Source of the DNA: Candidatus Magasanikiibacteriota bacterium
Lineage (GTDB): Bacteria; Patescibacteriota; Patescibacteriia; Magasanikbacterales; GWA2-37-8
Reading direction: 5' to 3'
Assembly: GCA_036744835.1 (NCBI GenBank)
Contig: DAIOHD010000001.1
Coordinates: 82,320 to 146,319, forward strand
DNA: 64,000 nt
In this document: one piece after another, positions 1 to 64,000 of the stretch
How the letters are laid out: each line of letters opens with the position of its first letter
How positions within the stretch are numbered: the first letter of the stretch is position 1
Notes under the pieces: model-generated
Seen by the model: only the letters and a program-made list of their open reading frames with translations
Databases searched by the model: none
Told to the model about the DNA's origin: nothing
Program-made: the position numbers and the translations under genes

Positions 1-1878
1 AGTTGTTACCATAACCAAATATTTTATTTTTTCTAAATCAGCCATAGCCAAAAAAGCTGTAACTTTTTCATTTGGAGCCAATTGTAAAAAGTTTACCAAA
101 GCTTGGCCTTTGGCGGTACGAGAAGCTTGAGGAATGTCATAAGCCATCAATTGAAAACATCGACCGCGATTGGTAAAGAAAAGAATGTTGTCATGAGTAT
201 TGGTAGATTGGATTTGTTCTACAGCCTCTTCTTCTTTGGTGGTCATACCGATAACTCCTTTTCCACCACGGCTTTGTTGACGGAAAGTATCTGGTGGCAT
301 ACGTTTGATATATCCGTCGGAAGTTATCAAAATCATAGTTGGTTCATTTGGAATCAAATCTTCTACAGTAAAGTCCTTGATACCATGAGCAACGATTTGA
401 GTGCGACGAGGTTCTGCAAATTTTTCTTTTATTTCCGTAGTTTCATCCTTTATAATTTTGAGAATCTTGGTTTTAGAAGCTAAAATACTTTCCAATTCTT
501 TTATTAATTCTTTTTTTTCTTTTAATTCATCTTCTATTTTTTTGGCTTCCAAATTGGCTAATTGTTGTAATTTCATTTCCAAAATAGCCACTGTTTGTCG
601 TTCGGTGAATTTAAATTTACTCATCAAGTTTGTTTTGGCCTCTTCCTTATCTTTGCTAGCTTTTATTGTTTTTATAATTAAATCTATTTTATCAAGCGCC
701 ATTTTGAGACCTTCCAAAATATGAGCCCTGTCTTTGGCTTTTTCCAAATCAAAATCTGTTCGGCGTCGAATTACTTCTTGGCGATGTTTGATAAATTCTT
801 CCAAAACCATTTTTAGATTAAGAACTCGAGGTTGAATACCATCAACCAGAGCCAGCATATTGGTGTGAAAAGTTGTTTGCAGTTCAGTAAGATTAAAAAG
901 TTGATTGAGAATTTTTTTCGGATAAGCGTCTTTTTTTAGTTCAACGACAACACGAACACCGTCTTTGTTGCTCTCATCTCGTAAATCTCTTATTCCTTCA
1001 ATTCTTTTTTCTTGGACCAAATTGGCGATTTTTTCCAAAAGAGTGGCTTTGTTAATTTGATAGGGGACTTCGGTAACTACAATTTGAAAATAACCGGATT
1101 TAACTTCTTCAATATCTGCTTTAGCGCGAAGCACCACCCCGCCTCTTCCTGTTGCAAAAGCTGTAAAAATATCTTTTTTATTATAGATAATACCACCGGT
1201 TGGAAAGTCAGGACCTTTGACCATTTCGCAAAGTTCTTCTATGGAAGTTTCTGGAGCTTCTATAAGTTTAATAACGCCATCACAAAGTTCGCCTAAATTA
1301 TGTGGAGCTATGGAAGTGGCCATACCAACAGCAATGCCCATGGTACCGTTTAATAAGAGGTTTGGAACTTTGGTTGGTAAAACCATCGGTTCGGTGTGAG
1401 AGCCATCATAAGTTGGATTGAAATTAACGGTATTTTTTTCAATATCAGTAAGCATTTCTTCGGCAATTGCTCGGAGCTTAGCCTCGGTATAACGCATTGC
1501 AGCCGCACTATCACCATCCATGGAACCAAAGTTTCCCTGACCATTTACTAGTTGATGGCGCATAGAAAATTCTTGAGCCATACGAACCATAGAATCATAG
1601 ATAGCCGCATCGCCGTGAGGGTGATATTTAGCCATCACCTCACCAACTACATGGGCGGATTTACGGAATTTAGCGTTGTGTTTGAGTCCGATGTCCCACA
1701 TCGCATAAAGGATACGACGATGGACCGGTTTGAGACCGTCTCGAACATCTGGAAGCGCACGAGAAACAATGACGCTCATAGCGTATTCCAAATATGATTG
1801 TTTTACTTCTTCAGAAAGAGAAGCATCGGTGATTCTCCCAATATTTCCTTTGACAAGTTTCATTTTTTCTTGAGACAT
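1..1878 (-). CDS. gyrA: DNA gyrase subunit A, N-terminal approx. 625 aa; 3' end lies beyond the window start
   Basis: Reverse-complement translation begins [57 protein letters not shown]..., the canonical GyrA N-terminus with active-site region. Absent from the ORF track because no stop falls inside the window. Confidence 0.85.
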
Positions 1879-1967
1879 ACATTATTATATTTTTTTTATT
1901 ATTCAATATTCAGTATTCAATATTTATGTTTAAAACAGAAAAAATATTGGATATTGAATATTAAATA

Positions 1968-2399
1968 TTAATTATTGTTTATTGATGAGGTTGTAGAAGA
2001 AGCAATGTTGAGAGTATTTGTTACCACTAAATCAACAGTGCTTGTATTAATCGTAGGCGTGCTAGTTGTGGTACTGACAATTTGTTGTAAAAATTCGGAA
2101 ACTTGTTTTTTTATTTCTTCAATATTTTTTTCTTTCTCTTGTGTAGCAAAAGAATTTTCCCATTGTTTTTGGATGTCATTTTTTGTTTTTATAGTAGCTT
2201 GATCCCAGGCGAAACTGTTAATCTGCAATTTAGCCGCATAAACAACAAAAAACAGAACTCCCAAAGAAATAAAAGTAACTCCGGCCCACATTATTTTATT
2301 AGCAGAGACTTTGGAGTTTTTTTGTTCAAAAAAATTAGCAAATTTTTCTAAAATTTCTGGATTTTCTTCAATTTTTTCCGTTATTTTTTTCTTGGCCAT
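1968..2399 (-). CDS. small hypothetical protein with one predicted TM helix and a Thr/Ser-rich tail
   Basis: 143-aa ORF in the track with hydrophobic segment WAGVTFISLGVLFFVVYAA. It directly precedes the MBL hydrolase gene on the same strand (1-nt spacing). Confidence 0.4.
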   Translation of the reverse strand: MAKKKITEKIEENPEILEKFANFFEQKNSKVSANKIMWAGVTFISLGVLFFVVYAAKLQINSFAWDQATIKTKNDIQKQWENSFATQEKEKNIEEIKKQVSEFLQQIVSTTTSTPTINTSTVDLVVTNTLNIASSTTSSINNN

Positions 2400-2400
2400 A

Positions 2401-3021
2401 TCAATAATTTTTTTCCAAGACGAAAATTTTTGTTTCTTCTTGTGGCAAATCTTTTTTCTTAAGAATAAGTTTTTTTTCTACGTTTTCCGGTTTAAGCCCC
2501 ATTTCTTTTAGAAAATTTTCAACCGGAGCAGCTTTGGGATCAGTATCGCATTGAAAAGCTACTGGTATAACTACTCGAGGTTCCAAAATAGAAACCACTT
2601 CACGTGCCGTTTTAGAATCAAGAGTTTTATCGGCATTACCAACAGGTAGAAACAGTATGTCTGGAGTGCCGAGTTTTTCGATGACACTTTCGGAAATTTT
2701 TTCTTTGACATTGCCCAAATGAACAATGTTCATCCCTTCAGCAGATATTTTGAAAATCATATCTTTTTCATTGGCGGCAATGGCATAAATCATATTATCT
2801 TTTATTTCATATTCGCCCAAAGTTTCTATGACAAAAGCTGAGTCGGAAATAGTTACCGATCCCTCAGCGCTATTGCTATAAAGAACAGTATTGGGAGAAA
2901 AATTACGAGGAAAATCACCGGTAGTTGGTTTGTATGGGTTTACTAAAATAACAACGTCTTCGTCTTTAAGATTTTTGGTTTGTAGTTTGACGCAAGTTTG
3001 TCCGAGCCAGTTTATATGCAT
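2401..3021 (-). CDS. MBL-fold metallo-hydrolase (UlaG/COG2220-like)
   Basis: N-terminus MHINWLGQTCVKLQT and overall length/pattern are typical of small MBL-fold hydrolases. Confidence 0.6.
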   Translation of the reverse strand: MHINWLGQTCVKLQTKNLKDEDVVILVNPYKPTTGDFPRNFSPNTVLYSNSAEGSVTISDSAFVIETLGEYEIKDNMIYAIAANEKDMIFKISAEGMNIVHLGNVKEKISESVIEKLGTPDILFLPVGNADKTLDSKTAREVVSILEPRVVIPVAFQCDTDPKAAPVENFLKEMGLKPENVEKKLILKKKDLPQEETKIFVLEKNY

Positions 3022-3097
3022 AAAAAATATGATTAAATAACGCCTTTATTTTATCATATTTAAATAATATCTGCAAGGGGAAAATGTGGGTAAAAAA

Positions 3098-3146
3098 GGG
3101 CTAAAATTAGCCAACTCTTGACAAATTTAACCAAGCTGTGTATAAT
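3098..3146 (+). promoter_or_regulatory. sigma70-type promoter of rpsA with upstream palindromic AT element
   Basis: TTGACA (3118-3123), 17-nt spacer, TG-TATAAT (3141-3146). Preceded by the palindrome GGGCTAAAATTAGCC (3098-3112). Confidence 0.6.
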
Positions 3147-3247
3147 AGTTCAAAATTCAAATTTTAAAGTTAATCCGATTTAGAGATTAACACTTTGTTC
3201 GTTATTAAAAACGAAAGGGTTAAGCGAATTTTTTTGTTTAATAAAAT

Positions 3248-4459
3248 ATGTCTAACAAAGATTTTAAGACATTATTGGCGGAAAATTTGGTAATATTTCC
3301 AAAAGTTGGGGATATTGTCAAAGGAAAAGTTCTTTCCGTTGATAAAGGAGAAGTGCGTATTGATGTAGAAGGTGTAACTACCGCCATTGTTCGTGGTGCG
3401 GAAATGTTTACCGAATCTCAGGAATATGCCAATTTAAAACCAAACGATCAAGTCGAGGGCACGGTTATTGATTTAGAAAATGAAAATGGCGAAATGGAAC
3501 TTTCTTTCCGTGTAGCTGGTATGCAGCGTGTTTGGGATAACGTGAGAAAATGGATGAAAGACAGCTTGACTGTCAAAGCTAAAGTTTTAGCGGCTAATAA
3601 AGGCGGTGTAATGATGCAGGTCGGCGCGATTGCCGGTTTTATGCCTGTTTCTCAACTCAATCCTGATCATTATCCTCGTGTGATGGGCGGAGATAAGAAT
3701 AGAATTTTAGAAAAACTTCAAGAACTCATCGGTAAAGATTTAGAAGTTAAGGTTATTGATGTTGATGAAAATGAAGAAAAATTAATAGTTTCTGAAAAAA
3801 GCGTTTGGGACGATGCTCAAAAAGCAGTGCTTGAAGCTTATAAAGTCGGAGATACAGTTGATGGTGAAGTTTCCGCACTTACTTCTTTTGGTGCTTTCAT
3901 CAAATTTGGTCAAGGTTTGGAAGGTTTGATTCATATTTCCGAAATTGCTTGGCAACGCATCGATCATCCAAAAGACTTGCTCAAAGTAGGGGACAAAGTC
4001 AGCGCTCAAATTATCCAACTTGATCATTCCAAAATCTATCTTTCCATGAAACGTTTGGTGGAAGACCCATGGAAATTGGTTAAAGAAAAATATAAAGTAG
4101 GCGCTACTGTTAAAGGTAAAATTTTAAAAATTGAACCATTTGGTTTGATGATCGGACTTGATAAAGATATCCACGGCTTGGCTCATGTTTCTGAACTTTC
4201 TGATGAACCTATTGCCAATATCCAAAGTAAATTCCAAATCGGTACAGAAATGGACTTTACTGTTGTTTCCTTAGAACCAACTGAACACCGTCTTGGTTTG
4301 CGTGTAGCTGGAGTCAAAGGCAAAGCCAAAAAAGAAGATAAAAAAGCAGAAAAAACTGAGAAACCTGAGAAAGCTGAAAAGGCTGAGAAAAAAGAAAAGA
4401 AACATAAAGAAGATAAGGAAGAAGTGAAAGAGGAAAAAGCAGAAGAGACAAAAGAATAA
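3248..4459 (+). CDS. rpsA: 30S ribosomal protein S1, reduced-length form with a Lys/Glu-rich C-terminal tail
   Basis: Repeated S1-domain signatures (GxV, FGAFIKF..GLIHISE). C-terminal tail KEDKKAEKTEKPEKAEKAEKKEKKHKEDKEE. Confidence 0.85.
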   Translation: MSNKDFKTLLAENLVIFPKVGDIVKGKVLSVDKGEVRIDVEGVTTAIVRGAEMFTESQEYANLKPNDQVEGTVIDLENENGEMELSFRVAGMQRVWDNVRKWMKDSLTVKAKVLAANKGGVMMQVGAIAGFMPVSQLNPDHYPRVMGGDKNRILEKLQELIGKDLEVKVIDVDENEEKLIVSEKSVWDDAQKAVLEAYKVGDTVDGEVSALTSFGAFIKFGQGLEGLIHISEIAWQRIDHPKDLLKVGDKVSAQIIQLDHSKIYLSMKRLVEDPWKLVKEKYKVGATVKGKILKIEPFGLMIGLDKDIHGLAHVSELSDEPIANIQSKFQIGTEMDFTVVSLEPTEHRLGLRVAGVKGKAKKEDKKAEKTEKPEKAEKAEKKEKKHKEDKEEVKEEKAEETKE

Positions 4460-4471
4460 TCTGATTAAAAA

Positions 4472-4497
4472 ATCACTCGAAAGGGTGATTTTTTGTT
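4472..4497 (+). terminator. rho-independent terminator after rpsA
   Basis: Hairpin AATCACTCGAAAGGGTGATT followed by TTTTTTGT. The same hairpin recurs after ftsH at 7714-7740. Confidence 0.6.
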
Positions 4498-4929
4498 TCC
4501 CTCTTTTATTTAAGAGAGGGGTTAGGGGAGAGTCTATCACCCCTCCTTTTCAAGGAGGGGGCTAGGGGGTGGTTTTGTATTCCTTGTAATATCCGACATC
4601 CTTCTTTTATAAATCTATTATTTTTTCTTTAATCCACTTTTTGTAACCCCGCCTTCGTCTGCCTTCGGCGAACTACGGACGGGCAGGCATAAACTGGAGG
4701 AAAAAGTTTCCTCACTGTTAAAACAAACAAAGCCAGTTGTCTTCTTCACTGTCGCTTTTGTTCAAAACTCGCCCTCCCGTCGACAACGGGAGGTCTCAAG
4801 CAGTTGAACAAATTTTGCTAGTGCAAAATCGTTCCAGTTCATCGCAACTGCTAGTTGTTTGTTTCAAATGCGAGGAGGGGCGAGTTATTGGTGAATATTA
4901 AAATGGCTTAAATTAGCCAAAATAAACCC

Positions 4930-4958
4930 TTGACAAAAACGCTAAAATGTGCTATAAT
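4930..4958 (+). promoter_or_regulatory. sigma70-type promoter of the GC-rich hypothetical gene at 5010
   Basis: TTGACA (4930-4935), 17-nt spacer, TGCTATAAT (-10 at 4953-4958). Upstream GGCTTAAATTAGCCAAAATAAACCC. Nearly identical to the promoter at 57780-57808. Confidence 0.55.
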
Positions 4959-5009
4959 ATGCAGTTAGTAATTTTGTTCCTTTTATTATGTTTTTTGAAG
5001 GAGAGAAAG

Positions 5010-5576
5010 ATGGAAATTTTAAAAAAAGTTTTAAAGTTTTTTGAAGCTTTGGGAGCGGAAAACTTCCGGGTGTTGCTTGAAGAAAACAATCTGGAAAAAG
5101 TAAAAGAGTTTTGTGAAACTCTAACTGTAAAGAAAGTCGTCGGCGATACCTATACCGCCGTGGTTGATTACACCATGTCGCTTGCCGATATGATTAAAGT
5201 CGGTAAGTACGACTGGGTCAACAATGATATTACCGCCGAACATTTCCCGATTACAGGAAGCGGTAAGGCGGAGATTGATTTCCAGCTTGTCTATTTGGAC
5301 AAATCAGCCAATTCAGAGGAAGTTCTTCTCCACATGGAAAAGAATAATCTTCGTCCGGCAACTCTGTTTGAACTTCTTGCTTTCGGGGCGAAATATCCTG
5401 AGCTACAACGCGAATTTCCAATTTGTGCCCTCGGCTCTTCCTGGGTTGGCTCGGATGGTAATCACTACATGCCCTACCTCTACAGGTTCGACTCCAGGCG
5501 TGACCTCAACCTCCGCTGGTTTGGCGGCGACTGGAATGGCTGCTGTCGTTTTCTTGCCGTCCGCAAGGCATCATAA
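5010..5576 (+). CDS. hypothetical protein in a GC-anomalous region (about 45-50% GC versus about 33% background)
   Basis: ORF in the track is 4947..5576. The preferred start is ATG 5010 (MEILKKVLKFF), which has the RBS GAAGGAGAG 5-13 nt upstream. The track start at 4947 lies inside the promoter. Followed by the terminator hairpin CTCCTGCATGTAATGTGCAGGAG at about 5648-5670. Confidence 0.5.
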   Translation: MEILKKVLKFFEALGAENFRVLLEENNLEKVKEFCETLTVKKVVGDTYTAVVDYTMSLADMIKVGKYDWVNNDITAEHFPITGSGKAEIDFQLVYLDKSANSEEVLLHMEKNNLRPATLFELLAFGAKYPELQREFPICALGSSWVGSDGNHYMPYLYRFDSRRDLNLRWFGGDWNGCCRFLAVRKAS

Positions 5577-5832
5577 ATTTTCTTGGTTCCTTGTGTCCTT
5601 GGTACTTGTTCTTGGACACTTGGATCCTTGGTTAGTTCTTTTATGCTCCTGCATGTAATGTGCAGGAGTCTTTTTTTTATACAATAATAGTTAGGGCTTG
5701 CCGGGCGTAGTCCGCCAGCTGACGGATGAAGCCTGGGGCTTGCCGGGCGTAGCTTTAGCGAAGACCGGTTGATTTTTTCTCACATATATAGTATGATGAA
5801 AATACTCTAAATTATATTAAAAACGTTTATTT

Positions 5833-7659
5833 ATGAAAGATTTTTTCAAAAATTTCATTATTATTTTTTGCTGTCTGCTTTTAGTAGCCGGAGCTTTGAG
5901 TTATTTCAAAGAAGATGAGAGTAAAAAACCGGAAACTATCGGTATTGGTCAAATGGTAGAACAAATCAATTCTGGTGCGGTGAAGAAAATCGTAGTAGAA
6001 GGTGATTTAATCAAAATAGAACTTCATGATGAAAACGCCAAACCACAAGAAGTTAAAAAAGAAGCTGGCGAATCTTTTGGTGATATTTTGAAAAATTATA
6101 GTGTGAGTGAAGAGGCCAAAAAGAATTTGGCCGTAGAAGTCAAAGATGAGAGTTCTACTAAATTTTGGATGATAAATTTTATTGTACCGATTATTTTACC
6201 GCTTTTGATTATCGTTGCTTTCTTTTATTTTATGAGTCGTGGAATTCAAGGTGGAAACAACAAGGCTATGGGTTTTGGACAAAGTAATGCCAAAATGGTA
6301 GATCCAAATAATAAAAATAAAAAAACTTTTGCGGACGTTGCCGGAGCTAATGAAGCCAAGGAAGAATTAGAGGAAATAGTAGAATTCTTAAAAAGTCCGA
6401 AAAAGTTTTCCGATATGGGTGCCAAGATTCCCAAAGGCGTGCTATTGATGGGTGCTCCAGGTACAGGTAAAACATTGCTAGCTAAATCTGTGGCTGGTGA
6501 AGCGAATGTTCCATTTTTCCATATGTCAGGATCTGAGTTTGTAGAGATGTTTGTCGGGGTGGGTGCTTCTCGTGTGCGTGATTTGTTTACCAAGGCCAAA
6601 AAAGCTGCTCCAGCTATTGTATTTATCGATGAGATTGATGCTGTGGGTCGTCGTCGCGGGACAGGTCTTGGTGGAGGACATGATGAACGTGAGCAAACTT
6701 TGAATCAAATTTTAGTTGAGATGGATGGTTTTGAACCAAATAGTGGAGTTATCGTGATGGCTGCCACCAATCGTCCTGATGTTTTGGATCCAGCGCTACT
6801 TCGTCCGGGTCGTTTTGATCGCCGAGTTGTTTTGAATATGCCTGATATCAAAGACAGAGAAGAAATTTTAAAAATTCATGCCAAAAATAAACCGATTATC
6901 AAAGAAGCTTCATTGCGTAAAGTCGCTGAACGCACACCTGGATTTTCCGGTGCGGATTTGGAAAGCTTATTAAACGAAGCGGCTATTTTGACTGTGCGTC
7001 GTAATCTCAAAAAAATCACAGAAACGGAAATTCTAGAAAGTATTGAAAAAGTAATGCTTGGACCGGAACGAAAAAGTAGAGTGATAAGTGAAAAAGAAAA
7101 AAAGATGACCGCTTATCATGAAGCAGGGCATGCTATAGTCGGACATGTTTTGCCTGATTGTGATCAAGTACGAAAAGTTTCCATCATTTCTCGCGGTCAA
7201 GCTGGAGGTTATACACTCAAAATGCCTTCTGAAGACAAACATTACTACACCTTGGCACAATTCAAAGATGAATTGGCAATGACCCTGGGTGGTTATGTGG
7301 TGGAAAAAATGATTTATGGTAATGATCAGATTTCTACTGGCCCATCTTCTGATTTGAAAACCGCTACTAAATTGGCTCGCGATATGGTGACTCGCTATGG
7401 TATGAGCCCGCTTGGACCGCGTACTTTTGGTGAAAGAGAAGAGATGATATTTTTGGGTAAAGAAATTCATGAGCAACAAGATTACAGCGATAAAACCGCA
7501 GAAATGATTGATAATGAAGTAACAAAAATTTTGAGTGAAGCGGAAAAAAGAGCCAAAGAAATTTTGGAAAGTAAAAAAGATAAATTGGAAGAAATGGTTG
7601 CAGTGTTGCTTGAAAAAGAAACAATTGAACAAGAGGAAATAAAAGAGATACTTGGGTAA
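5833..7659 (+). CDS. ftsH: ATP-dependent zinc metalloprotease FtsH
   Basis: N-terminal TM, Walker [21 protein letters not shown] region, Zn-binding HEAGHAIVG. Confidence 0.95.
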
Positions 7660-7833
7660 GTAGGTAAGCGGTAAAGTTGTAAAGCCAATGATTTAATAAG
7701 CTAATAAGCAAAAATCACTCGAAAGAGTGATTTTTTGTAGTCTGAAGACTACAAGTCTAATATATTGACAAAACACAAACTTTACTCCTATAATAAATTG
7801 TTCTTTATTAAAAACAAATAAAAGGAGGATAAA

Positions 7834-8058
7834 ATGGATTTTTTAATGGAATGTACGGATAACAAATTAGATTTATTTTGTGCCCGTTGTCAAAAGAGTA
7901 CACAACATCTCCGTTTTGAAGAAGACCCGAGAATTGGTAGGATTATTTGGACCTGTTCTATTTGTAAAAAGAAAAAATCCACCAATAGTCAGGGATTGGA
8001 AAGACAAGAGGAAGTAGAAATTTTTGACGAGGATGATGAAAAGGAAGAAGAGATTTAA
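7834..8058 (+). CDS. small zinc-ribbon protein, paralog family member 1 (CxxC..H..W..CxxC) with acidic tail
   Basis: 74-aa ORF. FCARCQKSTQHLRFEEDPRIGRIIWTCSIC. Promoter TTGACA(7766)-18-TATAAT, RBS AAAGGAGG, terminator hairpin at 8069-8090. Confidence 0.55.
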   Translation: MDFLMECTDNKLDLFCARCQKSTQHLRFEEDPRIGRIIWTCSICKKKKSTNSQGLERQEEVEIFDEDDEKEEEI

Positions 8059-8148
8059 ATATAAAGACCGGCATAACCGGTCTTTTTTATTTCTAAAACA
8101 AAACTCGATCAATTAAGATCGAGTTTTTTGTGGTTTGTAGTTTGAATA

Positions 8149-9297
8149 CTATTTTACATTCTTTACAATTATTTTTATTTTATCCGGTAAAGTTGGAGCA
8201 GTACTGTTCCAAGAAGGAGAAAATTTTACACTTACACCAGTGACGTGTGGTAATCCAACAATATATCTTTCTATTTCGCTTTTTTCTTTACCTGTAAAAT
8301 TTGTTTTTGCCAAACTTTGCGCTTCGGCATTGAGAGTGACCAGGGTTTCTTGAGTAACATTTAATTGTGCGGTTTGAGCAGTCAAATCAGTGGAAGCTAT
8401 GGTTACATTTGGTTCGCCAGAAAGAGAAAGAATTTTTTCTGCGTCATTATCTATAGTTTTGCCTATTTCTTTATTTAATATTTCCTCCAAATCTTTTTTA
8501 GCAAAAAATACTCCGACAATTGTACTGGTTCCGCTTAATCTGAAACTACCAACTTCATCTCCGGCCTTATTGGAAGCCGTAGGATTGGAGTCGGAAACAG
8601 TTACTATTTTGAAATCAGCCCAAATTTCGGCTTCGCCTAATTGTTTGATGTAGGCTTGTTTTATTTTTTCTTTAAAATCATTTTTAGCGGTATTAATATC
8701 GCTTTCAGAGACTATGCCGATTTTGCCACTACCGCCAGTCATAGGTTTGGAACTTTGTGCATAAACCAATTTTTGTCTTTCGACGGATAGCCCGGGAATG
8801 GTAAATTTTGTCGGACCGATATCACTGGTTGCACCATTTTGATCAGCATAAACTTTGGCAATAATTTGGTCGCGAGCCGGTATGGTAACCCTATCTTCTA
8901 AACGAAACAAAACATTGTCCGGAGAAAGTAGGCGAGTAGTTTTGACCAAAGTTTGACTTTCGTTTGTGTTGTTGTAGATAATTACTTCGCCTTTGGAAAT
9001 ACCTTCTACCGATTTGGCGCCGGTCGGAGTATAATTTTCAGAATGAAAAAATTTAGTGGTGGTAACAACTGCAACTATATTTTTATCATCGCTTTTTTCT
9101 TTGACTGTATTCACAGTTAAATTTATAGTTTTTTTGTTTTCTTTGGCAATGATAGTAATTTCGGTTTTTTTGAGTGCTGAGAAAACAACCACAGTTAATA
9201 AAATGACGGTTAAAGCCAAGAAAGAAAAGGCAATAATCCGATATGTTTTTACCGGCGGTTCATGAGCCGGTTTAGTAGAAAGACGATGAGCGTACAT
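8149..9297 (-). CDS. hypothetical membrane-anchored (N-terminal TM) extracytoplasmic protein
   Basis: 382-aa ORF. TM segment IIAFSFLALTVILLTVVVFSAL, then a Thr/Ser-rich beta-type domain. No recognised motif. Confidence 0.5.
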   Translation of the reverse strand: MYAHRLSTKPAHEPPVKTYRIIAFSFLALTVILLTVVVFSALKKTEITIIAKENKKTINLTVNTVKEKSDDKNIVAVVTTTKFFHSENYTPTGAKSVEGISKGEVIIYNNTNESQTLVKTTRLLSPDNVLFRLEDRVTIPARDQIIAKVYADQNGATSDIGPTKFTIPGLSVERQKLVYAQSSKPMTGGSGKIGIVSESDINTAKNDFKEKIKQAYIKQLGEAEIWADFKIVTVSDSNPTASNKAGDEVGSFRLSGTSTIVGVFFAKKDLEEILNKEIGKTIDNDAEKILSLSGEPNVTIASTDLTAQTAQLNVTQETLVTLNAEAQSLAKTNFTGKEKSEIERYIVGLPHVTGVSVKFSPSWNSTAPTLPDKIKIIVKNVK

Positions 9298-9432
9298 AAA
9301 AATTTATTAAATATTGGATATTAAATATTGGATATTAAATATATTAAACAATATCTAATATCCAGTATCCAATATCCGTTTGAACAAACTAAACCAATAT
9401 AGTTTTATTATATCATTTTTAATGGTTTGTGA

Positions 9433-11133
9433 CTACTCAATTACACGGAACACTTCTTCCACTGTTGTAACCTTATTTAAAGCCTTTAATAGGCCGTCTT
9501 GCACCATAGTTACCATGCCATTTTTAACCGCAATTTCTTGGATAGCATATTCGGATGTTTGACCGGTTAAAATAATTTCTTCAATTTCTTTATTCATGGT
9601 AAATATTTCATAAATACCAATACGTCCTTTATAACCCAAGCCAGAACAGGACTCGCAACCTTTTCCTCGAAAGAACTTCAAATTTTTAAAATCAATTTTT
9701 GTTTTTTCTCCTTCTGGTAATTTGTTTAATTGCTCTTCGATTCTTTTCATTTTTTCACTATCTATTTTTTCTTCTTCAATACAATTTGGACAGATGCGGC
9801 GAACTAAACGTTGACCTATAATAGCATTTAGTGATGGAGCTAATAAAAACGGCTTTACACCCATAGAAAGGAAGCGGGGTAGGGCACCAGAAGCACTATT
9901 GGTATGAATAGTGGAAAGCATCAAGTGGCCGGTCAAAGCGGATTGGATAGCAATTTCTGCGGTTTCTAAATCACGGATTTCCCCAACCATACAAATATCC
10001 GGGTCTTGACGCAAAATACTACGCAAGCCTTTGGCGAAAGTATAATCGCGACTTGGATCAACTTGACTTTGATTGACGCCTTCCATTTTTATTTCCACCG
10101 GATCTTCCAATGTAATGATTTTAACCCCAGGTTTATTGAGAGTGCGTAAGATGGCATAAAGAGTAGTGGTTTTACCAGAACCTGTCGGGCCGGTGGTAAT
10201 AATCATTCCGTTTGGACGTTCTATTTCTTTTTTGAGACGTTCATAGGAATCGCCATAAAAGCCAAGATCATCAAAGGTTACACCCTTGCTTCCGGAAAAT
10301 AAAATTCTCATTACAATACTTTCCCCATAAGTTGTTGGCATAGTAGAGACACGAACATCGATATTACCGGCAGGTAATTTTAAAGTCACGCGACCGTCTT
10401 GGGGTTTGTTTGTAATATTGATTTTGAGTGCGGCCAAAAGTTTGATGCGTGAGCAAAAACGCTTCCATTGATCTATCGGTAAGTTGGCGACATCATGAAG
10501 TACACCGTCAATACGATAGCGCACGGCAATACCTTTTTCTTCGGCTTCTACGTGGATATCGGAACTATTGAGTTTGAGAGCGGAAGCGATAATTAGAGTT
10601 AAAATATCGGTAATGCTAACATTTTTAAATTTTTCTTCCAAGGATTGAATATTGGTCATTTCCACTTGGTATTTATCTAGTTCTTCCTGAGTAATATTTA
10701 TATCTTTGGTAATAGGTTTGATAATCGGCAGATTGGCATAAAGTTTTAAAACATATTCTAAACTAGTGTCGGAAATCAGATAAAGCTCTGGTTCGGCATG
10801 GTGTTTTTCGCCGAGCTGATAAACAAATTCTTTCATTTCTTCGTCTATGTTAGTTGCGCCTATCTTGATTTTGTCTGGGACAGAATAAAAACAAACCACC
10901 TTTTTTTCTCGAGCCTGAGTTTCAGGGATGGCGCGCAAAGATTCAGCGGATACTGGAAAACCATGCAAGTTTATATAAAGTACATTTAATTCGCGAGCTT
11001 TTTTTTCAGTGTCAGTTTCTTTGCCTTGTTGTCGGATACTTTTAATTTTTTCTTGCAATTGATTTTGCACATCGTCGCTTTTTTTCTTTCCTCCTTTTTT
11101 TGTTAGATCATTGATAGATTGAAAACCGGACAT
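9433..11133 (-). CDS. pilB: type II secretion / type IV pilus assembly ATPase (GspE/PilB family)
   Basis: Walker A GPTGSGKTTTLYA, Asp/His boxes, tetracysteine CPNC...CESC motif, N-terminal GSPII_E N-domain. Confidence 0.9.
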   Translation of the reverse strand: MSGFQSINDLTKKGGKKKSDDVQNQLQEKIKSIRQQGKETDTEKKARELNVLYINLHGFPVSAESLRAIPETQAREKKVVCFYSVPDKIKIGATNIDEEMKEFVYQLGEKHHAEPELYLISDTSLEYVLKLYANLPIIKPITKDINITQEELDKYQVEMTNIQSLEEKFKNVSITDILTLIIASALKLNSSDIHVEAEEKGIAVRYRIDGVLHDVANLPIDQWKRFCSRIKLLAALKINITNKPQDGRVTLKLPAGNIDVRVSTMPTTYGESIVMRILFSGSKGVTFDDLGFYGDSYERLKKEIERPNGMIITTGPTGSGKTTTLYAILRTLNKPGVKIITLEDPVEIKMEGVNQSQVDPSRDYTFAKGLRSILRQDPDICMVGEIRDLETAEIAIQSALTGHLMLSTIHTNSASGALPRFLSMGVKPFLLAPSLNAIIGQRLVRRICPNCIEEEKIDSEKMKRIEEQLNKLPEGEKTKIDFKNLKFFRGKGCESCSGLGYKGRIGIYEIFTMNKEIEEIILTGQTSEYAIQEIAVKNGMVTMVQDGLLKALNKVTTVEEVFRVIE

Positions 11134-11135
11134 AT

Positions 11136-12101
11136 TTATTTTTGGAAAAATTTAATAAAAAAGTGACCGATACGCGGAAAAATACCTTCATGATGCATTC
11201 GCATAAAAAGATACATCCAAGTTCCGGTATTGAAAGCATTGTAAAAACCACCGATAAGAATTATCAAAAAAGTAATAATTAAAATGCTTAAAACAACTGA
11301 TAAATTCAGCAAAATAATGCTATTGAAGAGCCCGGCGATAAACCATAAAACAGTAGCCGGAATAAAAGATAATAAAATTATCATAGAAATAAATGAAGCT
11401 AAGATCAAGTCTAAAAAAAGCATTACTAAACTGATTTCAAACGAAACCAAAAAATGATTTTTAAAAAGAACAATACCGTCTTTGAGACCGGTAAAGAATT
11501 TCTTATTTTCCACCACTACATACCCGGATGCAAAAACAGTAATGGCGGAAATTACCAATCCCAAAAAAATAACGATAATAAAAGATAAAATCAAAAATAA
11601 AGAATTCCAAAAATTATTTTCCGGAACAATAAACCATAATCCGGTGGTAAAAACCAACAAAGATAAAAGTGTTAATTTTCTTATAATATCATAGCCTAAC
11701 ACTCTCCAAAAGTACTTATAACTTTTGTGCCAGGTGTCACTGAGATTTGAATGTTTTTTCTTTTTATAATATTCACAAACATTAATAATCAGAGATGTTT
11801 GTGCACAAACCGAGATAAAAATTACAATTGCTAAAACTGCTAAAATAATTTGTATAAACCAAACAATCGCAACAAAATTTCCTGGATCACTTACGGATAA
11901 TAATTTTAAAAGACCAAACCAGGGAAAGTGACTGATGTCCATTGTTTCTTTACTAACTAAAATCATTTGGCCCCAAAAACCTCCCATACCAAAAGGACTG
12001 ACAAATAGAGCGGAAAGAATCCCGAAAATCCAAAGAGACTTATTATTCCAGATAAGTTTGAATGATTGACTTAAAGCTTCGCGATAAGAAGGGGAGTTCA
12101 T
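11136..12101 (-). CDS. polytopic integral membrane protein of unknown function, co-operonic with pilB (stop/start 3 nt apart)
   Basis: 321-aa ORF with 6 or more hydrophobic helices. Not PilC-like by length or motifs. Confidence 0.5.
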   Translation of the reverse strand: MNSPSYREALSQSFKLIWNNKSLWIFGILSALFVSPFGMGGFWGQMILVSKETMDISHFPWFGLLKLLSVSDPGNFVAIVWFIQIILAVLAIVIFISVCAQTSLIINVCEYYKKKKHSNLSDTWHKSYKYFWRVLGYDIIRKLTLLSLLVFTTGLWFIVPENNFWNSLFLILSFIIVIFLGLVISAITVFASGYVVVENKKFFTGLKDGIVLFKNHFLVSFEISLVMLFLDLILASFISMIILLSFIPATVLWFIAGLFNSIILLNLSVVLSILIITFLIILIGGFYNAFNTGTWMYLFMRMHHEGIFPRIGHFFIKFFQK

Positions 12102-12406
12102 AAAAACTAAAAGTTAAAAGTTGAAAGTTAAAAAGCTCACGCTGTTAAATCCCCAAAGGAGTCCGCCTAAGGCGGAATTTAACTGGGGTAAATAAAGTCC
12201 AAAAATACAAAAAATTGTATTCTTTTGGAACAAAGATATTATAGCATATTTTGGCTAAAATGTGGAAATTTTTGAAAGGACAATTATCAACATCTAAAAA
12301 GAGTTGACAAAAAGGGTTTTTTTAGCTAAAATATCCTGTCGTTTATAAGACAAAAAATAAGTTCCTTTAATATAAAATATCAACAACGTTTTTTAGGAGA
12401 AGTACA

Positions 12407-13027
12407 ATGGAAAAAGAGATGATTTCCAAAATCGCGCCTTATTTTGAAGCGCGGCGATTATTTGAAAAACATGATCCGAACTCTCTTCCGAGCCTCAATA
12501 TCTTTCCTTTTTTTAAAAGGGAAAATATAAAGGCTTATCTGGACAAACACTACCGGCTTACTCCGGAGGAAGAAAAGGAATTTCTTTCTTGGTCTTTGGA
12601 ATGTATCATTATGCTTGAACCGGAAAATGATTTATCCAAGGCCAACGAACTTCTCCGGCTTTTCAAAAAAGAGTTTGACGATTTCTCGGTCAATAAGGCG
12701 GTGCTCAACGCTTTGGTTCAACAGAATTTCTGTGATGAAATTGCGCTTGACGACTTGCTTGACCTGTTGCGTAACTTGGAAATCAAACCTGGTTCTTCGG
12801 AAGTGTCCGATCTGATGGCTAAGTATACAGAACGCTTTTGTGAAAAATCTGCTAAATCTTTTGAAAACACCAAGAGGATTTTGACCAGTTTCAAAATGCT
12901 GGCGGAAAAATTTGAGGTGGATCTCAAGGATTTTAAAAACTGTTTTGAATCTTTGGTGAGTGATTATGAAAAATACCATCATTACAACTCTGCCGCTATT
13001 CTCAGAGAGTTTGCCAAAGAACTCTAA
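12407..13027 (+). CDS. hypothetical alpha-helical protein
   Basis: 206-aa ORF. Promoter TTGACA(12305)-17-TAAAAT, RBS AGGAGA, terminator hairpin ACCGCCCTTAAACAAGGCGGT at about 13046-13066. Confidence 0.5.
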   Translation: MEKEMISKIAPYFEARRLFEKHDPNSLPSLNIFPFFKRENIKAYLDKHYRLTPEEEKEFLSWSLECIIMLEPENDLSKANELLRLFKKEFDDFSVNKAVLNALVQQNFCDEIALDDLLDLLRNLEIKPGSSEVSDLMAKYTERFCEKSAKSFENTKRILTSFKMLAEKFEVDLKDFKNCFESLVSDYEKYHHYNSAAILREFAKEL

Positions 13028-13124
13028 AATAGTTTTTTCTTACCGCCCTTAAACAAGGCGGTTTTTTTATTGTGTTTTGCGACTGAGTTGACTTTTTTTA
13101 TGAAATTGCTATAATTTTGATTAA

Positions 13125-13285
13125 TAGTCAAAAGAACCAGCCCAGACGCATTGACGTTATGGTACCACTCTTTGGAGAAGCGACAATTTATTACTAAAAG
13201 TTAAATAACGGGTGGAACCGTCCTAAAAATTTTAAAGGACCCCGATATCTCTGTTTTTGAGGTATGGGGGTATTTTGTTTAATGA
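13125..13285 (+). promoter_or_regulatory. candidate T-box riboswitch leader upstream of thrS
   Basis: T-box-like AACGGGTGGAACCGTC (consensus AGGGTGGNACCGCG) at about 13207-13222. ACC-A (Thr codon + purine) at 13134-13138 as candidate specifier. Terminator-like hairpin CCCCGATA...TATGGGGG + TATTTTGTTT at 13240-13280. Confidence 0.45.
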
Positions 13286-13457
13286 CCAAACCTTGAATGA
13301 CCAATGACCAATCAAATTCCAAATCCTAAACCCTAATTACATTTGGACATTTAGACATTGGGTATTGATTGGGAATTGGGATTTGGACATTGGGATTTAA
13401 AAAGTTTAATCTACATTTAAATTTTATAAGTTATTATTTACTAATTTATTTAGATAT

Positions 13458-15293
13458 ATGAAATTAGATATTTCAATTATGCGTCACAGTTGCGCGCATT
13501 TAGTAGCTGCTGCTGTAGCCGAGCTTTATCCAAAAGCTAAATTTGGTGTTGGACCAACGGTGGAAAATGGTTTTTATTATGATATTGATTTTGGTGTGCC
13601 AGTAACAGAGGAAGATTTACAAAAAATTGAGGATAAAGCCAAAGAGTTTCAAAAGCAAAATTTAGAATTTTCCCGTCAAGAGATGACCCTTGACAAATCC
13701 ATAGACTTGTTTGCAAAAATGGGTCAAACATACAAAGTTGAGCTACTCAATGATCTTAAAACCAAAGGCACGACTAAAGTTAATGATGAAGAATTGGCTG
13801 AAATTGGCGGAAATATTGATAAAGTCACTATTTATCAAACCGGTAATTTTATAGATCTTTGTCGTGGCCCGCATTTGAAATCCACCAAAGAAATTGGTGT
13901 TTTCAAATTAAATAAAATAGCGGGTGCTTATTGGCGTGGTAAAAGCGAGAATCCTCAATTGACTCGTATTTATGGACTGTGTTTTGCTAAACAAAAAGAA
14001 TTGGATGAATATTTACAACTTTTAGAAGAAGCGGAAAAGCGTGATCATCGAAAATTGGGAAAAGAATTAGATCTATTTCATATTGATGATATGGTTGGTT
14101 TGGGTTTACCACTCTGGCATCCAAAGGGCGCTATTTTATGGCGTTTGATTGAGGATTTTTGGTATAAATATCATTTAGCCAATGGTTATGAATTGGTCCG
14201 GACTCCACATATTGGAAATAAAGTATTATGGGAAACTAGCGGACATTGGGGATTTTACAACGACAGTATGTACCCACCGTTGGAAGTCGGACAAACCCTC
14301 AAAGAAAGTCAGACAAACCAAGAAGTAAAAGAGCAAGAAACTTATTTGCTCAAACCCATGAATTGTCCTTTTCATGTTCAGATTTTTAAAAATCGTCCTT
14401 ATTCATATCGTGAACTTCCTTTACGTTGGGCAGAATGCGGTACGGTTTATCGTCATGAGAAAAAAGGTCAATTATCTGGACTAACTCGCGTGCGTGGTTT
14501 TACTCAAGATGATGCGCACATCATTTGTTCCAAAGAACAAGTAGAAGAAGAACTCAAAAGAGTAATAGATTTTATTTTATTTATTTATAAATCTTTTGGA
14601 TTTAATATCGAAGATGTTCAAGTATTTTTATCTTTACGTGATCCAAAGGACAAAGAAAAATATGTTGGAGGGAATGAAGGTTGGGAATTGACAGAAAGTG
14701 TTTTACGTAAAGTGGCCAAAGAAAAGAAGTTGAATTTTACCGAAGAAGAAGGTGAAGCCGCTTTTTATGGTCCGAAATTGGATTTTAAAATCAAAGATTG
14801 TTTGGGTCGTTTGTGGCAATGCTCTACATTGCAATTTGATTTTAATTTACCTGAACGTTTTGATTTAAATTTCGTTAACAATAAAGGTGAACAAGAACGT
14901 CCATACATGTTACATCGCGCGTTATTCGGCTCTTTTGAAAGATTTATTGGTTTGCTTATTGAACATTATGCGGGCGCATTTCCAGTTTGGTTTGCCCCGA
15001 CTCAAATTATACTCGTGCCGGTTAGTGAAAAACATGTAGAAGGTGCGCAAAAAATAAAAATGGAATTGATTGAACTTGGTTTGCGAGTAGAAAGCGATGA
15101 AGCGGATGAAACACTTGGTAATAAGGTTCGTAAAGCCGTGAAACAAAAAGTTCCGTATATTATTGTGGTAGGGGACAAAGAATTAGCCGGGGATGATTGG
15201 ATGATCAGAATCAGGGGGGTGGAAAAACAAGAAAAAATGAGTAAAGAAAAATTTATTGAAAAGATTTTGAGAGAAGTAAAAGAGAGAATATAA
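13458..15293 (+). CDS. thrS: threonine--tRNA ligase
   Basis: Class II aaRS motifs (MNCPFHVQIF, RVRGFTQDDAHIIC, FYGPKLDF), editing-domain N-terminus, anticodon-binding C-terminus. Confidence 0.9.
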   Translation: MKLDISIMRHSCAHLVAAAVAELYPKAKFGVGPTVENGFYYDIDFGVPVTEEDLQKIEDKAKEFQKQNLEFSRQEMTLDKSIDLFAKMGQTYKVELLNDLKTKGTTKVNDEELAEIGGNIDKVTIYQTGNFIDLCRGPHLKSTKEIGVFKLNKIAGAYWRGKSENPQLTRIYGLCFAKQKELDEYLQLLEEAEKRDHRKLGKELDLFHIDDMVGLGLPLWHPKGAILWRLIEDFWYKYHLANGYELVRTPHIGNKVLWETSGHWGFYNDSMYPPLEVGQTLKESQTNQEVKEQETYLLKPMNCPFHVQIFKNRPYSYRELPLRWAECGTVYRHEKKGQLSGLTRVRGFTQDDAHIICSKEQVEEELKRVIDFILFIYKSFGFNIEDVQVFLSLRDPKDKEKYVGGNEGWELTESVLRKVAKEKKLNFTEEEGEAAFYGPKLDFKIKDCLGRLWQCSTLQFDFNLPERFDLNFVNNKGEQERPYMLHRALFGSFERFIGLLIEHYAGAFPVWFAPTQIILVPVSEKHVEGAQKIKMELIELGLRVESDEADETLGNKVRKAVKQKVPYIIVVGDKELAGDDWMIRIRGVEKQEKMSKEKFIEKILREVKERI

Positions 15294-15347
15294 AAATAAG
15301 TTATAAAATAAAAAACGCCTCGACATTTAGTCGGGGCGGTTTTGTGT

Positions 15348-15812
15348 TTATCTCCTTTTGGCCGGTTTTTTATCCCGGCTGATTTCTTTCATGATTTCAA
15401 GATAGGTTTTTGACCCTATCTTATCCATAATGAACTGGCGGTGTTTTTCGCACACCAAAAACATTATCATTCCTTTTCGATAAAACTGCGAGTGGATAAA
15501 AGACTCAATAATACTGCGAGATCCGCTGGTAAAGATCGTATTGATTGTATCAAAAGAAAAAGATTTTTCTGGAAATACATCGGCACGGTTGGAGCGGATA
15601 AGTTCCAGCAAGCACTCAATATCGTCTTTGATGATTTCCCAGACCTTTTCTTTTTCCGCTTCAGAGAAAAGATCAAAAAGGTAGGGGGTGGATTTTTTCA
15701 ACAGCGTCAAATCTGGGTTTTTTTTGGAAAGCGCCGACAACAGCGTTTCTTTCTCTCGTTTTTTACGAACTTCTTCTTGATTAAAAATCTTCGCTTGTTT
15801 TTCGTTTGTCAT
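15348..15812 (-). CDS. hypothetical protein
   Basis: 154-aa ORF. RBS AAGGAGG 5 nt upstream, promoter TTGACT-16-TAAAAT on the minus strand at about 15850-15880. Confidence 0.45.
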   Translation of the reverse strand: MTNEKQAKIFNQEEVRKKREKETLLSALSKKNPDLTLLKKSTPYLFDLFSEAEKEKVWEIIKDDIECLLELIRSNRADVFPEKSFSFDTINTIFTSGSRSIIESFIHSQFYRKGMIMFLVCEKHRQFIMDKIGSKTYLEIMKEISRDKKPAKRR

Positions 15813-16002
15813 CGTTTCCTCCTTTGAGGGAAGTTGTTTTTAAAGAACATATGAATTTTACTTCTTTTATTTCAAAAGTCAAGGTTTGAGGGGATTTACC
15901 CTGTGAAATTCCGTCCGCCTCGGCGGATGGACCGGCTTTACCGGATTTTACAGGGTAAAAAATCCGCCCTAAAAAGGGCGGACTAAAATAAAAGAACTTT
16001 GT

Positions 16003-16242
16003 TTAAACATCCAGAGTGGCTCTGGGAGCCAAGCGAACACATTCTTCCCAAGGGATATTCTTTGTTTCTATGCGTTGACAGACAACGCAGGTCGTTTTTT
16101 TTTCGCTGACGCCGTTATTCCAAGAAACACCTTCAAAGTGTTCTGTTTCCATCTGACAACGACCTTGACAGAATTTTTTTATTACTCCAAGGCTTTGATA
16201 AGAAGCGGACGGCGGATAACGATATTCATTGTTGTCGCGCAT
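16003..16242 (-). CDS. small zinc-ribbon protein, paralog family member (CxxxC..H..W..CxxC)
   Basis: 79-aa ORF. FCQGRCQMETEHFEGVSWNNGVSEKKTTCVVC. Minus-strand promoter TTGACA-17-TATAAT (rc of about 16275-16305), RBS AGGAGG, terminator hairpin CCGCCCTAAAAAGGGCGG at 15968-15987. Confidence 0.5.
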   Translation of the reverse strand: MRDNNEYRYPPSASYQSLGVIKKFCQGRCQMETEHFEGVSWNNGVSEKKTTCVVCQRIETKNIPWEECVRLAPRATLDV

Positions 16243-16381
16243 TTTTTCCTCCTGGAAAAATATTTTTTAAAAAAGGACCAGGAAGATTATATAATAAAAA
16301 AATAAAATTGTCAATCTAGGTTATGCTAAAGCTACGCCGGGCAAGACTTTAATTTATTAAAAACCGCCCACAGGGGGCGGT

Positions 16382-16609
16382 TTAGGAAGGGAGTTTGGCA
16401 AGCATCTGAGCTTCTTTGAAGGATTCGTAATCAATCTTTTTCTTAAGAGTTTTTTTACATTTTTCACAGCGGAAAACGCTCAGATACAAACCGGCATCAT
16501 GGTTCCACGCCAGTCCGGTGTGATGAGTGGTGTGCATCCCGCATTTTTTGCAAAAAGATTCCTGTTTGTCCTTCTTGTTAAAAGAGAAATTCAACTTTTG
16601 TGTTTTCAT
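16382..16609 (-). CDS. small zinc-ribbon protein, paralog family member
   Basis: 75-aa ORF. FCKKCGMHTTHHTGLAWNHDAGLYLSVFRCEKC. RBS GAGGAGAGG. Terminator hairpin AACCGCCCACAGGGGGCGGTT at 16361-16381. Confidence 0.5.
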   Translation of the reverse strand: MKTQKLNFSFNKKDKQESFCKKCGMHTTHHTGLAWNHDAGLYLSVFRCEKCKKTLKKKIDYESFKEAQMLAKLPS

Positions 16610-16727
16610 TTTCCTCTCCTCTTGTTTATGTGTAGTGTACTGATTATATCCTAGTAGTTATTGAAATTAATGTCAATTCTATGGATAGTTGCCAAAACAT
16701 CAAAAAACCGCTAAAATGCCCTAGATT

Positions 16728-18089
16728 ATGCTTAAATACTATCACCTTATCACTTTTGGCTGTCAGATGAATAAAAACGACTCAGAGCGCGCTGGGGCGC
16801 TTTTAGCGTCTATGGGCATGAAAGAAACGCCAGTGCTGGAAAAGGCAGATTTGGTATTGGTAAATACCTGCAGTGTGCGACAAACAGCCGAAGATAGAAC
16901 CAGTGGAATAAATAGAAAAATTTTGAAATTGAAGAAGCAAAAACCAAATTTGATTTTTGCTGTGACCGGTTGCATGCCTGGGCGGGATACGGATGGACGT
17001 TTGCGAAAAAAAATTCCCAGTGCTGATTTATTTTTCCCAATTATTGATTTACCCAGATTACCCGCCTGGCTCAAAGAATTACGTCCAAAATGGTTTGATA
17101 TCAAGTTTGAAGAAGTGGGGGAATATTGGAATATAGATCCAAAAAGAGAACTGGATTACAAAGTTTCTGTTACTATTCAAATCGGCTGTAATAATTTTTG
17201 TTCTTATTGTGTGGTGCCTTATGCAAGAGGTCGAGAAAAAAACAGACCTTTAAAAGAAATTTTAGTGGAAATCAGAAAAGCAGTAAAAAATGGCGCCAAA
17301 GAAATTACACTTCTCGGACAAGTAGTAAATAATTATCGTGCGCCTGACCCGGAAAATTATAAAAAAGAAAATATATTTTCCCCCTCTGCCAGAGAGGGGG
17401 CGAAGGGGGAGAGGGAGAAAAACGATTTTGCCGCTTTGCTTTGGGAAATAAATAATTTGTCAGGAGATTTTCGTATTTTTTATACCGCTCCGGATCCACA
17501 ACATTTTGATGATTTTCAGATTAAAGCCTTGAGTTTGCCTAAAATGGTCAATTATATCCATTTACCGGTGCAAGCGGGGGATAATGAGATACTCAAGAAA
17601 ATGAATCGTAAATATACCCGCGAACAATATATAAAATTAATTAAGAAAATTCGCGTGCAAAAACCCGAGATTGCTATTGGTACGGATATTATTGTCGGGT
17701 TTTGCAGTGAAAGTAAAAAACAATTTGAACAAACAGTAGATCTTTATAAACAGTGTGATTTTGATATCGCTTATCTAGCGATGTATAGTGAGCGTAGCGG
17801 GACGGTAGCGGCGAAAATTTACAAAGACGATGTTTCTGTGGAAGAAAAAAAGCGTCGTTGGCGTGTGCTACAGGATTTGATGGAAGAAATAGTTTTGTGT
17901 AAAAATCAAAAATATTTAGAACAAGTTGTGGAAGTACTAGTCGATGAATTCAAAGACGGGGTGTGTACAGGAAATAGTAATGAAATGAAGCTAGTACAAT
18001 TTTTGGGAAATAAAAAAATGATTGGAAATTTTGTAAAAGTGAAAATAAATTTCGCAGAAAAATGGATACTCAAGGGCGAAGCCTGTTGA
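16728..18089 (+). CDS. miaB: tRNA methylthiotransferase (MiaB/RimO family radical-SAM enzyme)
   Basis: N-terminal MTTase domain with FGCQMN, radical SAM CNNFCSYC, C-terminal TRAM. Promoter TTGCCA(16689)-17-TAAAAT(16712) leaves almost no leader, so the mRNA may be leaderless. Confidence 0.85.
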   Translation: MLKYYHLITFGCQMNKNDSERAGALLASMGMKETPVLEKADLVLVNTCSVRQTAEDRTSGINRKILKLKKQKPNLIFAVTGCMPGRDTDGRLRKKIPSADLFFPIIDLPRLPAWLKELRPKWFDIKFEEVGEYWNIDPKRELDYKVSVTIQIGCNNFCSYCVVPYARGREKNRPLKEILVEIRKAVKNGAKEITLLGQVVNNYRAPDPENYKKENIFSPSAREGAKGEREKNDFAALLWEINNLSGDFRIFYTAPDPQHFDDFQIKALSLPKMVNYIHLPVQAGDNEILKKMNRKYTREQYIKLIKKIRVQKPEIAIGTDIIVGFCSESKKQFEQTVDLYKQCDFDIAYLAMYSERSGTVAAKIYKDDVSVEEKKRRWRVLQDLMEEIVLCKNQKYLEQVVEVLVDEFKDGVCTGNSNEMKLVQFLGNKKMIGNFVKVKINFAEKWILKGEAC

Positions 18090-18128
18090 GATTGAAAAGA
18101 TTTAAAAAATTAAAAAGATTAAAAAGAT

Positions 18129-18220
18129 TGTCATTGCGATCCGCCGGCTGGCGGAGAAGCAATCCCACGGATTTTATATAAAATAATGAGATTGCCACGG
18201 CCTTTGGCCTCGCAATGACA
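18129..18220 (+). mobile_element. MITE-like element copy downstream of miaB
   Basis: GTCATTGCGATCCGCCGGCTGGCGGAGAAGCAATCCCACGG...GCCACGGCCTTTGGCCTCGCAATGACA. Confidence 0.7.
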
Positions 18221-18361
18221 CAAATAACCCTGCTTTTAGCGGGGTTTTATTATTGTTTAGATATAAAATCTTCCAGTTAGCATTGACAAAACTCGCTTTT
18301 TGTGCTATATTATGATGTAATTCAATTAGTACTTTAATAATAAAAATAAAAGGAGGAGAAG

Positions 18362-18751
18362 ATGAGAAGGCTAATCCTGATTACCTTTTCTGATCCGACA
18401 GATACTTGGTATAGTTCGCAATCTCGCGAATACATCAAGTATTTTTTGGAAAGGATCAAGAGTCGGTTTGGTGTTGAAGAAGATGTTGAAATCGTTATTA
18501 AATACATCAATCTTACTCCTGGCACCGAGCCTGCCCATGTACTAGGCAATTTTTTCCGGGATAAAAATCCGGAAGTAATCGGTGTGTTTGTGCAAGCTCA
18601 TAAAGTTCTCGAGATAAACAAAAAAATTTTGTTTCTCGCGGAAATTTTGAGGGAAAAACAGCATCCGATAGAGATCTTTTACTTTGAAAACAAAAAAGCA
18701 TTTATTTTGCAGTCTGTTTTTCAAGGAAAAATGGAAGGTGAAGAATTATAA
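18362..18751 (+). CDS. hypothetical protein, tandem paralog A
   Basis: 129-aa ORF. Strong RBS AAAGGAGGAG. N-terminus MRRLILITFSDPTDTWY...FLERIKSRFGV is similar to the next gene. Confidence 0.5.
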   Translation: MRRLILITFSDPTDTWYSSQSREYIKYFLERIKSRFGVEEDVEIVIKYINLTPGTEPAHVLGNFFRDKNPEVIGVFVQAHKVLEINKKILFLAEILREKQHPIEIFYFENKKAFILQSVFQGKMEGEEL

Positions 18752-18854
18752 GCCCCGCGATATTGTCGGGGCTTTGTTTTTGACAAAAATATTGCAAAGG
18801 AGTAAATTAGTAGTCTGTTCTTTTAATAAAACTTTTTTAGAGAGGGGGTGGTAA

Positions 18855-19223
18855 ATGCCAAAAGTTGTATACATTACTTTTGAAGTAGGAACGGAAGTTT
18901 TTTGGCAAGAAGACAGATTTCAAGCCGGAAGAAAAAAATTCTTTGAGATTATAAAAGGTCGTTTTGGCCTCTTGGATATCAAAGATGATTTTGAACCGGT
19001 TATTGCAATGAATCAACTTGGTTTTCTGAAATTGAAAAACGGCGAAATTTTACCGCCAGAAATGGTAGAAAAACTTCTTTCCGAGTACGGAAACAACGAA
19101 ATAGTCATTGTAGACAAATGTCAAGAAAAAGAGCTTGATGACAAAATTAAAGCTTTTATTTCAAAACACAAAAACTTCCATGCTTTGGAGGAAGTAATAG
19201 AAGACCATCATAAATTTTTATGA
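18855..19223 (+). CDS. hypothetical protein, tandem paralog B
   Basis: 122-aa ORF. N-terminus MPKVVYITFEVGTEVFW...FFEIIKGRFGL parallels the gene at 18362. Bidirectional terminator CCGCGGCCCAGTCCGCGG at 19228-19250. Confidence 0.5.
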   Translation: MPKVVYITFEVGTEVFWQEDRFQAGRKKFFEIIKGRFGLLDIKDDFEPVIAMNQLGFLKLKNGEILPPEMVEKLLSEYGNNEIVIVDKCQEKELDDKIKAFISKHKNFHALEEVIEDHHKFL

Positions 19224-19256
19224 AAAGAAACAATCCGCGGCCCAGTCCGCGGTTTT

Positions 19257-19892
19257 TTATTTCACCTCGGCAAATCTCACTGTTTTCTCAAATAATTCAT
19301 TAGCCTCGTCGGGCAAGATAACCCCGGGGGTAGAAGAAAATTTTTCTTTTTGCGGATTAAGATCGGTTAGCTCAGGAACAAAGTTTTTTTGAACTATCAA
19401 AACACCGTTTTCAGTTTGAAAATAATATTGGTCGTGGCCGCACCCTTCAACTCCTTGCGTTAACTTGTACCCTTCGCGGTCTCCGATTTTTGTTTTTTCC
19501 AAAAACCCGACCTCTTCTTTTATAGTGCCGTCGGTATTTATAAACTCTTTTAGGTATTCCCCGCCAAATTTTGTCAGAGCTCTATCAAGCGATAGAGTGG
19601 TAAAAGAAAATTTGATAGTGAGGTCTTTGAAAGTAGTGGTTGGCAGAGAATCACCCTTGAAATCACAAAAATCCGTATGAAGAAAAGTTTCTACCATATG
19701 GGAAAGAGTTATTGTCCCATTCTCATCTTTTATTGCAAAGGGCTCTAAAAGGATTATTTTTAAATCTGCAGTTTCGTAATATTTTTGTTCTATGACCCCT
19801 GGCATTGGATAGGGTTGTTCATTGGTTATTTTTAAACAACCGGAAATAAGAAATAAGGATAAAAGTAATCCAAAGAAAGATACTTTTTTCAT
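19257..19892 (-). CDS. hypothetical lipoprotein
   Basis: Signal peptide with lipobox LISGC. 211 aa. Confidence 0.5.
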   Translation of the reverse strand: MKKVSFFGLLLSLFLISGCLKITNEQPYPMPGVIEQKYYETADLKIILLEPFAIKDENGTITLSHMVETFLHTDFCDFKGDSLPTTTFKDLTIKFSFTTLSLDRALTKFGGEYLKEFINTDGTIKEEVGFLEKTKIGDREGYKLTQGVEGCGHDQYYFQTENGVLIVQKNFVPELTDLNPQKEKFSSTPGVILPDEANELFEKTVRFAEVK

Positions 19893-20012
19893 AATATTTT
19901 TTAAGGTATTAATTATTAGGTTAGTATATTCTGTCTAGATTTTTTTATCAAGACGATACCGTTGGTCAATTTTTTTTGACGAAAAAAATAAAATTGGTAT
20001 AATGGATTTATT

Positions 20013-20951
20013 ATGAAAAATAAACTTTCTAAATTGGTAGTTGTCTGCGGGCCAACTGCTAGTGGTAAAACCGACCTGACTATTGCTTTAGCCAAACAAT
20101 TTAACGGCGAAATAATTAGTGCTGATTCTCGGCAAATTTATAAGGAAATGGATATTGCAACGGCAAAACCAATAAGAGTTGAAAGTAGAAAGTTGAAAGT
20201 AGAAAGTAGCGATAACGGCGAATATTTGATAGACGATATACCACATTATTTATTGGATATAATAAGTCCGGATGACAGTTTTACACTTAGCGATTATAAA
20301 GAGCAAGCCCAAAAAGCGATTAATGAAATTATCAAAAAAGGTAAAACCCCTTTTTTGGTTGGAGGAACAGGTCTTTACATTAAAGCGATAGTAGATAATT
20401 TGGAAATCCCTAAAGTGGAGCCAAATTTAGCTTTACGAAAAGAGCTAGAAAATAAAAAACAGGAAGATTTGATTCTCATGCTTAAGGAAAACGATCCAGA
20501 TGCTTTTGAAAAAATAGATTTACAAAATCCGCGACGAGTTTTGAGAGCTTTGGAGGTTGTTTTAAGCACTGGAGAATCTTTTTTGAAACAACAGAAAAAA
20601 GGTAAGCCTCTTTATGATGTTTTACAATTGGGAATTAAAGTGGATAAAGAAAATTTACACAGTAGAATAAATAGTAGATGTGAAAAAATGATTGAAGTTG
20701 GGTTGATTCAGGAAGCTAAACGATTGGCACAAAAATATTCTTGGGAATTGCCCAGCATGAGCGGTATAGGTTACCGTCAAATGCGTGATTACATCGAAGG
20801 CAAGATGTCACTTGATGAAGCCCTTGATTGGCTTAAGATAGATACTCGGCATTATGCCAAGCGTCAGATGACTTGGTTTAAAAAAGACGAAAGAATTATT
20901 TGGATAGAAAACGAAAAACAAGCACAAAAGAAATTAGAAGAATTTTTATAA
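20013..20951 (+). CDS. miaA: tRNA dimethylallyltransferase
   Basis: P-loop GPTASGKT, DSRQIYKEMDIATAKP, overall MiaA architecture. Promoter TTGACG-TATAAT immediately upstream. Confidence 0.85.
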   Translation: MKNKLSKLVVVCGPTASGKTDLTIALAKQFNGEIISADSRQIYKEMDIATAKPIRVESRKLKVESSDNGEYLIDDIPHYLLDIISPDDSFTLSDYKEQAQKAINEIIKKGKTPFLVGGTGLYIKAIVDNLEIPKVEPNLALRKELENKKQEDLILMLKENDPDAFEKIDLQNPRRVLRALEVVLSTGESFLKQQKKGKPLYDVLQLGIKVDKENLHSRINSRCEKMIEVGLIQEAKRLAQKYSWELPSMSGIGYRQMRDYIEGKMSLDEALDWLKIDTRHYAKRQMTWFKKDERIIWIENEKQAQKKLEEFL

Positions 20952-21026
20952 AAACCCGCTCTTAGTTAAGAACGGGCCGAGTGTATAAGATTTTAACTGC
21001 TGTCTAGTATGTCGGCAGTTTTTTAT

Positions 21027-22934
21027 TTATTGTTGAATGTCTTCAAAAAATTGAGTGACTGTTTCTCCGGAATCTGCACTCTCTTCAAATAACAAAGTCT
21101 CTGTTCCCATAAAAGTCATAGTTTGCTTGGTGACAGTGTCTTCAGCGGAAATTTTGATTTTGGAAACTAGTACTTGTTGAGAAGGATTTTTCTTGTTGAT
21201 TATCAAGGAAAAAGGGAAAATCAATGTATTGATATCTCCAGGCATATTTTCTATTTTCCAAGTAATAACTTTTTCTTTTTGTTCAAAAGTCAAAACTCCA
21301 GTAGGTAAAGTTGTGGAAACAAAATCAACATCTCCATAAATTTCGGCGGTTAATTCGATATTTTTTAAAGGGTGAAAATTATTGCGTAAAATCCAAGTCA
21401 AGTCGCGCTTGTCTTTATTATCGGCGGTTTTATCGACATTTACTTTTTTCTCAAAAGTAAAATCTGAATTTATCGTTATTTTTACAGGATTGCTGATTAC
21501 GATTTTGTTTTCTTTAGCATCATCAGTAAAAGTTATTTCTGCTACGGCCGAGATAATAGACTCTTTCAAGCTAGCAAGTTTTATTTTTGAACTATCTTTT
21601 ATTGGTAGTTTTAAATCGACATTAATTTCTTGATTGGGTTTGATTTCCGTCAATTCTTTTATTTTGCTTTTATTCCAAGTAACAGTTCCATTACGTAGAT
21701 TATCGTTGATTTGTTTACCTATGATATCACCGTCAAAAGTATCTGTGATTTCTGGCCAATCCAAAATACTGACTTTTTGCAAAGCCGGTGCATCTAATTT
21801 AAGAGCCAAAGAAGCATTTTTTAACGAAGTTTTACCGGCATTTTTAAAACTAAGTGTAATATTTAGCGGGTCTCCTGGTTTGAGTCCAAAATCGCTCATT
21901 GTACCGTTGATAGCTAAATTCATAAGGTAAGCGGTACGAGATAAGGCAATTTCGTTTTCGATTTTTCCTATTTGATAAATTTGTCTAGCTGCTAAAATTG
22001 GTAAATCCAAAGAAGCAAGTAATTTGTGAGTGGTTTCTAATTCACCATTAAAACGTCCGATAAGTTTGAAGTTTTTTGGAAAATAATCGGAAGAAGTCGG
22101 GGTAATAACCCAACGATTTTCAGTATCAAGTGCCGGAGTGGCAGAAACGATAAAAAAATTATCCGGAACTTTTAAAGCTAAATACATTTTTTCCGGTACA
22201 AAATTATTTTTATTTTCTAGTTTATAGTTTATTTCAAAATCAGAGCCGTAAGCTGCGCGCTCAGGAATTTTCGAACTTAGAGTAAAGGGGGATAAAGACA
22301 CTTTTGTGTTTAAAGTTGCTATTTTCTGCATTTGAGAATTTAAATTTCCAGGTTTGTAGTTTAAGAATACTCGCCAAGAACCTTGTTGTTGTAAGGATCC
22401 AAAATTTTGTCCGGAAATATTAATTTCAGCTGAAGATAGTGCTGGAATATCTGAGAGCGACCACTCTGTGTTTCCTAGATTGTCGGCTAGAATATCGCTT
22501 TCTTTAAAAATAAAACCTTCCGGATAATTAATATTAAGCGTTACATTGTTTAGAGGGTAACTTAAATCATTAGTAATCAATATTTTATAGGTACTAGTAC
22601 CGCCAAGCTCTAATTCTTGTGGCCCTTCGATGGTTAAATTTATTTTTTCTTCAGAGAATTTTTCTCCTTGAGGAAAATAAAAAAATCCGGCCCAAGCGGA
22701 AACTGCCATTATGGAAGTGATAAATAATAAAAACAGTATAAAATGTAATAATGGATTACGACGACGGAGTTTTATTTTTTTCATGTCGGGCATTTTGCCG
22801 TTTTGGTCTTCATAAATCAAGGCGATTTTATCGGCAATTTCTTTTTGTTTGTTTTCTCCTAATTCTTTATCGAAAAAATCCCTTTTTTGTTTTCGAGGTC
22901 GTTTTGTGGATAAAATATTTTTTTTCTCAAGCAT
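21027..22934 (-). CDS. large membrane-anchored surface protein with repeated Ig-like/CARDB-like beta domains
   Basis: 635 aa. Basic cytoplasmic N-terminus, one TM (LLHFILFLLFITSIMAVSAWAGFF), long extracellular region. Co-operonic with the DUF4012 gene upstream. Confidence 0.55.
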   Translation of the reverse strand: MLEKKNILSTKRPRKQKRDFFDKELGENKQKEIADKIALIYEDQNGKMPDMKKIKLRRRNPLLHFILFLLFITSIMAVSAWAGFFYFPQGEKFSEEKINLTIEGPQELELGGTSTYKILITNDLSYPLNNVTLNINYPEGFIFKESDILADNLGNTEWSLSDIPALSSAEINISGQNFGSLQQQGSWRVFLNYKPGNLNSQMQKIATLNTKVSLSPFTLSSKIPERAAYGSDFEINYKLENKNNFVPEKMYLALKVPDNFFIVSATPALDTENRWVITPTSSDYFPKNFKLIGRFNGELETTHKLLASLDLPILAARQIYQIGKIENEIALSRTAYLMNLAINGTMSDFGLKPGDPLNITLSFKNAGKTSLKNASLALKLDAPALQKVSILDWPEITDTFDGDIIGKQINDNLRNGTVTWNKSKIKELTEIKPNQEINVDLKLPIKDSSKIKLASLKESIISAVAEITFTDDAKENKIVISNPVKITINSDFTFEKKVNVDKTADNKDKRDLTWILRNNFHPLKNIELTAEIYGDVDFVSTTLPTGVLTFEQKEKVITWKIENMPGDINTLIFPFSLIINKKNPSQQVLVSKIKISAEDTVTKQTMTFMGTETLLFEESADSGETVTQFFEDIQQ

Positions 22935-22942
22935 ATAAATTG

Positions 22943-25540
22943 TTATTTATTTTTTTCCATCAATAAACTCCAAATACCATCCCTTTTTAAGGGGGTTTCA
23001 GGGATAAAATGTCCATTTAGGGCCAAGTTACTATTTTCTCCGGAATTCCAAACAGGTTCAAAGTTTTCCGGATAAATAACCTGAGATTCAAAAGTACTTC
23101 GGGAGCCAGATTGCCTTTGTACTACTATTTGATATTGAGAAGTGATTTTATTGGAGTTTAATAAAGTGTCAAATATTTTTTTATCGGGATTTTTATTGTC
23201 AGTAAAAGCCTTGAAAGGCAATCGATAAATAAATTGAACGGTACTTTTTGTACCAGGCTCGGTGATCACCCAATTACCAAAAGCTGTTTTGCCGAACTCT
23301 TTAGTTATACGTGTACCGGATAATTCTTCAATACCTATTTCTTTTTCCCAGGAAGCTAAGTCAAGATCTTTTACCGCGCCTTTTACCGGAGCACGGAAAT
23401 ATTTTTCTTCCGGCCAAGTAAAGCCATGTGCTGAAATTATTTCACTTCCCTCAGGAACATAAAGACGTAAATAATTAATATTGGTTTGGCCATAAAAATT
23501 TTGTCCCAAAATTCCCTCGTGAATACGAGTAATGGTGACAGTATTGATTATAGTGCCGTCTTTTTCAACAAGAGATTGGTGATAAATTGATTGTTTTATC
23601 TGAGCATCACTTTTTTGACCCTGGATATTACTGTTAACTACCATTAAATAGTCTTTATCATCGGGGGTTTGTATGATTCTACCACCCCATCCAAATCTTT
23701 CGACAGCTTGTTGTGTAGCCGGAGCGGTAAAATAAACTTGAACCTCTTTTTGTATTAGAGCTTCATTTAAATTAAAAAGAAGAGGTAACGTATTTTTAGG
23801 TTCAAGTGAAAAAATCGAAGATAAAAATTGTGGTGCTAAATCCGAAATAATTTGTTTTGGTTTGTTTTCTTTTTTTTCAGATCCGTTTTCGACTATGTTT
23901 TGTAAGGAATTTAAAGCTGTTTTTTCGCTAAGAACCAGCTCTCTTTTTTCATCTGTAATCGGCCCAACCAAAGAGAGAAGTCTTTCCAAAACCGAAGAAT
24001 TTACCGCTATAACGCCGTCTAGAGTGATATTACGACTATGGCGATAAAACCAAAGCATCTTTTCTGCGGATATTTTAAAATCCGGAAACCAATTAGCGTC
24101 TTGAAATTCCCATTTTTTATTTGATAAAAATAAAGGATTTGGAGGTTCAACCAATACACTTGATTGGCCTTGTAAATCATAAGATCCTCCAGCCGGAATT
24201 TCTATTTTTTCTATTTTACCATTTTTGATATCAAGAACTGCGAAACTACCCATAAAACCTCCGGTAGCTCTAATTTCGGCTTCATTTTGAAAAACCACCA
24301 AATAGCGGCGTAAAGAAGAATTACCAAAAATTTCATTGATATTTTGACTTAAATCAGAGATATTTTTTAAATCTGATAAAAGGTTTTGAAATAGTAAGGT
24401 AAAATCTTCAAAAGCAGAGCGATATTCCAAAGGTAAAATATCGACTTTTACCTTATTCATATTTTCAAAAGCATCTTCATAATTTGGAATGGCGGATTTT
24501 AAATGAGTGGAAACAATATTTAATCTTTCCAAAGGAGAAAGTTCTTGATTGTTAGCTTCAGAAATTCCTTTGATAAGATAAGTGTTGGCTAAAGCTATTT
24601 TTTGCCCGGCTAATACCAGATTTTGTCGGCTTTGCACTTCGGATTTTAATATTGGCACTCCGGAAATGATTTTTTGTAAAATTCGGTGGCTTTGTATTTC
24701 TTCAACCGCGGTATTGAAATTTTCTAGAGCATGTACTATAGAGTTTTGGGCGACAGGTAAGTTGGCGGTCATAATAGCAGCGGTTGAATCTTGCAAGGCC
24801 ATGAATCCGCCGGTGCCACTTTGGGTTATTTTTTCAGTGCTTATCTTTAAATTGGTATAAAAAGTTCTAGTTTGCAAAGGCAAAGCTAAAATAATCAAAA
24901 TAGTCATGGTAACAGCCAATGATTTGCGCCAATTTATTTTTTCCAACGAGGAAACAAAAGAAAAAAGAGGTTTATCTGGTTTTTGAATAGTATATTCTTT
25001 ATCTTTTTTTGCTACGTTTTTAGAAAGTTTATCAACAAGAGACTCAAGATCTTCCAATTCTTTGGCAAGTTCTCCTACTAAAGAGTTAAAATTTGATATA
25101 TTTTCTTCCTTTATTGATTTATTTTCGAATTTTTCTTCAATAATATCTTTTTTTGAAAAACTAGATTCCGAAACGAAATTGATATTTGCTAAAGGAATTT
25201 TTTCTTTTGTTTGTTTATTTATTTTTTCATAAAATTTTTCCCATTCATTTTTTTCTTCCCTGGGCGAAGAATCTTCCAGAGAATGCCAGTGATTTTTTGG
25301 ATTTTTTAGATTGACTATATAGGGAGAAACGGTGTCGGAATTTTTTTGTTCCGGATTATGATAGAGAATTTTAATTTTTTTATTTACAGGTAAGGAACTT
25401 TTTATTTCTGATTTTTTTTGAGAAAGCAAAAAATCCGGACAAGTGGCTTTGTTATGTCCGGGTTTGTTGCAAAACTGGCAACGACGAAGTTGAATTCTTT
25501 TTTTAGCGCGCATGAGACTGAAAATAAACTTAAAATTCAA
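22943..25540 (-). CDS. DUF4012-domain surface protein with N-terminal CCHC zinc knuckle
   Basis: 865 aa. N-terminus CQFCNKPGHNKATC (C-x2-C-x4-H-x4-C). TM helix. The DUF4012-type motif RYLVVFQNEAEIRATGGFMGSFAVLDI is recalled from memory. Confidence 0.6.
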   Translation of the reverse strand: MNFKFIFSLMRAKKRIQLRRCQFCNKPGHNKATCPDFLLSQKKSEIKSSLPVNKKIKILYHNPEQKNSDTVSPYIVNLKNPKNHWHSLEDSSPREEKNEWEKFYEKINKQTKEKIPLANINFVSESSFSKKDIIEEKFENKSIKEENISNFNSLVGELAKELEDLESLVDKLSKNVAKKDKEYTIQKPDKPLFSFVSSLEKINWRKSLAVTMTILIILALPLQTRTFYTNLKISTEKITQSGTGGFMALQDSTAAIMTANLPVAQNSIVHALENFNTAVEEIQSHRILQKIISGVPILKSEVQSRQNLVLAGQKIALANTYLIKGISEANNQELSPLERLNIVSTHLKSAIPNYEDAFENMNKVKVDILPLEYRSAFEDFTLLFQNLLSDLKNISDLSQNINEIFGNSSLRRYLVVFQNEAEIRATGGFMGSFAVLDIKNGKIEKIEIPAGGSYDLQGQSSVLVEPPNPLFLSNKKWEFQDANWFPDFKISAEKMLWFYRHSRNITLDGVIAVNSSVLERLLSLVGPITDEKRELVLSEKTALNSLQNIVENGSEKKENKPKQIISDLAPQFLSSIFSLEPKNTLPLLFNLNEALIQKEVQVYFTAPATQQAVERFGWGGRIIQTPDDKDYLMVVNSNIQGQKSDAQIKQSIYHQSLVEKDGTIINTVTITRIHEGILGQNFYGQTNINYLRLYVPEGSEIISAHGFTWPEEKYFRAPVKGAVKDLDLASWEKEIGIEELSGTRITKEFGKTAFGNWVITEPGTKSTVQFIYRLPFKAFTDNKNPDKKIFDTLLNSNKITSQYQIVVQRQSGSRSTFESQVIYPENFEPVWNSGENSNLALNGHFIPETPLKRDGIWSLLMEKNK

Positions 25541-25672
25541 AATTACAAATCCTAAATAAATTATAAATTAAAAAATCCAAAATTCTAAACATAAAAAAAG
25601 CGTTTGGTGCTTTTAATTTAAAATATTAAAATTTATTTGGAACTTGTGATTTTGAATTTGTTGTTTTGTTTA

Positions 25673-26809
25673 TTATACCATTTTTTTATAAACCGATAAA
25701 GTTATTTCAGTAGTATTTTTTTGGCTATACCTAGCTAAGATATTTGGTATGTTGTTGATAAGTTTTTGACGAATGTTTAAATCTGTTAAAACAAGATTGA
25801 TTTTTGAATAAATATCTTGTTCATTTTGTGGTTCAAAGTATAAAACGGCATCTCCTAAAATTTCCGGCAAACAGGTTGCGTTCGAAGAAATTACTGGAAT
25901 TTGATATTGCATGGCTTCAAGTGGTGGAATGCCAAACCCTTCGTATAAAGAAGGAAAAACATAAGCAGTGGCATTTTTATAAAGTACTGACAGATCTTTA
26001 TCAGACAAAAAATCGGTAAAAATTACATTTTGGCAGCTCTTAAGAATTTCAGAATTTATCAAACGATTGTAAAAATAATTTTTTTTACCCACCAAAACAA
26101 GTTGAAACTTTTGATTTTTTTCCTCGAACATTTTCCAAGCTTTTACCAATCGTTCTAGATTTTTATGGGGATAAGCTACGCCAACATATAACAAATACGG
26201 TTTTGTTATTTTGTTTTTGGTCAATATATTTTCTTTTCCATACTTAATACCAGATACTTGATATTCAATACCCAAATCGGTGGGGGCGAGGTAAGTTACG
26301 GTAATTTTATCTCCCGGGATATGTAAAGTTTGAACAATGTCTTGTTTAGTAAATTCGCTTGGAGTTATTATTTGTTTAGCTTTTTTGACCGCGTGGCTTA
26401 GGATAAATTTGTAAGCGAGATTTTTGAAAAAGTATGTTAATGGACCTAAGGTGCTAGCTGTTTTGCTAGGGTGGTGCAATAAAATCAAGTCGTGGACTGT
26501 AACTATAAATTGTCCACGATAAAAAACAGGGGTATTCCAATGGGGAAAATGGATAAAATCGCATTTTTCTTTTCTTAAAATTTTTGGCAATAAAATTTGC
26601 TCTTGCCATCCATACCACGGAATGTCAGCTAAAATTTTTTTGAAACGAGGATTTTTTGGTTGATATTCTGCAAAATTTTCTGTACGCAAAAAAATGACGT
26701 AATCGTTGGTTTGATCCGTTTGTTCCAACCCTTCGATCAATTGTTGTAAATATCGCCCTAAACCACCTTGTTTTGGGCCATAGAGACGAGCATCAATGCC
26801 AATTTTCAT
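25673..26809 (-). CDS. glycosyltransferase family 4 (GT-B fold)
   Basis: The track ORF extends to 26863, but MKIGIDARLYG at 26809 is the likelier start. EX7E-type C-terminal motif region (FPSLYEGFGIPPLEAM). Confidence 0.8.
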   Translation of the reverse strand: MKIGIDARLYGPKQGGLGRYLQQLIEGLEQTDQTNDYVIFLRTENFAEYQPKNPRFKKILADIPWYGWQEQILLPKILRKEKCDFIHFPHWNTPVFYRGQFIVTVHDLILLHHPSKTASTLGPLTYFFKNLAYKFILSHAVKKAKQIITPSEFTKQDIVQTLHIPGDKITVTYLAPTDLGIEYQVSGIKYGKENILTKNKITKPYLLYVGVAYPHKNLERLVKAWKMFEEKNQKFQLVLVGKKNYFYNRLINSEILKSCQNVIFTDFLSDKDLSVLYKNATAYVFPSLYEGFGIPPLEAMQYQIPVISSNATCLPEILGDAVLYFEPQNEQDIYSKINLVLTDLNIRQKLINNIPNILARYSQKNTTEITLSVYKKMV

Positions 26810-26946
26810 AATTAATTCAATTATAAGATAGATTTCTTCTTTCGCCAAGCCTACAAAATACAACGGATTTTGACAATTTTTTTAAACATGATAGAATAAT
26901 TTGTCGTTCTTTTTTAAAATCAATATCCAAACACTGGAGGCGCCCC

Positions 26947-27177
26947 ATGTCTGACTTTTTTGAGAGTCCTACTGAGAAAGAGAAAAACACCACTGAAGAA
27001 CGCTTTTGTATTAAATGTCACGACAACAAACTCCACAAAATTTTTTATGCTGAAAGAACCGGAAGTATTTGGGAAAAAAGAACTTGCTGTGTTTGCGGTA
27101 CTTTTGGTCAGAAAAGTTTATCCACAAAAGAGGAGGAAGTCGTTAGGCTTAAGTATGTGGTGGTATCCTTTGATTAA
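26947..27177 (+). CDS. small zinc-ribbon protein, paralog family member
   Basis: 76 aa. FCIKCHDNKLHKIFYAERTGSIWEKRTCCVCG. Promoter TTGACA-TAGAAT at about 26905-26933, RBS GGAGG, bidirectional terminator at about 27195-27218. Confidence 0.55.
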   Translation: MSDFFESPTEKEKNTTEERFCIKCHDNKLHKIFYAERTGSIWEKRTCCVCGTFGQKSLSTKEEEVVRLKYVVVSFD

Positions 27178-27219
27178 AGGATTTAAGATAAATAGACCCC
27201 TAAAAAAAAGGGTCTTTTT

Positions 27220-28350
27220 TTATTTCAAAATCTCTAAAAATTCTTTGGCAGTTTTTATCCAATCAAATTTTTTTGCTTCTTTGGTGGCCCCCACTACTAA
27301 AGTATCTTTTAATTTTGGATTATTTAATATTTCAACCAGGCCGTCGGCGATTTGAGTTGATTTATTGGGATCAACAAGCCAAGCGCCGCTAGAGGTTATT
27401 TCGGGCATAGAAGAGCGATTGGAGGTGATAACCGGTAAGCCGCTATACATAGCTTCCAAAACCGGGAAACCAAACCCTTCGTAAAATGAAGGATAAACAA
27501 AAATATTAGCTCGGCGATAAAGTTCGGGTTTATCTTCGTTTTTTATATAATCAACAAAACTTATTTTTTGTTTTAGGGGTGAATTATCTATTCTTTTAAA
27601 AATTTCTTTATTTTTCCAGCCTCGCGCACCGGCGATTACCAGGTGATAAGGCAGAGGCAAACGGGTAAAAGATTTTTCGTAAGCTTCTACAATGCTCAAA
27701 ATATTTTTTCTAGGTTCAATCGTGCCCAAAAATAAAACATAATTGTCCGGTAGATTTAATTTTCTGTTTTGTTCCGGAGAATTTTTGAAAACAGGGGAAA
27801 TTCCTGGATAAATAACATGAATTTTATTTTCAGGAATATTGTAAAAATTTATCAAATCTCGTTTGGTGTTAACGCTCGGAACCAAAATTATATTGGATTT
27901 GAAACATTGTTTTTTTGGACGGATGAAAGAGTGCCAAAGTTTTTGTTTGAAAGAAAAATATTCCGGGAAAAATTCAAAAGATAAATCGTGAACCGTCAGT
28001 ATTTTTTTGGTTTTTTTACTCAAAGCTGTAAAATTGAAATTGGGAGAAAAAAAATAATCTAAGTTTTGTGGTGGAGCTTTTTTGGTGATTATTTTATCAA
28101 TTTTGGGCCAATTTAGAAATTTTTGACAAAAGTTGAAAATTTTATTCGGCCAATTTTTTTTTACAAAATGGACATTATTGTATTTCCAGTTCGGTAAATA
28201 TTTATCCAAGTCTTTGTAAGAATTATAAAATAAAAAATATTGATTTTGTTTATCAATTTGGAATATTGCGTTGAGAAGTTCATAAGTATATTCACCAACT
28301 CCCGTGCGAACAGGGGATAGGAGTAGACGAACATCAATACCTATATTCAT
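27220..28350 (-). CDS. glycosyltransferase family 4
   Basis: GT4 motifs (YPSFYEGFGFPVLEAM). Start probably MNIGIDVR at 28350; the track start is 28377. Confidence 0.8.
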   Translation of the reverse strand: MNIGIDVRLLLSPVRTGVGEYTYELLNAIFQIDKQNQYFLFYNSYKDLDKYLPNWKYNNVHFVKKNWPNKIFNFCQKFLNWPKIDKIITKKAPPQNLDYFFSPNFNFTALSKKTKKILTVHDLSFEFFPEYFSFKQKLWHSFIRPKKQCFKSNIILVPSVNTKRDLINFYNIPENKIHVIYPGISPVFKNSPEQNRKLNLPDNYVLFLGTIEPRKNILSIVEAYEKSFTRLPLPYHLVIAGARGWKNKEIFKRIDNSPLKQKISFVDYIKNEDKPELYRRANIFVYPSFYEGFGFPVLEAMYSGLPVITSNRSSMPEITSSGAWLVDPNKSTQIADGLVEILNNPKLKDTLVVGATKEAKKFDWIKTAKEFLEILK

Positions 28351-28481
28351 AGATAATTTTAAATTTATAATTTTCAATTTTTATTGAATTTTTAATGATT
28401 AAATTTTGAAGGTTCAATTATTTTTTGATTAATTAAAAATTGACCATTCATTAAAAATTGTAAAATTAAAAATTAAAAATT

Positions 28482-29600
28482 TCAAAATAATTTATTTTGA
28501 ATAAGCCCTTTTTTAAATTCTTCATACTTATCATTTACAAACCTTTGCATTTTTTCTTTGAAAATTTCTTCACTAAATTTTTCCGCATGTATGCGAATTT
28601 TTCCACTATCCCAATTTGTTGGATGGAAATTTAAAATTGTATCAAATAGACTTTCCCAAGTTTGGTTTTTTATTAAGATTCCGGTTTCACCATCAATAAC
28701 AGTTTCTCCCGCCCCACCAACACCATAAGCTATAACCGGTCTTCCAGCAGCCATACTTTCTATCGCAGTAATGCCAAAATCTTCCAGTTGTGGATTGATA
28801 AAAGCCAATGATTTGCTCATTAATTCAGTTTTCTTTTCCTCAGTAATGCGCCCTAGAAATTCAATATTTGGCTTGGCTATTTTTTTTAAATGTTTTAATT
28901 CCGGACCGTCGCCAAATATTTTTAAAGGTAGCCCAAGGCGATTAAAAACTTTGATAACTAAATCTATTTTTTTGTAAGGTACCAATCTGCCACCGGCCAA
29001 ATAATAATCACCAAGAGTTGTGGAAATTTTAAATTTATCTATTTCTACTGGCGGATTGATTATTTGTGCTTCACGACGATAAAACTTTTGGATACGTTTA
29101 GCAACCGTAAAAGAATTGGCGATAAAATCATCTACCCTGTCAGCGCTCATCTTATCCCATAAACGTAAACGATGAATAAAATTCGGTGAAAAAAGTTTGA
29201 TTAAAAAATTATAGCGAAAATCACTAAGATATTTATGAGTATCAGACCATAAAAAACGCGGGGGAGTATGACAATAAGAAATATGTAAAGTGTTAGGGGA
29301 GGTTATTACTCCTTTGGCAAAAAGAGAAGTGCTGGAAATTACCAAATCAAAATTTTTAAGATCCAATTTTTCTATCGCTATTGGCATTAGTGGTAAATAC
29401 CATTGATAACGAGAATATATAAAAGGAAAATTTTTCAAAAAACTTTGTTTTACCTGGTCTTTTTTAAATTGGTCAAGTTTTTTTTCATCATGAAATAAAA
29501 CAAAAATTGGCGCCTCCGGCCAAATTTCATGGAGGGCCTTCAAAACTTTTTCCGCCCCTCCGTCTTGAGCTAAATAATCATGAACCAACGCTATTCGCAT
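28482..29600 (-). CDS. glycosyltransferase family 4
   Basis: MRIALVHDYLAQDGGAEKV N-terminus and a C-terminal GT4 sugar-donor motif. Confidence 0.8.
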   Translation of the reverse strand: MRIALVHDYLAQDGGAEKVLKALHEIWPEAPIFVLFHDEKKLDQFKKDQVKQSFLKNFPFIYSRYQWYLPLMPIAIEKLDLKNFDLVISSTSLFAKGVITSPNTLHISYCHTPPRFLWSDTHKYLSDFRYNFLIKLFSPNFIHRLRLWDKMSADRVDDFIANSFTVAKRIQKFYRREAQIINPPVEIDKFKISTTLGDYYLAGGRLVPYKKIDLVIKVFNRLGLPLKIFGDGPELKHLKKIAKPNIEFLGRITEEKKTELMSKSLAFINPQLEDFGITAIESMAAGRPVIAYGVGGAGETVIDGETGILIKNQTWESLFDTILNFHPTNWDSGKIRIHAEKFSEEIFKEKMQRFVNDKYEEFKKGLIQNKLF

Positions 29601-29647
29601 AATTTTTAATATTTACCACTTGCCACTTATTACTTGCTACTTGTAAC

Positions 29648-31066
29648 TTATTTCGCCCCCTTGCGACTCAAAACCACAAAAGGAGTTTTTATTAAAATAA
29701 TCAAATCTAAAAGCAATCTCCAGTTTTCAATATAAAAAGTATCCAGTTTTACTTCGTCTTCAAAACTTAAATCGCTACGTCCGGAAATTTGTGCTAAACC
29801 TGTAATACCCGGCTTGATAGCCAAAACTATTTTGTGATGTTTTTTATATTTATCAACTTCACGTGGTTGGTGTGGGCGAGGGCCGACTAAACTCATGTTA
29901 CCAACAAGAACATTAAAAAATTGAGGAAATTCATCTAAACTGAAGCGACGAATAAAATGACCAAAAGGTGTAACACGAGGGTCATTATTTATTTTGTAAA
30001 CAGGACCTTTTTTAATACTTAATTCTTTTATTAATTCTTTTTCTTTTTCCAAAGCCTCCTGACCCTGAGAGCCAAATTGTGCGCCAGTACAATATTTCTG
30101 ATACATGGAGCGAAATTTATAAGTAAAAAACAAAATTCCTTTTTGTCCAACTCTTTCATTTTTATAAATTATTGGTCGCCCGGTCTCAATGAGTATTATC
30201 AGAGAAACTATCAGATAAATCGGGGAGAAAATTATGATTAAAATAAAACTACCAATAATATCTATAATGCGTTTAAAAATTCTGCCCCAAATATTTAGAC
30301 GAGTTCGACGAAGTTCAATGATTGGAATATCATCAATCGTACTAAGAGTAATATTGGAAGTGATAGTATCCAGTAAATCAGCGGAATATTTGAAAGATAG
30401 ATGATTTTCATTGGCAAAATCTATGGCCGACAGCGCTTCTTCTTGATTGGCTTTTGGATCAGCAAAGATAATATCGTCAGGTTTGAGAGTTTTGATTTTA
30501 GTGGCAATTTCTTCGTTAAAAGTTTCAAAATTACCGACTAATTTATAACCAAGCATTGGTTGATTGTTTATATTTTCCATGATGCGAAGAGCTATGTTTT
30601 GTGCACCGATAATCACGGTTTTACGTAAACCAAAACCTCGACTATATAAAAATATTTTTAATCCGCGAATAATGGCACGAGCAAAAATCACATAAATAAC
30701 CGCCAAAATCCAACCCATCAAAACCAAAAAACGAGAATCAAATTTTTGCAAAGTAAAAAATACATAAATCGTAATTCCGGCAAATCCGGTGGCGCAGGCA
30801 AAAAAGATACGGTTTATATCTTTGAGTAATCTCCTGTTTGGGTCGGCATTATAAAGTCCGGAAAAAGCAAAGATGATTATCCAAACCCCGGCAACCAAAA
30901 GAACTATCGGCCAATAAGTATACCAGGTCAGATCAAACATTATCGGACGAATACTTTTGATAAATTCAGTATAACGTAAACTGTAAGCGGAAAACCCAGC
31001 TAAAACAATCATAAGATAATCAATCGGAAGTTGAAGAAAGGTAAAAAAAAGTTCGAATTTTTTCAT
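29648..31066 (-). CDS. undecaprenyl-phosphate sugar phosphotransferase (WbaP/CpsE-like initiating enzyme)
   Basis: Multiple N-terminal TMs, C-terminal bacterial sugar-transferase domain (PRPHQ...LAIKPGITGLAQISGRSDLSFEDEVKLDTFYIENWRLLLDL). Confidence 0.85.
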   Translation of the reverse strand: MKKFELFFTFLQLPIDYLMIVLAGFSAYSLRYTEFIKSIRPIMFDLTWYTYWPIVLLVAGVWIIIFAFSGLYNADPNRRLLKDINRIFFACATGFAGITIYVFFTLQKFDSRFLVLMGWILAVIYVIFARAIIRGLKIFLYSRGFGLRKTVIIGAQNIALRIMENINNQPMLGYKLVGNFETFNEEIATKIKTLKPDDIIFADPKANQEEALSAIDFANENHLSFKYSADLLDTITSNITLSTIDDIPIIELRRTRLNIWGRIFKRIIDIIGSFILIIIFSPIYLIVSLIILIETGRPIIYKNERVGQKGILFFTYKFRSMYQKYCTGAQFGSQGQEALEKEKELIKELSIKKGPVYKINNDPRVTPFGHFIRRFSLDEFPQFFNVLVGNMSLVGPRPHQPREVDKYKKHHKIVLAIKPGITGLAQISGRSDLSFEDEVKLDTFYIENWRLLLDLIILIKTPFVVLSRKGAK

Positions 31067-31245
31067 AAAAAGTTTATTTTAAATTTGATGTTATTTTATT
31101 ACAGATTAGGGTTTTAGTCAAAGTTTTTTATGTAGTATGTATTATGTAGTATGTATTATGTATGTAAAAATTTTTTATATATAATACTTGCTACATACTA
31201 CGTAATATTTTTTGGCTCTTTTTAGCTAAAATAAACCCCTGTATG

Positions 31246-31274
31246 TTGACAAAAGTGTCAAAATATGATATACT
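31246..31274 (+). promoter_or_regulatory. sigma70-type promoter of rnpB
   Basis: TTGACA (31246-31251), 17-nt spacer, TATACT (31269-31274). Upstream TTAGCTAAAATAAACCC matches the upstream element of the 4930 promoter. Confidence 0.6.
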
Positions 31275-31280
31275 TTTTAA

Positions 31281-31792
31281 GTTCAAAGCGGATGGTCGCT
31301 TGGGTCGGAATACGACCCGAGAGGAAAGTCCGAACGCCTCTATCGATAAACTATTATAGACAGGCTAAAAATTAAGAATCTCTTGGTTTTTAGAGGTCTC
31401 GTTTGTCTGAAAGGTAAGGGGTAGCGGGTAACGCCCGCCGTTGCATTGGTGACAATGCAAAAGGGAAAGTGGCACAGAGACTATACTAACGAGTCCCGCT
31501 TGCGGGACGAGTTATCCCGCCCTTCTGGGTGGAAATAACTTGAAATTAATTTTTCTCGTCAAAGGTGAAAAGTGTATGAATGTCTTATATATGGGCTATC
31601 ATACTCGATTGGCAGTGATGCCAAAAACGTGCCAAACCCTGCCTGGCGCAAGAGCAATGTTTTCATTCTCAGAATGAATTCAGAAAGTTAGCTCGCAAAG
31701 ACTGGCACAGTGATGTGACCGGCAAGATAAATGACCATCTCTCTCGATTATGTCGGGACAGACGAAATTCGGCTTATAGCTTTGGATAAAAC
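31281..31792 (+). ncRNA. rnpB: RNase P RNA (bacterial type), expanded to about 510 nt
   Basis: Conserved GAGGAAAGTCCG (P4 5' strand), GGGTAACGCC, ACAGAcgAAatTCGGCTTAT (P4 3' strand). P1 pairing between CAAAGC at the 5' end and GCTTTG at about 31779. Terminator hairpin GCACCCAAAACGGGTGC + T-run at 31804-31835. Confidence 0.65.
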
Positions 31793-31955
31793 ATATAACA
31801 AAAGCACCCAAAACGGGTGCTTTTGTTGTTTTTTTGTTTGTCCGCACGTAGTCTGTAGTCCGAAGTCTCAAAAGACTATATTTTTTGACAAAATCGCTTT
31901 TTTATGCTATACTATATAGGTATTTTAGAAATATTTAATTTTTAAATATAAAAAT

Positions 31956-32171
31956 ATGGAAAAATTTAGTTTTGGTTCTAGAGGTGAAAAAAGGCCTTTG
32001 CCAGACCTAACACCCGAAGAACAAAATGTATCAAAAGAACTTTATGAAGATTATAAGAAAAAAGTAGAAATAGGCGAGATCAAGCCTGCCTCAAAAGAAA
32101 GAAAGATAAGTGGAAATTTTGCATCAAATAGAGATTTTGCAGATACTCCGGATGAAAACTCCAAAGAATAA
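31956..32171 (+). CDS. small hydrophilic hypothetical protein
   Basis: 71-aa ORF with promoter TTGACA(31888)-17-TATACT and terminator CTTCGTCCGCCAGTTGGCGGACGAAG at 32189-32214. No strong RBS. Confidence 0.35.
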   Translation: MEKFSFGSRGEKRPLPDLTPEEQNVSKELYEDYKKKVEIGEIKPASKERKISGNFASNRDFADTPDENSKE

Positions 32172-32279
32172 AAAATAAATTAAAAAACTTCGTCCGCCAG
32201 TTGGCGGACGAAGTTTTTTAATTGTTTATTTTTTGTTTTAAGACGATGTTCCCATATTTAATATCTGATACTAAATACT

Positions 32280-34082
32280 TTATACCTCGATTACAACAGG
32301 CAATACCATCGGCCTTTTCTCTGTTTTAGTATAGAGAAACTGTCCAACATAATCGCGAATTTTATTGCGTATATTGTTGGTATCAGCCCAAGAAAGCGGA
32401 TCGGAATCAATAACCATCTTTTTCACGCGATGGCGCAGATCTTCAATCATTTCTTTATTTTCTTTGAGGAAAACAAAACCGCGGGAAATAATATCCGGAT
32501 TTTGGATAAGTTTTCCGGTTTTACTATCCACGGTGGCGATAACCACGATCATACCATCTTCAGCTAAAACTTGACGATCACGAAGTACGATATTGGTTTC
32601 GTCAGATACTCCGAGTCCATCTACAAAAACATAATCGGCGTTGATTTTTTCTTTGGTTAATTTTCCAGTATTAGCGGAAAATTCCATAACTTGTCCATTA
32701 TCAGCGATAAAACAATTTTCTTTGGGGAAACCCATAGAGGTTGCTACGCGTGCATTATAATGAAGTAGAAAGTGATTGCCTTCAATTGGAATAAAATATT
32801 TTGGATTAAGCAAGCGGATCATCAATTTAACATCATCAGCTTTGGCGTGACCGCCGGCGTGTACATCCATCATTTGATAATGGATTACTTCCGCACCTTT
32901 ACGGAAAAGTGTGTCTTTGAGACGTTGCACCGTGCGTTCATTACCCGGAATAACTGAAGATGAAAATACAACTGTATCACCAGGTACTAGTTTGACAAAA
33001 TTATGTTCGCCACTGGCAATACGCATGAGTGAAGCATTTTTTTCACCCTGTGCACCAGTGCACATAATAACTACTTTATTGTCCGGATAATTATGGACAT
33101 GGCGTAGATCAATCAAAGTTTTTGGTGAAAATTTCATATATCCGAGTTGTTTGGCGATTTCCACATTACTTTTCATAGAAAAGCCATCAAGGGCGATGAC
33201 CTTACCGTGTTTTTCGCAAATTTCCACTATTTGTTTGATACGAGAAAGTAGTGATGCAAAAGTACCGATAATTAGGCGACCTGGAGCTTTAGATACTATT
33301 TCATCTAGGTTACCACGAATTTCCGATTCAGACATTTGATTTCCTGGCTGAGAAGCATTGGTAGAATCAGACATTAAAGCCAAAACCCCCTCGGATCCTA
33401 TTTTGGCAATACGTTGTAGATCTGCCGGTTTTTCACCAGATGGTTGATGGTCAAATTTCCAGTCCCCGGTATGAACGATATTACCCTCTGGGGTTTTTAT
33501 CACTATACCCATAGTATCAGGAATATTGTGATTAAGATGGAAAAATTCCAAATCAAAACTACCTAAACGTAGTTTATCGTCAATAGTGATGTTGTGAATA
33601 TTGAGTGGTTTGAGGTTTTTGTAATCTTCTTGACGTTTTTTGATGATAGCATTGGTCAGAGGTAGCCCAAAAATTGGCGGATATCCAAGCATCGGGATGA
33701 GGTGGGGGATACCTCCAATATGATCATAGTGGGCGTGGGTTATAATAACCCCGCGGATATTTTTTTCTTTACCTTTCAGATAAGACATGTTTGGGATGAT
33801 GTAATCAATACCTGGCATATCTTCTTCAGGGAATTGCAATCCCATATCAATGATAATAATATCATTGCCATATTCAAAAAGAGTACAATTACGACCGACT
33901 TCTTCTAGTCCACCAAGAACCATGACGCGTAGTTTTTTATTTTCCGTGCGAAAGCGCGCAAAAGAAGGGTTAGTACTATTTGGAGCTTGACTCGGTCTGC
34001 TTGCACTATTGCGACGATAAAATCGCTGACCACTTCTTTGAGGTGGTCTGTTTGTTGTTTGTGTAGATTTGTTGAAAATCAT
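32280..34082 (-). CDS. rnj: ribonuclease J (MBL/beta-CASP) with an Arg/Ser-rich N-terminal extension
   Basis: THAHYDHIGG motif, beta-CASP region. Approx. 45-aa basic low-complexity N-terminus. Confidence 0.85.
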   Translation of the reverse strand: MIFNKSTQTTNRPPQRSGQRFYRRNSASRPSQAPNSTNPSFARFRTENKKLRVMVLGGLEEVGRNCTLFEYGNDIIIIDMGLQFPEEDMPGIDYIIPNMSYLKGKEKNIRGVIITHAHYDHIGGIPHLIPMLGYPPIFGLPLTNAIIKKRQEDYKNLKPLNIHNITIDDKLRLGSFDLEFFHLNHNIPDTMGIVIKTPEGNIVHTGDWKFDHQPSGEKPADLQRIAKIGSEGVLALMSDSTNASQPGNQMSESEIRGNLDEIVSKAPGRLIIGTFASLLSRIKQIVEICEKHGKVIALDGFSMKSNVEIAKQLGYMKFSPKTLIDLRHVHNYPDNKVVIMCTGAQGEKNASLMRIASGEHNFVKLVPGDTVVFSSSVIPGNERTVQRLKDTLFRKGAEVIHYQMMDVHAGGHAKADDVKLMIRLLNPKYFIPIEGNHFLLHYNARVATSMGFPKENCFIADNGQVMEFSANTGKLTKEKINADYVFVDGLGVSDETNIVLRDRQVLAEDGMIVVIATVDSKTGKLIQNPDIISRGFVFLKENKEMIEDLRHRVKKMVIDSDPLSWADTNNIRNKIRDYVGQFLYTKTEKRPMVLPVVIEV

Positions 34083-34313
34083 AGAGTATAAATGTCAAAT
34101 TCCAAATTACCAATTTCCAATCAATGACAAATATCAAATTACAAATTTTGACATTTGGATTTTGAAATTGATTTGATATTGGATATTGGAAATTTGAAAT
34201 TAATAAGTTAAATAAATAAATAAACTGTTTAAGACAGTTGTTTGAAGTCTGTCTTGAAATTAAAGTTAAAACTAAGAAGTTTGGACGTACGCGCCCGCCT
34301 GCCTAACGCCTAG

Positions 34314-34395
34314 TGCCGATGGCGGGATTCGAACCCGCAAGTCTTTCAACACATGCTCCTGAAGCATGCGTGTCTACCAATTTCACCACATCGGC
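34314..34395 (-). tRNA. tRNA-Leu (anticodon CAG), long variable arm
   Basis: rc reads GCCGATGTGGTGAAATTGGTAGACACGCATGCTTCAGGAGCATGTGTTGAAAGACTTGCGGGTTCGAATCCCGCCATCGGCA. Anticodon loop TTCAGGA. No CCA encoded. Flanked by extended inverted repeats. Confidence 0.75.
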
Positions 34396-34528
34396 ATTAG
34401 GCACTAGGCGGGCAGGTATACCAATTCCGCCACTCGTCCGTGTTGTTGGACTTCGGACCATCGTCTACTACTGAGTACAGTAAAGTGAAATAATTGTAGT
34501 CTGAAGACTGTGGGTCTGAAGTCTAATT

Positions 34529-36481
34529 TTACTTCCACTGTTTAGCTGTTTTGATGTACCATTTATTAAAAGAAGAAAAACGATCGGCGGGAATCAAGAT
34601 AGAGCCCACATTTATTCCTTTTATATTTTTATCCACGGCATAATAATAAGTTGGGGTGTACAAAAATATTGCTGGAATTTTTTTAGCTAAGATATCTTGA
34701 AATTTTTTGTAAAAGTCTTCTCTTTTGGTAATATCGTCGGTGGTGCGAGCATCTTCTAATAATTTATCCGCATCTTTATCTGAAAAAAGAGCTAAATTTA
34801 AACCCGGAGATTGTATTTGACTGGAATGCCAAAAAGCATAAGGATCAGGATCTCCGCCTAAAATTTCACCGAATAATAAAATTGAATAATTTCTTTCGCG
34901 AATGTTTTCTTTAATAATTTTTTTACTATCGATCAATTCGACGAAAGTCTGAATACCTATTTTTTTCCAAGCCGCAGCAATAAGCTCAGCTGTTTTTTTG
35001 TATTCCGGGGTATCAACCGTGGTGATAATTAAAGATAGAATATTATCGTTTTTATTTTTACGATAAAAAGTATGTTCGGAATCCAACTCTTTTTCTGCTA
35101 AACTTCGGGCTTCTTGGTTTAAGTCTCTATTTGGAACAACTTCTTCTGTTGAGCTTGCGGACGTCGTATTGGTAGCGGGGTATTTTTCATTGAGCTCTTT
35201 GAGAATTTGTTTTTCTCTGAGTTCTAGAAATTTTTCCGGCTCAATTCTGCTCCAACTTTTATCCAATAAGTTATTAGCTTCTTCTATGTTGAAATTTACT
35301 TTTTTAATTTCCGGGTGAAAGCCTATTTCATTTTTTAGTATTGGTCCGGAAACGATTTGACCATTATTTTTCAAGACTTCCTCAAGAATCATTTTTTTAT
35401 TGAGACTTGTTGCTAAGCACAATCTTAAATTTTCGTCTTTTAAAACTTTTTCTTTTACTTGATTAAAAAATAAAGCGACATATTGAGGTAGTTGCAAATC
35501 ATAAAAATTAAAATTTTTACCAGAAATTTTTTCTTTTAATTCGTAAGGAACGAAACTTAGTCCATGAATATGTTGATTGCGTAAGTCGTCCAATGCTTGA
35601 TCGTAACTATCATAAAATTTAAAAATAACACTATTTAAATATGGTTTTTTACCATAATATTTTTCGTTTCTTTGTAAAGTATAACTTTGGATTTTGTTTG
35701 TAAAATTATCTTTGACCATTTTGGTAAAGATATAAGGCCCGGAAACCAAAGTTGGCTGTAGGTTATCTTTGGCTAATTTTAAATTAGTCGGATTAATTTG
35801 TCCGAATATTTTTTCAGGAACTATCCCTAAAACCAGACTATTAAGAAAAGGAGAGAAAGGTTCTTTGAGAGCTAAAGAAAATTGTTTATTGTCAATTTTT
35901 TCAAAAATTATACCTTGAAAAGAGCTAAATAAAGGGCTGCCCACTTCCGGATTTTGAATGGCATCAAAAGTAAAAGCCACATCATCAGTAGTTATTTCGT
36001 TACCGTTACTCCAGTAGATTTCGTCTTTTAATTTAAAAGTATAAATCTTTTTATCTTCGCTAAGAATATAGTTATCTATCAGTTCCGGAACTAGTTTTTT
36101 ATTTTCATCATATTTAAAAAGTTTTGCATAAATCAAGGCTGAAATGTCCATATCAATATCGTTGGCACTTTCAAAAATAGGGTTGATAAGTTTTGGTGTT
36201 CCAACTAAGCCCTCTATATACTCACCCCCAACTGTCGGTAAAACTGCAATATTTTCAAAAATAAAAAACATCAACCAAATTAAAGCGGTAGCAAGACCAA
36301 CAGTAAAAGAAGACCAAAAACTGACTTTTTCTTTTTTGTTTAAAAAATAAAAAAAGTATTTAAGTTGGGATAGGTTGGGAAGGCGTTTTTTATTAACTTT
36401 TTTGACTAAGACTTGATCAAAGTTTTTAACCAACGGCCTTCTTTCCTTTTTTTTGAATTGAAAAAATTCCGGCAGGTTCAT
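34529..36481 (-). CDS. ABC transporter substrate-binding protein, family 5 (Opp/Dpp-like), N-terminally membrane anchored
   Basis: 650 aa. N-terminal TM. Overall family-5 SBP features recalled from memory. Confidence 0.65.
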   Translation of the reverse strand: MNLPEFFQFKKKERRPLVKNFDQVLVKKVNKKRLPNLSQLKYFFYFLNKKEKVSFWSSFTVGLATALIWLMFFIFENIAVLPTVGGEYIEGLVGTPKLINPIFESANDIDMDISALIYAKLFKYDENKKLVPELIDNYILSEDKKIYTFKLKDEIYWSNGNEITTDDVAFTFDAIQNPEVGSPLFSSFQGIIFEKIDNKQFSLALKEPFSPFLNSLVLGIVPEKIFGQINPTNLKLAKDNLQPTLVSGPYIFTKMVKDNFTNKIQSYTLQRNEKYYGKKPYLNSVIFKFYDSYDQALDDLRNQHIHGLSFVPYELKEKISGKNFNFYDLQLPQYVALFFNQVKEKVLKDENLRLCLATSLNKKMILEEVLKNNGQIVSGPILKNEIGFHPEIKKVNFNIEEANNLLDKSWSRIEPEKFLELREKQILKELNEKYPATNTTSASSTEEVVPNRDLNQEARSLAEKELDSEHTFYRKNKNDNILSLIITTVDTPEYKKTAELIAAAWKKIGIQTFVELIDSKKIIKENIRERNYSILLFGEILGGDPDPYAFWHSSQIQSPGLNLALFSDKDADKLLEDARTTDDITKREDFYKKFQDILAKKIPAIFLYTPTYYYAVDKNIKGINVGSILIPADRFSSFNKWYIKTAKQWK

Positions 36482-36522
36482 TTTCAGCGTTATTTAATAT
36501 AGAAGATAATTTTAAACTAATT

Positions 36523-36741
36523 TTACCAGAATAATCTGATAAAAGAAATACCGAAGAAAAGAATAGAAATAACTATAGTAGCGTAGAAAAGGATTTTATC
36601 TATACCGCGTTTAGTGCTATAAACATTGGAAGATCCGCCAAAAACCCCTGATAAGCCAGTGCCTTTTTGTTGTAATAATATGATAATAATCAAAATTATG
36701 GCTAAAACAAGCTGAATTATGTTAAAAATCAAAGTTTTCAT
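36523..36741 (-). CDS. secG: preprotein translocase subunit SecG
   Basis: LLQQKGTGLSGVFGG motif and two TM helices. Start MKTLIFN is preferred over the track start. Confidence 0.7.
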   Translation of the reverse strand: MKTLIFNIIQLVLAIILIIIILLQQKGTGLSGVFGGSSNVYSTKRGIDKILFYATIVISILFFGISFIRLFW

Positions 36742-36876
36742 AGGAAAAAATAAGAAGATTAATGACTTTGATAAATATATCATAAAAAGAGTTTTTTGTC
36801 AATCATACTTTTTATATACCTATTTACCCTTGATCAACTTCAGGATCTGTGGTAGGATAGAGCCATAGTATCTTTT

Positions 36877-37620
36877 ATGGAAAATTTTCAATTTTTAGCG
36901 AAAAAAAACTGGTATAAACAGTGGTGGGGAGCTACAATTATCGTTGTTTGTTTTTTTGTTTTAGCATTTTCTCTAGCCATAACTCTTTTGACTTGGCGAT
37001 ATAGTCAACTTATTAAACAAGGTTATGGTGAAGAGTTAAAAAATAATATTTATGGCCAACAACAGGAAAATTCTCAAATGTTGATGACTAGAGCTGAACT
37101 TGAATTGGATCAAAGACCTTTTTTGGGAAATAAAGAAGCAAAATTAATCATTGTAGCTTTTATAGATTATAAATGTCCGGTTTGCAAAGAACAAAATATT
37201 GTTTTGCAAAAAATTATTGCCAAATACGGCCAACAACTAAAGTTAATTTGGAGATTTTTTCCGATTGAAAGTTTGAATTTGGGCGCTTCTAAATTAGCGG
37301 AGATGGCTTACTGCGCTCAGGAACAGGGAACTTATTGGGTAGCGCACAATTACTTGTTTAATTATCAAGATAAATTGACACAAAATATAACCGTTGAAGA
37401 TATTGATAATTTTATCAAAGAAAATGGTTTAGAAAAAACCCAATTTAATTCTTGTTTAGTTGGAGATAAAAGCAAAATTGAAGTAAATCGTGATTATGCC
37501 GTTGGTTATAAATATGGTGTAGCCGGTACGCCGACTTATTTTATCAATGGTAATAAAATACAGGGCAATATTCCTTTTGAAACTTGGGAGAATATTATTA
37601 GTAAAATTTTAAATCCTTAA
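36877..37620 (+). CDS. membrane-anchored DsbA-like thiol:disulfide oxidoreductase
   Basis: N-terminal TM and thioredoxin-fold CPVC active site (FIDYKCPVCK). Confidence 0.7.
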   Translation: MENFQFLAKKNWYKQWWGATIIVVCFFVLAFSLAITLLTWRYSQLIKQGYGEELKNNIYGQQQENSQMLMTRAELELDQRPFLGNKEAKLIIVAFIDYKCPVCKEQNIVLQKIIAKYGQQLKLIWRFFPIESLNLGASKLAEMAYCAQEQGTYWVAHNYLFNYQDKLTQNITVEDIDNFIKENGLEKTQFNSCLVGDKSKIEVNRDYAVGYKYGVAGTPTYFINGNKIQGNIPFETWENIISKILNP

Positions 37621-37631
37621 TTTTAAGGAGT

Positions 37632-39083
37632 ATGTCAAAAAAAATATTTTTGTCCTATCTAACTCTAATGTTTTTATTAACAGGAGTTTTTTTGTTTTTT
37701 TCCCATGTTCAAGCTGGTGAAGTGACAAAAAAACCAGCAGAAAATCCTCTATGCTGGACAAGAAAGATGTGTAATGATTTTAGATTATCAAATGAATGGA
37801 CAGGAAACGGTTTTTTTCCTGATAACGAATGCAAAGGTAATGATTTTGGAAGTGCGAAAGAGTATGATTGGGGTAAATGTTTAGCCGGAGCGCAAACAAC
37901 TCTCCAGGTTTCTTTTGGTGGAGCCGGAGGGATGAAAATTACTCCGGATATAGGTAATTATATAAAAATTGTTTATAATTATGCCTTGGTAATTTTATCT
38001 ATTTTGGCTTCTATTATGATTATTGTCGCCGGAGTTCAGTATATATCTTCGGCTGGTAGCCAAGAAATGATAACTGGTGCCAAAAAGAAGATTACGGGTG
38101 CGCTTATCGGTTTGGCTTTGGCTTATATGTCATATACTATTTTGAATATGGTCAATCCGGCAACAATAAATTTGAGATTGCCCCAGGTCTATATGATTCG
38201 AGAAATGGCTTTATCAAAATTATGTAAAGATGTCGATGATGGTGTTTTTAAAAATCTTCAGGATAAAATTTTTACGCAAACTTCCGCATCGGTGATTAAA
38301 TTCAAAGGAGAAGCGACATCTACAGTTTCTGAGAAAAGTAAAACCAGTTGCGGCAAAGAATATAGCGATCCTTTGGGTAATAATTGTATGGGGAGTAATT
38401 GTACCGGTTATTTAGCGGTAAATGAAGACGGGGAAACAGATGGCAGTAAATGTGGCGATGATGGTGTTTTGTGCGCTTGTGTTGCTGGTGGAAAACACCC
38501 CAGTGGATATATGTGTAAAAAAGGGATGATTGGTGGAACTATAACTTTGACCAATAAAGAAAAATATGTTGATAGTATAATACTATGGTGGGTCGAAAGA
38601 GGGACTTTTGCACAGCCAAGAATAAATTACGATATGATAAAAATACAAGAAATAAATACCGATGAACAAGATAAAAATTATGTTTTGGAAACACCGTGGA
38701 TAACTTCAGGATGGTCTACTGACTATGTTGATGCAAAAAAAACATTAGGAGGATATTTGTTAGTAATTGAAGTTAACGATCCAAGTGGTATTAGTAGCGT
38801 TGATGATAATTGGATTTTGGATAAAAAAAGCTGCAGTGGTCAAGGACCCCTTGCTGGAATAAATGAAGTTGGTTATGACTTGGATGATAACACAGTAGTG
38901 GTTCAAGTAAACGATCCGCTTTATCCCGGACCCATTGAAAAAGCTGAATTAATTACCGTGGACGATATGGCAGATGGTTTTACTTGTGATTTGAATATTG
39001 ATGGTAGATTTCCAAATATCAATGATAGTATGACAAAATATAAACATCCACGACAAGGTACTAGTTTTTACATGGCTAGATAA
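37632..39083 (+). CDS. exported Cys-rich protein with signal peptide and an internal TrbC/VirB2-like two-helix hydrophobic hairpin
   Basis: 483 aa. Signal peptide ...SHVQA. Hydrophobic helices at about 113-135 and 150-172. Fourteen or more Cys in CxxC/CxC clusters in the C-terminal 300 aa. Confidence 0.55.
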
Positions 39084-39101
39084 AATATAAATTTAGTAAT
39101 T

Positions 39102-41912
39102 ATGCAGGAAATGTTAAAAATAAAAGGAGCAAGAGTACATAATTTAAAAAATATTTCGGTAAATATTCCGAAAAATAAATTAGTTGTTATTACTGGTTTG
39201 TCTGGTTCGGGAAAATCCAGTTTGGCGTTTGATACTATATATGCCGAAGGCCAACGTCGTTATGCGGAAAGTTTATCCGCTTACGCGCGTCAATTTATGG
39301 AGGTGCGTGATAAACCGGATATTGATGGGGTGGAGGGCTTGTCTCCGACTATCGCTATAGATCAACGCATTAACACTCAAAATCCTCGTTCTACGGTTGG
39401 TACAGTAACTGAAATATATGATTTTTTGCGTTTGCTTTTTGCTCGAGCCGGTAAACAATATTGTCCGGATTGCGGAGAAGAAGTAGTATCTTATAGTTTT
39501 GGAGAAATAGTTGAAATGACAAGGGGATTGGGGAGAAAAAATAAAGAAATAACCATTTTATCTCCTTTGGTACGCTTTGAAAAAGTGGAACAACCAAAAA
39601 TATTATTGGAAAAAGTGGAACAATCCGGTTTTGATCACGTACGTGTTAATGGAAAGATAATGAAAATAAATGAACTAGCTGGTTTGGCTTTTGATCCAAA
39701 GAAAAAATATAATGTTGAAATAGTCACCGGTAGAATAAATGATATCAAAAAACAAGATCCTACAAAATGGGTAGAAACTGCCTTGGATTTGAGTAATGGT
39801 TTAGTGTATGTTGCCACTGATACGGAAGATAAGATATTTTCCACCGTCGGCCTTTGTTTGCGTTGTGGAAGAATTATGGCGGATTTGGATATTCGTAATT
39901 TTAGTTTTAATAGTCCTTTTGGCGCTTGTCCGCGTTGTACCGGTCTTGGAATTACCATGGAAGTTGACCAGACTCTGGTTATTCCAAATCCGCGCTTATC
40001 TCTTTTAGAAGGAGCCATCCAGCCTTGGACTCGTATTACTGGTAATCAAAATTATTACCAAAAAATGCTTAAAGCGGTAGGGGATAAATATGGATTTTCC
40101 GTGGAGGTTCCCGTCTCTTCACTTTCTACAAAAACAATGGACATTATTTTAAAAGGAACGGGAAAGGAATTATATGAAATAGATGATAAAAAAATAGTTT
40201 ATCCTGGAGTAATAGAGGATTTACGACAAAGACATTTACAGACCGATTCAGAATATATACGTAAAGAAATAGAGCAGTATATGAAAGAACAAACTTGTTC
40301 TTTGTGCGAAGGAAAAAGACTAAAAAGAGAATCTCTCTCGGTAAAATTTGAAGGACAAAATATTGCCGATCTATCCGAAATGAATATCGAAGATAGTATT
40401 TTGTTTTTTAAAGGAATATTAAAGAAAAACGGTTTAGCCAAAAAAACAATTGTTGAACCTATTATCAAGGAAGTTGTTATGCGTTTAGAAAATTTATCTC
40501 GAGTAGGTTTGGACTACCTCAGTCTTACTCGTTCTATGAATACCGTTTCTGGTGGGGAAGCAACTAGAGTTCGTTTAGCAACCCAATTATCTTCTGGCCT
40601 TACCGGCGTTATTTATGTGTTGGACGAACCATCTATTGGTTTACACGCTCGAGATAATCAAAAGTTGATAGACACTTTAAAATATTTACGTGATTTGGGT
40701 AATACCGTGATTGTGGTAGAACATGATGCTGCCATTATGAAAGAAGCTGACTATTTGATTGATGTCGGTCCTGGAGCTGGGGTATATGGAGGCAAGATCG
40801 TCGCTCAAGGTACTTTGAGTGAAATAAAGAAAGTTAAAAATTCTTTAACTTCGGATTATTTGTTTGGTCGAGCGGACGTTTCTGAGGATTTTGAAGATTT
40901 CAAAAGTAAAAATAATAAAGATAATAGTAAAAAAATAAGTATTATAGGTGCTCAGGGTTTTAATTTAAAAAATATTAATGTTGATATACCTCTTTCTAAG
41001 TTAGTTTGTGTAACCGGTGTTTCTGGTTCCGGTAAATCAACTTTGGTTGTTGATATTTTGGGTAAATATTTGTCTAAAACTTTTTATCGTGCCAAAGATG
41101 AGCCTGGTGTTCATAAGGAAATTAAAGGTGCGGATAACATAGATAAGGTTATTGCTATTGACCAGAGTCCGATTGGTCGCACTCCGCGTAGTAACCCGGC
41201 AACCTACACCGGGGTATTTACATTGATTCGCGATCTGTACTCTTCTTTACCGGAAAGCCGTATGCGTCGTTATGACGCTGGAAAATTTAGTTTCAATGTT
41301 AAAGGCGGCGGACGTTGTGAGACTTGTGCCGGAGAAGGATATATCCGTATTCCAATGCAATTTTTGGCCGATGTTTTTGTGGTATGTAACGATTGTAACG
41401 GCAGTCGTTATAATCAAGAAGCTTTAGATATCCATTATCATGGAAAAAATATTGCCGAAGTTTTAAAGATGACAATCGAAGAAGCCTATAAATTTTTTGT
41501 TGATCAAAGACCGATTGCCGATAAACTTAATATCTTACGACAAGTAGGTTTGGGTTATTTAGAACTTGGCCAGCCGGCCACCACCTTATCTGGCGGGGAA
41601 GCGCAAAGAATAAAATTGGCTACGGAATTAGCCAGAGCCTCCACCGGAAAGACTCTTTATATTTTGGATGAACCAACTACCGGATTGCATTTCGAAGATA
41701 TCAAAAGATTGCTTTTAGTTCTTAAACAATTGGTGGAAAAAGGAAATACAATTTTGATTATTGAACATAATCTAGATGTAATTAAAAATTCTGATTGGAT
41801 TATTGAACTTGGCCCGGAAGGCGGCAAAAGAGGAGGAGAGTTAGTAGCTGTTGGCACAGTTAAAGATATTATAAAAAATAAAAAGAGTTGGACAGGGAAA
41901 TACCTAAAGTAA
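39102..41912 (+). CDS. uvrA: excinuclease ABC subunit A (canonical, with UvrB-binding and insertion domains)
   Basis: 936 aa. Two ABC modules ([14 protein letters not shown]; [11 protein letters not shown]), zinc fingers, signature LSGGE motifs. Confidence 0.95.
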
Positions 41913-42052
41913 GTATAAAGTTGAAAGTCAAAAGTAGAAAGTTAAATGTTGCTCAGATTTATATATCAAAAAAGTTTCCTTTTTAAAGGAAACTTTTTTA
42001 GTTTATTTTTAAAAATCCTATAACTTTTAACTTTCAACTTTATACTTTCAAC
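41913..42052. repeat. composite palindromic element: AAGTTGAAAGT-type repeat, bidirectional terminator hairpin, inverted AAGTTGAAAGT repeat
   Basis: Left GTAAGTATAAAGTTGAAAGTCAAAAGTAGAAAGTTA. Centre AAAGTTTCCTTTTTAAAGGAAACTTTT. Right rc GTAAGTTGAAAGTATAAAGTTGAAAGTTAAAAGTTATAGG. Sits between the convergent genes uvrA and rplS. Confidence 0.6.
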
Positions 42053-42394
42053 TTACTTGATTTCTTTCATTTTTCTTTTAAATTTCGGATTGCGTAGGTG
42101 GTGTAATTTTGCTCGGCGAACAGCCATCTGTTTAACTATTTCTATTTTTGTCACCACAGGCGCTTTGAGAGGAAATATTTTTTCCACCCCAACACCTTCA
42201 GAAATTTTTCTAACGGTAATAGTGGCTCCGGCTTCTTTGCCGTGTTTAGCAGCAATAATAGTGCCTTCAAAAATTTGAATACGTTCTTTTTCTTCTCCTT
42301 TGGTATTCGTTTCTTTGATTTTTTGGTGAACCTTTACCACCATTCCCGGTTTATATTCTACCGGTACGGCTGTATTTTTGATTTCTTCAATCAT
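42053..42394 (-). CDS. rplS: 50S ribosomal protein L19
   Basis: FEGTIIAAKHGKEAGATITVRKISEGVGVEKIFPL...VRRAKLHHLR. Confidence 0.85.
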   Translation of the reverse strand: MIEEIKNTAVPVEYKPGMVVKVHQKIKETNTKGEEKERIQIFEGTIIAAKHGKEAGATITVRKISEGVGVEKIFPLKAPVVTKIEIVKQMAVRRAKLHHLRNPKFKRKMKEIK

Positions 42395-42460
42395 ATAAAA
42401 CTCTTTGAAAATTAATAAAGTGCTATTATCTTAGCGTAAATTTGGTTTTTTGTCAATATT

Positions 42461-43036
42461 TCAAGATTCTATCATTGCCGATTCGATAATTTTGGCTAAT
42501 TTATCAACAGTTTGTTCTATTTTTCCATCTTCATTTATTATCCTATAATCATAATCCAAAGAATTTTCTATTTCTTTTTGGGCAATTTTTATTCTTTCTT
42601 CTATTAGTTCTTCACTGACTCCGCCACGTTTACGTATGCGATCTTTGAGTACTTCTAAACTGTCTGGTAATAAAAAGATGGACAAATTTTTTATACCAGC
42701 TTTATCCAGATTGTATTTTCCATTGATATCCATATTTAGAAAAACAACATTGTTTTTTGACAAAGCCATATCCAATAATCTTTTTTCTGTTCCGTAATAA
42801 TTTCCTGCATAGAAATTATATTCCAAAAAATCATTATTTTTGATTTTTTCTTTAAATTTTTCTTCGGTCACAAAATGATAATCCACACCCTCTTGATTGC
42901 CTGGGCGAGGTGGACGAGAAGTAGTTGTAACAAAACGTGATGATCCAGGAATAATTTTGAGCAAGGCGTTTATGACAGCGTCTTTACCATTACCGGAAGG
43001 GGAGGAAACAATAGTAAGTAAGCCAGTTTTGTTCAT
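42461..43036 (-). CDS. gmk: guanylate kinase
   Basis: P-loop SSPSGNGKD and the GK fold pattern. Confidence 0.8.
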   Translation of the reverse strand: MNKTGLLTIVSSPSGNGKDAVINALLKIIPGSSRFVTTTSRPPRPGNQEGVDYHFVTEEKFKEKIKNNDFLEYNFYAGNYYGTEKRLLDMALSKNNVVFLNMDINGKYNLDKAGIKNLSIFLLPDSLEVLKDRIRKRGGVSEELIEERIKIAQKEIENSLDYDYRIINEDGKIEQTVDKLAKIIESAMIES

Positions 43037-43062
43037 AATTTTGCAATTTTTAATTTAAAATT

Positions 43063-44025
43063 TTATTTTAGTTTTTTTAAAAATTCCTCTAGTTCATTTG
43101 GCAATCCTACTTCATAATGTTTCCTCTCGCCTTGTAAATCCGTAAATTCCAATTTAAAACTATGTAAAAATAATCTTCCAAGCTCATCGTCCCACTTTCT
43201 TTTTTGTTTTTTTTGAAAATAAAGGTTATCTCCAACTACCGGATGATCATAAGCTAGAAAATGTGCTCTGATTTGATGCATGCGACCGGTGTGTATTTTA
43301 ACGGTTATAAGGGAAAAATTGACAAATCTTTTTTCCACCCAAAATTCAGTTAAAGATTTTTTACCATCCTCGTTTTCGTGTCCATGTACTATTTTAGGCA
43401 AAGAAGCCATCCGTTCGTTATTTTTTCCTCGTTCAAGAGGAAAATCTATAATTCCAGTATCGGCAGAAATTTGATCATGTACTAATACTACGTATTCTTT
43501 ATCAACGGTTCTTTCTTGAAATTGTTTTTTAAGATACTCAAACATTTTTTGGTTTCGAGCAACAACGAGTAATCCTGAAGCTTCTTTGTCCAAACGGTGA
43601 ACTATTCCTGGTCGAGTTTTATCTTCTCCAACTTTTTTTATTTCTGGATATTTTTTTATCAAAAATTCAGCCATTGAGTAGTCTTCTTTTTCAGTGTTGT
43701 GAGTAAGAAGGCCGGCTGGTTTATTAATAATTAAATAATCATCTTCTTCGGCAATTATCTGCGGTTTTAAAAGAGTATTTGATAAGTTTGCTGATTTTTT
43801 TTCTTCCAAAATAACTTTTTTTTCAAAAGGTAATACTTTTATTATATCTTCAGAACTTATTTTTTCACCGGTTTTTTTGGGTTTAGCATCATTAATGGTA
43901 ATTTGATTATTTTCAATCAATTTTTGTGCTTGTGAACGACTGATTTTTAATTTTTCAGTTAAAAACAAATCCAGACGCTGATTTGCATCGTTTTTTTTAA
44001 CAATAATTTTTTTAATTTTTTCCAT
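43063..44025 (-). CDS. rluD: RluA-family 23S rRNA pseudouridine synthase (RluD-like) with N-terminal S4 domain
   Basis: HRLDKEASGLLVVA catalytic motif. S4-like N-terminus. Confidence 0.75.
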   Translation of the reverse strand: MEKIKKIIVKKNDANQRLDLFLTEKLKISRSQAQKLIENNQITINDAKPKKTGEKISSEDIIKVLPFEKKVILEEKKSANLSNTLLKPQIIAEEDDYLIINKPAGLLTHNTEKEDYSMAEFLIKKYPEIKKVGEDKTRPGIVHRLDKEASGLLVVARNQKMFEYLKKQFQERTVDKEYVVLVHDQISADTGIIDFPLERGKNNERMASLPKIVHGHENEDGKKSLTEFWVEKRFVNFSLITVKIHTGRMHQIRAHFLAYDHPVVGDNLYFQKKQKRKWDDELGRLFLHSFKLEFTDLQGERKHYEVGLPNELEEFLKKLK

Positions 44026-44079
44026 ATTAGAAGCTTTTATTTTTAACGGAGTTCATTGCTTACTATTACATGCTATTAG

Positions 44080-44118
44080 TGCGCCCAGATGGACTTGAAC
44101 CATCGACCCCTGCCTTAT
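44080..44118 (-). repeat. 39-nt exact duplicate of the 3' half of the tRNA at 44326-44398 (att-like direct repeat / tRNA remnant)
   Basis: TGCGCCCAGATGGACTTGAACCATCGACCCCTGCCTTAT is identical to 44326-44364. No intact 5' half upstream. Confidence 0.7.
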
Positions 44119-44325
44119 TATGCCACCCGTAATGAAATGAAGGGTAAAATTATAATATTTATCGGCGGAGCCGATACTGCTCATAAAAAGCCCGCCCTGA
44201 TATTTGCGCCTTTGGCGCAAATCGGGCTTATATTTCATATAAATACTACACTCGGAAAAACTAAAAACAAGTTTTTGATTTTTCCTCGTTTGTATTTATA
44301 AGGGTAGCTATATTTTAAAGCTTGT

Positions 44326-44398
44326 GCGCCCAGATGGACTTGAACCATCGACCCCTGCCTTATAAGGGCAGTGCTCTAACCACTGAGCTATGGGCGCG
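44326..44398 (-). tRNA. tRNA with anticodon UAU (tRNA-Ile reading AUA)
   Basis: rc reads GCGCCCATAGCTCAGTGGTTAGAGCACTGCCCTTATAAGGCAGGGGTCGATGGTTCAAGTCCATCTGGGCGCA. Anticodon stem CTGCC/GGCAG with loop CTTATAA. Confidence 0.7.
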
Positions 44399-44494
44399 TA
44401 AATGTGAATAAATATTAGCGTATTTTTCGATTTTTGGCAAGTAGCATTTAAGTTTGCCAAAACATCGATTTATTGATAAAATAACAAAAAATAT

Positions 44495-45031
44495 ATGATT
44501 GATTTTAATACAAAATTATTTTTAAAAATAAATAGTTGGGTAGGAAAAAATAAATGGCTAGATGCTTTTGGTAGAGCAGGGGCTGAATTTGTAATTGTTG
44601 CCATGGGAGGGTGGTATTTTGTTTCTGTTATGGTCGGCTCTTCAACTTTGGAAAAATTATATATTAGCTTAATATCGCTTCCCGTGGCTTGGATTTTTGC
44701 TTGGTTGTTGGATTTAGGAATAGCTTTTTTAGTACGTGAAGACCGTCCGCAAGTACAAATGCCAGAAGTTAAACAATTATTTTCTCCGATGATGGCTTGG
44801 AAATCTTTTCCCTCTGATCATGCTATGTCGGCTTTTCTGATGTTTTTTTTAGCCTTGCTTTTTGGTTTGCCTTATATAATTGGTTTATTTTTCTTAGCTT
44901 TGTGGGTAGTTTGGGGCAGAATTTATTGCGGGGTTCATTACCCGCTTGATGCTTTGGCCGGATTTTTGACTGCACTGGTATCAAGTCTATTTATTTATTA
45001 TTTTTTAATTATTTTAAATTTTTCCTTCTAG
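44495..45031 (+). CDS. PAP2-family membrane phosphatase (undecaprenyl-diphosphate phosphatase-like)
   Basis: PAP2 motifs REDRP, PSDH, and the SR-x5-H-x3-D region (GRIYCGVHYPLDALAG). Several TMs. Confidence 0.65.
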   Translation: MIDFNTKLFLKINSWVGKNKWLDAFGRAGAEFVIVAMGGWYFVSVMVGSSTLEKLYISLISLPVAWIFAWLLDLGIAFLVREDRPQVQMPEVKQLFSPMMAWKSFPSDHAMSAFLMFFLALLFGLPYIIGLFFLALWVVWGRIYCGVHYPLDALAGFLTALVSSLFIYYFLIILNFSF

Positions 45032-45037
45032 TTTATT

Positions 45038-45730
45038 ATGAATGCGATTATTCTTTGCGGTGGGCTTTCTTCCAGATTAAAAGATATAACTAAATCTATC
45101 CCCAAAGTTTTACTGGAAATAAAAGGTAAAACGGTTTTGGACTGGCAATTGGAAAAAATTAAAGAACTTGGATTGACAGAAGTTGTATTGGCTGCCGGAC
45201 ACTTATCCGAAGTTATTAAAAATACTGTCGGCGAAGAGAGAAATGGAATAAAATTGATCTATGCGATAGAAAAAGAACGTTTGGGTACTGGTGGAGCTAT
45301 TAAGTTTGCTTTTTCTTACTTATCAGATCCACATTTGCCGACTTTTGTATTAAACGGAGATATTTTGACTGGGGTAAATTTACGAGAAATGCTTATCAGA
45401 TTAAATCCTGATAAGGAGGGGATACTGATGGGTGCGCGAGTTGAAGATGCAAGTAGTTATGGCACTTTATTTTTTGATGAAAACAATAATTTATTGGAAT
45501 TTAAAGAAAAAGAAGGAAAAAAAATCCCCGGCTATATAAATGGAGGTATTTATCTTTTTACTCATAAAGCTCACGATCATTTCCCCAAAGATTTAAATAG
45601 TTTTAGTGTTGAATACGATGTTTTTCCCAAGATGAAAGAATTAGATGTTTATACTTTTGATGGAGATTGGATAGATATTGGTGTACCAGAGAGGTTAGAG
45701 TGGGCGAGGAATAATTGGAAAAATGATTAA
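45038..45730 (+). CDS. sugar-phosphate nucleotidyltransferase
   Basis: N-terminal AIILCGGLSSRL glycine-rich NTP-transferase motif. Confidence 0.7.
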   Translation: MNAIILCGGLSSRLKDITKSIPKVLLEIKGKTVLDWQLEKIKELGLTEVVLAAGHLSEVIKNTVGEERNGIKLIYAIEKERLGTGGAIKFAFSYLSDPHLPTFVLNGDILTGVNLREMLIRLNPDKEGILMGARVEDASSYGTLFFDENNNLLEFKEKEGKKIPGYINGGIYLFTHKAHDHFPKDLNSFSVEYDVFPKMKELDVYTFDGDWIDIGVPERLEWARNNWKND

Positions 45731-45799
45731 TATTGAATACTGAATATTGGATATTATAATTTTTTAATATCCAATATCTAATATCTAATATCTTTAGTC

Positions 45800-46669
45800 A
45801 TGTCTTTTAATAGTAAAGTTTTAATTTTAACTATCACAATTTTATTAGGTGTTCCGCTTGCGGTAGGGGTTTTTGGTTATCAAAAACACAAAGCAGCCGA
45901 GGAAGCAAAGAAAAAAATGGCTCCCCCGAGAGAAGAAATAAATATCACCATTATTCCTGGTTGGACTTTACGACAAGTAGCCGCTGATTGGATAGCCAAA
46001 GGATTATTTAAAAATGAAGAAGAAATTTATAATCTTTTGGGAAAACCGGCTCATAAATACGGGGGATTGGGGAATAGTTCTCCGGATCTGACCGAACTTT
46101 TTTCGGATTTTTCTATTTTAAAAGAAAAAGAAAAAAATTCTTCTTATGAAGGTTTTATATACCCTGATACTTATCGGATTTATAAAGATGCCAAACCGGA
46201 TGAAATACTCAGAAAAATTTTTGAGAATCTGGAAAAGAAAATAACCCTTGAAATGCGAGAAGAAATTAAGAGACAAAATAAAACTTTTTTTGAAATTTTG
46301 ACCATGGCCTCAATTGTAGAAAAAGAAGCACCAGATGCTAGTAGTATGGCTAAAGTAGCAGATATTTTTTGGCGTCGTTTAAATATGAAATGGGCTTTAC
46401 AATCTTGTGCTACGGTTAATTATATTACCGGAAAAACTACCCCAGCAGTATCGCTAGTTGATACTCAGATTGATTCTCCTTATAATACTTATAAATATCG
46501 CGGTTTACCACCCGGACCGATAAGTAATCCCAGCTTAACCGCTATCAAAGCCGTTATTTATCCGGAAAAAAACGAGTATTGGTATTTTTTGTCTGATAAT
46601 CAAGGAAATATTTATTATTCTAAGACTTTGGAACAACACAATATTTACAAGATGAGATATTTGAAATAG
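45800..46669 (+). CDS. mltG: endolytic murein transglycosylase MltG (YceG family)
   Basis: N-terminal TM and YceG-like core (YNTYKYRGLPPGPISNP). Confidence 0.7.
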   Translation: MSFNSKVLILTITILLGVPLAVGVFGYQKHKAAEEAKKKMAPPREEINITIIPGWTLRQVAADWIAKGLFKNEEEIYNLLGKPAHKYGGLGNSSPDLTELFSDFSILKEKEKNSSYEGFIYPDTYRIYKDAKPDEILRKIFENLEKKITLEMREEIKRQNKTFFEILTMASIVEKEAPDASSMAKVADIFWRRLNMKWALQSCATVNYITGKTTPAVSLVDTQIDSPYNTYKYRGLPPGPISNPSLTAIKAVIYPEKNEYWYFLSDNQGNIYYSKTLEQHNIYKMRYLK

Positions 46670-46783
46670 TTCATAAAGTTAAATAGGATACGAAATACGA
46701 AATTATACGAAATTACGAACTGAAGAATTAATAATTGAAAATTCATTAAAAATTGTAAAATTAAAAATTAAAAATTGTTTGGT

Positions 46784-47896
46784 ATGTTCACTTCCGACTT
46801 CGACTACAACCTACCCGTCAAAAATATCGCCCAAAGCCCGGCTGACCCGCGGGATTCTTCACGTTTGATGGTAATTAATAAAAAAGAAAAAACCGTTGAA
46901 CATAAAAAATTTACCGATATTTTGGATTATCTACGACCCGGAGATTTGCTTATCTGGAATAATTCCAAAGTTTTTAAAGCGCGTTTGAAAGGGGATTTGC
47001 AATTAAATCAAAAAGCCGACAATCTAAAAGACAGAAAATCTACTAATAAAATAATTAATCTAAAACCTGTAGAGGTATTTTTGTTGCGTCCTTCTGAAAA
47101 TGAAGGTATTTGGAAAGTTTTGGCCAAGCCAGGGAAGCGTCTGCGTTTGGGAATGAAAATAGTTTTTGCTCCTGATTTCTCTGCGGAAGTGTTGCTCAAA
47201 GATAGCGACGGCACAGTATTGTTAGATTTTAATGACAGTGATTTCAATATCCGTGCTAAAGCCAATAAATACGGAGAAGTACCGACTCCGCCTTATATTA
47301 AGAACATAAATATTACTCAGGATGAATTAACCGACAAATATCAAACCGTGTATGCGAAAAATGAGGGTTCGGTAGCCGCCCCAACCGCTGGATTTCATTT
47401 TACTCCGCAACTCATTGAAAAAATAAAAGCCAAAGGTATAGAATTTGCCGAAGTTACTTTGCATGTGGGACTCGGAACTTTTCAACCGGTCAAAACAGAG
47501 CATTTGGAAAATCATAAAATGCATCATGAATGGGTGGAAGTGACAGATAAAAATGCCGGTTTGATAAATGACGCCAAAGCGCAAGGTAGAAGGATAATCG
47601 CGGTCGGCACTACAACAGTTCGTACTCTGGAGGGATTAGCGGAGGTTAATAAAAATGATAAAGATAAAAGATTGGTAAAAACTTTTCAAGGAGATATAAA
47701 TTTGTTTATTGTTCCGGGATTCAAATTCAAGATTGTAGATGCTATGATAACCAATTTTCATCTACCCAAAAGCACTCTTCTGATGTTAGTCAGTGCTTTT
47801 GCAGAGGATCGTGGTTTTGTATTGAAATGTTACGAAGAGGCGGTAAAAGAAGATTATAGATTTTATAGTTTTGGAGATGCGATGCTTATTTATTAG
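46784..47896 (+). CDS. queA: S-adenosylmethionine:tRNA ribosyltransferase-isomerase
   Basis: FDYNLPVKNIAQSPADPRDSSRLMV N-terminus. The track ORF starts at TTG 46775; ATG 46784 is preferred. Confidence 0.85.
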   Translation: MFTSDFDYNLPVKNIAQSPADPRDSSRLMVINKKEKTVEHKKFTDILDYLRPGDLLIWNNSKVFKARLKGDLQLNQKADNLKDRKSTNKIINLKPVEVFLLRPSENEGIWKVLAKPGKRLRLGMKIVFAPDFSAEVLLKDSDGTVLLDFNDSDFNIRAKANKYGEVPTPPYIKNINITQDELTDKYQTVYAKNEGSVAAPTAGFHFTPQLIEKIKAKGIEFAEVTLHVGLGTFQPVKTEHLENHKMHHEWVEVTDKNAGLINDAKAQGRRIIAVGTTTVRTLEGLAEVNKNDKDKRLVKTFQGDINLFIVPGFKFKIVDAMITNFHLPKSTLLMLVSAFAEDRGFVLKCYEEAVKEDYRFYSFGDAMLIY

Positions 47897-48026
47897 TTCA
47901 AAGTTGAAAGTAGAAAGTTGAAAGTTATCGAAAGACGAGATTATTAATTTTTAATTAAAAAACTTCCTAAATTAATTTAGGAAGTTTTTTAATTTGTTAT
48001 CTGGAAAACCTATAACTTTTAACTTT
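47897..48026. repeat. second copy of the composite AAGTTGAAAGT-repeat / terminator element, between queA and rplK
   Basis: CAAAGTTGAAAGTAGAAAGTTGAAAGTTATCG ... AACTTCCTAAATTAATTTAGGAAGTTTTTT ... CCTATAACTTTTAACTTTTTACTCG. Confidence 0.6.
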
Positions 48027-48449
48027 TTACTCGATCGTTACCCCCATTTGTCTGGCGGTACCTTCCACCATTTTCATGGCAGCTTCAACATCACTGGCAT
48101 TTAAATCGGAAAGTTTTTTCTCGGCGATTTCGCGAACTTGAGATTTAGTAAGTTTACCAACTTTTTCTTGTAGTGGTTTAGCTGACCCCTTGGCTATTTT
48201 TGCCGCTTTTTTAATTAATTCAGCTACAGGAGCGGTTTTCATGATAAAAGAAAAACTTCTATCATCATATACAGAGATAACTACCGGCACAACTTCACCT
48301 TTTTTATCTTGGGTTTTATCGTTGAATTCTTTACAAAATCCGGCGATATTTACGCCGTGTTGACCCAAAGCCGGACCGACTGGTGGGGCTGGATTGGCGG
48401 CACCGCCCATGATTTGTAATTTGATTTGGGTTAATATTTTTTTTGCCAT
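48027..48449 (-). CDS. rplK: 50S ribosomal protein L11
   Basis: [35 protein letters not shown].... The track ORF's extra 24 N-terminal codons run into a MITE copy and are rejected. Confidence 0.85.
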
Positions 48450-48477
48450 AGTAAACAATTTTAAATTTTTAATTTTT

Positions 48478-48544
48478 GTCATTGCGAGCGGAGCGAAGCA
48501 ATCCCACAGTGGGTTCGCCACGGCCTACGGCCTCGCGATGACAC
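48478..48544 (+). mobile_element. short MITE-like element copy between nusG and rplK
   Basis: GTCATTGCGAGCGGAGCGAAGCAATCCCACAGTGGGTTCGCCACGGCCTACGGCCTCGCGATGACAC. Confidence 0.7.
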
Positions 48545-48589
48545 ATATCTACTGAGAAGCCCCTATTGTCAGGGCAGTAGTTTTTATTA

Positions 48590-49135
48590 TTATATCTTTT
48601 TAGCTTGCAGTGCATCCAATTCAACCGGTGTTTCACGTCCAAACATAGTAACCATAACTTTGATTTTTCCGCGTTCTTCATCTACATGACTGACTTTACC
48701 TTCGAAATTTTTGAAAGGACCGTCAACAATGCGGACAATATCGTTAACTTCCATATCGATTTTTTGTTGAGCATTTTCCGCTGTTACTCTTTTCATCAGA
48801 CTCTCTATTTCTTTTTGATCAATCGGAGTAGGGGTAGTTCCAGAACCGACAAAGCCAGTAACATTAGGAGTATTGCGAACTACATACCAAGAATCGTCTG
48901 TTACAATCATTTCTACCAATACGTAACCTGGAAAGATTTTTTCTTCCATTGTGGTACGTTTACCATTTTTAATTTTTATTTTCTTTTCTTTAGGTACCAA
49001 GATATTAAAAATTCTATCTTGCATATCAAAAGAAGTTATTCTTTGTTCTAGATTGTGTTTTACGTTTTCTTCGTAACCGCTATAAGTATGTAGTACATAC
49101 CAGCGGCGACCAAGATTCATCGTTTGTTTGGCCAT
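48590..49135 (-). CDS. nusG: transcription termination/antitermination factor NusG
   Basis: WYVLHTYSGYE NGN domain and C-terminal KOW. Confidence 0.85.
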   Translation of the reverse strand: MAKQTMNLGRRWYVLHTYSGYEENVKHNLEQRITSFDMQDRIFNILVPKEKKIKIKNGKRTTMEEKIFPGYVLVEMIVTDDSWYVVRNTPNVTGFVGSGTTPTPIDQKEIESLMKRVTAENAQQKIDMEVNDIVRIVDGPFKNFEGKVSHVDEERGKIKVMVTMFGRETPVELDALQAKKI

Positions 49136-49161
49136 ATTTATTTCTCCTTAAATAAAATAAA

Positions 49162-49347
49162 TTACTGAGTGATAAGTTTGGTCAGACCCAAGTTAAACAC
49201 ATAGTCTAACACGGAAAAAAACACCGCCATCCCAACACTCATGGCAATAACCAAAGCGCTGTAGTTGATGGTTTGTTTTTTTGTTGGCCAAGTGACTTTT
49301 TTCATCTCGGCGTAAGAATCCTTGAAATATTGGATTATTTTGTCCAT
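49162..49347 (-). CDS. secE: preprotein translocase subunit SecE
   Basis: 61 aa, single C-terminal TM. Conserved secE-nusG-rplK order. Confidence 0.7.
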   Translation of the reverse strand: MDKIIQYFKDSYAEMKKVTWPTKKQTINYSALVIAMSVGMAVFFSVLDYVFNLGLTKLITQ

Positions 49348-49681
49348 AGATTTTTAAATTATTTAACCGGGTTGACCCAGTTAAATTAAATTTAGTAGCA
49401 CCCGAGTAGTTTAATTGTTGGGTTTATAAACTTTTTAACCGATTAGAGTTTAAAGTGTCCCTACAACTAAATTTTGATTTCAAAATCCCAGAGATTTTGA
49501 AATCATTTAACCGGGTGAATTTTTGGTATTTAAAAACGGCCTGTCAGCCGATTTGTATTGATATGATAACATAAGGCGGGGATTTAGTCAAGATTGGGTG
49601 TACACTCCCTGTTTCAGCTAATATTAGCTGAAAAATCCCAATGACCAATTCCCAATGTCCAATCAAATCCCAAACCCCAAG

Positions 49682-49777
49682 TGTGTCATCCTGAGTGAAA
49701 CGAAAGATCCCTTAAACACGGATTTGGAAATTAAGTTTAACTATAAGGGATTCTTCTCTACGCTCAGAATGAACCGT
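49682..49777. mobile_element. second MITE-like palindromic element family (TGTCATCCTGAG...CTCAGAATGAAC)
   Basis: Left arm GTCATCCTGAGTGAAACGAAAGATCCCTTA. Right arm is rc GTTCATTCTGAGCGTAGAGAAGAATCCCTTA. Confidence 0.55.
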
Positions 49778-49872
49778 GGTCGGTAATCCGAAGATCAAAG
49801 ACCAAATTCATTTGACAAAAACTCAATAAAATTGGTATCGTAATATAAAATATAAAAAATAATTTTTAAAAT

Positions 49873-50769
49873 ATGGAAAAAAATAAAAATGTTCATCCTG
49901 CTTATAAAGAATATGATTTAGAAATTAAAAATTCAGGAGAATTGGAAGAGGCAAAAGAGATAGTTGGTGTTTCTAGTCATGAAGAAGTTATGGAAAGATT
50001 TAATAAAGTAGAAGGGAAAGAAGAAATAAAAAATATAGAAAAAGATGAGGAAATTAAATCTTTAAAAAAAGAAATTGAAGAATTAAAATCTCAAATAGAA
50101 AAAATGAAAGAATTAGGTTTTAATCCAGAAGATAAAGAGTTTTTTCTCGACACTGAACTAGTTAAAAAAAGTTATGGAGATTTTGCTAAATTACTCACTG
50201 AAAAGATAAACGATAATTCTACTTACGCTAAAAATTTTAATGAATATTTGATAAATACTCAACCTTTTTTGGAAAAGTTAAGTGAACTTGAAGAAAATCC
50301 CCCTGGTTGGTTTCAAGTACTTCAATATCGAAAATCGTACATTTTAGGGGGTTTTGAAAAAATTAAAGATTTATTTGCTAGATCTCAAAAATTAATAAAA
50401 GAAATTTTACTAGAAACACAAAGTTTATCGGAAAATGATGAAAAATTATCTATCGAAGATTGTTATGTTAAGTTTATTGAAAAAACCATGAAAATGAATA
50501 ATTTTAATAACTTTAATAATGATGTTTTAACAAAAGTTGTAGAAAAACTCTCAAAAGATGAAAGACTTTTTGGAAAAAGTTATAATAATTTGGATTTACT
50601 TAGTAAGCAAATAATGATAGAATTGGGTAATTTTCGGAGTTGGCTAGATGATGATGGACGGGGTTATCTAAAGGATGGTGAAAGAAAAGAGATGTACCGT
50701 TTTTTCTTTGATTTTGAAAGAAAATTATTTGCAACTATGAAAAATTTGCATGTACGAGCTTTTGATTAA
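49873..50769 (+). CDS. hypothetical coiled-coil protein
   Basis: 298-aa ORF, Lys/Glu-rich heptad-like N-terminal region. No recognised motif. Confidence 0.5.
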   Translation: MEKNKNVHPAYKEYDLEIKNSGELEEAKEIVGVSSHEEVMERFNKVEGKEEIKNIEKDEEIKSLKKEIEELKSQIEKMKELGFNPEDKEFFLDTELVKKSYGDFAKLLTEKINDNSTYAKNFNEYLINTQPFLEKLSELEENPPGWFQVLQYRKSYILGGFEKIKDLFARSQKLIKEILLETQSLSENDEKLSIEDCYVKFIEKTMKMNNFNNFNNDVLTKVVEKLSKDERLFGKSYNNLDLLSKQIMIELGNFRSWLDDDGRGYLKDGERKEMYRFFFDFERKLFATMKNLHVRAFD

Positions 50770-50955
50770 TTTTTAAATATATAATTCTATAAAAAAATAA
50801 AGTAATTTAAAAAATAAAAAAACTTCGCCCAATCAGCGAAGTTTTTTGTTTGTTTTGTCAATTTTTAATTATTAATTATCAATTTCTCAAATCAGTGGGA
50901 TTGCTTCGTTTCACTCGCAATGACAGTAGTCCGTAGTCTGTAGTCCGAAGTCCAA

Positions 50956-53025
<2,070 letters not shown>

Positions 53026-53220
53026 TTATTCAATAAAGTTGCCATTATTTTATCATTTTTTCTAATAGTTAGCAAGTGGGTAAAATATTTTTTAAACTAT
53101 TTTCGAGAAGTTTAAAAATTAGTTCCCAACAATCTTTTATTTGTAAAAAAAAGCAAAGAATGATAAAATTAAGTCAATAAAAAAGTCCGTTTAGCGAACT
53201 AAAGGACAATTATTAATTAT

Positions 53221-54180
53221 ATGGATTTTTATTCGCAAAAAAATAAACTTAATCAAAGAAAGACAGGCGGTTCGGAAGACAAAATTCCTCAATTAAATGG
53301 TTTGAAAAAGAAAGGGATCGAAAAATACGAGGATCCCACGGGTGAATTTTCTAATCGTCAATTAAATTTTTCCGCTTGGTATGTAAAAAACAGAATACTG
53401 GTTTATCGTTTTTTTGTAAGTCTTTTAATCTCTTTTTCAGTAATAACTATTTTATATTCTTTACTTAGAGTGGCTTGGATTATTGTTGTGGAGATTCCTC
53501 GGGATAAAAAAATCATGGAGCAATTAGCTAGTCCTTATGACTACCAACAATTAAATAGAATTTTGGCGCCACAAAATATTTTGATTGATGAGATTCAAGT
53601 TTTTTTGGCCGGCGTTGGTAAATATGATGTTATGACTGAAATTTCTAACCCAAACACCAAACATATTATTTATTTTGATTATTATTTTTTGGTAAACGGA
53701 GCATCAACTACAAAAAAAAGTGCTTTTATTTTACCGCTTCAGACCAAACCGGTGTTGGAATACGGGCTTAATGATGCGTATGGTATAGAGTTAATCATAG
53801 AAAATTATTCCGCTAAAAGAATAAATGCTCATATTTATCCCGATCCGACAAATCATATTTTAGCGCGAGACATTTTTAGTTTAGAAAATTTTGAATTCAA
53901 AAGCGTATTACATCCGGAAGGTGCCAATGCTAATATTGTTAAATTTTCCTTGATCAATAGTAGTCCTTTCCATTATTATAATCCTGAATTTATCGTTAAA
54001 TATAAAAATAATGGTTTGACAGTCGGGGTGGCTTCGATAGTTTTGGAAAATTTTATTTCTTTACAAACCAGAGAAGTAGATTTGAGAAGTTTTGCTGACA
54101 ATCTTTTTATAAATGAACTGGAGATTGTCCCTTCTATAAATTATTTTGATCAAAGTTCTTATTTTGAACCTATAAGATAA
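53221..54180 (+). CDS. hypothetical bitopic membrane protein immediately upstream of ftsW
   Basis: 319 aa, one TM (FFVSLLISFSVITILYSLL), large extracytoplasmic domain. Stop abuts the ftsW start. Confidence 0.5.
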   Translation: MDFYSQKNKLNQRKTGGSEDKIPQLNGLKKKGIEKYEDPTGEFSNRQLNFSAWYVKNRILVYRFFVSLLISFSVITILYSLLRVAWIIVVEIPRDKKIMEQLASPYDYQQLNRILAPQNILIDEIQVFLAGVGKYDVMTEISNPNTKHIIYFDYYFLVNGASTTKKSAFILPLQTKPVLEYGLNDAYGIELIIENYSAKRINAHIYPDPTNHILARDIFSLENFEFKSVLHPEGANANIVKFSLINSSPFHYYNPEFIVKYKNNGLTVGVASIVLENFISLQTREVDLRSFADNLFINELEIVPSINYFDQSSYFEPIR

Positions 54181-54181
54181 T

Positions 54182-55276
54182 ATGTTTTCCCTGGCCAAAT
54201 TCTCAGGGAGGAGTTTTGACTGGCTACTTTTTTTGGCCGTATTTTTTCTGATTGCTTTTGGCTTGATGGCCATTTATAGCGTGGACTTATCCAGAGGCAG
54301 TGAATTGTTTTATTTTAAAAAACAATTAGTCGCTTTGTCTTTAGGGTTGTTATTATTGTTTATTGCCAGTCTTAATCAATATACATTTTTTAAAACCTAT
54401 GCCAGATGGTTTTATTTTTTTTCAATAATTTTATTGATTACGGTTTTGATTTTTGGTCAAAATATTCGTGGCACAACCGGTTGGTTTTATTTTTTAGGTC
54501 TTTCTTTTCAGCCAGTAGAATTAACTAAAGTAGGGGTTATTTTGATGCTCTCTTATGTGATTTCTAATTTTGGTCGACAATTTGAGCGGGCTAGATTTTT
54601 CTTTGGGACTTTATTATTGACATTGTTACCAATATTTTTTATTATGCTGCAGCCAGATCTTGGTTCAGCTATTTTGATAGGCGCCATCTGGTTTATATTG
54701 ATGTTTTTGACCGGAGCGCGTAAAACTTTTATTTTTGGTTTCATCTTATTATTTATTGCCATGGCGGTTTTTAGTTGGTTTTTTCTTTTTAAAGATTATC
54801 AAAAAGATCGTTTGATGAATTTTATTAACCCAACTCACGATCCGCTTGGCTCCGGTTACAATGTTTTACAATCAACCATTGCGGTTGGTTCCGGTGGTTT
54901 ATTTGGTCGGGGTTTGGGTTTTGGTTCGCAAAGCCAATTGCGATTTTTACCGGAAACACAAACTGATTTTGTTTTTTCCGTGATTGCCGAAGAATTGGGA
55001 TTTTTGGGAGTAAGCGTTCTGTTGATTTTGTTTTTGATAATTTTTTGGCGATTGATCTCATTGATTTCCAAAACCAATAATGATTTTATTGCTTTGACAG
55101 TTTCCGGGGTAGCTGCGCTTTTTTTCTCGCAATTTTTTATTAATATCGGAGCTAATGTTGGTCTTTTGCCGGTCACCGGTGTTACATTACCTTTTGTTTC
55201 TTCTGGCGGTTCTTCTTTAATGATGAATTTGTTGTTGATAGGAATAGTGGAGAGTATGGTGGAGAAGAAATACTAA
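54182..55276 (+). CDS. ftsW: SEDS-family peptidoglycan glycosyltransferase (FtsW/RodA)
   Basis: Ten TM helices and FtsW/RodA conserved loop motifs (LQPDLGSA, LPETQTDF). Confidence 0.85.
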   Translation: MFSLAKFSGRSFDWLLFLAVFFLIAFGLMAIYSVDLSRGSELFYFKKQLVALSLGLLLLFIASLNQYTFFKTYARWFYFFSIILLITVLIFGQNIRGTTGWFYFLGLSFQPVELTKVGVILMLSYVISNFGRQFERARFFFGTLLLTLLPIFFIMLQPDLGSAILIGAIWFILMFLTGARKTFIFGFILLFIAMAVFSWFFLFKDYQKDRLMNFINPTHDPLGSGYNVLQSTIAVGSGGLFGRGLGFGSQSQLRFLPETQTDFVFSVIAEELGFLGVSVLLILFLIIFWRLISLISKTNNDFIALTVSGVAALFFSQFFINIGANVGLLPVTGVTLPFVSSGGSSLMMNLLLIGIVESMVEKKY

Positions 55277-55390
55277 AATAGCAGGTAAGCTTGTAAGCTG
55301 GTAAGCAATAAAGCTAAATTTGATAATTAAAAATTAGTGATTGAAAATTAATTAAAAATTGTAAAATTAAAAATTGAAAATTTTCGTCAA

Positions 55391-57520
55391 ATGAAATTTA
55401 AATTAGTTTCTACATACAAACCAGCCGGGGATCAACCAGAGGCCATCACAAAATTAGTGAATGGTATATCTTCTGATATGCGACGACAAACTTTGCTTGG
55501 GGTGACTGGTTCGGGAAAAACTTTTACTATTGCTAATGTTATAGAAAAAACCCAGAAGCCGACTTTGGTTATTGCGCACAACAAAACTTTGGCTGCTCAG
55601 CTTTGTAATGAATTTCGCGAATTTTTTCCCAACAATGCAGTAGAATATTTTGTTTCTTTTTATGATTATTATCAGCCAGAGGCGTATATGCCTCACACTG
55701 ATACCTACATTGAGAAAGAAGCACAGATCAACGAAGAAATAGATAGACTACGTCATGCTTGTACTCAAGCGTTACTTACTCGCAAAGATGTGATAATAGT
55801 GGCATCAGTATCGGCTATTTATAATCTTGGTTCACCAAAAGAATATGAACGCACGGTTTTGCATTTGGAAGTTGGGCAAAATCTGGATCGTCGGGGTTTG
55901 ATGGCAAAATTAGTTGAAATGAAATTTGAACGCACCAATGGAGAACTCAAACGCGGAACATTTTTATTGCGCGGACAGGTTTTGGAATTGGTTCCGGTAA
56001 ATGAAGAAAAAATTTACCGCTTTGGGCTTAGTGATAAAATAGATTCCATTGAAATTTTTGATGCTTTGACTCGTAAACGAATCGGGGAAGTAAAAGATAT
56101 GTGGCTTTTTCCAGCCAAACACTATGTGGTATCGCAAGAAACTAAAAATAACGCTTTGCAAGCTATCAGAGACGAATTGAAAATCAGATATGATGAATTG
56201 ATGCGACACGGAAAATTGTTGGAAGCGGAAAGATTGAAACGCAAAACCAATTATGATTTGGAATTGATAGAACATATCGGTTATTGCAACGGGATAGAAA
56301 ATTATTCCAGATTTTTTGAAGAACGAAAAGCAGATGAACCGGCTTTTACACTGCTTGATTATTTTAATTATGGAGCAGGGGATTTCTTGACTGTGATTGA
56401 TGAATCACACGTGACTATTCCGCAATTGCGCGGGATGTTTGCGGGCGACAGATCAAGAAAAGATACTTTGATTGAACATGGATTTAGATTACCTAGCGCA
56501 CGTGACAATCGTCCGCTCACTTATGATGAATTTGATGAAAGAACCAAACAATTGATTTATGTTTCCGCCACTCCCAATGAATATGAAGTTGATTTGAGTG
56601 ATCAAGTCGTGGAACAAATAGTTCGTCCAACCGGCTTGATTGATCCGGAAGTTATTATTGCGCCTGTGACTGGCGGTAAAGTGTCATTGCGAACCCAAAG
56701 GGCGAAGCAATCCCACGATGAGATCGCCACGACCTCAGGAACGCTCAGCGTTTCCTCTGGTCTCGCGATGACAGGACTTTCCCAAATTGAAGATTTGATA
56801 ATTCGGATTGAAGATAAAATAAAAAAGAACGAAAGAACTTTGGTAACCACGTTGACCAAAAAAATGGCGGAAGATTTATCCGAATATTTGAAAGAGAAAA
56901 AAATAAAAGTTACATATTTACACAGTGATATAGAAACTTTGGAACGTATTCAAATTATCACAGATTTACGTCAAGGGAAAATCGATGTTTTGGTTGGTGT
57001 GAATTTATTGCGTGAAGGTTTGGATATGCCGGAAGTATCGCTCGTGGCGATTTTGGATGCGGACAAAGAAGGGTTTTTGCGTAGCGCCACCAGTTTGATT
57101 CAAACTATCGGGCGTGCAGCGCGTAATGTGAATGGTCAAGTGATTTTGTATGCGGATAATATTACTGGTTCTATCCAAAAGGCGATAGATGAAACCAATC
57201 GTCGTCGAAAAATTCAATTGGCATATAATAAAAAACATGGCATCACGCCAAAGACGATTGAAAAAACTATCAAAAATATTTTGGCGGATTTTGGTTTGAC
57301 TTTGAACACAGAAAAACAAAAAGGAAAATTAAGAAACAAAGCAAAAAAATTATCAGTGACTGACTTGGATTTGCTTGGCGATGGCAGACCTCTAGAAACC
57401 ATAATTAAAGAAAAAGAAAAATTAATGCGTGAAGCTGCGGAACATTTGGAATTTGAGTTGGCGGCGATACTCAGGGATGAGGTGAGGGAGTTGAAAAACA
57501 GGATACGAAATACGAAATAA
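55391..57520 (+). CDS. uvrB: excinuclease ABC subunit B carrying an in-frame approx. 31-33-aa insertion encoded by a MITE-like repeat
   Basis: Helicase motifs (GVTGSGKT, DESH, beta-hairpin, TLTKKMAEDL) and C-terminal UvrC-interaction coiled coil. The insertion is at 56683-56773. Confidence 0.9.
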   Translation: MKFKLVSTYKPAGDQPEAITKLVNGISSDMRRQTLLGVTGSGKTFTIANVIEKTQKPTLVIAHNKTLAAQLCNEFREFFPNNAVEYFVSFYDYYQPEAYMPHTDTYIEKEAQINEEIDRLRHACTQALLTRKDVIIVASVSAIYNLGSPKEYERTVLHLEVGQNLDRRGLMAKLVEMKFERTNGELKRGTFLLRGQVLELVPVNEEKIYRFGLSDKIDSIEIFDALTRKRIGEVKDMWLFPAKHYVVSQETKNNALQAIRDELKIRYDELMRHGKLLEAERLKRKTNYDLELIEHIGYCNGIENYSRFFEERKADEPAFTLLDYFNYGAGDFLTVIDESHVTIPQLRGMFAGDRSRKDTLIEHGFRLPSARDNRPLTYDEFDERTKQLIYVSATPNEYEVDLSDQVVEQIVRPTGLIDPEVIIAPVTGGKVSLRTQRAKQSHDEIATTSGTLSVSSGLAMTGLSQIEDLIIRIEDKIKKNERTLVTTLTKKMAEDLSEYLKEKKIKVTYLHSDIETLERIQIITDLRQGKIDVLVGVNLLREGLDMPEVSLVAILDADKEGFLRSATSLIQTIGRAARNVNGQVILYADNITGSIQKAIDETNRRRKIQLAYNKKHGITPKTIEKTIKNILADFGLTLNTEKQKGKLRNKAKKLSVTDLDLLGDGRPLETIIKEKEKLMREAAEHLEFELAAILRDEVRELKNRIRNTK
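56683..56773 (+). mobile_element. MITE-like palindromic element (TIR GTCATTGCGA/CTCGCGATGAC) inserted in-frame in uvrB
   Basis: Shares TIRs and the internal GAAGCAATCCCAC...GCCACGACC core with the copies at 18129-18220, 48478-48544, 57544-57631 and the partial copy at 50895-50925. Confidence 0.75.
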
Positions 57521-57543
57521 TACGAAATTACGAACCGCGTGCT

Positions 57544-57631
57544 GTCATTGCGAGGAGTGAAACGACGAAGCAATCCCACGAAGTTCAGAAAGCAGTGGAA
57601 TTGCCACGACCCTTCGGGTCTCGCAATGACA
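57544..57631 (+). mobile_element. MITE-like element copy just downstream of uvrB
   Basis: GTCATTGCGAGGAGTGAAACGACGAAGCAATCCCACG...GCCACGACCCTTCGGGTCTCGCAATGACA. Confidence 0.7.
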
Positions 57632-57779
57632 CCAAAATCGCCCCAAAAGGCGGTTTTTTGTTCCCCCTCTCTTTTTTAAGAGAGGGGTTAGAGGAGAGTC
57701 TTTAAAAAAACTCCACCCTAACCCTCCTCTTGAGGAAGAGGAGGGAATAAAATTGGCTAATTTTAGCTAAATTATAGTA

Positions 57780-57808
57780 TTGACAAAATGACCAAAATAT
57801 GCTATAAT
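57780..57808 (+). promoter_or_regulatory. sigma70-type promoter of the GC-rich hypothetical gene at 57917
   Basis: TTGACA (57780-57785), 17-nt spacer, TGCTATAAT (-10 at 57803-57808). Upstream GGCTAATTTTAGCTAAA. Confidence 0.55.
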
Positions 57809-57916
57809 ACTTCGTTCTTTGAAAACGCGCTTTTTAGGTTTAGCGATTTGCGTGTTTGGCAATAGTGCTCAAATGCGTTTACGTATGCCTGACTGGTGCA
57901 ACCGTTGGAGGATGCG

Positions 57917-58450
57917 ATGAAGAATTTTGGTTATGAAATGATCAGGCGCGCTCAGTGCGAAGAACTGGAAAGGCTGGATATAAAATATCCGGGCTACATG
58001 GATGCACTGATGAAGATGGTGATTCAAAGCTTTAACCCCGTTCCGAAGATTGTGGCTCAGAAATTCATCGAGCGCCATGAGTACTACCGGAAGCATGCGG
58101 GCAAGTTTCGGTTAAATTTTTTCGGCAGCAACGAAACGGCGATCTTGGAAATTTCGCCCGATTCGGCCAAACTGCTCGGCTGGAACAATGACAACCCCTG
58201 CGTGTCGACGAGTATCATTCTGGAAGCAATTCGGGACCTTGGCTTTACGCCTCTGTATGGTCTGCAGGAACTGGAGGTCTTCGATGAACACTTTCTGATT
58301 CATTACGAGCACGGCCATCCTCTCTGCACTTTCCGGAAGGATCAGGAAGGTGTCCATTTCCTTTTCAACCCCGGTGGTATGAAGAAGTTCGATGTTCGGG
58401 AAGGATCGGATGTCCTCTATTACTTCGAGTTCCTGATTGGCCTCAAATAG
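57917..58450 (+). CDS. hypothetical protein in a GC-anomalous region (about 50% GC). Possible distant paralog of the gene at 5010-5576
   Basis: The track ORF starts at GTG 57896. ATG 57917 with RBS GGAGG 6 nt upstream is preferred. Terminator hairpin CGACCGCGGTAGGTTAATCCACCGCGGTC + T-run at about 58470-58506. Confidence 0.5.
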   Translation: MKNFGYEMIRRAQCEELERLDIKYPGYMDALMKMVIQSFNPVPKIVAQKFIERHEYYRKHAGKFRLNFFGSNETAILEISPDSAKLLGWNNDNPCVSTSIILEAIRDLGFTPLYGLQELEVFDEHFLIHYEHGHPLCTFRKDQEGVHFLFNPGGMKKFDVREGSDVLYYFEFLIGLK

Positions 58451-58601
58451 TTCTTTCAATTCGATATTTCGACCGCGGTAGGTTAATCCACCGCGGTCTT
58501 TTTTTATTCAAAATAATATTTAATATCCCAATATCTTAATATCAATTAAAAAAGACACACCAATTTTGGTATGCCTTTTTTGTTTTTTATCAAAAAAAAG
58601 T

Positions 58602-59012
58602 TTATTCCACGTTTAGCTCCACCTCATTTGAATACTTCACACATTCTTTTTCTTCCATCTCGCAAATTCTGAAATATCTAGTTCCAGTTGGGACGTTGTA
58701 AAAAGTTGCTTCGTCATTATCGGTCATTACATTTTGCCAAAAAGGATTTTCCGCTTCTGGTCTGGAACTATGCAATAATTTATAACCACCTGGATTATCG
58801 GATTTATTCCAAATAAATCTCACTTGTCCATTTCCCAGGGCTTCTACAGATAAGATTAAATCACTTTGTTCTTCGTCGTTATATTCATCTTCAAAAACAG
58901 CCAAGTCATCAAGACCATCTTCTACTTCTACTAGTGCGGTATTTTGACAGCCGGCGCCCATCAGGATAATAACGGCAAAAAGAGTGAAAAAGGAAAGAAA
59001 TTTTTTGAACAT
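58602..59012 (-). CDS. hypothetical lipoprotein
   Basis: Start MFKKFLSFF, lipobox LMGAGC, beta-rich mature domain. Confidence 0.5.
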   Translation of the reverse strand: MFKKFLSFFTLFAVIILMGAGCQNTALVEVEDGLDDLAVFEDEYNDEEQSDLILSVEALGNGQVRFIWNKSDNPGGYKLLHSSRPEAENPFWQNVMTDNDEATFYNVPTGTRYFRICEMEEKECVKYSNEVELNVE

Positions 59013-59101
59013 AAGGCAAAAAATTAAATTAATTAACAAAGTTTAATGTATTATAAAAGAATATTTTTGTCAATAAAAAAAGCGATTCTATTTAGAACCG
59101 C

Positions 59102-59404
59102 TTAGCAAGGAAAAAGTTCCTGATTGATTTCCGCGATCAGTTTATCCAGAGTTTTTTTGTACTCTTGCGCTGCCGAGATTATGAGTCCCGGAGAATTTAA
59201 GCCCAGAACCGGACCATTCTGCCATTCGTGCAGGCAATAATCCGCATCAGAAAAAAGTTTGGCAATCTTTTCGTTTTCCGAATTGGCGCAGAGCACGCGA
59301 AGTTCTTCCACCTTTTCACTGTACCCATATCGTTCTGTGATAATCTCCTGGATTTTTTCCAGGTTTTTTTTGGTTTCTTCTTCAGCTTTTTTTAACCAGT
59401 CCAT
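59102..59404 (-). CDS. hypothetical protein
   Basis: 100-aa ORF. No recognised motif. Confidence 0.4.
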   Translation of the reverse strand: MDWLKKAEEETKKNLEKIQEIITERYGYSEKVEELRVLCANSENEKIAKLFSDADYCLHEWQNGPVLGLNSPGLIISAAQEYKKTLDKLIAEINQELFPC

Positions 59405-59714
59405 TTTTTCCTCTCTTTGAAAATTAATAATATAAAGGACGTATAAAGGTATTTAATAGGAGTTTGAGGAGAATGTCAAATGGTTTTTTAAATCCCAATG
59501 TCCAATTCCCAATGCCCAATGAATGCCCCCGCCTTCGCCCTTTGGGCTACGGACGGGCAAGCAAGCCTAAATGTCCAAAAATAATTAGGGTTTAGGATTT
59601 GGGGTTTGATTGGTCATTGGGGTTTGGTCATTAAAGTAAGGTTGACTTTCACCCAATCTCATAGTAAACTTTTTATCATACCCCTATATAAACAAAGTGA
59701 GGGGCATTTTGCTT

Positions 59715-62300
59715 ATGGAAAACAAAATAACAATCAAAGGTGCTAGGGAGCACAACCTCAAAAACATTTCTCTAGAGCTTCCGCGCAATAAAATGATCGT
59801 TTTTACAGGACTGTCCGGTTCGGGCAAGTCTAGCTTGGCGTTTGACACTATTTTTGCCGAAGGTCAAAGACGGTATATCGAAAGTTTGTCCGCTTATGCG
59901 CGACAATTTTTGGGTGGGATGCAAAAACCCGATGTTGACGAGATTGAGGGTTTGTCTCCGGCTATTTCTATTGATCAAAAAGCGCACACCGCCAATCCGA
60001 GATCAACTGTCGCGACTATTACAGAAATTTACGATTATTTACGCGTACTCTATGCTCGTATTGGCAAACCTTATTGTCCGCTTTGCGGAACCAAAATTGA
60101 CCGCATGAGCACCGACGAAATCAAAACCCATATTTTGGATAAACTTATTCATATTTTCAAAGACAATAAAAAAGTGATAAAAGAATTGGTGGTTTTGTCA
60201 CCAGTAGTGCGTGGTCGGAAAGGGGAATATTACCAAATGCTTTATGATTTTTATAATTCCGGATTTGCGCAAGTGCGCGCGGACGGGGTTTATAAAGACC
60301 TCAAAGAAACTTTGATTTTATCCAAAAACAAAAAACACACGATTGAAGTGGTGACGGATAGGTTATTTTTAAACAGTGCGGAAAAATTAACGGAAAAAGA
60401 AGAATTACAGAGATTGTCCGAAGCCTTGGAGAGTGCGATTGATTTGAGCAATGGCTTGGTGACCATAGTTTATCCGGATAAAACCGAACAAATTTATTCC
60501 ACCCTTTATTCATGTCCTCATGACGGGTTTTCTTTTCCGGAAATTGAACCGCGCTTATTTAGCTTCAATAGTCCATACGGATATTGCGAGGCATGTACGG
60601 GTTTGGGTACGGAAACTTTGTTTTCAGAAACAGTTTGCCCGAAATGCAACGGTAAGCGTCTAAACAATACCGCTCTTAGTGTAAAAATCGGCGAAAAAAA
60701 TATTTATGAAACTGTTTCTTTGACTATTGCCCAAGCTCGAGAATTTTTTACCGCACTTCCGGAAAAACTTTCACCCAAAGAATTGGAAATTAGTTCTGTG
60801 GTATTGCGAGAAATCAACAATCGTTTGGATTTTATGTTTAACGTTGGCTTACACTATCTGACATTGGAGCGTCGGGCTGGAACATTATCCGGCGGGGAAG
60901 CGCAACGTATCCGTTTGGCGTCTCAAGTCGGCACTAAATTAGTCGGTGCTTTGTATGTATTGGACGAACCTACTATTGGTTTACATCAAAAAGACAACGA
61001 TCAGTTGGTAAAAACTCTACGTCGACTTTGTGATGCGGGGAACACTATTATTGTAGTGGAACACGACGAAGATACTATTTTGGAGAGTGATTGGTTAGTA
61101 GATTTTGGACCGTTGGCCGGGAAACACGGTGGAGAAATAGTGTATTCTGGACCATTACAAAATATGCTTGATAATAAAATTTCAAAAACTAAAGAATTTG
61201 ATTGTAAAATTATCGGCTCCACTCAAAAATCTCTCACTGGTAAATATTTACGTGGCGAAGAAAAAATTTCTATTCCAGCGCATCGTCGCAATGTGGATTC
61301 ATCTGTTGCTAAAATTAAAATTAAAGGTGCTAAATTTCATAATTTGAAAAATATTGACGTGGAAATTCCGCTTCGTCGTTTTGTTTGTTTGACCGGAGTA
61401 TCCGGTTCTGGCAAATCCACGCTGATGCACGATGTTTTGTATAAAAATTTATTTGAAAGATTTAATAAAATCAAAAAAACCGAGCCCAACTGTAAAAGTT
61501 TGACCGGCACGGAATATTTGGAACGTATCATTTCTATTGATCAGGGTGCTATCGGCAGGACTAGTCGTAGTAATCCGGCGACTTACACCAAAGCTTTTGA
61601 TCATATCCGTGAAATTTTTGCCGCTACTCCCGAAGCGCGGATGCGTGGGTATAAAATAGGGAGGTTTAGTTTCAATGTGCCTGGTGGCAGATGTGAACAT
61701 TGTGAAGGTAAAGGAATGTTGGAAATTGAGATGCATTTTTTACCCAGCGTAGAAGTAGTTTGCGATGTCTGTAAAGGTAAACGTTTTACTTCCGAAACTT
61801 TACAAGTTCACTACAAAGGCAAAAATATTGCCGATGTTCTTGGTATGACCGTGGCGGAAGCTGAACAATTTTTTAAAGACATTCCGTTTATCCATGATAA
61901 GTTGAAAATTTTGAATGAAGTTGGTTTGGATTATCTGACACTCGGACAATCTGCCACCACGCTCTCCGGCGGCGAAGCGCAGCGTATCAAATTATCTCGC
62001 GAATTAGCGCGACCTGGTAATACGCGCACACTTTATTTACTGGATGAACCAACTACCGGCTTGCATTATGAAGATGTAAAAAAATTGATGGATGTTTTGC
62101 AGCGATTAGTTTCGGTCGGTAATACAGTGATGGTGATAGAACATAATTTGGAAGTTATCAAATGTGCTGATTGGATAGTAGATCTCGGGCCTGAAGGCGG
62201 AGATAAAGGGGGTAGTGTTGTTGCCAGTGGCACACCCGAGGAAGTAGCACGTAAAGCTGGGAGTTTTACGGGGCAATATTTGAAAAGAATGTTAGATTAA
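59715..62300 (+). CDS. UvrA paralog lacking the insertion domain (UvrA2-like)
   Basis: Start [17 protein letters not shown]. Both ABC modules and zinc fingers are present. Only about 12 aa separate CEACTGLG from CPKCNGKRL, versus about 120 aa in the uvrA at 39102. Confidence 0.85.
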
Positions 62301-62333
62301 AAAACCCCGCAGTAAAGCGGGGGATGGGGAGAA

Positions 62334-62600
62334 TTATATTTTTTCCATTCTCCATACGATTTTTCTTCCAGCCCAAGTGACAACTGCTTCCCTGAGCTCA
62401 TCTTTGGTAAGGAAAATTTTGACATTTTCCAAAACCACGGAAGCGTCTTTGAGAAGCTCCTTCAAAGGCTTTTGATTTTTTACTGGCAGCACATCCGCTG
62501 TTATTAGTTGAACTGCAATTTTGGCGAATATTTTTTGCAGCTCATCATTACACGCTAACTCTCTGGCCAATTCTTTGTTTTTGTCTAAAACTGAACTCAT
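62334..62600 (-). CDS. small hypothetical protein, tandem paralog 1
   Basis: Start MSSVLDK at 62600 with RBS AAGGAG and minus-strand promoter TTGACA-17-TATATT (rc of about 62640-62675). Terminator CCCCGCAGTAAAGCGGGGG at about 62304-62326. Confidence 0.45.
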   Translation of the reverse strand: MSSVLDKNKELARELACNDELQKIFAKIAVQLITADVLPVKNQKPLKELLKDASVVLENVKIFLTKDELREAVVTWAGRKIVWRMEKI

Positions 62601-62744
62601 TTTTATCTCCTTTTGGAAAAATTTGTAAAAAGAACAACAATCAAATATAACATATTTTTGGTAAAATGTCAAGGTTTTTCTCTTGAAGTATAAAGGTTAA
62701 TATGGTATTTTAAAATAAAAAAACCGGGCGTAAAGCCCGGAATA

Positions 62745-63017
62745 TCAATGTTCTTTTTTGCTAAGCCAGTTAAACTGGCCACGTCCCCACTTTGTGGTAA
62801 GGGAGATTATTTCTTCATTAGAAAAATTTTCTCCTTTTTCCGTAAAAATTTTTTTGATTTTTTCCACCTGTTCTTCAACAGGGGGTTCAATCATTGATTT
62901 TTCATCAAGATTGTGTTCCCTGCAGGCTCTTTCCATAGCCATATCAAAGTACAGAATGATTACCAGGGTTTTTAAATTTCCATCAGTCAATAAAATTTTT
63001 TCGAATTTTTTTTCCAT
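62745..63017 (-). CDS. small hypothetical protein, tandem paralog 2
   Basis: Start MEKKFEKILL at 63017 with RBS AAGGAGAGG and minus-strand promoter TTGACA-17-TATAAA (rc of about 63060-63090). Terminator CCGGGCGTAAAGCCCGG at about 62723-62739. Confidence 0.45.
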   Translation of the reverse strand: MEKKFEKILLTDGNLKTLVIILYFDMAMERACREHNLDEKSMIEPPVEEQVEKIKKIFTEKGENFSNEEIISLTTKWGRGQFNWLSKKEH

Positions 63018-63082
63018 TTTCCTCTCCTTTTTGCAATTTAATAAAGAGCCATAACAAATATTTATAGCATATTTTAGTAAAA

Positions 63083-64000
63083 ATGTCAATAATTGAAACA
63101 AAATTGAGTCAATTACCGGATAATCCGGGAATCTATCTATTTTATGGCATGAACAATGCCTTGCTTTACGTTGGTAAAGCTACTTCTTTGAAACAGAGAG
63201 TAAGAAGCTATTGGCAAAAACAAAAAAACCCTCGTCCGATTGAAGAGTTGATTTATCAAGTGGTAGATATTGCTTGGGTAGAAACCGAATCGGTTCTGGA
63301 AGCTATCATCATGGAGGCCAATTATATTAAAAAATTTAATCCCAAATATAATGTTTTGGGTAAAGATGATAAAAGCTGGAACTATCTTTATTTGTCCAAA
63401 GATCGTTTTCCGCGATTAGCAACTTTGCGTCAACATGAAATAAATAAAATTGATAAAGGTAAAATAAAAGCGATTTTCGGACCGTACCCGGGACTTAATA
63501 CCAAAGAGGCTATGACGGTTTTGCGCAAAATGTTTTTTTGGTCAGATTGTGAACCGAGCGCAAATAAACCTTGTTTTTATTATCAACTAGATCAATGTTT
63601 AGGAGTGTGTACGGGTAAAATAAGTGCGCTGGATTATGAAAAAAGAGTTATCCGACCGCTGATTTTATTTTTATCCGGCAAGAAAAAGCAAATAATAAAA
63701 GATTTTGAAAAACAAATGTTGATGGCTTCTAAAAAAGAAAATTTTGAAGAAGCTACACGTTTGCGAAATCAACTCTATCAACTCAAAAAAATTCAAGATA
63801 TTACTTTGGTTAATCGTAGTTTTTTTGAAGATGAATTATTTTTGGAAAAAGAAGATGGAAATCATTTCAAACTCAAAGAAAAATATTCGCATATTGAAGG
63901 GTATGATATTTCCAATTTGGGCAGTAGTGACAAAGTAGGAAGTTTGGTATTGTTTCAAAATGGTGAACCGAAAAAAAGCGGATATAAAAAATTCAATATT
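63083..64000 (+). CDS. uvrC: excinuclease ABC subunit C, N-terminal part (GIY-YIG domain onward); runs off the window end
   Basis: MSIIETKLSQLPDNPGIYLFYGMNNALLYVGKATSLKQRVRSYW is the GIY-YIG nuclease signature. Confidence 0.85.
   Translation, partial: MSIIETKLSQLPDNPGIYLFYGMNNALLYVGKATSLKQRVRSYWQKQKNPRPIEELIYQVVDIAWVETESVLEAIIMEANYIKKFNPKYNVLGKDDKSWNYLYLSKDRFPRLATLRQHEINKIDKGKIKAIFGPYPGLNTKEAMTVLRKMFFWSDCEPSANKPCFYYQLDQCLGVCTGKISALDYEKRVIRPLILFLSGKKKQIIKDFEKQMLMASKKENFEEATRLRNQLYQLKKIQDITLVNRSFFEDELFLEKEDGNHFKLKEKYSHIEGYDISNLGSSDKVGSLVLFQNGEPKKSGYKKFNI

Follow-up and report, generated by a model that had tools for sequence, protein, structure and literature searches.

The repeats in this part of a Magasanikbacteria-related Patescibacteria genome are very probably REP-type hairpin units with a CGTC/TGTC tag, mostly arranged as head-to-head, REPIN-like dimers. 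The superfamily itself, that of the CGTC-tagged REPs (families CGTC-1 to -4), is already known (Di Nocera, De Gregorio & Rocco, 2013, BMC Genomics 14:522, PMC3733652); the Patescibacteria host and a type of unit with a bulged stem are what this locus adds. Our census covered the window, the whole 64-kb stretch analyzed from a contig of ~0.9 Mb, and identified four full copies and a half copy, together with a single copy of a sister family, far more than expected by chance. The elements and their associated features are:

18129..18220, plus strand: c1, head-to-head dimer, 40 nt past the miaB stop (ORF 16728-18089) and 6 nt before a terminator-like hairpin; 5' unit TGTC-ATTGC-GA-[TCCGCC GGCT GGCGGA]-GAA-GCAAT-CCCAC, 3' unit GATTGC-CAC-[GGCC TTT GGCC]-TC-GCAAT-GACA
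18227..18253, plus strand: terminator-like hairpin and T-run right after c1, CCCTGC TTTTA GCGGGG TTTTATTATT, read directly from the sequence
48477..48543, plus strand: c2, short head-to-head dimer in the nusG-rplK spacer; 3' unit stem compensated, TTCGC/GCGAT
49684..49776, plus strand: sister-family head-to-head dimer with ATCCT and ATTCT stems, partly decayed (z -4.7); TGTC-ATCCT-GA-GTGAAAC-GAA-AGAT-CCC ... GGG-ATTCT-TC-TCTACGC-TC-AGAAT-GAAC
50895..50925, minus strand: c3, solo unit of the 5' type, TGTC-ATTGC-GA-GTGAAAC-GAA-GCAAT-CCCAC
55391..57520, plus strand: uvrB (709 aa), host of c4, otherwise a complete UvrB with all Pfam UvrB domains
56681..56773, plus strand: c4, 93-nt in-frame block (G + TGTCAT...ATGACA) within uvrB
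57543..57631, plus strand: c5, head-to-head dimer (z -4.1) lying between the uvrB stop (22 nt upstream) and the conserved uvrB terminator (7 nt downstream)
57637..57662, plus strand: intrinsic-terminator-like hairpin and T-run of uvrB, ATCGCC CCAAAA GGCGGT TTTTTGTT

A profile search of the window (nhmmer, --max) recovered the full copies at 18129-18220, 48477-48543, 56682-56773, and 57543-57631 and the half copy at 50895-50925 on the minus strand, and detected no copies beyond these four full and one half. Every copy listed in an earlier, sequence-only reading is present where it had been placed, and the second family that it had proposed is real, a decayed relative with ATCCT/ATTCT stems. With up to one mismatch, GTCATTGCGA matches 12 times in the window (2.7 +/- 1.8 expected), and 10 of these matches are element arms; GAAGCAATCCCAC has five exact matches. 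A generic scan for tag, stem, and tail returned 19 matches in the window, compared with 5.4 +/- 2.4 in shuffles, and those with a TGTC tag are all copies that the sequence-only reading had listed.

Each element is a head-to-head pair of hairpin units, and the half copy is a solo unit. A unit comprises an unpaired TGTC tag, a 5-bp stem beginning with AT (ATTGC/GCAAT), a conserved GA/GAA internal loop, a mini-hairpin that varies in sequence and length (a self-complementary insert of 4-30 nt), and a CCC/CCA tail. TGTC starts all nine ATTGC-family arms (four dimers plus the solo unit). In the sister family the 5' arm carries TGTC and lacks one G, and the 3' tag has decayed to GTTC (GAAC on the plus strand). 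The stems seen (ATTGC/GCAAT, ATCGC/GCGAT, ATCCT/AGGAT, and ATTCT/AGAAT) all have the initial A-T pairs. The 5' units end in GCAAT-CCC(AC), and the inward-facing ends of the 3' units are TC or CC. Units in other genomes mostly have a CGTC tag and a CCAG ending. Dimers with outer tags occur at four of the five ATTGC-type loci and in the sister family. The 11-nt terminal inverted repeats of the sequence-only reading are indeed inverted, but they match at 9-11 of 11 positions rather than always at 11, and they extend one base further on each side, to TGTCAT...ATGACA. Its internal boxes are present as well, but in each of the separate hairpin units one strand is a "TIR" and the other an "internal box."

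Pairing is within units, not between the ends of an element. In c2, c4, and a locus in a related genome (L247:13831), pentamers 3 and 4 change jointly (ATCGC/GCGAT, ATTAC/GTAAT) and pentamers 1 and 2 remain ATTGC/GCAAT. Such compensated changes occur in 11 of 24 variant 3' arms. In other stem families, the variable triplets are perfectly complementary in 9 of 26 distinct modules, compared with 1 in 64 by chance. Because the compensated changes sit within single arms, we conclude that the units form their own hairpins, and we rejected a single long hairpin or cruciform in which the ends pair with each other, even though this is the MFE prediction. The elements fold strongly (z -2.8 to -4.7; c1 has an MFE of -38.3 kcal/mol, z -4.5), and the variable inserts fold at -4.2 kcal/mol versus -1.8 kcal/mol for shuffles. 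Minus-strand folds are equal to or better than plus-strand folds.

The copies persist where they do little harm. Some lie in gaps between stop codon and terminator and would be co-transcribed as part of the mRNA 3' end; one lies in a permissive loop of UvrB. The hairpin and T-run downstream of c1 place this copy in the 3' untranslated region of miaB; an identical copy of c1 is found on Logan contig L122. The solo unit c3 lies 31 nt past the gyrB stop in a convergent gap, near a bidirectional terminator (50817-50847). The uvrB terminator is kept in the relatives L247, L243, and L246 regardless of the type of element upstream. Since nusG and rplK are both on the minus strand, c2 is antisense to transcription. 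It also accounts for the spurious N-terminal extension of L11 that the sequence-only reading had pointed out, the ORF being 164 aa and the called gene 140 aa. The oversized RNase P RNA (513 nt) was considered as a further site of insertion and rejected, as its insertions are unrelated to the element.

The copy said to lie inside uvrB is located there, but it does not break the gene, as the 709-aa ORF reads through it. The product matches solved UvrB structures with E = 7e-237. The c4 block, whose 3' unit has a compensated stem (ATCGC/GCGAT) and a nested hairpin, is stop-free, leaves the ORF open, and encodes VSLRTQRAKQSHDEIATTSGTLSVSSGLAMT, the 31 residues 431-461 of UvrB. Compared with the solved structures, residues 429-463 are a pure insertion. 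The predicted model has pLDDT < 50 for residues 428-461, between a strand (420-425) and a helix (465-478), with values of 26-33 in the insert. We read c4 as 31 residues, predicted to be disordered, in a strand-to-helix loop where they are tolerated. An intron or intein was rejected because the block is far too small, lacks such motifs, and is read in frame. An alignment-based count found an expansion of the same loop in 42 of the 120 nearest UvrB homologues (35%). Several of these hold other CGTC-type units there, as the DNA of L368, L369, and L370 confirms.

For evidence of mobility we compared the window with ~22-kb loci from metagenome-assembled relatives with UvrB ~90% identical. The same sites are empty in some relatives, filled in others, filled by a different stem family, or occupied by the same element in inverted orientation. 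At the uvrB site, L243 and L244 have no element, and the window, L245, L246, and L247 have one; comparing the flanks in the filled state (GGTAAAG|...|GGACTTT) with the unoccupied sequence (AAAAAAGGTGAAAAA) reveals no duplication. Three states are seen among relatives at the nusG-rplK spacer, which is empty in L243 and holds an unrelated palindrome in L247. Comparison of filled and empty orthologous sites at c4 and c2 revealed no target-site duplication. The uvrB 3' untranslated region has four states, with the canonical form of the tag, AT-stem, and CCA frame shared with Neisseria dRS3, ATCCCCGC-GAAG-GCGGGGAT, at the c5 site in L245 and L246. L247 and L243 lack the solo unit c3 at the orthologous site. 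The sister-family element has the same sequence at the orthologous site in L247, inverted between collinear flanks. From these comparisons among relatives we infer that the units behave as non-autonomous mobile DNA. Presence and absence, replacement, and in-place inversion at orthologous sites uphold the earlier suggestion of a non-autonomous, structured, once-mobile repeat. Gene conversion rather than independent insertion could explain how one stem family came to replace another at a single site. Orthologous copies are 96.7% and 96.6% conserved, compared with 83.8% for the surrounding uvrB coding sequence, an excess that would not be predicted for a purely selfish, neutral insert.

Database searches place the module far beyond this genome. 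Among the matches listed from genomes, metagenomes, and viral contigs, the exact module occurs in many phyla (>10), and it is also present in cultured isolates of several phyla and their plasmids. The sequence-only reading had set a mobile element against a ubiquitous, already catalogued REP-type repeat with no mobility signal; the repeat is ubiquitous and its superfamily catalogued (PMC3733652), but a mobility signal is present. Rfam searches at the gathering threshold gave no match on the elements in the window and in 15 loci from other phyla, and at E <= 10 gave only chance-level matches in 56600-57700. Literature searches with exact sequence strings returned nothing but unrelated primers, and in the literature later than PMC3733652 we found no identification of a CGTC transposase and no report of such repeats in Patescibacteria. 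No transposase was found among the called genes of L001, L122, L243, and L247.

The sequence-only reading had seen in these features the hallmark of a MITE or of a structured RNA-forming repeat. A classical MITE would be a deletion derivative of an insertion sequence, with 11-nt TIRs bound by a DDE transposase and insertion accompanied by target-site duplication. The near-perfect inversion at the termini (9-11 of 11 nt), the size of 65-92 nt, and the presence or absence of copies between strains fit such an element. However, c4 and c2 have no flanking duplication relative to the two empty orthologous sites, solo units exist, and the termini pair and covary with the internal boxes of their own arm instead of the other end. 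Across phyla the same termini enclose many different stems, no transposase domain was detected in the 20 small or unannotated window ORFs tested, and the published superfamily has no associated transposase. We consider a classical MITE very unlikely.

A functional RNA is a less improbable alternative, though still an unlikely one: the hairpins would be selected as mRNA 3'-end stabilizers, processing sites, or terminator helpers, and the family would exist through host use. The location of c1, c3, and c5 between stop codon and terminator, the strong folds, the compensatory stem changes, and the greater conservation of orthologous copies than of flanking coding sequence all agree with this, and many REPs have been argued to act as RNA (PMC3733652). 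On the other hand, c2 is antisense to its own operon, one copy is within a coding region, the sister-family element is inverted between close relatives, and relatives that share the genes have sites that are empty or hold other families. Folds of the minus strand match or beat those of the plus strand, and Rfam gave no match. These points fit a DNA-level palindrome in which use as RNA is at most secondary. For c4 alone, one could propose that the insert is more than a tolerated passenger and serves UvrB adaptively, as a new domain or a regulatory loop, given that the loop is expanded in so many related UvrBs, that c4 is well conserved between the window and L247, and that REP insertions in repair genes have been speculated to modulate mutation rates (PMC3733652). 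We regard this as extremely unlikely: the predicted disorder of the insert and its absence from relatives at 88-92% identity oppose it, the inserts at this site are unrelated elements in different frames that yield unrelated peptides, and the conservation is at the nucleotide level and equalled by the non-coding c5.

Under the preferred reading as mobile REP-type hairpin units, movement would occur via single-stranded DNA with each unit folded. By analogy with GTAG REPs and RAYT and with IS200/IS605, a trans-acting enzyme may recognize the hairpin and cut at the tag. IS200/IS605 elements leave no target duplication. Nucleotide-level constraint or gene conversion among copies may keep the hairpins intact. 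More speculatively, CGTC-type units might be mobilized or kept intact by a near-universal function (the replication/repair machinery, or a small, phage-carried, and widely transferred enzyme) and not by a lineage-specific transposase. We hold this to be quite improbable. Such a function would jointly explain the same 20-nt module frame being exact in >10 phyla, viral contigs, and a ~0.9-Mb CPR genome, and would also explain copies better conserved than the surrounding genes and the repeated landing in NER genes, especially in one UvrB loop.

Since 2013 the spread of CGTC-tagged REPs has been a puzzle, for want of an associated transposase. Their presence and turnover in Patescibacteria, which have a very small gene repertoire, shortens the list of candidate mobilizing enzymes; if a near-universal function is responsible, the gene would best be sought in a minimal CPR genome with active turnover. 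The empty, filled, replaced, and inverted states provide natural before-and-after sites, in which the element ends at the TGTC tags and no duplication is made. The sequence of the bulged-stem unit type is found unchanged in many phyla and in viral contigs, and one permissive UvrB loop has been colonized independently by several repeat families. For annotation, the units yield false ORF extensions (here L11) and unexplained inserts of 20-40 residues in conserved MAG proteins.

The CGTC superfamily is characterized by a CGTC tag (often TGTC), stems starting with AT, a CCA tail, and predominantly head-to-head dimers; it lies just downstream of ORFs, with intragenic copies concentrated in uvrABCD, recBCD, polA, and dnaE2, and has no dedicated transposase (PMC3733652). 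The window units share the unpaired C/TGTC tag, the stem opening with two A-T pairs, the 3-nt CC(A/C) tail, head-to-head dimers 20-100 bp apart just downstream of ORFs, several families per genome, and in-frame copies in NER genes including uvrB; CGTC-3 has the same outer ATTGC...GCAAT stem. In contrast, CGTC-1 to -4 have a continuous 8-9 bp stem and a 4-5 nt loop, whereas the units here have a 5-bp stem, a GA/GAA internal loop, and an insert of 4-30 nt. The published CGTC peptides (VIPAKAGI, VIAGLDPAIH, VIPWLDHGI) include no type like the window units. Because neither the dimensions described for stem and loop nor the peptides in the supplement match, the element is placed in the superfamily but in none of CGTC-1 to -4. 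It may overlap with the "Bradyrhizobium CGTC-1 with variable loops." The superfamily was reported from five phyla, Patescibacteria not among them, and with intragenic copies at different positions in each gene class, whereas here one UvrB loop is used repeatedly.

This superfamily includes Rickettsia RPE-4 (CGTC-4) and RPE-6 (CGTC-1) and Neisseria dRS3 (CGTC-1) (PMC3733652). RPEs resemble the window repeats in being small and palindromic and in lying in frame within essential genes of a reduced genome, where their translation adds residues to the protein surface; the uvrB of R. conorii has two. The defining features of an RPE (in frame, ORF left open, protein surface) are seen in c4, a pure insertion in a predicted disordered loop. 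RPE peptides are SFPRKRES or VIPAKAGI, compared with VSLR..KQSH...LAMT here, the stems and host phylum differ, and RPE-1 is longer (100-150 bp). Neisseria dRS3 has the same frame of tag, AT-stem, and CCA; unlike in the window units its stem is continuous, and it serves as a site of phage and IS integration in Neisseria.

REPINs and the window elements both consist of two inverted hairpin units and a spacer, form populations within a genome, persist at orthologous sites, and show no target-site duplication. REPINs are reportedly doublets of GTAG-tagged REPs (Bertels & Rainey 2011). The RAYT is a single-copy gene flanked by repeats. The window elements differ in their tag, TGTC instead of GTAG, neither a RAYT nor another Y1 transposase turned up in the window ORFs tested, and the window module recurs exactly across many phyla and viral contigs.

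We searched the window for the repeat family using an nhmmer profile of nine copies, run without filters. The sequences described by the sequence-only reading are, on direct reading, present at all six places that it named, and the profile recovers four full copies and one half copy:

18129-18220, + arm order: full copy c1
48477-48543, + arm order: full copy c2
50895-50925, minus strand: half copy c3
56682-56773, + arm order: full copy c4, inside uvrB
57543-57631, + arm order: full copy c5

No further copy was detected in the window at E < 1. Since this profile of the ATTGC family misses the element at 49684-49776, the latter represents a separate sister family at the sequence level, as had been suggested for a second family near 49682-49777. 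Allowing one mismatch or none, we count 12 occurrences of the arm sequence GTCATTGCGA in the window, compared to 2.7 ± 1.8 in dinucleotide shuffles, and 10 of the 12 are arms of elements; GAAGCAATCCCAC has five exact matches. A generic pattern of tag, 5-bp stem and tail matched 19 times (5.4 ± 2.4 in shuffles), and all of its TGTC-tagged matches are copies already named. All four full ATTGC-type dimers lead with the same arm on the + strand, and cumulative GC skew climbs throughout the window (1-64000). The shared arm order possibly reflects an orientation bias relative to replication, which is not significant with only four copies.

The elements are built as dimers of unit hairpins whose tag, internal loop and tail are conserved. 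Alignment of the copies reveals four ATTGC/GCAAT pentamers per element. The 5' half has the order TGTC-ATTGC-GA-(variable GC-rich mini-hairpin)-GAA-GCAAT-CCCAC, and the 3' half is the same type of unit, inverted: GA-ATYGC-CAC-(GRCC loop GGYC)-TC-GCRAT-GACA. The half copy c3 is a single 5'-type unit with no partner. In the minimum free energy fold, the two ends of the element pair together. Contrary to this fold, the sequences argue for hairpins inside each unit, because compensated stem changes stay inside one arm. Pentamers 1 and 2 of c2 and c4 keep ATTGC/GCAAT, with ATCGC/TTCGC and GCGAT as pentamers 3 and 4, and ATTAC...GTAAT is confined to one arm in one relative's copy. Compensated ATCGC/GCGAT was found in 11 of 24 dimers whose 3' arm departs from the consensus, perhaps one subfamily counted repeatedly. 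The 11-nt terminal inverted repeats and internal boxes, previously listed as separate parts, are instead the two strands of the unit stems given these within-arm changes. The element is therefore made of two hairpin units whose tags face outward.

Counts of covariation and insert folding were made over 2.9 Mb of fetched loci. Other stems in the same frame (ATTCT/AGAAT, ATCCT/AGGAT, ATTCC/GGAAT and ATCCC/GGGAT) occur in relatives and other Patescibacteria, as does the canonical form of CGTC-1, one of the four published families of CGTC-tagged REPs. The variable triplets are perfectly complementary in 9 of 26 distinct modules with non-ATTGC stems (random expectation, 1/64). For variable inserts 9 nt or longer, the mean folding energy is -4.2 kcal/mol, compared to -1.8 kcal/mol after shuffling.

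We then compared the same sites in syntenic loci of relatives, the UvrB homologues of the window protein being from Candidatus Magasanikbacteria/Patescibacteria. An ENA metagenome contig matches the window. UvrB identity is 93% for locus L247 and 90% for L243; L244, L245 and L246 are shorter. The uvrB site is empty in L243 and L244 (ACTGGT AAAAAAGGTGAAAAA TCACAA) and is occupied in the window, L247, L245 and L246 by G+TGTCAT...ATGACA. The mini-hairpin of the 5' unit varies among these orthologous copies and is still a hairpin (CCC/GGG, ACCTCGC/GCGAGGT or ACCCGC/GCGGGT). Between the uvrB stop and a conserved terminator there is an ATTGC dimer in the window and L247, an ATCCT/ATTCT dimer in L243, a canonical CGTC-1 dimer in L245 and L246, and nothing in L244, where synteny is broken. 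The nusG-rplK spacer carries an ATTGC dimer in the window and is empty in L243; in L247 it holds an unrelated palindrome. This palindrome (L247 3878-4023) is another type of element (TACCCCGTGAAATCCTATCGTAGATAGGATTGCCTTCGGCAATATTTCACAGGGGTGA), located where the window has c2. The solo unit 3' of gyrB is missing in both relatives compared. The sister-family element recurs in L247 as the same element, its spacer being homologous, but inverted between collinear flanks, and the inversion breakpoints are the TGTCAT/ATGAC tags. The site differences are a clear signal of mobility or turnover and locate the functional ends at the tags.

The earlier proposal of a mobile MITE is supported as regards mobility or turnover among relatives, but not as regards a classical MITE. 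Target-site duplications, which it had suggested looking for, are not visible between occupied and empty uvrB orthologues, the supposed ends are unit stems, and no transposase domain, as expected of an autonomous partner, was found in 20 small or unannotated ORFs of the window or among genes called in the loci examined. What we observe is turnover and inversion at the tags without duplication, and persistence of copies in 3' UTRs and in one disordered protein loop. By analogy with RAYT/GTAG REPs and IS200/IS605, units could be mobilized as folded single-stranded DNA and moved by a trans-acting enzyme that would recognize the hairpin and tag. The elements would presumably be co-transcribed with upstream genes. 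A function of the hairpins as RNA or DNA deserves some weight, because simple neutral decay does not predict copies more conserved than the uvrB coding sequence around them. With the element left out, this coding sequence shares 83.8% identity between the window and L247, compared to 96.7% for c4 (56682-56773 vs. L247 11292-11383) and 96.6% for the non-coding c5 (57543-57631 vs. L247 12151-12239); P is about 4e-8 for the two copies together and 1e-4 for c4 by itself. L245 and L246 show block-wise replacement of entire hairpins within the same copy. The excess conservation and the block-wise replacement point either to selection acting on the hairpins at the nucleotide level or to gene conversion between copies in the genome.

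The 709-aa uvrB ORF continues through a 93-nt block encoding VSLRTQRAKQSHDEIATTSGTLSVSSGLAMT. Residues 429-463 are, by alignment, a pure insertion at PVKG|QIDDL, because the flanking residues 2-428 and 464-705 match adjoining positions (4-429 and 429-659) of solved UvrB structures. In an AlphaFold2 model, residues 428-461 are coil (pLDDT ~26-33) between a strand (420-425) and a helix (465-478). Of the 120 closest homologues, 55 have a loop of 5 residues and 42 one of more than 12. The long loops include copies of the same element whose interiors have diverged and, in homologue P0050, the ATTGC family in another reading frame. Others derive from ATTCT/ATCCT, ATTCC/ATCCC and canonical CGTC-1 units, as confirmed at the DNA level in loci L368-L370, or from unrelated repeats (low-complexity KHxNI runs and peptides of the PLxGG... 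type). Many repeat families have thus settled independently in this loop, a permissive site. UvrB of this group also hosts an intein, since the 1223-aa homologue P0077 has intein and homing-endonuclease domains (PF14890, PF14528). Of 125 modules in low-GC loci, 19 fall inside long open frames, such as those of a UvrA, an RNase R-like protein of 618 aa and a GatB-like protein, the last hit twice.

Other repeats occur in the window. Directly 3' of the uvrB terminator is a composite palindrome of ~85 nt (57661-57745, +; CCCCTCTCTTTTTTAAGAGAGGGGTTAGAGGAG...CTCCACCCTAACCCTCCTCTTGAGGAAGAGGAGGG) that is missing from L247, L243 and L246. Peptides like those it would encode (LPLxGGVxGG...PxPTSPxRGG) occupy the UvrB loop of P0029, P0031, P0092, P0111 and P0118. 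An A/T-rich CCAAT/AAATCC family (AAATCCCAATGACCAATTCCCAATGTCCAATC) occurs at 13282-13403, 34091-34129, 49633-49684 and 59485-59620, as direct and inverted copies whose similarity reaches 93%. One of these copies adjoins the sister-family element; the UvrB loop of P0080 has similar low-complexity peptides (KIQNPKSKTNPNSKFQ). Two UvrA-like ABC ATPase genes (39102-41912 and 59697-62300; 936 and 867 aa) lie within 64 kb of this small genome, and the direct-repeat families D1, D2, D5, D7, D13 and D15 exist because the two genes share Walker and signature regions. RNase P RNA (31280-31792, +; RF00010, 118.9 bits) is 513 nt long, compared to a 367-position model. It carries a 96-nt insertion near 31366-31461 and, in the P12 region, one of ~51 nt, both unlike the repeat family.

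To evaluate distribution, three collections were scanned with the exact pattern GTCATTGCGA-N(4-30)-GAAGCAATCC, which matches at least 120 stretches of species-representative genomes. Among the matches listed are Bradyrhizobium, sphingomonads, Gamma- and Deltaproteobacteria, Helicobacter rodentium, Pedobacter, Hymenobacter, Chryseobacterium, Tannerella, Anaerolineae, Nostoc, Zixibacteria, Melainabacteria, Armatimonadota and Hydrogenedentes, as well as IMG/VR viral contigs and, with a CCCAC-tailed variant, JGI metagenomes. In the matches listed, C mostly precedes the unit (giving a CGTC tag) and CCAG mostly follows it, the most frequent insert is GCGAAGC, and the usual layout has two mutually inverted units 15-30 nt apart. 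This breadth is not a binning artifact, because the module is carried by plasmids of cultured isolates (Novosphingobium, Methylosinus, Methylocystis and Halomonas) and by Helicobacter canis phage records. Neither the element in the window nor its occurrences at 15 loci of other phyla match any Rfam 15 family. One viral contig (IMG/VR UViG_3300035498_002011, 2397-10279) has seven solo units on one strand within 10 kb, an organization different from head-head dimers; six of the seven sit inside a longer repeat of ~80 nt (...cccctgccccgccctccgt-UNIT-ccccctcaatgtaag...).

Two superfamilies of REPs have been distinguished by their unpaired terminal tags, GTAG and CGTC (Di Nocera, De Gregorio, Rocco 2013, PMC3733652). 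According to that paper, the tag of CGTC repeats is frequently TGTC, nearly every stem begins with A-T, A-T, the 3-nt tail is chiefly CCA, most repeats are head-head dimers with tags outward, and they are found shortly downstream of ORFs. One genome may hold several families together. Intragenic copies are mainly in uvrABCD, recBCD, polA and dnaE2 (with two in R. conorii uvrB), and members include Rickettsia RPE-4 and RPE-6 and Neisseria dRS3, with no transposase known to be associated. The window units agree in tag, AT start, tail, dimer arrangement, position and intragenic occurrence, but depart from the stated dimensions (a continuous 8-9 bp stem and a 4-5 nt loop). Peptides encoded by REPs, as listed in the paper's supplement, give CGTC-1 as ATTCCCGC-GAAA-GCGGGAAT, CGTC-3 as ATTGCCGGG-CTTGA-CCCGGCAAT and CGTC-4 as ATTCCGTGG-CTTGA-CCACGGAAT, all three without the GA/GAA internal loop and variable hairpin. 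Because dimensions and internal loop differ, and because bulged units could have escaped the 2013 search (as its authors remarked), we file the element in the CGTC superfamily, outside CGTC-1 to -4 as represented by these peptides and dimensions. The element is best regarded as a new family that extends the known CGTC-tagged REP superfamily to a new host phylum. Beyond the 2013 description are the bulged unit type across phyla and in viral contigs, the repeatedly hit UvrB loop, inversion in place, and conservation exceeding that of the host gene.

Follow-up and report, generated by a model that had tools for sequence, protein, structure and literature searches.

We propose that the heptanucleotide tandem array within miaA is a passenger repeat that a permissive loop of the protein tolerates and that stays open because selection acts on its frame and stop codons; we consider this explanation likely. 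The array, (AAAGTWG)x5, amounts to one arm of the genome's terminator-flanking heptanucleotide family. It occupies a permissive surface loop of MiaA, which has the TAKP active-site motif on one side and a lineage-specific beta-hairpin on the other. It would persist for two reasons: the loop accepts almost any length, and selection has retained arrays whose total length is divisible by 3 and whose unit variants contain neither TGA nor TAG when read in the miaA frame. Such an array would be short-lived in evolution (gain, loss, homogenization in which units change together, and replacement by other types), and it would move between lineages through short-patch homologous recombination. It probably originated by slippage together with copying or conversion from intergenic arrays.

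The array within miaA

The host gene lies in a window of 64 kb, by which we mean the whole stretch of DNA that we analyzed. The genome is AT-rich (35% GC). The features that matter at this locus are:

20013..20951, + strand: miaA (tRNA dimethylallyltransferase), intact, 312 amino acids, matching the TIGR00174 equivalog
20173..20209, + strand: heptanucleotide tandem array AGAGTTG AAAGTAG AAAGTTG AAAGTAG AAAGTAG, or (AAAGTWG)x5, in frame in miaA (from TRF and a period scan)
20211..20243, + strand: native lineage-specific hairpin segment DNGEYLIDDIP, 5' of HYLLD and outside the repeat (from array-free relatives and the structural model)

The protein belongs to the MiaA equivalog: it matches TIGR00174 over the full length and above the curated cutoff (293.4 bits against 148.65; residues 9-302 align to profile positions 2-287 of 288). 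The P-loop (GPTASGKT, G13-T20), the catalytic DSxQ motif (DSRQ, D38-Q41), and the T-A-K motif (T50-K52) are all present and are invariant in 38 homologs. The AF2 model has the MiaA fold, with a TM score of 0.84 and an rmsd of 2.7 to the E. coli MiaA-tRNA complexes (3foz_A/2zm5_A).

The array encodes R55-S66 (RVESRKLKVESS; codons 20175-20210), straight after the TAKP motif and about 17 residues past the catalytic DSRQ. It has at least three head-to-tail copies of a 7-nt unit, which makes it a heptanucleotide repeat. TRF reports 20177-20209 with period 7 (4.7 copies, 88% matches) and with period 14 (2.2 copies, 100% matches), and the array has a score of 15 in our period scan. Since 7 and 3 have no common factor, R55-S66 reads the unit in all three phases.

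A preliminary description of this DNA had noticed the long spacing between TAKP and PHYLLD and estimated that about 14 residues were extra. The spacing was counted correctly (23 residues here and 8 in E. coli MiaA) and the extra segment is real, but only about 12 residues are encoded by the array, and the "DN" that follows it is native sequence rather than repeat. In the nearest array-free relatives the spacing is already 14 residues, because of a lineage-specific beta-hairpin (DNGEFFVDG), so the array adds about 9 residues net. The counterpart of the native segment in array-free relatives reads DNGEFFVDGVK or YEGKIMVDGVE, and strands E70-73 and E76-80 of the AF2 model form the native beta-hairpin 3' of the array. 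Residues 53-68 have pLDDT below 50 and the remainder of the model is confident and MiaA-like. The segment was expected to be a surface loop, and the model agrees: it is a low-confidence, presumably disordered loop in an otherwise confident structure.

The array would be transcribed as part of miaA and translated along with it, giving a hydrophilic stretch of 12 residues, RVESRKLKVESS. The predicted peptide is rich in charged and polar residues (R/K/E/S), and an example of a tryptic product that would span K52-D67 is LKVESSDNGEYLIDDIPHYLLDIISPDDSFTLSDYK. R55-S66 is probably translated, and the insert presumably leaves the activity of MiaA unaffected. We also considered that the insert might be spliced out or left untranslated, but this is unlikely, since the frame and the stop codons are visibly constrained: of the three frames of the array, the one that miaA uses is open and the other two are closed. 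Pure AAAGTTG and AAAGTAG arrays contain stops.

Related arrays around terminators

According to the preliminary description, a 24-nt string in miaA recurs downstream of queA. The exact identity (AGTTGAAAGTAGAAAGTTGAAAGT, 20177-20200 and 47902-47925) was confirmed, with the positions off by 1-4 nt. By a hand estimate, there is about a 10% chance of a specific 24-nt match, given two arrays of one unit family with few variants. The two sites do belong to one such family, so the identity proves family membership and not direct copying. The other copies that had been listed are real as well (12101-12133; 41917-41951; 42015-42054 on the minus strand; 47895-47926; and about 48009-48031 on the minus strand). 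The related features are:

12101..12133, + strand: solo array (AAAGTTR)n of the AAAGTWG family, abutting the start codon of the minus-strand gene at 11136-12101
41917..41951, + strand: left arm array AAAGTTG AAAGTCA AAAGTAG AAAGTTA, after the uvrA stop codon
41968..41999, + strand: terminator-like hairpin in the uvrA/rplS interval (terminator scan, 14 pairs)
42015..42054, - strand: right arm array (AACTTTN)n, inverted partner of 41917-41951
47895..47926, + strand: left arm array AGTTCAA AGTTGAA AGTAGAA AGTTGAA AGTT, right after the queA stop codon, holding the 24-nt identity
47953..47994, + strand: terminator-like hairpin with an A-tract and a T-tract, of bidirectional design, in the queA/rplK interval (terminator scan, 19 pairs)
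48009..48031, - strand: right arm array (CTATAAC TTTTAAC TTTTTAC on the + strand), inverted partner of 47895-47926
50922..50953, + strand: intergenic array (GTAGTCC)n downstream of gyrB

Units of the AAAGTTG type are found at 6 loci in the window, two of them around terminator-like hairpins. Searching with a 23-mer and allowing up to 3 mismatches gave 6 matches in the window and 0 in 100 dinucleotide-preserving shuffles. Both hairpins (41968-41999 and 47953-47994) lie between convergent genes (uvrA/rplS and queA/rplK), and both look like intrinsic terminators, with an A-tract on the 5' side, a T-tract on the 3' side, and flanking arrays of the AAAGTWG family. The earlier view that a terminator-flanking repeat now sits in miaA with its frame unbroken therefore holds. 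The predicted fold of 47890-48040 (-44 kcal/mol) has the arrays as its outer stem. Within miaA, we looked for an inverted partner of the array and found none, and we found no RNA structure at the array (z of -1.1 and +0.6), so it is not acting as a terminator there.

Period-7 arrays are dispersed and over-represented in this genome. The window contains 24 of them, compared with 0 in shuffles; other non-harmonic periods have 0-6 arrays each and the harmonic period 14 has 12. (These counts are from a gentle scoring of the array detector; with a mismatch penalty of -3, it gave 3 arrays.) The density is 29.7 per 100 kb here versus 0.7 in non-CPR loci. Unit families include AAAGTWG, AATATTG, CCAATGA, GTAGTCC, TATGTAG, and others. 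All of the arrays except for miaA's are intergenic or at gene edges, and miaA's is the sole substantial in-gene period-7 array within the window. Many of them are inverted pairs that extend bidirectional terminator hairpins. On comparing plus- and minus-strand folds of the intergenic pairs, the transcribed strand was more stable in three of the four co-directional cases, which is not significant. At gathering thresholds, the Rfam hits in the window were limited to RNase P RNA and two tRNAs, and none of them overlaps an array.

Across genomes, the intergenic arms stay complementary while the unit differs: AAAGTTG/CAACTTT in the window, TAAAGTC/GACTTTA in L174, and GTAAAGC/GCTTTAC in L170 (L numbers are our labels for loci). 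Relatives can have a period of 8-9 at the orthologous intergenic sites. The solo array at 12101-12133 is conserved in position and family in the relative L165 (1067-1105). The reverse complement of the (GTAGTCC)n unit, GGACTAC, is found in miaA of the relatives L164-L167. The in-gene GAAGTCC unit is open, while the intergenic GTAGTCC unit contains TAG.

REP/BIME-type extragenic palindromes also occur next to terminators. Like them, these arrays are dispersed intergenic repeats that lie between convergent genes and form or extend 3'-end hairpins; unlike them, each arm is itself a periodic tandem array whose unit is specific to the genome.

Sister alleles and other CPR genes

We compared the window's miaA to relatives with 75-95% identity of the MiaA protein. 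These close relatives were collected individually, as the matches listed by the metagenome and genome scans were mostly distant MiaAs. The relatives have five states of the loop: no array (L168 and L081, 304 amino acids); a window-type array; concertedly changed units (AGTKACA or AGTWGCA); an unrelated GACTACG array; and an in-frame inverted pair of arrays. Specifically, L001 and L161 have AGTTGAA/AGTCAAA; L162 has AGTTACA/AGTGACA; L163 has AGTWGCA with a nested GC-rich insert of about 50 nt; L164, L166, and L167 have (GACTACG)x4, a spacer, and (GAAGTCC-like)x4; and L165 has (GACTMYN)x5. The loop peptides differ wholly (RVESRKLKVES, KVTSDKLQVTS, LDYGLRTTDYK, or none), and loop length ranges between 4 and 40 residues in the relatives that we examined. 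If all relatives had carried an equivalent segment with a different sequence, then the resemblance to intergenic repeats might have been a coincidence, as the preliminary description recognized. Instead, the differing sequences are other heptamer arrays of intergenic type, and alleles without the segment exist in sister lineages, as it had suggested looking for. Alignment with the sister alleles showed no visible terminal inverted repeats (TIR) or target site duplication (TSD) at the junctions of the insert.

The type of array does not follow the similarity of the rest of the gene. L162 and L165 are 92.7% identical outside the loop (an ungapped comparison of equal-length flanks) and have unrelated arrays inside it, and two loop types coexist within one 90%-identity protein cluster. 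L169 is a mosaic: it is 89% identical to L164 outside the loop and 58% inside, versus 82% and 94% for the window's allele. At least one short recombination patch (about 100-150 nt) carried the window-type loop into another lineage, and loop alleles are shuffled among lineages via recombination. We rejected a single ancestral insertion that tracks the gene tree, because the type of array disagrees with the identity of the flanks and because one allele is a mosaic. The idea that the miaA array always matches the intergenic arrays of its own genome found no support: in about 34 kb of the L165/L170-L172 genome, the miaA array is GACTMYN and the intergenic arrays are of the AAAGTTR, TTTATTG, and 8-nt GTAAAGCT types.

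More distant CPR bacteria have independent in-frame heptamer arrays or hairpin inserts at the same loop of MiaA, and so do GatB, MiaB, RNase HII, and NrdG of other CPR loci. This loop of MiaA is a site at which such repeats have landed again and again in CPR bacteria. Some of the CPR MiaA inserts are palindromic (L089, L027, L110, and L120). The in-gene pair of L089 forms a perfect 32-bp hairpin (-51 kcal/mol, z of -9.5), and the hairpin of the L027 insert has a z of -7.4. The perfect hairpin of L089 is hard to call harmless, and it hints that the element has a means of propagation of its own.

Two observations could speak for targeting or function instead of simple tolerance: the repeats recur at one loop, and the window's miaA array shares 24 identical nt with an intergenic arm of its own genome.

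Alternative explanations and known repeats

It is possible, although we are doubtful, that modules of inverted arrays with period 7 (locally 8-9) are a distinct and undescribed class of self-propagating repeat in CPR/Patescibacteria. These would wrap bidirectional terminators and would be homogenized per genome, with the same unit across loci, a different unit at orthologous loci of relatives, and arms that always co-vary. They would repeatedly enter permissive loops of MiaA, GatB, MiaB, RNase HII, and NrdG, either one arm alone or the entire hairpin, and be translated in all three phases, and miaA would also be a latent frameshift switch.

A switch on its own, that is, a contingency (phase-variation) locus, seems unlikely. 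Slipped-strand mispairing at the 7-nt unit would frameshift miaA and reversibly switch i6A37, and hence translational fidelity and stress phenotypes. Phase-variable simple-sequence contingency loci are known from Haemophilus and Neisseria (PMC3315296 and PMC8262952), and as in those loci, the unit is not a multiple of 3, lies near the 5' end of the ORF (codons 55-66 of 312), and turns over. The 14-nt period is perfect over 2.2 copies, and units change together between relatives (AAAGTWG, CAAGTKA, CAAGTWG), which implies repeated contraction and re-expansion, so slippage does occur. MiaA dosage is also a known regulatory node in E. coli (PMC9303304). However, we found no frame breaks between the DSRQ and HYLLD motifs in any of about 142 miaA loci (these are consensus assemblies, which are blind to minority variants), and in four 90%-identity clusters, the alleles that cover the loop were all in frame and none differed by copy number. 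The assembled alleles thus include a non-triplet repeat in the 5' part of the ORF and no frame-shifting copy-number variants. The array is also short, its 7-nt period is imperfect (88%), sister lineages commonly have alleles that lack an array or are non-slippery, and the same kind of array is found in GatB, MiaB, and RNase HII, which are unlike classical contingency targets. MiaA itself is a cytoplasmic housekeeping enzyme, not the product of a surface or restriction-modification gene.

The array might instead act in the mRNA, if a heptamer-binding factor, or pairing with the (CAACTTT)n arms in the 3' regions of rplS and rplK, tuned the stability or translation of the miaA message. Arms stay complementary across genomes despite the change of unit, which implies that pairing of arrays matters somewhere; complementary arms are present in the same genome (42015-42054 and 48009-48031); and some in-gene inserts of other CPR, such as L089, keep a full hairpin. 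But the window's miaA array has no local partner or structure (z of -1.1), sister alleles are array-free or have unrelated units, so there is no conserved target sequence, and no array matches an Rfam family. Pairing in trans is pure conjecture, and we consider this explanation improbable.

We think it quite improbable that the insert is an adaptive feature of the protein, in which a charged loop by TAKP provides a further contact for the tRNA or a surface for interactions, with the various arrays being alternative selected solutions. The insert does adjoin TAKP, about 17 residues past DSRQ, and in many CPR genes, A-rich coding-strand arrays encode K/N/Q/S/E/R peptides. For Borg elements, tandem repeats have been proposed to make useful disordered regions (PMC9879509). 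However, the peptide sequence is wholly unconserved, the loop varies from 4 to 40 residues, the AF2 model has no ordered contact, and purging of disruptive inserts explains the hydrophilicity equally well. Like the arrays here, Borg repeats are fast-evolving, A-rich, and located both between and within genes, with the in-gene ones being low-complexity and disordered. Every in-ORF unit of the Borgs is divisible by three and gives perfect amino-acid repeats (PMC9879509), whereas a 7-nt unit keeps the frame only at 21-nt steps and needs stop-free variants.

A chance low-complexity coincidence or an assembly artefact is already effectively refuted: the genome is AT-rich and repeats can cause assembly errors, but shuffles lead us to expect 0 matches, period 7 is specifically enriched, the exact MiaA protein is found in three sources on 2 contigs, 35 nt of the array region are identical in an independent sample (L169, SRR27197516), and several relatives have homologous arrays.

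Heptanucleotide repeats and in-frame repeats like those of Rickettsia are both already known, and the miaA array resembles both kinds. Cyanobacterial STRR sequences are heptanucleotide tandem repeats with the named consensus units CCCCAGT, TTGGTCA, and CAACAGT. The window's units are not identical to these, so the resemblance is of kind and not of sequence or taxon. The long simple-sequence repeats (LSSRs) of bacteria include heptanucleotides (Mrazek et al. 2007, as summarized in PMC4679880), among them the TAACTGA repeats of Beggiatoaceae (PMC4679880). MacGregor et al. noted that stop codons in the translated unit limit the in-gene sites of such arrays (PMC4679880). Like all of these, the arrays here are short (2-6 copies of a 7-nt tandem unit), are dispersed over many sites that are mostly intergenic, and fall into several unit families per genome. 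They differ in phylum (CPR/Patescibacteria) and in their units; many are inverted pairs around terminator hairpins, with arms that co-vary between genomes; they are repeatedly found deep in housekeeping ORFs and read in all three phases; and the period can be 8-9 at orthologous sites of relatives.

Rickettsia palindromic elements (RPEs) were reportedly described by Ogata et al. in 2000. As with RPEs, a repeat of intergenic type lies in frame in unrelated housekeeping genes of a reduced genome and is translated (putatively, in our case) as an extra surface segment that is compatible with the fold, and sister species have occupied and empty sites (L168 and L081 are empty for miaA). RPEs are intragenic repeats of MITE type (PMC10969869). 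They are palindromes of about 150 bp that encode a conserved peptide and fall into sequence families. The insert in the window's miaA, at 37 nt, is an unstructured tandem array, and it lacks a palindrome, a conserved peptide, detectable ends, or a target duplication, so it is not a hairpin-forming element of about 100-150 bp with TIRs or TSD. The palindromic CPR MiaA inserts (L089, L027, L110, and L120) are closer to RPEs. The organisms are unrelated, as are the sequences in composition.

Our search of the literature for heptanucleotide or tandem repeats in CPR/Patescibacteria found nothing relevant in what was searchable. Genome-specific periodic arrays, with arms that co-vary around terminators and with recurrent in-frame capture by housekeeping proteins, are apparently an undescribed repeat dynamic of CPR bacteria, and would be a counterpart to the RPEs of Rickettsia. 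A non-triplet repeat in an essential-type gene is usually interpreted either as lethal or as a switch for phase variation. In this case, the gene for a conserved tRNA-modification enzyme stably carries a 7-nt array that is apparently read through, and comparison of sister alleles exposes the filter that would permit this: the length is a multiple of 21 or 3 nt, the unit variants are free of stops, and the encoded peptide is hydrophilic. Such hypervariable loops can mislead the annotation, alignment, and phylogeny of CPR marker genes. Finally, orthologous occupied and empty sites, together with a mosaic allele, provide a concrete system for studying how heptanucleotide repeats originate and spread.

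The heptamer array in miaA and related arrays in the window

The gene miaA scores 293 bits on TIGR00174 (cutoff 148.65), and its product has clear homology to solved MiaA structures. Homologs carry source names that put the organism in Candidatus Magasanikbacteria, a lineage of the CPR/Patescibacteria. The preliminary description had reported a 24-nt identity between this gene and a site downstream of queA, and we confirmed it: AGTTGAAAGTAGAAAGTTGAAAGT is present in identical copies at 20177-20200 and 47902-47925. The other sites that it related to this repeat are genuine members of the AAAGTTG family; together with miaA and the neighbouring hairpins, they lie as follows:

20013-20951, forward strand: miaA
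12101-12133: heptamer array
41917-42054, between uvrA and rplS: array (41917-41951), terminator-like hairpin (41968-41999), inverted array (42015-42054)
47895-48031, between queA and rplK: array (47895-47926), terminator-like hairpin (47953-47994), inverted array (about 48009-48031)

With up to 3 mismatches, the 23-mer of this repeat has 6 matches in the window and none in 100 dinucleotide-preserving shuffles. Tandem Repeats Finder assigns 20177-20209 a period of 7 (4.7 copies, 88% matches) and also a perfect period of 14 (2.2 copies); in register, the units are AGAGTTG AAAGTAG AAAGTTG AAAGTAG AAAGTAG. The array encodes R55-S66 (RVESRKLKVESS), immediately C-terminal to the invariant T50-A51-K52-P53. 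As first counted, 23 residues separate TAKP from PHYLLD, versus 8 in E. coli. The AlphaFold2 model of MiaA has a mean pLDDT of 85, with values below 50 at residues 53-68. Aligned with the tRNA complexes of E. coli MiaA (3foz and 2zm5), it gives TM 0.84 and an rmsd of 2.7 Å. Strands 70-73 and 76-80 form a native hairpin that is also present in array-free alleles. Across 106 MiaA loci, the loop has 4 to 40 residues.

In our own period scan, the window has 24 period-7 arrays and shuffled sequence has none; the other periods from 5 to 15 give 0-6 arrays each, except for the harmonic period 14 (12 arrays). The unit families are few and each occurs at several loci (AATATTG, AAAGTTG, CCAATGA/ATTGGGA, GTAGTCC, TATGTAG, ATACGAA, and ATTAAAA). 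All of the arrays are intergenic or touch a gene end, with the array in miaA as the sole exception, and no Rfam family covers any of them. Many are inverted pairs. At uvrA/rplS and queA/rplK, the hairpin between the arms has an A-tract and, on its opposite side, a T-tract, and arms and hairpin together fold into a single long stem (-44 to -49 kcal/mol, z about -8 to -10). At 1888-1984, 9305-9377, 34090-34201, and 45727-45793, the two arms alone form a hairpin; these pairs and 13296-13386 give 25-40-bp hairpins by themselves, belong to the families AATATTG/CAATATC and CCAATGA/ATTGGGA, and in some cases lie between co-directional genes.

We also note several other features of the window. The array (TATGTAG TATGTAT)n at 31126-31163 folds on the + strand only, via G-U pairs (-12 kcal/mol versus 0 on the - strand), and lies about 115 nt upstream of the 513-nt RNase P RNA gene (31280-31792) on the same strand. 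Upstream of queA are an (ATACGAA)n array and the 23-mer TGTAAAATTAAAAATTAAAAATT (46688-46715 and 46754-46776); the 23-mer has a second exact copy at 28459-28481, and the array recurs at 57503-57519. After the queA stop codon (TAG, 47894-47896), the queA frame stays open through the adjacent array (FKVESRKLKVIERRDY, then a stop; region 47894-47947), so that read-through or a recent stop gain would add KVESRKLKV, the peptide that the array encodes in MiaA. The array at 12101-12133 adjoins a GC-rich hairpin, GGAGTCCGCCTAAGGCGGAATT (12150-12190), which resembles an insert in the miaA of the relative L163. Window gyrB (50956-53013) encodes 685 aa versus a 639-position model; residues 575-605 or so are a K/E-rich 30-letter segment with no period-7 signal.

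To compare intergenic sites, we fetched queA regions from two related genomes. Both the queA/rplK and the uvrA/rplS spacers retain a terminator between a left and a right arm, while the unit differs between genomes and both arms change together.

Arms around terminators in the window and in loci of related genomes
Window, 41917-42054 and 47895-48031: AAAGTTG / CAACTTT, period 7
L174, 30-160 and 7117-7240: TAAAGTC(N1-2) / GACTTTA(N1-2), period 8-9, same family at both loci
L170-L173 (L170 7114-7220): left arm 8-nt AGCAAGTA, drifting towards GTAAAGC; right arm AGCTTTAC

Different loci of one genome share the same unit, and the arms are complementary in all of these cases, so complementarity was kept during sequence turnover. 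The array families look genome-specific, judging from these loci. The array in the window's miaA belongs to the family of its own genome's intergenic arrays; in the genome of L165 and L170, the miaA unit was not seen among intergenic arrays in the roughly 34 kb covered, which gives no support to the idea that miaA keeps step with the intergenic arrays genome-wide. The L170-L173 unit also occurs downstream of gyrB in that genome. At these sites, terminator hairpins between convergent genes are wrapped by two inverted arrays with units of the AAAGTTG, TAAAGTCN, or 8-nt GTAAAGCT type and periods of 7, 8, or 9. The spacer upstream of queA is near-identical in L170 (5880-6005), and in L174 it holds (ATAAAGT)/(AACTTTAT) arrays instead.

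Loop alleles, stop codons, and recombination in close relatives

We read the loop in miaA DNA from eleven relatives (75-95% MiaA protein identity). Alleles without the segment, which the preliminary description had suggested looking for, do exist: L168 (DLVFDNGEFFVDG) and L081 (ELIVYEGKIMVDG), each of 304 aa. The other loops are:

L169: the window's array, 35 nt identical
L001 and L161: AGTTGAA AGTCAAA AGTTGAA AGYTGAA
L162: AGTTACA AGTGACA AGTTACA AGTGACA
L163: AGTTGCA AGTAGCA AGTTG, a nested GC-rich insert of about 50 nt, then CAAGTAG CAAGTTA; the insert (5180-5240) contains the palindrome GGCGGATCCGCC and retains the frame
L164, L166, and L167: (GACTACG)x4, an 11-23-nt spacer, and (GAAGTCC/GAAGACC/GAAGTYN)x4, an imperfect inverted pair that is in frame throughout
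L165: (GACTMYN)x5 alone

The reverse complement of the GGACTAC unit makes up the window's intergenic array at 50922-50953. In the series AAAGTWG, CAAGTWG, CAAGTKA, every unit carries the same substitution, a sign that the arrays were homogenised as they contracted and re-expanded.

As 7 and 3 have no common factor, all three phases of the unit are read over three units. Arrays of AAAGTTG alone include TGA, and arrays of AAAGTAG alone include TAG. Only one of the three frames of the array is open, and it is the miaA frame: unit 2 has TAG exactly where TTG would give TGA, and unit 3 has TTG where TAG would give a stop. Similarly, the in-gene right arm GAAGTCC of L164-L167 is open, while GTAGTCC, the exact complement of their left arm and intergenic at 50922, contains TAG. 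Such a pattern would be expected from a translated segment in which stop-creating variants are selected against, and it speaks against the segment being removed before it is translated.

Array type is discordant with the gene tree. L162 and L165 share 92.7% DNA identity outside the loop and have unrelated arrays; L001, which has an array, is closest outside the loop to L168, which does not. A single 90%-identity protein cluster includes both the GACTACG pair (P0008 and P0124) and the window-type TRVESRKLKVESSDNGEYLVDD (P0122 and P0123). A sliding-window comparison identified L169 as a mosaic: its identity to L164 is 89% outside the loop (92-100% in most of the neighbouring 60-nt windows to either side) but 58% inside, and its identity to the window is 82% outside and 94% inside (up to 98% over the array). 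Homologous recombination has thus transferred an array-carrying patch of roughly 100-150 nt between lineages, which also explains the discordance. Fewer independent insertions are then needed in the close clade, probably two or three.

In-frame arrays in other CPR proteins

Distant CPR MiaAs (42-53% identical) have independent heptamer arrays in the same loop: (GGAAATT)x4 in L124, (AAGTCAA)x4 in L134, and others in L128, L016, and L057. The loop of L089 (423-497) has (GGAAATT)x4 and (AGTTTCC)x4 in frame, and this pair folds within coding sequence into a perfect RNA hairpin of 32 bp (-51 kcal/mol, z -9.5); its arms differ A-to-G, with a G-U pair preserved. Some loop inserts are palindromic and non-periodic (L027, z -7.4; L110, -6.3; L120, -5.0; L011, -4.1; L136, -4.0). 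L113 (with L110) and L155 (z -1.7) also have such inserts, and protein P0069 carries another insert following KYS. In this set, which includes proteins P0069 and P0045, some inserts encode peptides of the 'IPAFAGMT / RLRGDDK' type, as given by the translation of widespread extragenic palindromes of bacteria.

Of the 112 period-7 arrays in all the loci that we fetched, about half are located deeper than 90 nt within long ORFs. NCBIfam identified array-bearing hosts as GatB, MiaB, RNase HII, and NrdG, with family identity confirmed for 8 ORFs.

In-frame arrays in other genes
gatB: L109 3176-3201, L004 11973-11998, L092 8737-8760, L137 6570-6589
miaB: L012 8591-8623, L131 307-331 and 727-758, L075 305-342
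rnhB (RNase HII): L044 765-804, L021 491-752
nrdG: L019 17765-17814

The coding-strand units are A-rich and the peptides are rich in K/N/Q/S/E/R. In each of the four proteins, these arrays of other CPR genomes occupy recurrent loops. GatB has two such sites, one with RNPKSEIRK ahead of LVDFNRAGVPL and the other ahead of GTKVEIKNLNSF; in MiaB, KLKTQNSKLKT precedes ILTGC. A putative GyrB-like ORF in L016 has the heptamer-array peptide EISNLKNQKSKIKK and a putative intein. In L134, an uninterrupted stop-to-stop frame of 656 codons (3207-5174) contains a MiaB-like and a MiaA-like sequence, each with its own heptamer array; it may be a fusion or merely adjacent genes in the same frame. Among loci that were all chosen around miaA, period-7 arrays number 0.7 per 100 kb in non-CPR loci, 4.6-5.2 in CPR loci, 11.8 in those of the close relatives, and 29.7 for the window; the CPR sets have 0.3-1.7 arrays for periods 5, 8, 10, and 11.

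Origin of the array and its meaning

The best-supported account is that the array in miaA is a passenger repeat, which supports and extends the original reading of a terminator-flanking repeat incorporated in frame. Either a single arm or both arms of a pair from the genome's periodic family would arise in, or be copied into, the most permissive loop of MiaA, and slippage would homogenise and resize it in 21-nt steps; we infer both of these steps. Comparison of the alleles shows two further steps: survival is limited to in-frame, stop-free, hydrophilic versions, and recombination carries alleles between lineages. Array loss would return the loop to its short form.

An adaptive loop is one alternative. 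Since there is no peptide conservation, array-free alleles exist, and model confidence is low, we infer instead that the insert is neutral for the enzyme. The array might have a role at the RNA level, but two fold tests found no RNA structure at the window's miaA array (z -1.1 and +0.6). A phase-variation switch would predict frameshifted alleles; there were none in about 142 loci, and all loop-covering cluster members are in frame. An artefact is excluded by the lack of shuffle matches, the sister arrays, the same protein in several sources, and the 35 nt shared with L169.

Heptanucleotide simple-sequence repeats (SSRs) are known from many bacteria and include the cyanobacterial STRRs. TAACTGA repeats are another example (PMC4679880), and the same paper gives Mrazek's observation that long SSRs most commonly have 7-nt units. 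Rickettsia palindromic elements (RPEs) insert in frame into housekeeping genes (PMC10969869). The arrays described here resemble both at once. What sets them apart from STRRs is the taxon, the units, the arrangement as inverted pairs around terminators, and apparently frequent translation within genes. Unlike RPEs, the miaA insert is short and tandemly repeated; it is not palindromic, encodes no conserved peptide, and shows no element ends. In-gene repeats of Borgs all have unit lengths divisible by three (PMC9879509), whereas the unit here is 7 nt. Our literature search, outside subscription journals, found no paper linking CPR bacteria to such heptamer repeats.

By itself, the miaA locus is most likely harmless. 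More interesting than any single locus are the co-varying periodic arms around terminators, the recurrent in-frame capture of arrays by CPR housekeeping proteins, and the shuffling of miaA loop alleles by recombination.

Follow-up and report, generated by a model that had tools for sequence, protein, structure and literature searches.

Results

The uvrB gene and its insertion

The stretch of DNA analysed (64 kb, hereafter the window) contains an intact uvrB gene of 709 aa at 55391..57520 on the plus strand, the product of which was matched best by the solved UvrB structures 9gy7, 2fdc and 1d9z (E about 1e-230). The open reading frame was found to be continuous in spite of the insertion that it hosts, as had been noted in the first-pass annotation. 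At this insertion the alignment to the solved structures splits into residues 2–428 and 464–705 only, and the 35 residues in the gap (429–463) have no counterpart in them, in line with the earlier remark that E. coli UvrB lacks the segment. In UvrBs 88–92% identical to that of the window the site is empty and the protein spans 679 aa. The difference between filled and empty alleles is exactly 30 codons, i.e. a 90 nt in-frame element at 56683..56772 (plus strand), which replaces the initial estimate of 31–33 added residues. The gap to the solved structures is wider than the 30-codon insert because the linker of this clade is already a few residues longer.

The first base of the element is position 3 of codon V431 and its last is position 2 of codon T461. 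It lies between PVTGG and QIEDLIIRI in the protein, where it had originally been placed, and encodes the peptide SLRTQRAKQSHDEIATTSGTLSVSSGLAM. An example of a junction-spanning peptide in filled UvrB is AKQSHDEIATTSGTLSVSSGLAMTGLSQIEDLIIR. The element measures 92 nt (56682–56773) once the T and A belonging to the TGTC tags are included. Its left arm (56682..56716, plus strand) carries the TGTC tag, an outer stem ATTGC/GCAAT, a GA/GAA internal loop, a short distal hairpin CCC-AAA-GGG and the tail CCCAC. The right arm (56722..56773) is oriented along the minus strand, on which it reads TGTCATCGCGA...GGCGATC. A doubly compensated variant, ATCGC/GCGAT, forms its outer stem, and a nested GGAACGC-TCA-GCGTTTCC stem makes its distal hairpin larger. 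Folding energies predicted for the element were -20.1 kcal/mol as ssDNA (z -3.8 relative to shuffles) and -39 kcal/mol as RNA (z -5.0).

Further copies in the window

The ends of the element are 10-nt inverted repeats, GTCATTGCGA/TCGCRATGAC. With at most one mismatch allowed, the window has 12 occurrences of GTCATTGCGA where 2.7 are expected, a count reached in none of 100 shuffles, and GAAGCAATCCCAC was found exactly five times, each time adjoining a GTCATTGCGA-type end. Besides the uvrB copy the window holds three full dimers and one half copy, at the four intergenic sites pointed out initially, four of the five copies being inverted dimers. One dimer at 57543..57631 (57544–57630 without tags, plus strand) is located 24 nt past the uvrB stop, ahead of a terminator, and an orthologous copy of it was found at the locus of a relative, L003. 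Another at 18129..18220 (18130–18219 without tags, plus strand) lies 41 nt 3' of an ORF, ahead of a terminator-like hairpin, and over 35 nt its right arm shows 83% complementarity to the left arm of the uvrB copy. The third, a short dimer of the same family at 48477..48543 (48478–48542, or 65 nt, without tags, plus strand), has a right arm of the TCGCGATGAC type as in the uvrB copy. The half copy is a solitary arm, TGTCATTGCGAGTGAAACGAAGCAATCCCAC, at 50895..50925 on the minus strand between convergent ORFs, and the unit of the family is therefore one hairpin. All four copies outside uvrB are situated between ORFs, and the 3' end of an ORF lies 24–48 nt upstream of three of them. The arms in the window all begin with TGTCAT and have the tail CCCA or CTCA, and no target-site duplication was observed at any copy in the window. 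A sequence close to the end motif, at 31693, hinted at a copy inside the RNase P RNA; reading of the sequence revealed no element.

Anatomy of the repeat unit

The segment in uvrB is a non-autonomous inverted dimer of two tagged stem-loop units of ~35–50 nt. In its general plan a unit has a TGTC tag that is unpaired and a stem that is AT-closed (ATTGC/GCAAT or ATCGC/GCGAT); these are followed by a GA/GAA internal loop, a distal hairpin that is variable and G+C-rich, and a CC-rich tail. Units span 26–51 nt, with an outer stem of 5 bp followed by the internal loop and the variable distal stem-loop. Across arms GTC|AT...AT|C was invariant and the next three pairs covaried over at least six subfamilies. 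Comparison of positions 6–8 of the 5' box with the 3' box gave TGC/GCA 196 times, TCT/AGA 18, CGC/GCG 10, TCC/GGA 9, CCT/AGG 8 and TTC/GAA 6 times. Pairing was retained in 87.8% of the cells, and 71 cells showed a double change as compared to 31 in shuffles, with 0 of 500 shuffles reaching 71. This covariation of the 5' and 3' boxes indicates that a hairpin forms inside each arm.

For the dimer as a whole a four-way-junction (cloverleaf) fold was predicted by minimum free energy. It was rejected as the selected fold, since ATCGC/GCGAT is compensated within the arm while pairing across arms would leave U.G paired and A.C mismatched. A gathering-threshold Rfam scan of the window returned no family for the arms, and permissive scans of 56600–57750 and of three GIY-YIG loci (see below) returned only chance miRNA-like matches on long hairpins.

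Filled and empty linker sites

In the AlphaFold2 model residues 430–461 have a pLDDT below 50 and lie between a strand at 420–424 and a helix at 465–478, so that the insert is predicted to be a disordered loop in the linker between RecA-like domains 1a and 3. The linker position and preserved frame claimed at the outset both hold, the segment being present or absent among close relatives and absent from the solved UvrBs. An identical UvrB protein was found on three contigs of separate assemblies, and the filled site recurs among relatives (L003, L004, L006 and L007) whose JGI and ENA assemblies are independent. The insertion is therefore not an assembly artefact, and the chimera that had been allowed for is ruled out.

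Length variants of the insert measure 90, 87 and 66 nt, all multiples of three and stop-free, and one of them has an internal frame shift that is later restored. These lengths argue for translation of the insert, with its frame held open by selection. Hairpin complementarity is retained while stems lengthen or shorten among the filled alleles, those of L006 and L007 differing greatly from the window in the variable parts. As originally suggested, the extra peptide is derived from the repeat, given that the arms of its DNA are those of the intergenic copies and that the segment is missing from UvrBs 88–92% identical.

The distribution of filled alleles in the UvrB tree is patchy and non-monophyletic. 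Out of the 120 closest Patescibacteria UvrB homologs, 43 (36%) have an insert at the linker, from several repeat families, and the inserts of other lineages belong to different families and have different junctions. Different families were likewise observed in different sister genomes at the orthologous intergenic site downstream of uvrB. One UvrB linker site is in other words filled repeatedly in related bacteria by several repeat families. The peptide encoded in the window probably has no function of its own, and the single insertion in the window is most likely a tolerated passenger.

Conservation of the element

Between the window and L003 the element differed at 3 of 93 aligned positions, as opposed to 16.2% for the uvrB flanks and 44.8% for four-fold sites. 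The probability of observing three or fewer differences in 90 positions at the flank rate is 1.3e-4. Conservation above neutral sites is unexplained by pure 'junk', and exaptation, i.e. selection on the nucleotide sequence of the element in uvrB, was weighed. The element could tune uvrB expression or co-translational folding between the RecA domains through mRNA or ssDNA structure, or could be a cis site where an Ssn-type nuclease limits recombination at a nucleotide excision repair (NER) locus. The low divergence from L003, the complementarity maintained despite growth and shrinkage of the stems and the strong predicted RNA fold are all consistent with such a role, as is the argument that NER and recombination genes are non-random targets (Di Nocera et al. 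2013, BMC Genomics 14:522, PMC3733652). However, the intergenic copy downstream of uvrB is as conserved (3 of 87 positions differing between the window and L003) although its flanks have diverged, so that constraint or concerted evolution has to be ascribed to the family rather than to uvrB. Relatives just as close moreover function without the insert, and the filled alleles of L006 and L007 are very different in their variable parts. Exaptation in uvrB is on these grounds considered improbable.

Relation to CGTC-tagged REPs and Rickettsia palindromic elements

The element belongs to the CGTC-tagged REP superfamily, with Neisseria dRS3/NTS and Rickettsia RPE-4/RPE-6. Common to the element and the superfamily are the unpaired CGTC/TGTC tag (TGTCAT in the window, often CGTCAT in copies from other phyla), the covarying stem that opens with A-T/T-A, the CC-rich tail (consensus about CCA), the predominance of inverted dimers, sites just downstream of ORFs and in-frame inserts encoding about 8–30 residues. 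Described stems are continuous over 8–9 bp with loops of 4–5 nt, whereas the element has a 5-bp outer stem, a GA/GAA loop and a distal hairpin of 3–7 bp. Due to the 5-bp outer stem and internal loop it fits none of the described families CGTC-1 to CGTC-4, which include Neisseria dRS3 (Di Nocera 2013, PMC3733652). The outer stem ATTGC/GCAAT appears to be shared with R. palustris CGTC-3 (peptide VIAGLDPAIH), as judged by the back-translated peptide. The 2013 survey covered five phyla, mostly Alphaproteobacteria, whereas the host here is a member of the Patescibacteria and the arm boxes of the element's family are identical across many phyla.

In-frame CGTC REPs were published in 2013 for Proteobacteria in uvrA, uvrB, uvrC, dnaE and ksgA, those of R. 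conorii residing in uvrB-like, uvrC, dnaE and ksgA genes, and R. conorii RPE-4 and RPE-6 were assigned to the superfamily in the same study (PMC3733652). The R. conorii uvrB-like inserts differ from the present one in being single units at other protein positions. The suspected novelty therefore does not extend to such insertion in uvrB as such and holds for the Patescibacteria, for which no report of in-frame CGTC REPs was found in the literature. The likeness to Rickettsia palindromic elements, initially drawn as a resemblance, goes beyond analogy in that tag (TGTC/CGTC), AT-closed stem and CC-rich tail are those of the superfamily of RPE-4 and RPE-6. Rickettsia palindromic elements are repeated palindromic DNA in frame in housekeeping genes, with the peptide tolerated at a surface or loop and presence varying among relatives (Ogata et al. 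2000, 2002), and in uvrB a repeated palindrome likewise keeps the frame of a functional ORF and occupies a structurally permissive position. RPE-1-type elements differ in measuring ~100–150 bp and in a conserved peptide that is particular to them. Of the Rickettsia elements only RPE-4 and RPE-6 have been placed in the CGTC class, and they are linked to the element through this literature assignment and through peptides with the endings ...HGMT and ...RFRGND, in which the same ...ATGAC end is reflected.

Association with a GIY-YIG nuclease

Exact arm boxes, GTCATTGCGA...GAAGCAATCCCAC, were found in at least 120 stretches of DNA from many phyla. In L014, L016 and L134 small GIY-YIG genes are located 0–120 nt from arms of the same family on both sides, and in L106 and L129 such genes are flanked within the same distance by arms of sister families, the gene in L129 lying directly downstream of a uvrB that bears a sister-family insert. 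The arms around the gene are inverted in L129, L106 and L134, direct in L016 and outward in L014. The encoded protein is of ~95 aa and belongs to a nuclease family 77–87% identical across phyla. It is annotated in Pfam as PF01541 only, NCBIfam has no specific family for it, and its nearest solved relative is the UPF0213 protein BH0048 (PDB, E = 1.6e-7). The Tyr/Tyr/Glu spacing in the L016 protein (Y8, Y19, E66) equals that of SsnA (Y6, Y17, E64) with an offset of two residues. No GIY-YIG or Ssn-like gene was found in the 64-kb window nor in the 22-kb loci of its relatives. One of the proteins, looked up in many contigs, had a single conserved context, gatB - GIY-YIG - IF-2B, which gives no sign that this copy moved recently.

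The nucleases encoded by NTS-ssnA-NTS cassettes are specific for ssDNA and directed by hairpins (Chenal et al. 2025, Nat Commun 16:2388). Such cassettes resemble the present system in a hairpin that is led by GTCAT(T/C) and has (A/G)ATC at its end, in a small single-domain GIY-YIG gene between hairpins (here in other genomes, not in the window) and in a wide spread across bacterial phyla. The published degenerate SRM pattern HGTCWYN(0-2)YYVSBRHN(0-5)WNVSBRGN(0-2)RNCYNB however had 0 matches in the window and fails on the arms of the element's family, whose nuclease is likened to the Ssn clade (cd10448) as a candidate; intragenic or in-frame copies and Patescibacteria are also without mention in Chenal 2025. 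The pattern does match canonical NTS-like units (TGTCATYCCCGCGAAGGCGGGRATCCAG) in the sister loci L001, L006 and L007, and in L006 and L007 these units lie just downstream of uvrB, where the window holds a dimer. The element can be described as a longer-stemmed relative of the 'Ssn-related motifs'. Because the same arms flank the ~95-aa gene on both sides in other genomes, mobilisation of the element by an Ssn-like ssDNA nuclease is somewhat favoured. To our knowledge, Ssn has been demonstrated to cut ssDNA and to modulate transformation only, with no transposition.

Mobilisation by a RAYT, the REP-associated tyrosine (HUH/Y1) transposase of IS200/IS605 type that moves REPINs, would account for inverted dimers of short 5'-tagged hairpins downstream of ORFs with no target-site duplication, and an ssDNA-hairpin mechanism is plausible. 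REPINs are similarly inverted doublets of tagged REP hairpins that act as the replicative unit, and the REP-RAYT system shares with the present one a single-copy domesticated nuclease gene flanked by repeats as well as the ssDNA hairpin logic (Bertels & Rainey 2011; Nunvar 2010; Ton-Hoang 2012). The tag of REPINs is however GTAG and their enzyme an HUH/Y1 transposase, in contrast to TGTC/CGTC and an associated GIY-YIG nuclease. No tyrosine transposase flanked by CGTC repeats was found in any species (Di Nocera 2013, PMC3733652), and no Y1 transposase emerged from clustering of neighbouring genes, which is of limited sensitivity. This explanation is accordingly regarded as quite improbable.

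The element had been described as 'MITE-like', which stands insofar as it would be a gene-less derivative of a gene-carrying unit, whereas its anatomy is that of a REP-type hairpin dimer without target-site duplication. A classic MITE, i.e. an internally deleted IS of a DDE transposase with terminal inverted repeats and target-site duplication, would be short, repeated and non-coding with inverted-repeat ends, as the element is with its 10-nt ends. The duplication is however absent at all copies examined, folding and covariation are both internal to the single arm, and a solitary arm exists (50895–50924). All-against-all clustering of 3,588 ORFs from 120 element-bearing loci furthermore revealed no shared transposase and only common families (ABC transporter, histidine kinase, epimerase, DnaJ), the only gene repeatedly bracketed by arms being the GIY-YIG nuclease. 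These results make a classic MITE highly improbable. Lineage-specific linker expansion or an ancestral UvrB subdomain (suggested by the extra residues at the same position in many Patescibacteria UvrBs), as well as an assembly chimera can be dismissed, and removal of the segment like an intron or intein is very improbable, given the arms shared with intergenic copies, presence or absence at 88–92% UvrB identity in non-monophyletic alleles, other families and junctions in other lineages, agreement of independent assemblies, stop-free lengths of 90, 87 and 66 nt that favour translation over splicing, and no intein or intron signatures or Rfam matches.

Discussion

The identity proposed for the uvrB element and its in-frame insertion is held with high confidence. 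The account as a whole, in which the tagged-hairpin dimer in uvrB is derived from nuclease cassettes and moved in trans, is probable. According to this account the units would represent the ends of small selfish cassettes in which two arms enclose the gene for a ~95-aa GIY-YIG nuclease, and the dimers would be gene-less derivatives of these arm-gene-arm cassettes. A site-specific ssDNA nuclease of the Ssn type may recognise tag and hairpin and could thereby move or copy the dimers in trans via single-stranded DNA. Insertions would survive in uvrB where only in-frame, stop-free copies in the permissive linker are tolerated.

A more speculative proposal, which we consider unlikely on balance, is that tagged-hairpin dimers insert non-randomly and that an occupied site becomes a target for cut-and-swap, or re-targeting, between families via the shared TGTCAT...ATGACA ends on ssDNA by Ssn-like GIY-YIG nucleases. 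Such swapping would explain why 36% of the 120 closest Patescibacteria homologs have inserts, drawn from many families, at the UvrB linker, why identical-junction filled alleles lie scattered in the UvrB tree, and why sister genomes have different families at one intergenic site 3' of uvrB. Were this correct, the CGTC REPs would have the mobility mechanism that has been missing since 2013. Filled, empty and swapped alleles constitute a natural series for testing the mobility mechanism.

As the 2013 catalogue and the loci examined here show, insertion in frame is a general phenomenon for repeats of this kind. Patescibacteria (CPR) have genomes of ~1 Mb that are otherwise highly streamlined, and the present results extend 'protein-coding palindromes' to them from Rickettsia and other Proteobacteria. 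RPEs, CGTC-tagged REPs and the Ssn/NTS ssDNA-nuclease system, three separate literatures, are joined by one hairpin family. The recurrence of inserts in the UvrB linker and in UvrA lends support to the suspicion, voiced earlier, of an over-representation of NER genes among the hosts. In annotation, the element explains many odd peptides such as VIASEAKQSH..., ...LAPRNDN and ...GLAMT in CPR proteins as well as in spurious ORFs. Extra ETRLP residues, observed in P0009, P0016 and P0017 and considered as a candidate footprint of excision, correspond to a small CCTACC-GGAA-GGCAGG hairpin without a tagged arm.

The uvrB element and its copies

The uvrB ORF (55391-57520, plus strand, 709 aa) is continuous and clearly encodes UvrB, matching solved UvrB structures at E about 1e-230. 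At 56683-56772, on the same strand and between the codons for PVTGG and QIEDLIIRI, it contains the element GTCATTGCGA...TCGCGATGAC. The first-pass annotation had described a palindromic repeat inside an intact uvrB that recurs at intergenic sites, and both points held: the quoted sequence lies within the open frame, and the same arms form three full intergenic copies (18130-18219, 48478-48542 and 57544-57630) and one solitary half element on the minus strand (50895-50924). The end motif, with at most one mismatch, occurred 12 times in the window versus 2.7 expected, a number reached by 0 of 100 shuffles, and the internal box GAAGCAATCCCAC exactly five times, each adjoining an end motif. Three of the four intergenic copies were located 24-48 nt downstream of an ORF 3' end, two of these being followed by a terminator-like hairpin.

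The element consists of two hairpin units in inverted orientation, each laid out as T-GTC-ATTGC-GA-(variable G+C stem-loop)-GAA-GCAAT-CCCAC. The solitary arm at 50895-50924 shows one hairpin to be the unit. Across 293 arms from 130 loci, three variable positions of the 5' box covaried with the 3' box (TGC/GCA 196, TCT/AGA 18, CGC/GCG 10, TCC/GGA 9, CCT/AGG 8, TTC/GAA 6). In a non-redundant arm set 87.8% of cells were paired and 71 cells carried double changes versus 31 in shuffles, none of 500 shuffles reaching 71; slid registers collapsed. In the uvrB copy the right arm is an ATCGC/GCGAT variant whose changes compensate each other inside the arm and leave mismatches between arms; the selected fold is therefore two REP-like hairpins and not the cloverleaf preferred by minimum free energy. 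No Rfam family matched the element. It is a dimer of tagged hairpins of the CGTC/TGTC REP kind, similar to Ssn-related motifs (SRM), inserted in-frame in the inter-domain linker of UvrB.

Insertion polymorphism and position in the protein

The first-pass annotation had raised presence/absence polymorphism among relatives, and this was borne out by a database search in which UvrBs 88-93% identical to the window protein were found both filled with the element (P0002-4, 709 aa; P0007, 701 aa; P0018, partial) and empty (P0005, P0006, P0008 and P0010-15, with linkers reading PVTGKKGEKSQIEDL or PVTGKVGVKSQIEDL). The filled allele reads GGC GGT AAA GT[90 nt]A GGA CTT TCC CAA, and deletion of 56683-56772 in silico kept the frame and left a linker, GGKVGLSQ, as long as that of the empty alleles. 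No target-site duplication was visible when filled and empty allele DNA were compared at the uvrB insertion.

An assembly chimera was ruled out, as independent JGI and ENA assemblies carry the same structure. Splicing-out of the segment was also considered. Inserts measured 90 nt in the window and in comparison loci L003 and L004, 87 nt in L007 and 66 nt in L006; every length is divisible by three and none of the inserts contains a stop codon. In L007 part of the insert is read in another frame (GEAIP for KQSH), after which the frame is restored. None of this is expected if the segment is spliced out, but all of it is if the segment is translated with its frame under selection, and the protein almost certainly carries the element's translation as a disordered loop.

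HMMER comparison to solved UvrBs aligned residues 2-428 and 464-705, leaving 429-463 without counterpart; in the solved proteins (9gy7, 2fdc) the alignment breaks at chain residue 429. In an AlphaFold2 model of the window UvrB built from 62 homologs (mean pLDDT 79.5), residues 430-461 were the largest low-confidence stretch (pLDDT 25-40, coil), situated after the final strand (420-424) of the first RecA-like domain and before the helix (465-478) that opens the next one. The linker position proposed by the first-pass annotation is supported by both alignment and model. The simplest reading of the model is that the insert forms a surface linker loop. The insert is most likely tolerated rather than useful.

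Two further kinds of insert were observed in UvrB. In L133 (P0009, P0016 and P0017) a small CCTACC-GGAA-GGCAGG hairpin adds 4-5 residues (ETRLP) to the otherwise empty linker, perhaps as a footprint or as a mini-insertion in its own right. In the UvrB homolog P0077 (1223 aa) the Walker A region is interrupted by 540 residues, probably of intein type to judge by the precomputed Pfam matches (PF14528, PF14890). This selfish insert differs in kind from the hairpin repeats.

Recurrent insertion at the UvrB linker

Alignment of the 120 best UvrB homologs placed at least 8 extra residues at this linker in 43 of them, while any other internal site carried such an insert in at most 5. The linker peptides can be recognised as translated repeats of several families, and inserts were verified at the DNA level in four lineages. 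L128 carries the window family at another junction and in another frame (TCT[GTCATTGCGA...TCGCAATGAC]AAT), L129 and L131 carry sister families, and L130 an unrelated family (CCCTCCCCC...GGGGGAG). As family, frame and junction differ among these lineages, at least four to five independent insertion events certainly took place, and the peptides suggest many more.

In-frame inserts of the same superfamily were also found in UvrA, once in L008 (2835-2921) and twice in L131 (16144-16255 and a second site), and in an RsmA/KsgA-like methyltransferase gene (L088, 2396-3093), where three to four are present, some nested. Separately, an 83-85-nt hairpin of an unrelated family (CCCCCTCTC..GAGAGGGG..CCTCCTCTTGAGGAAGAGGAGGG) is inserted at 57668-57752, past the uvrB terminator and ahead of the promoter that follows, in the window and not in L003, L007 or L001. 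Elsewhere in Patescibacteria, repeats of this kind also lie in frame within UvrB linkers (DNA checked in L130), giving peptides of the form PLLGGVGGGL...SPxRGG.

Allele history and turnover

In a UvrB tree built with the linker masked, filled alleles were monophyletic in 0 of 200 bootstraps; the window protein grouped with empty P0005 and P0006, and P0002-4 with P0016 and P0017. Junctions were nonetheless identical in all filled alleles, and the combination implies that the filled allele either spread laterally by recombination or was lost repeatedly.

Between the window and L003, uvrB flanks differed by 16.2% (44.8% at four-fold sites) but only 3 of 93 aligned positions of the element differed; at the flank rate, three or fewer changes in 90 would arise with a probability of 1.3e-4. 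Downstream of uvrB, the intergenic copy was as conserved (3 of 87 differences) within diverged flanks. Constraint at the level of the family, or concerted evolution, is thus indicated rather than a function specific to uvrB. Distal hairpins of orthologous uvrB copies grow or shrink with complementarity preserved (ACC-CAAAG-GGT, ACCCGC-AGG-GCGGGT, ACCTCGC-AAG-GCGAGGT), and in L007 the centre of the uvrB copy matches the neighbouring intergenic copy.

The gap between the uvrB stop codon and terminator holds a GTCATTGCGA dimer in the window (57543-57631) and L003, a canonical dimer resembling the Neisseria NTS hairpins in L007 (1722-1795) and a GTCATCCTGA dimer in L001 (about 12080-12190), with both flanks in common between L007 and L001. 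Three tagged-hairpin families at one orthologous site in sister genomes suggest that occupied sites may be re-targeted or replaced by other such families.

Distribution and relation to known repeats

An exact-match scan for GTCATTGCGA-N(4-30)-GAAGCAATCCCAC, one genome per species, returned at least 120 stretches. By database label, the matches listed include Chloroflexota, Cyanobacteria (Nostoc, Calothrix), Bacteroidota (Pedobacter, Flavobacterium), Pseudomonadota, Planctomycetota (Brocadia), Methylomirabilis, Bacillota, Nitrospirota, Omnitrophota and Patescibacteria. Sister families built on different stems (GTCATTCTGA, GTCATTCCGA, GTCATTTCGA, GTCATCCTGA) co-occur and are even nested. Several third-party MAGs labelled 'uncultured Gammaproteobacteria bacterium' (L008, L038, L055, L058, L088, L095, L118) have genes that look Patescibacteria-like and are probably mislabelled; L058 holds a copy nearly identical to window 57544-57630.

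The CGTC-tagged REP superfamily was defined by Di Nocera et al. 2013 (PMC3733652) as mostly dimeric repeats with a tag that is often TGTC, an AT-opening stem and a tail of about CCA, and includes Neisseria dRS3 and R. conorii RPE-4 and RPE-6. Its intragenic members encode 20-30 residues, with UvrABC, UvrD, PolA, RecBCD and DnaE2 strikingly frequent hosts; an R. conorii uvrB-like gene carries two single units, and others lie in uvrC, dnaE and ksgA (PMC3733652). The likeness to Rickettsia palindromic elements noted at first pass is one of kind, RPE-4, RPE-6 and the CGTC REPs of uvrABC genes being the same kind of repeat as the window element. In Neisseria, the approximately 100-aa GIY-YIG protein SsnA, whose gene typically lies between such hairpins, binds and cuts only the ssDNA form of the NTS (CGTCATTCCCGCGMAVGCGGGAATCYRG, with dRS3 within), and SsnA homologs and Ssn-related motifs are widespread, Rickettsia and Wolbachia being among the richest genomes (Chenal et al. 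2025, PMC11893778). Window-family arms do not match the published SRM pattern; canonical NTS-like units that do (TGTCATYCCCGCGAAGGCGGGRATCCAG) are present in the window's closest relatives. Neither paper mentions Patescibacteria, PMC11893778 does not mention intragenic copies, and our other literature searches turned up no report of such repeats in CPR. The kind of element is already known; what is new is the family, its presence in this phylum, the repeated targeting of the UvrB linker and the sites where families are swapped.

Association with a GIY-YIG nuclease

Clustering of 3,588 ORFs from 120 element-bearing loci yielded no shared transposase. A small GIY-YIG family recurred, in every case with arms nearby on both sides (0-120 nt), the arms being of the GTCATTGCGA type in L014 (Nostoc), L016 (Dehalococcoidales) and L134 (Thermodesulfobacteriota per NCBI), GTCATTTCGA in L106 and GTCATCCTGA/TCAGAATGAC in L129 (12158-12559), a patescibacterial locus of a UvrB homolog. 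There the gene lies between uvrB and uvrA, directly downstream of a uvrB whose linker is filled by a GTCATTCTGA-family dimer. The left arm of L134 stops 11 nt short of the ATG, and a first right-arm-type unit begins directly after the TGA stop codon. Arm orientation around the gene varies between loci. With arms bracketing GIY-YIG genes in this manner, the dimer looks like an arm-gene-arm cassette minus its gene.

A homolog search with the L016 protein gave at least 8000 matches, the best 120 of which (P0121-P0240) are about 95 aa long and 77-87% identical, with named members from different phyla; this cross-phylum identity parallels the invariance of the arms. No GIY-YIG gene of this family lies in the 64-kb window. 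The best-supported inference is an Ssn-type GIY-YIG ssDNA nuclease as the putative mobiliser in the window genome. The best 120 homologs are mostly on very short contigs, as expected of a repeated or mobile gene.

Other features of the window

The RNase P RNA (bacterial class A, 31280-31792) spans 513 nt versus a 367-position model and so carries large lineage-specific insertions, none of which is a copy of the element. Two diverged uvrA-like paralogs (39100-41750 and 59713-62110) correspond to repeat families D1, D2, D5, D7, D13 and D15, at about 60-79% identity over the repeated stretches. An A+T-rich motif (..ATTAAAAATTGTAAAATTAAAAATT..) is conserved at 28401-28481, 46696-46776 and 55302-55382, one copy lying directly upstream of the uvrB start codon; it may represent a promoter or leader common to the three sites.
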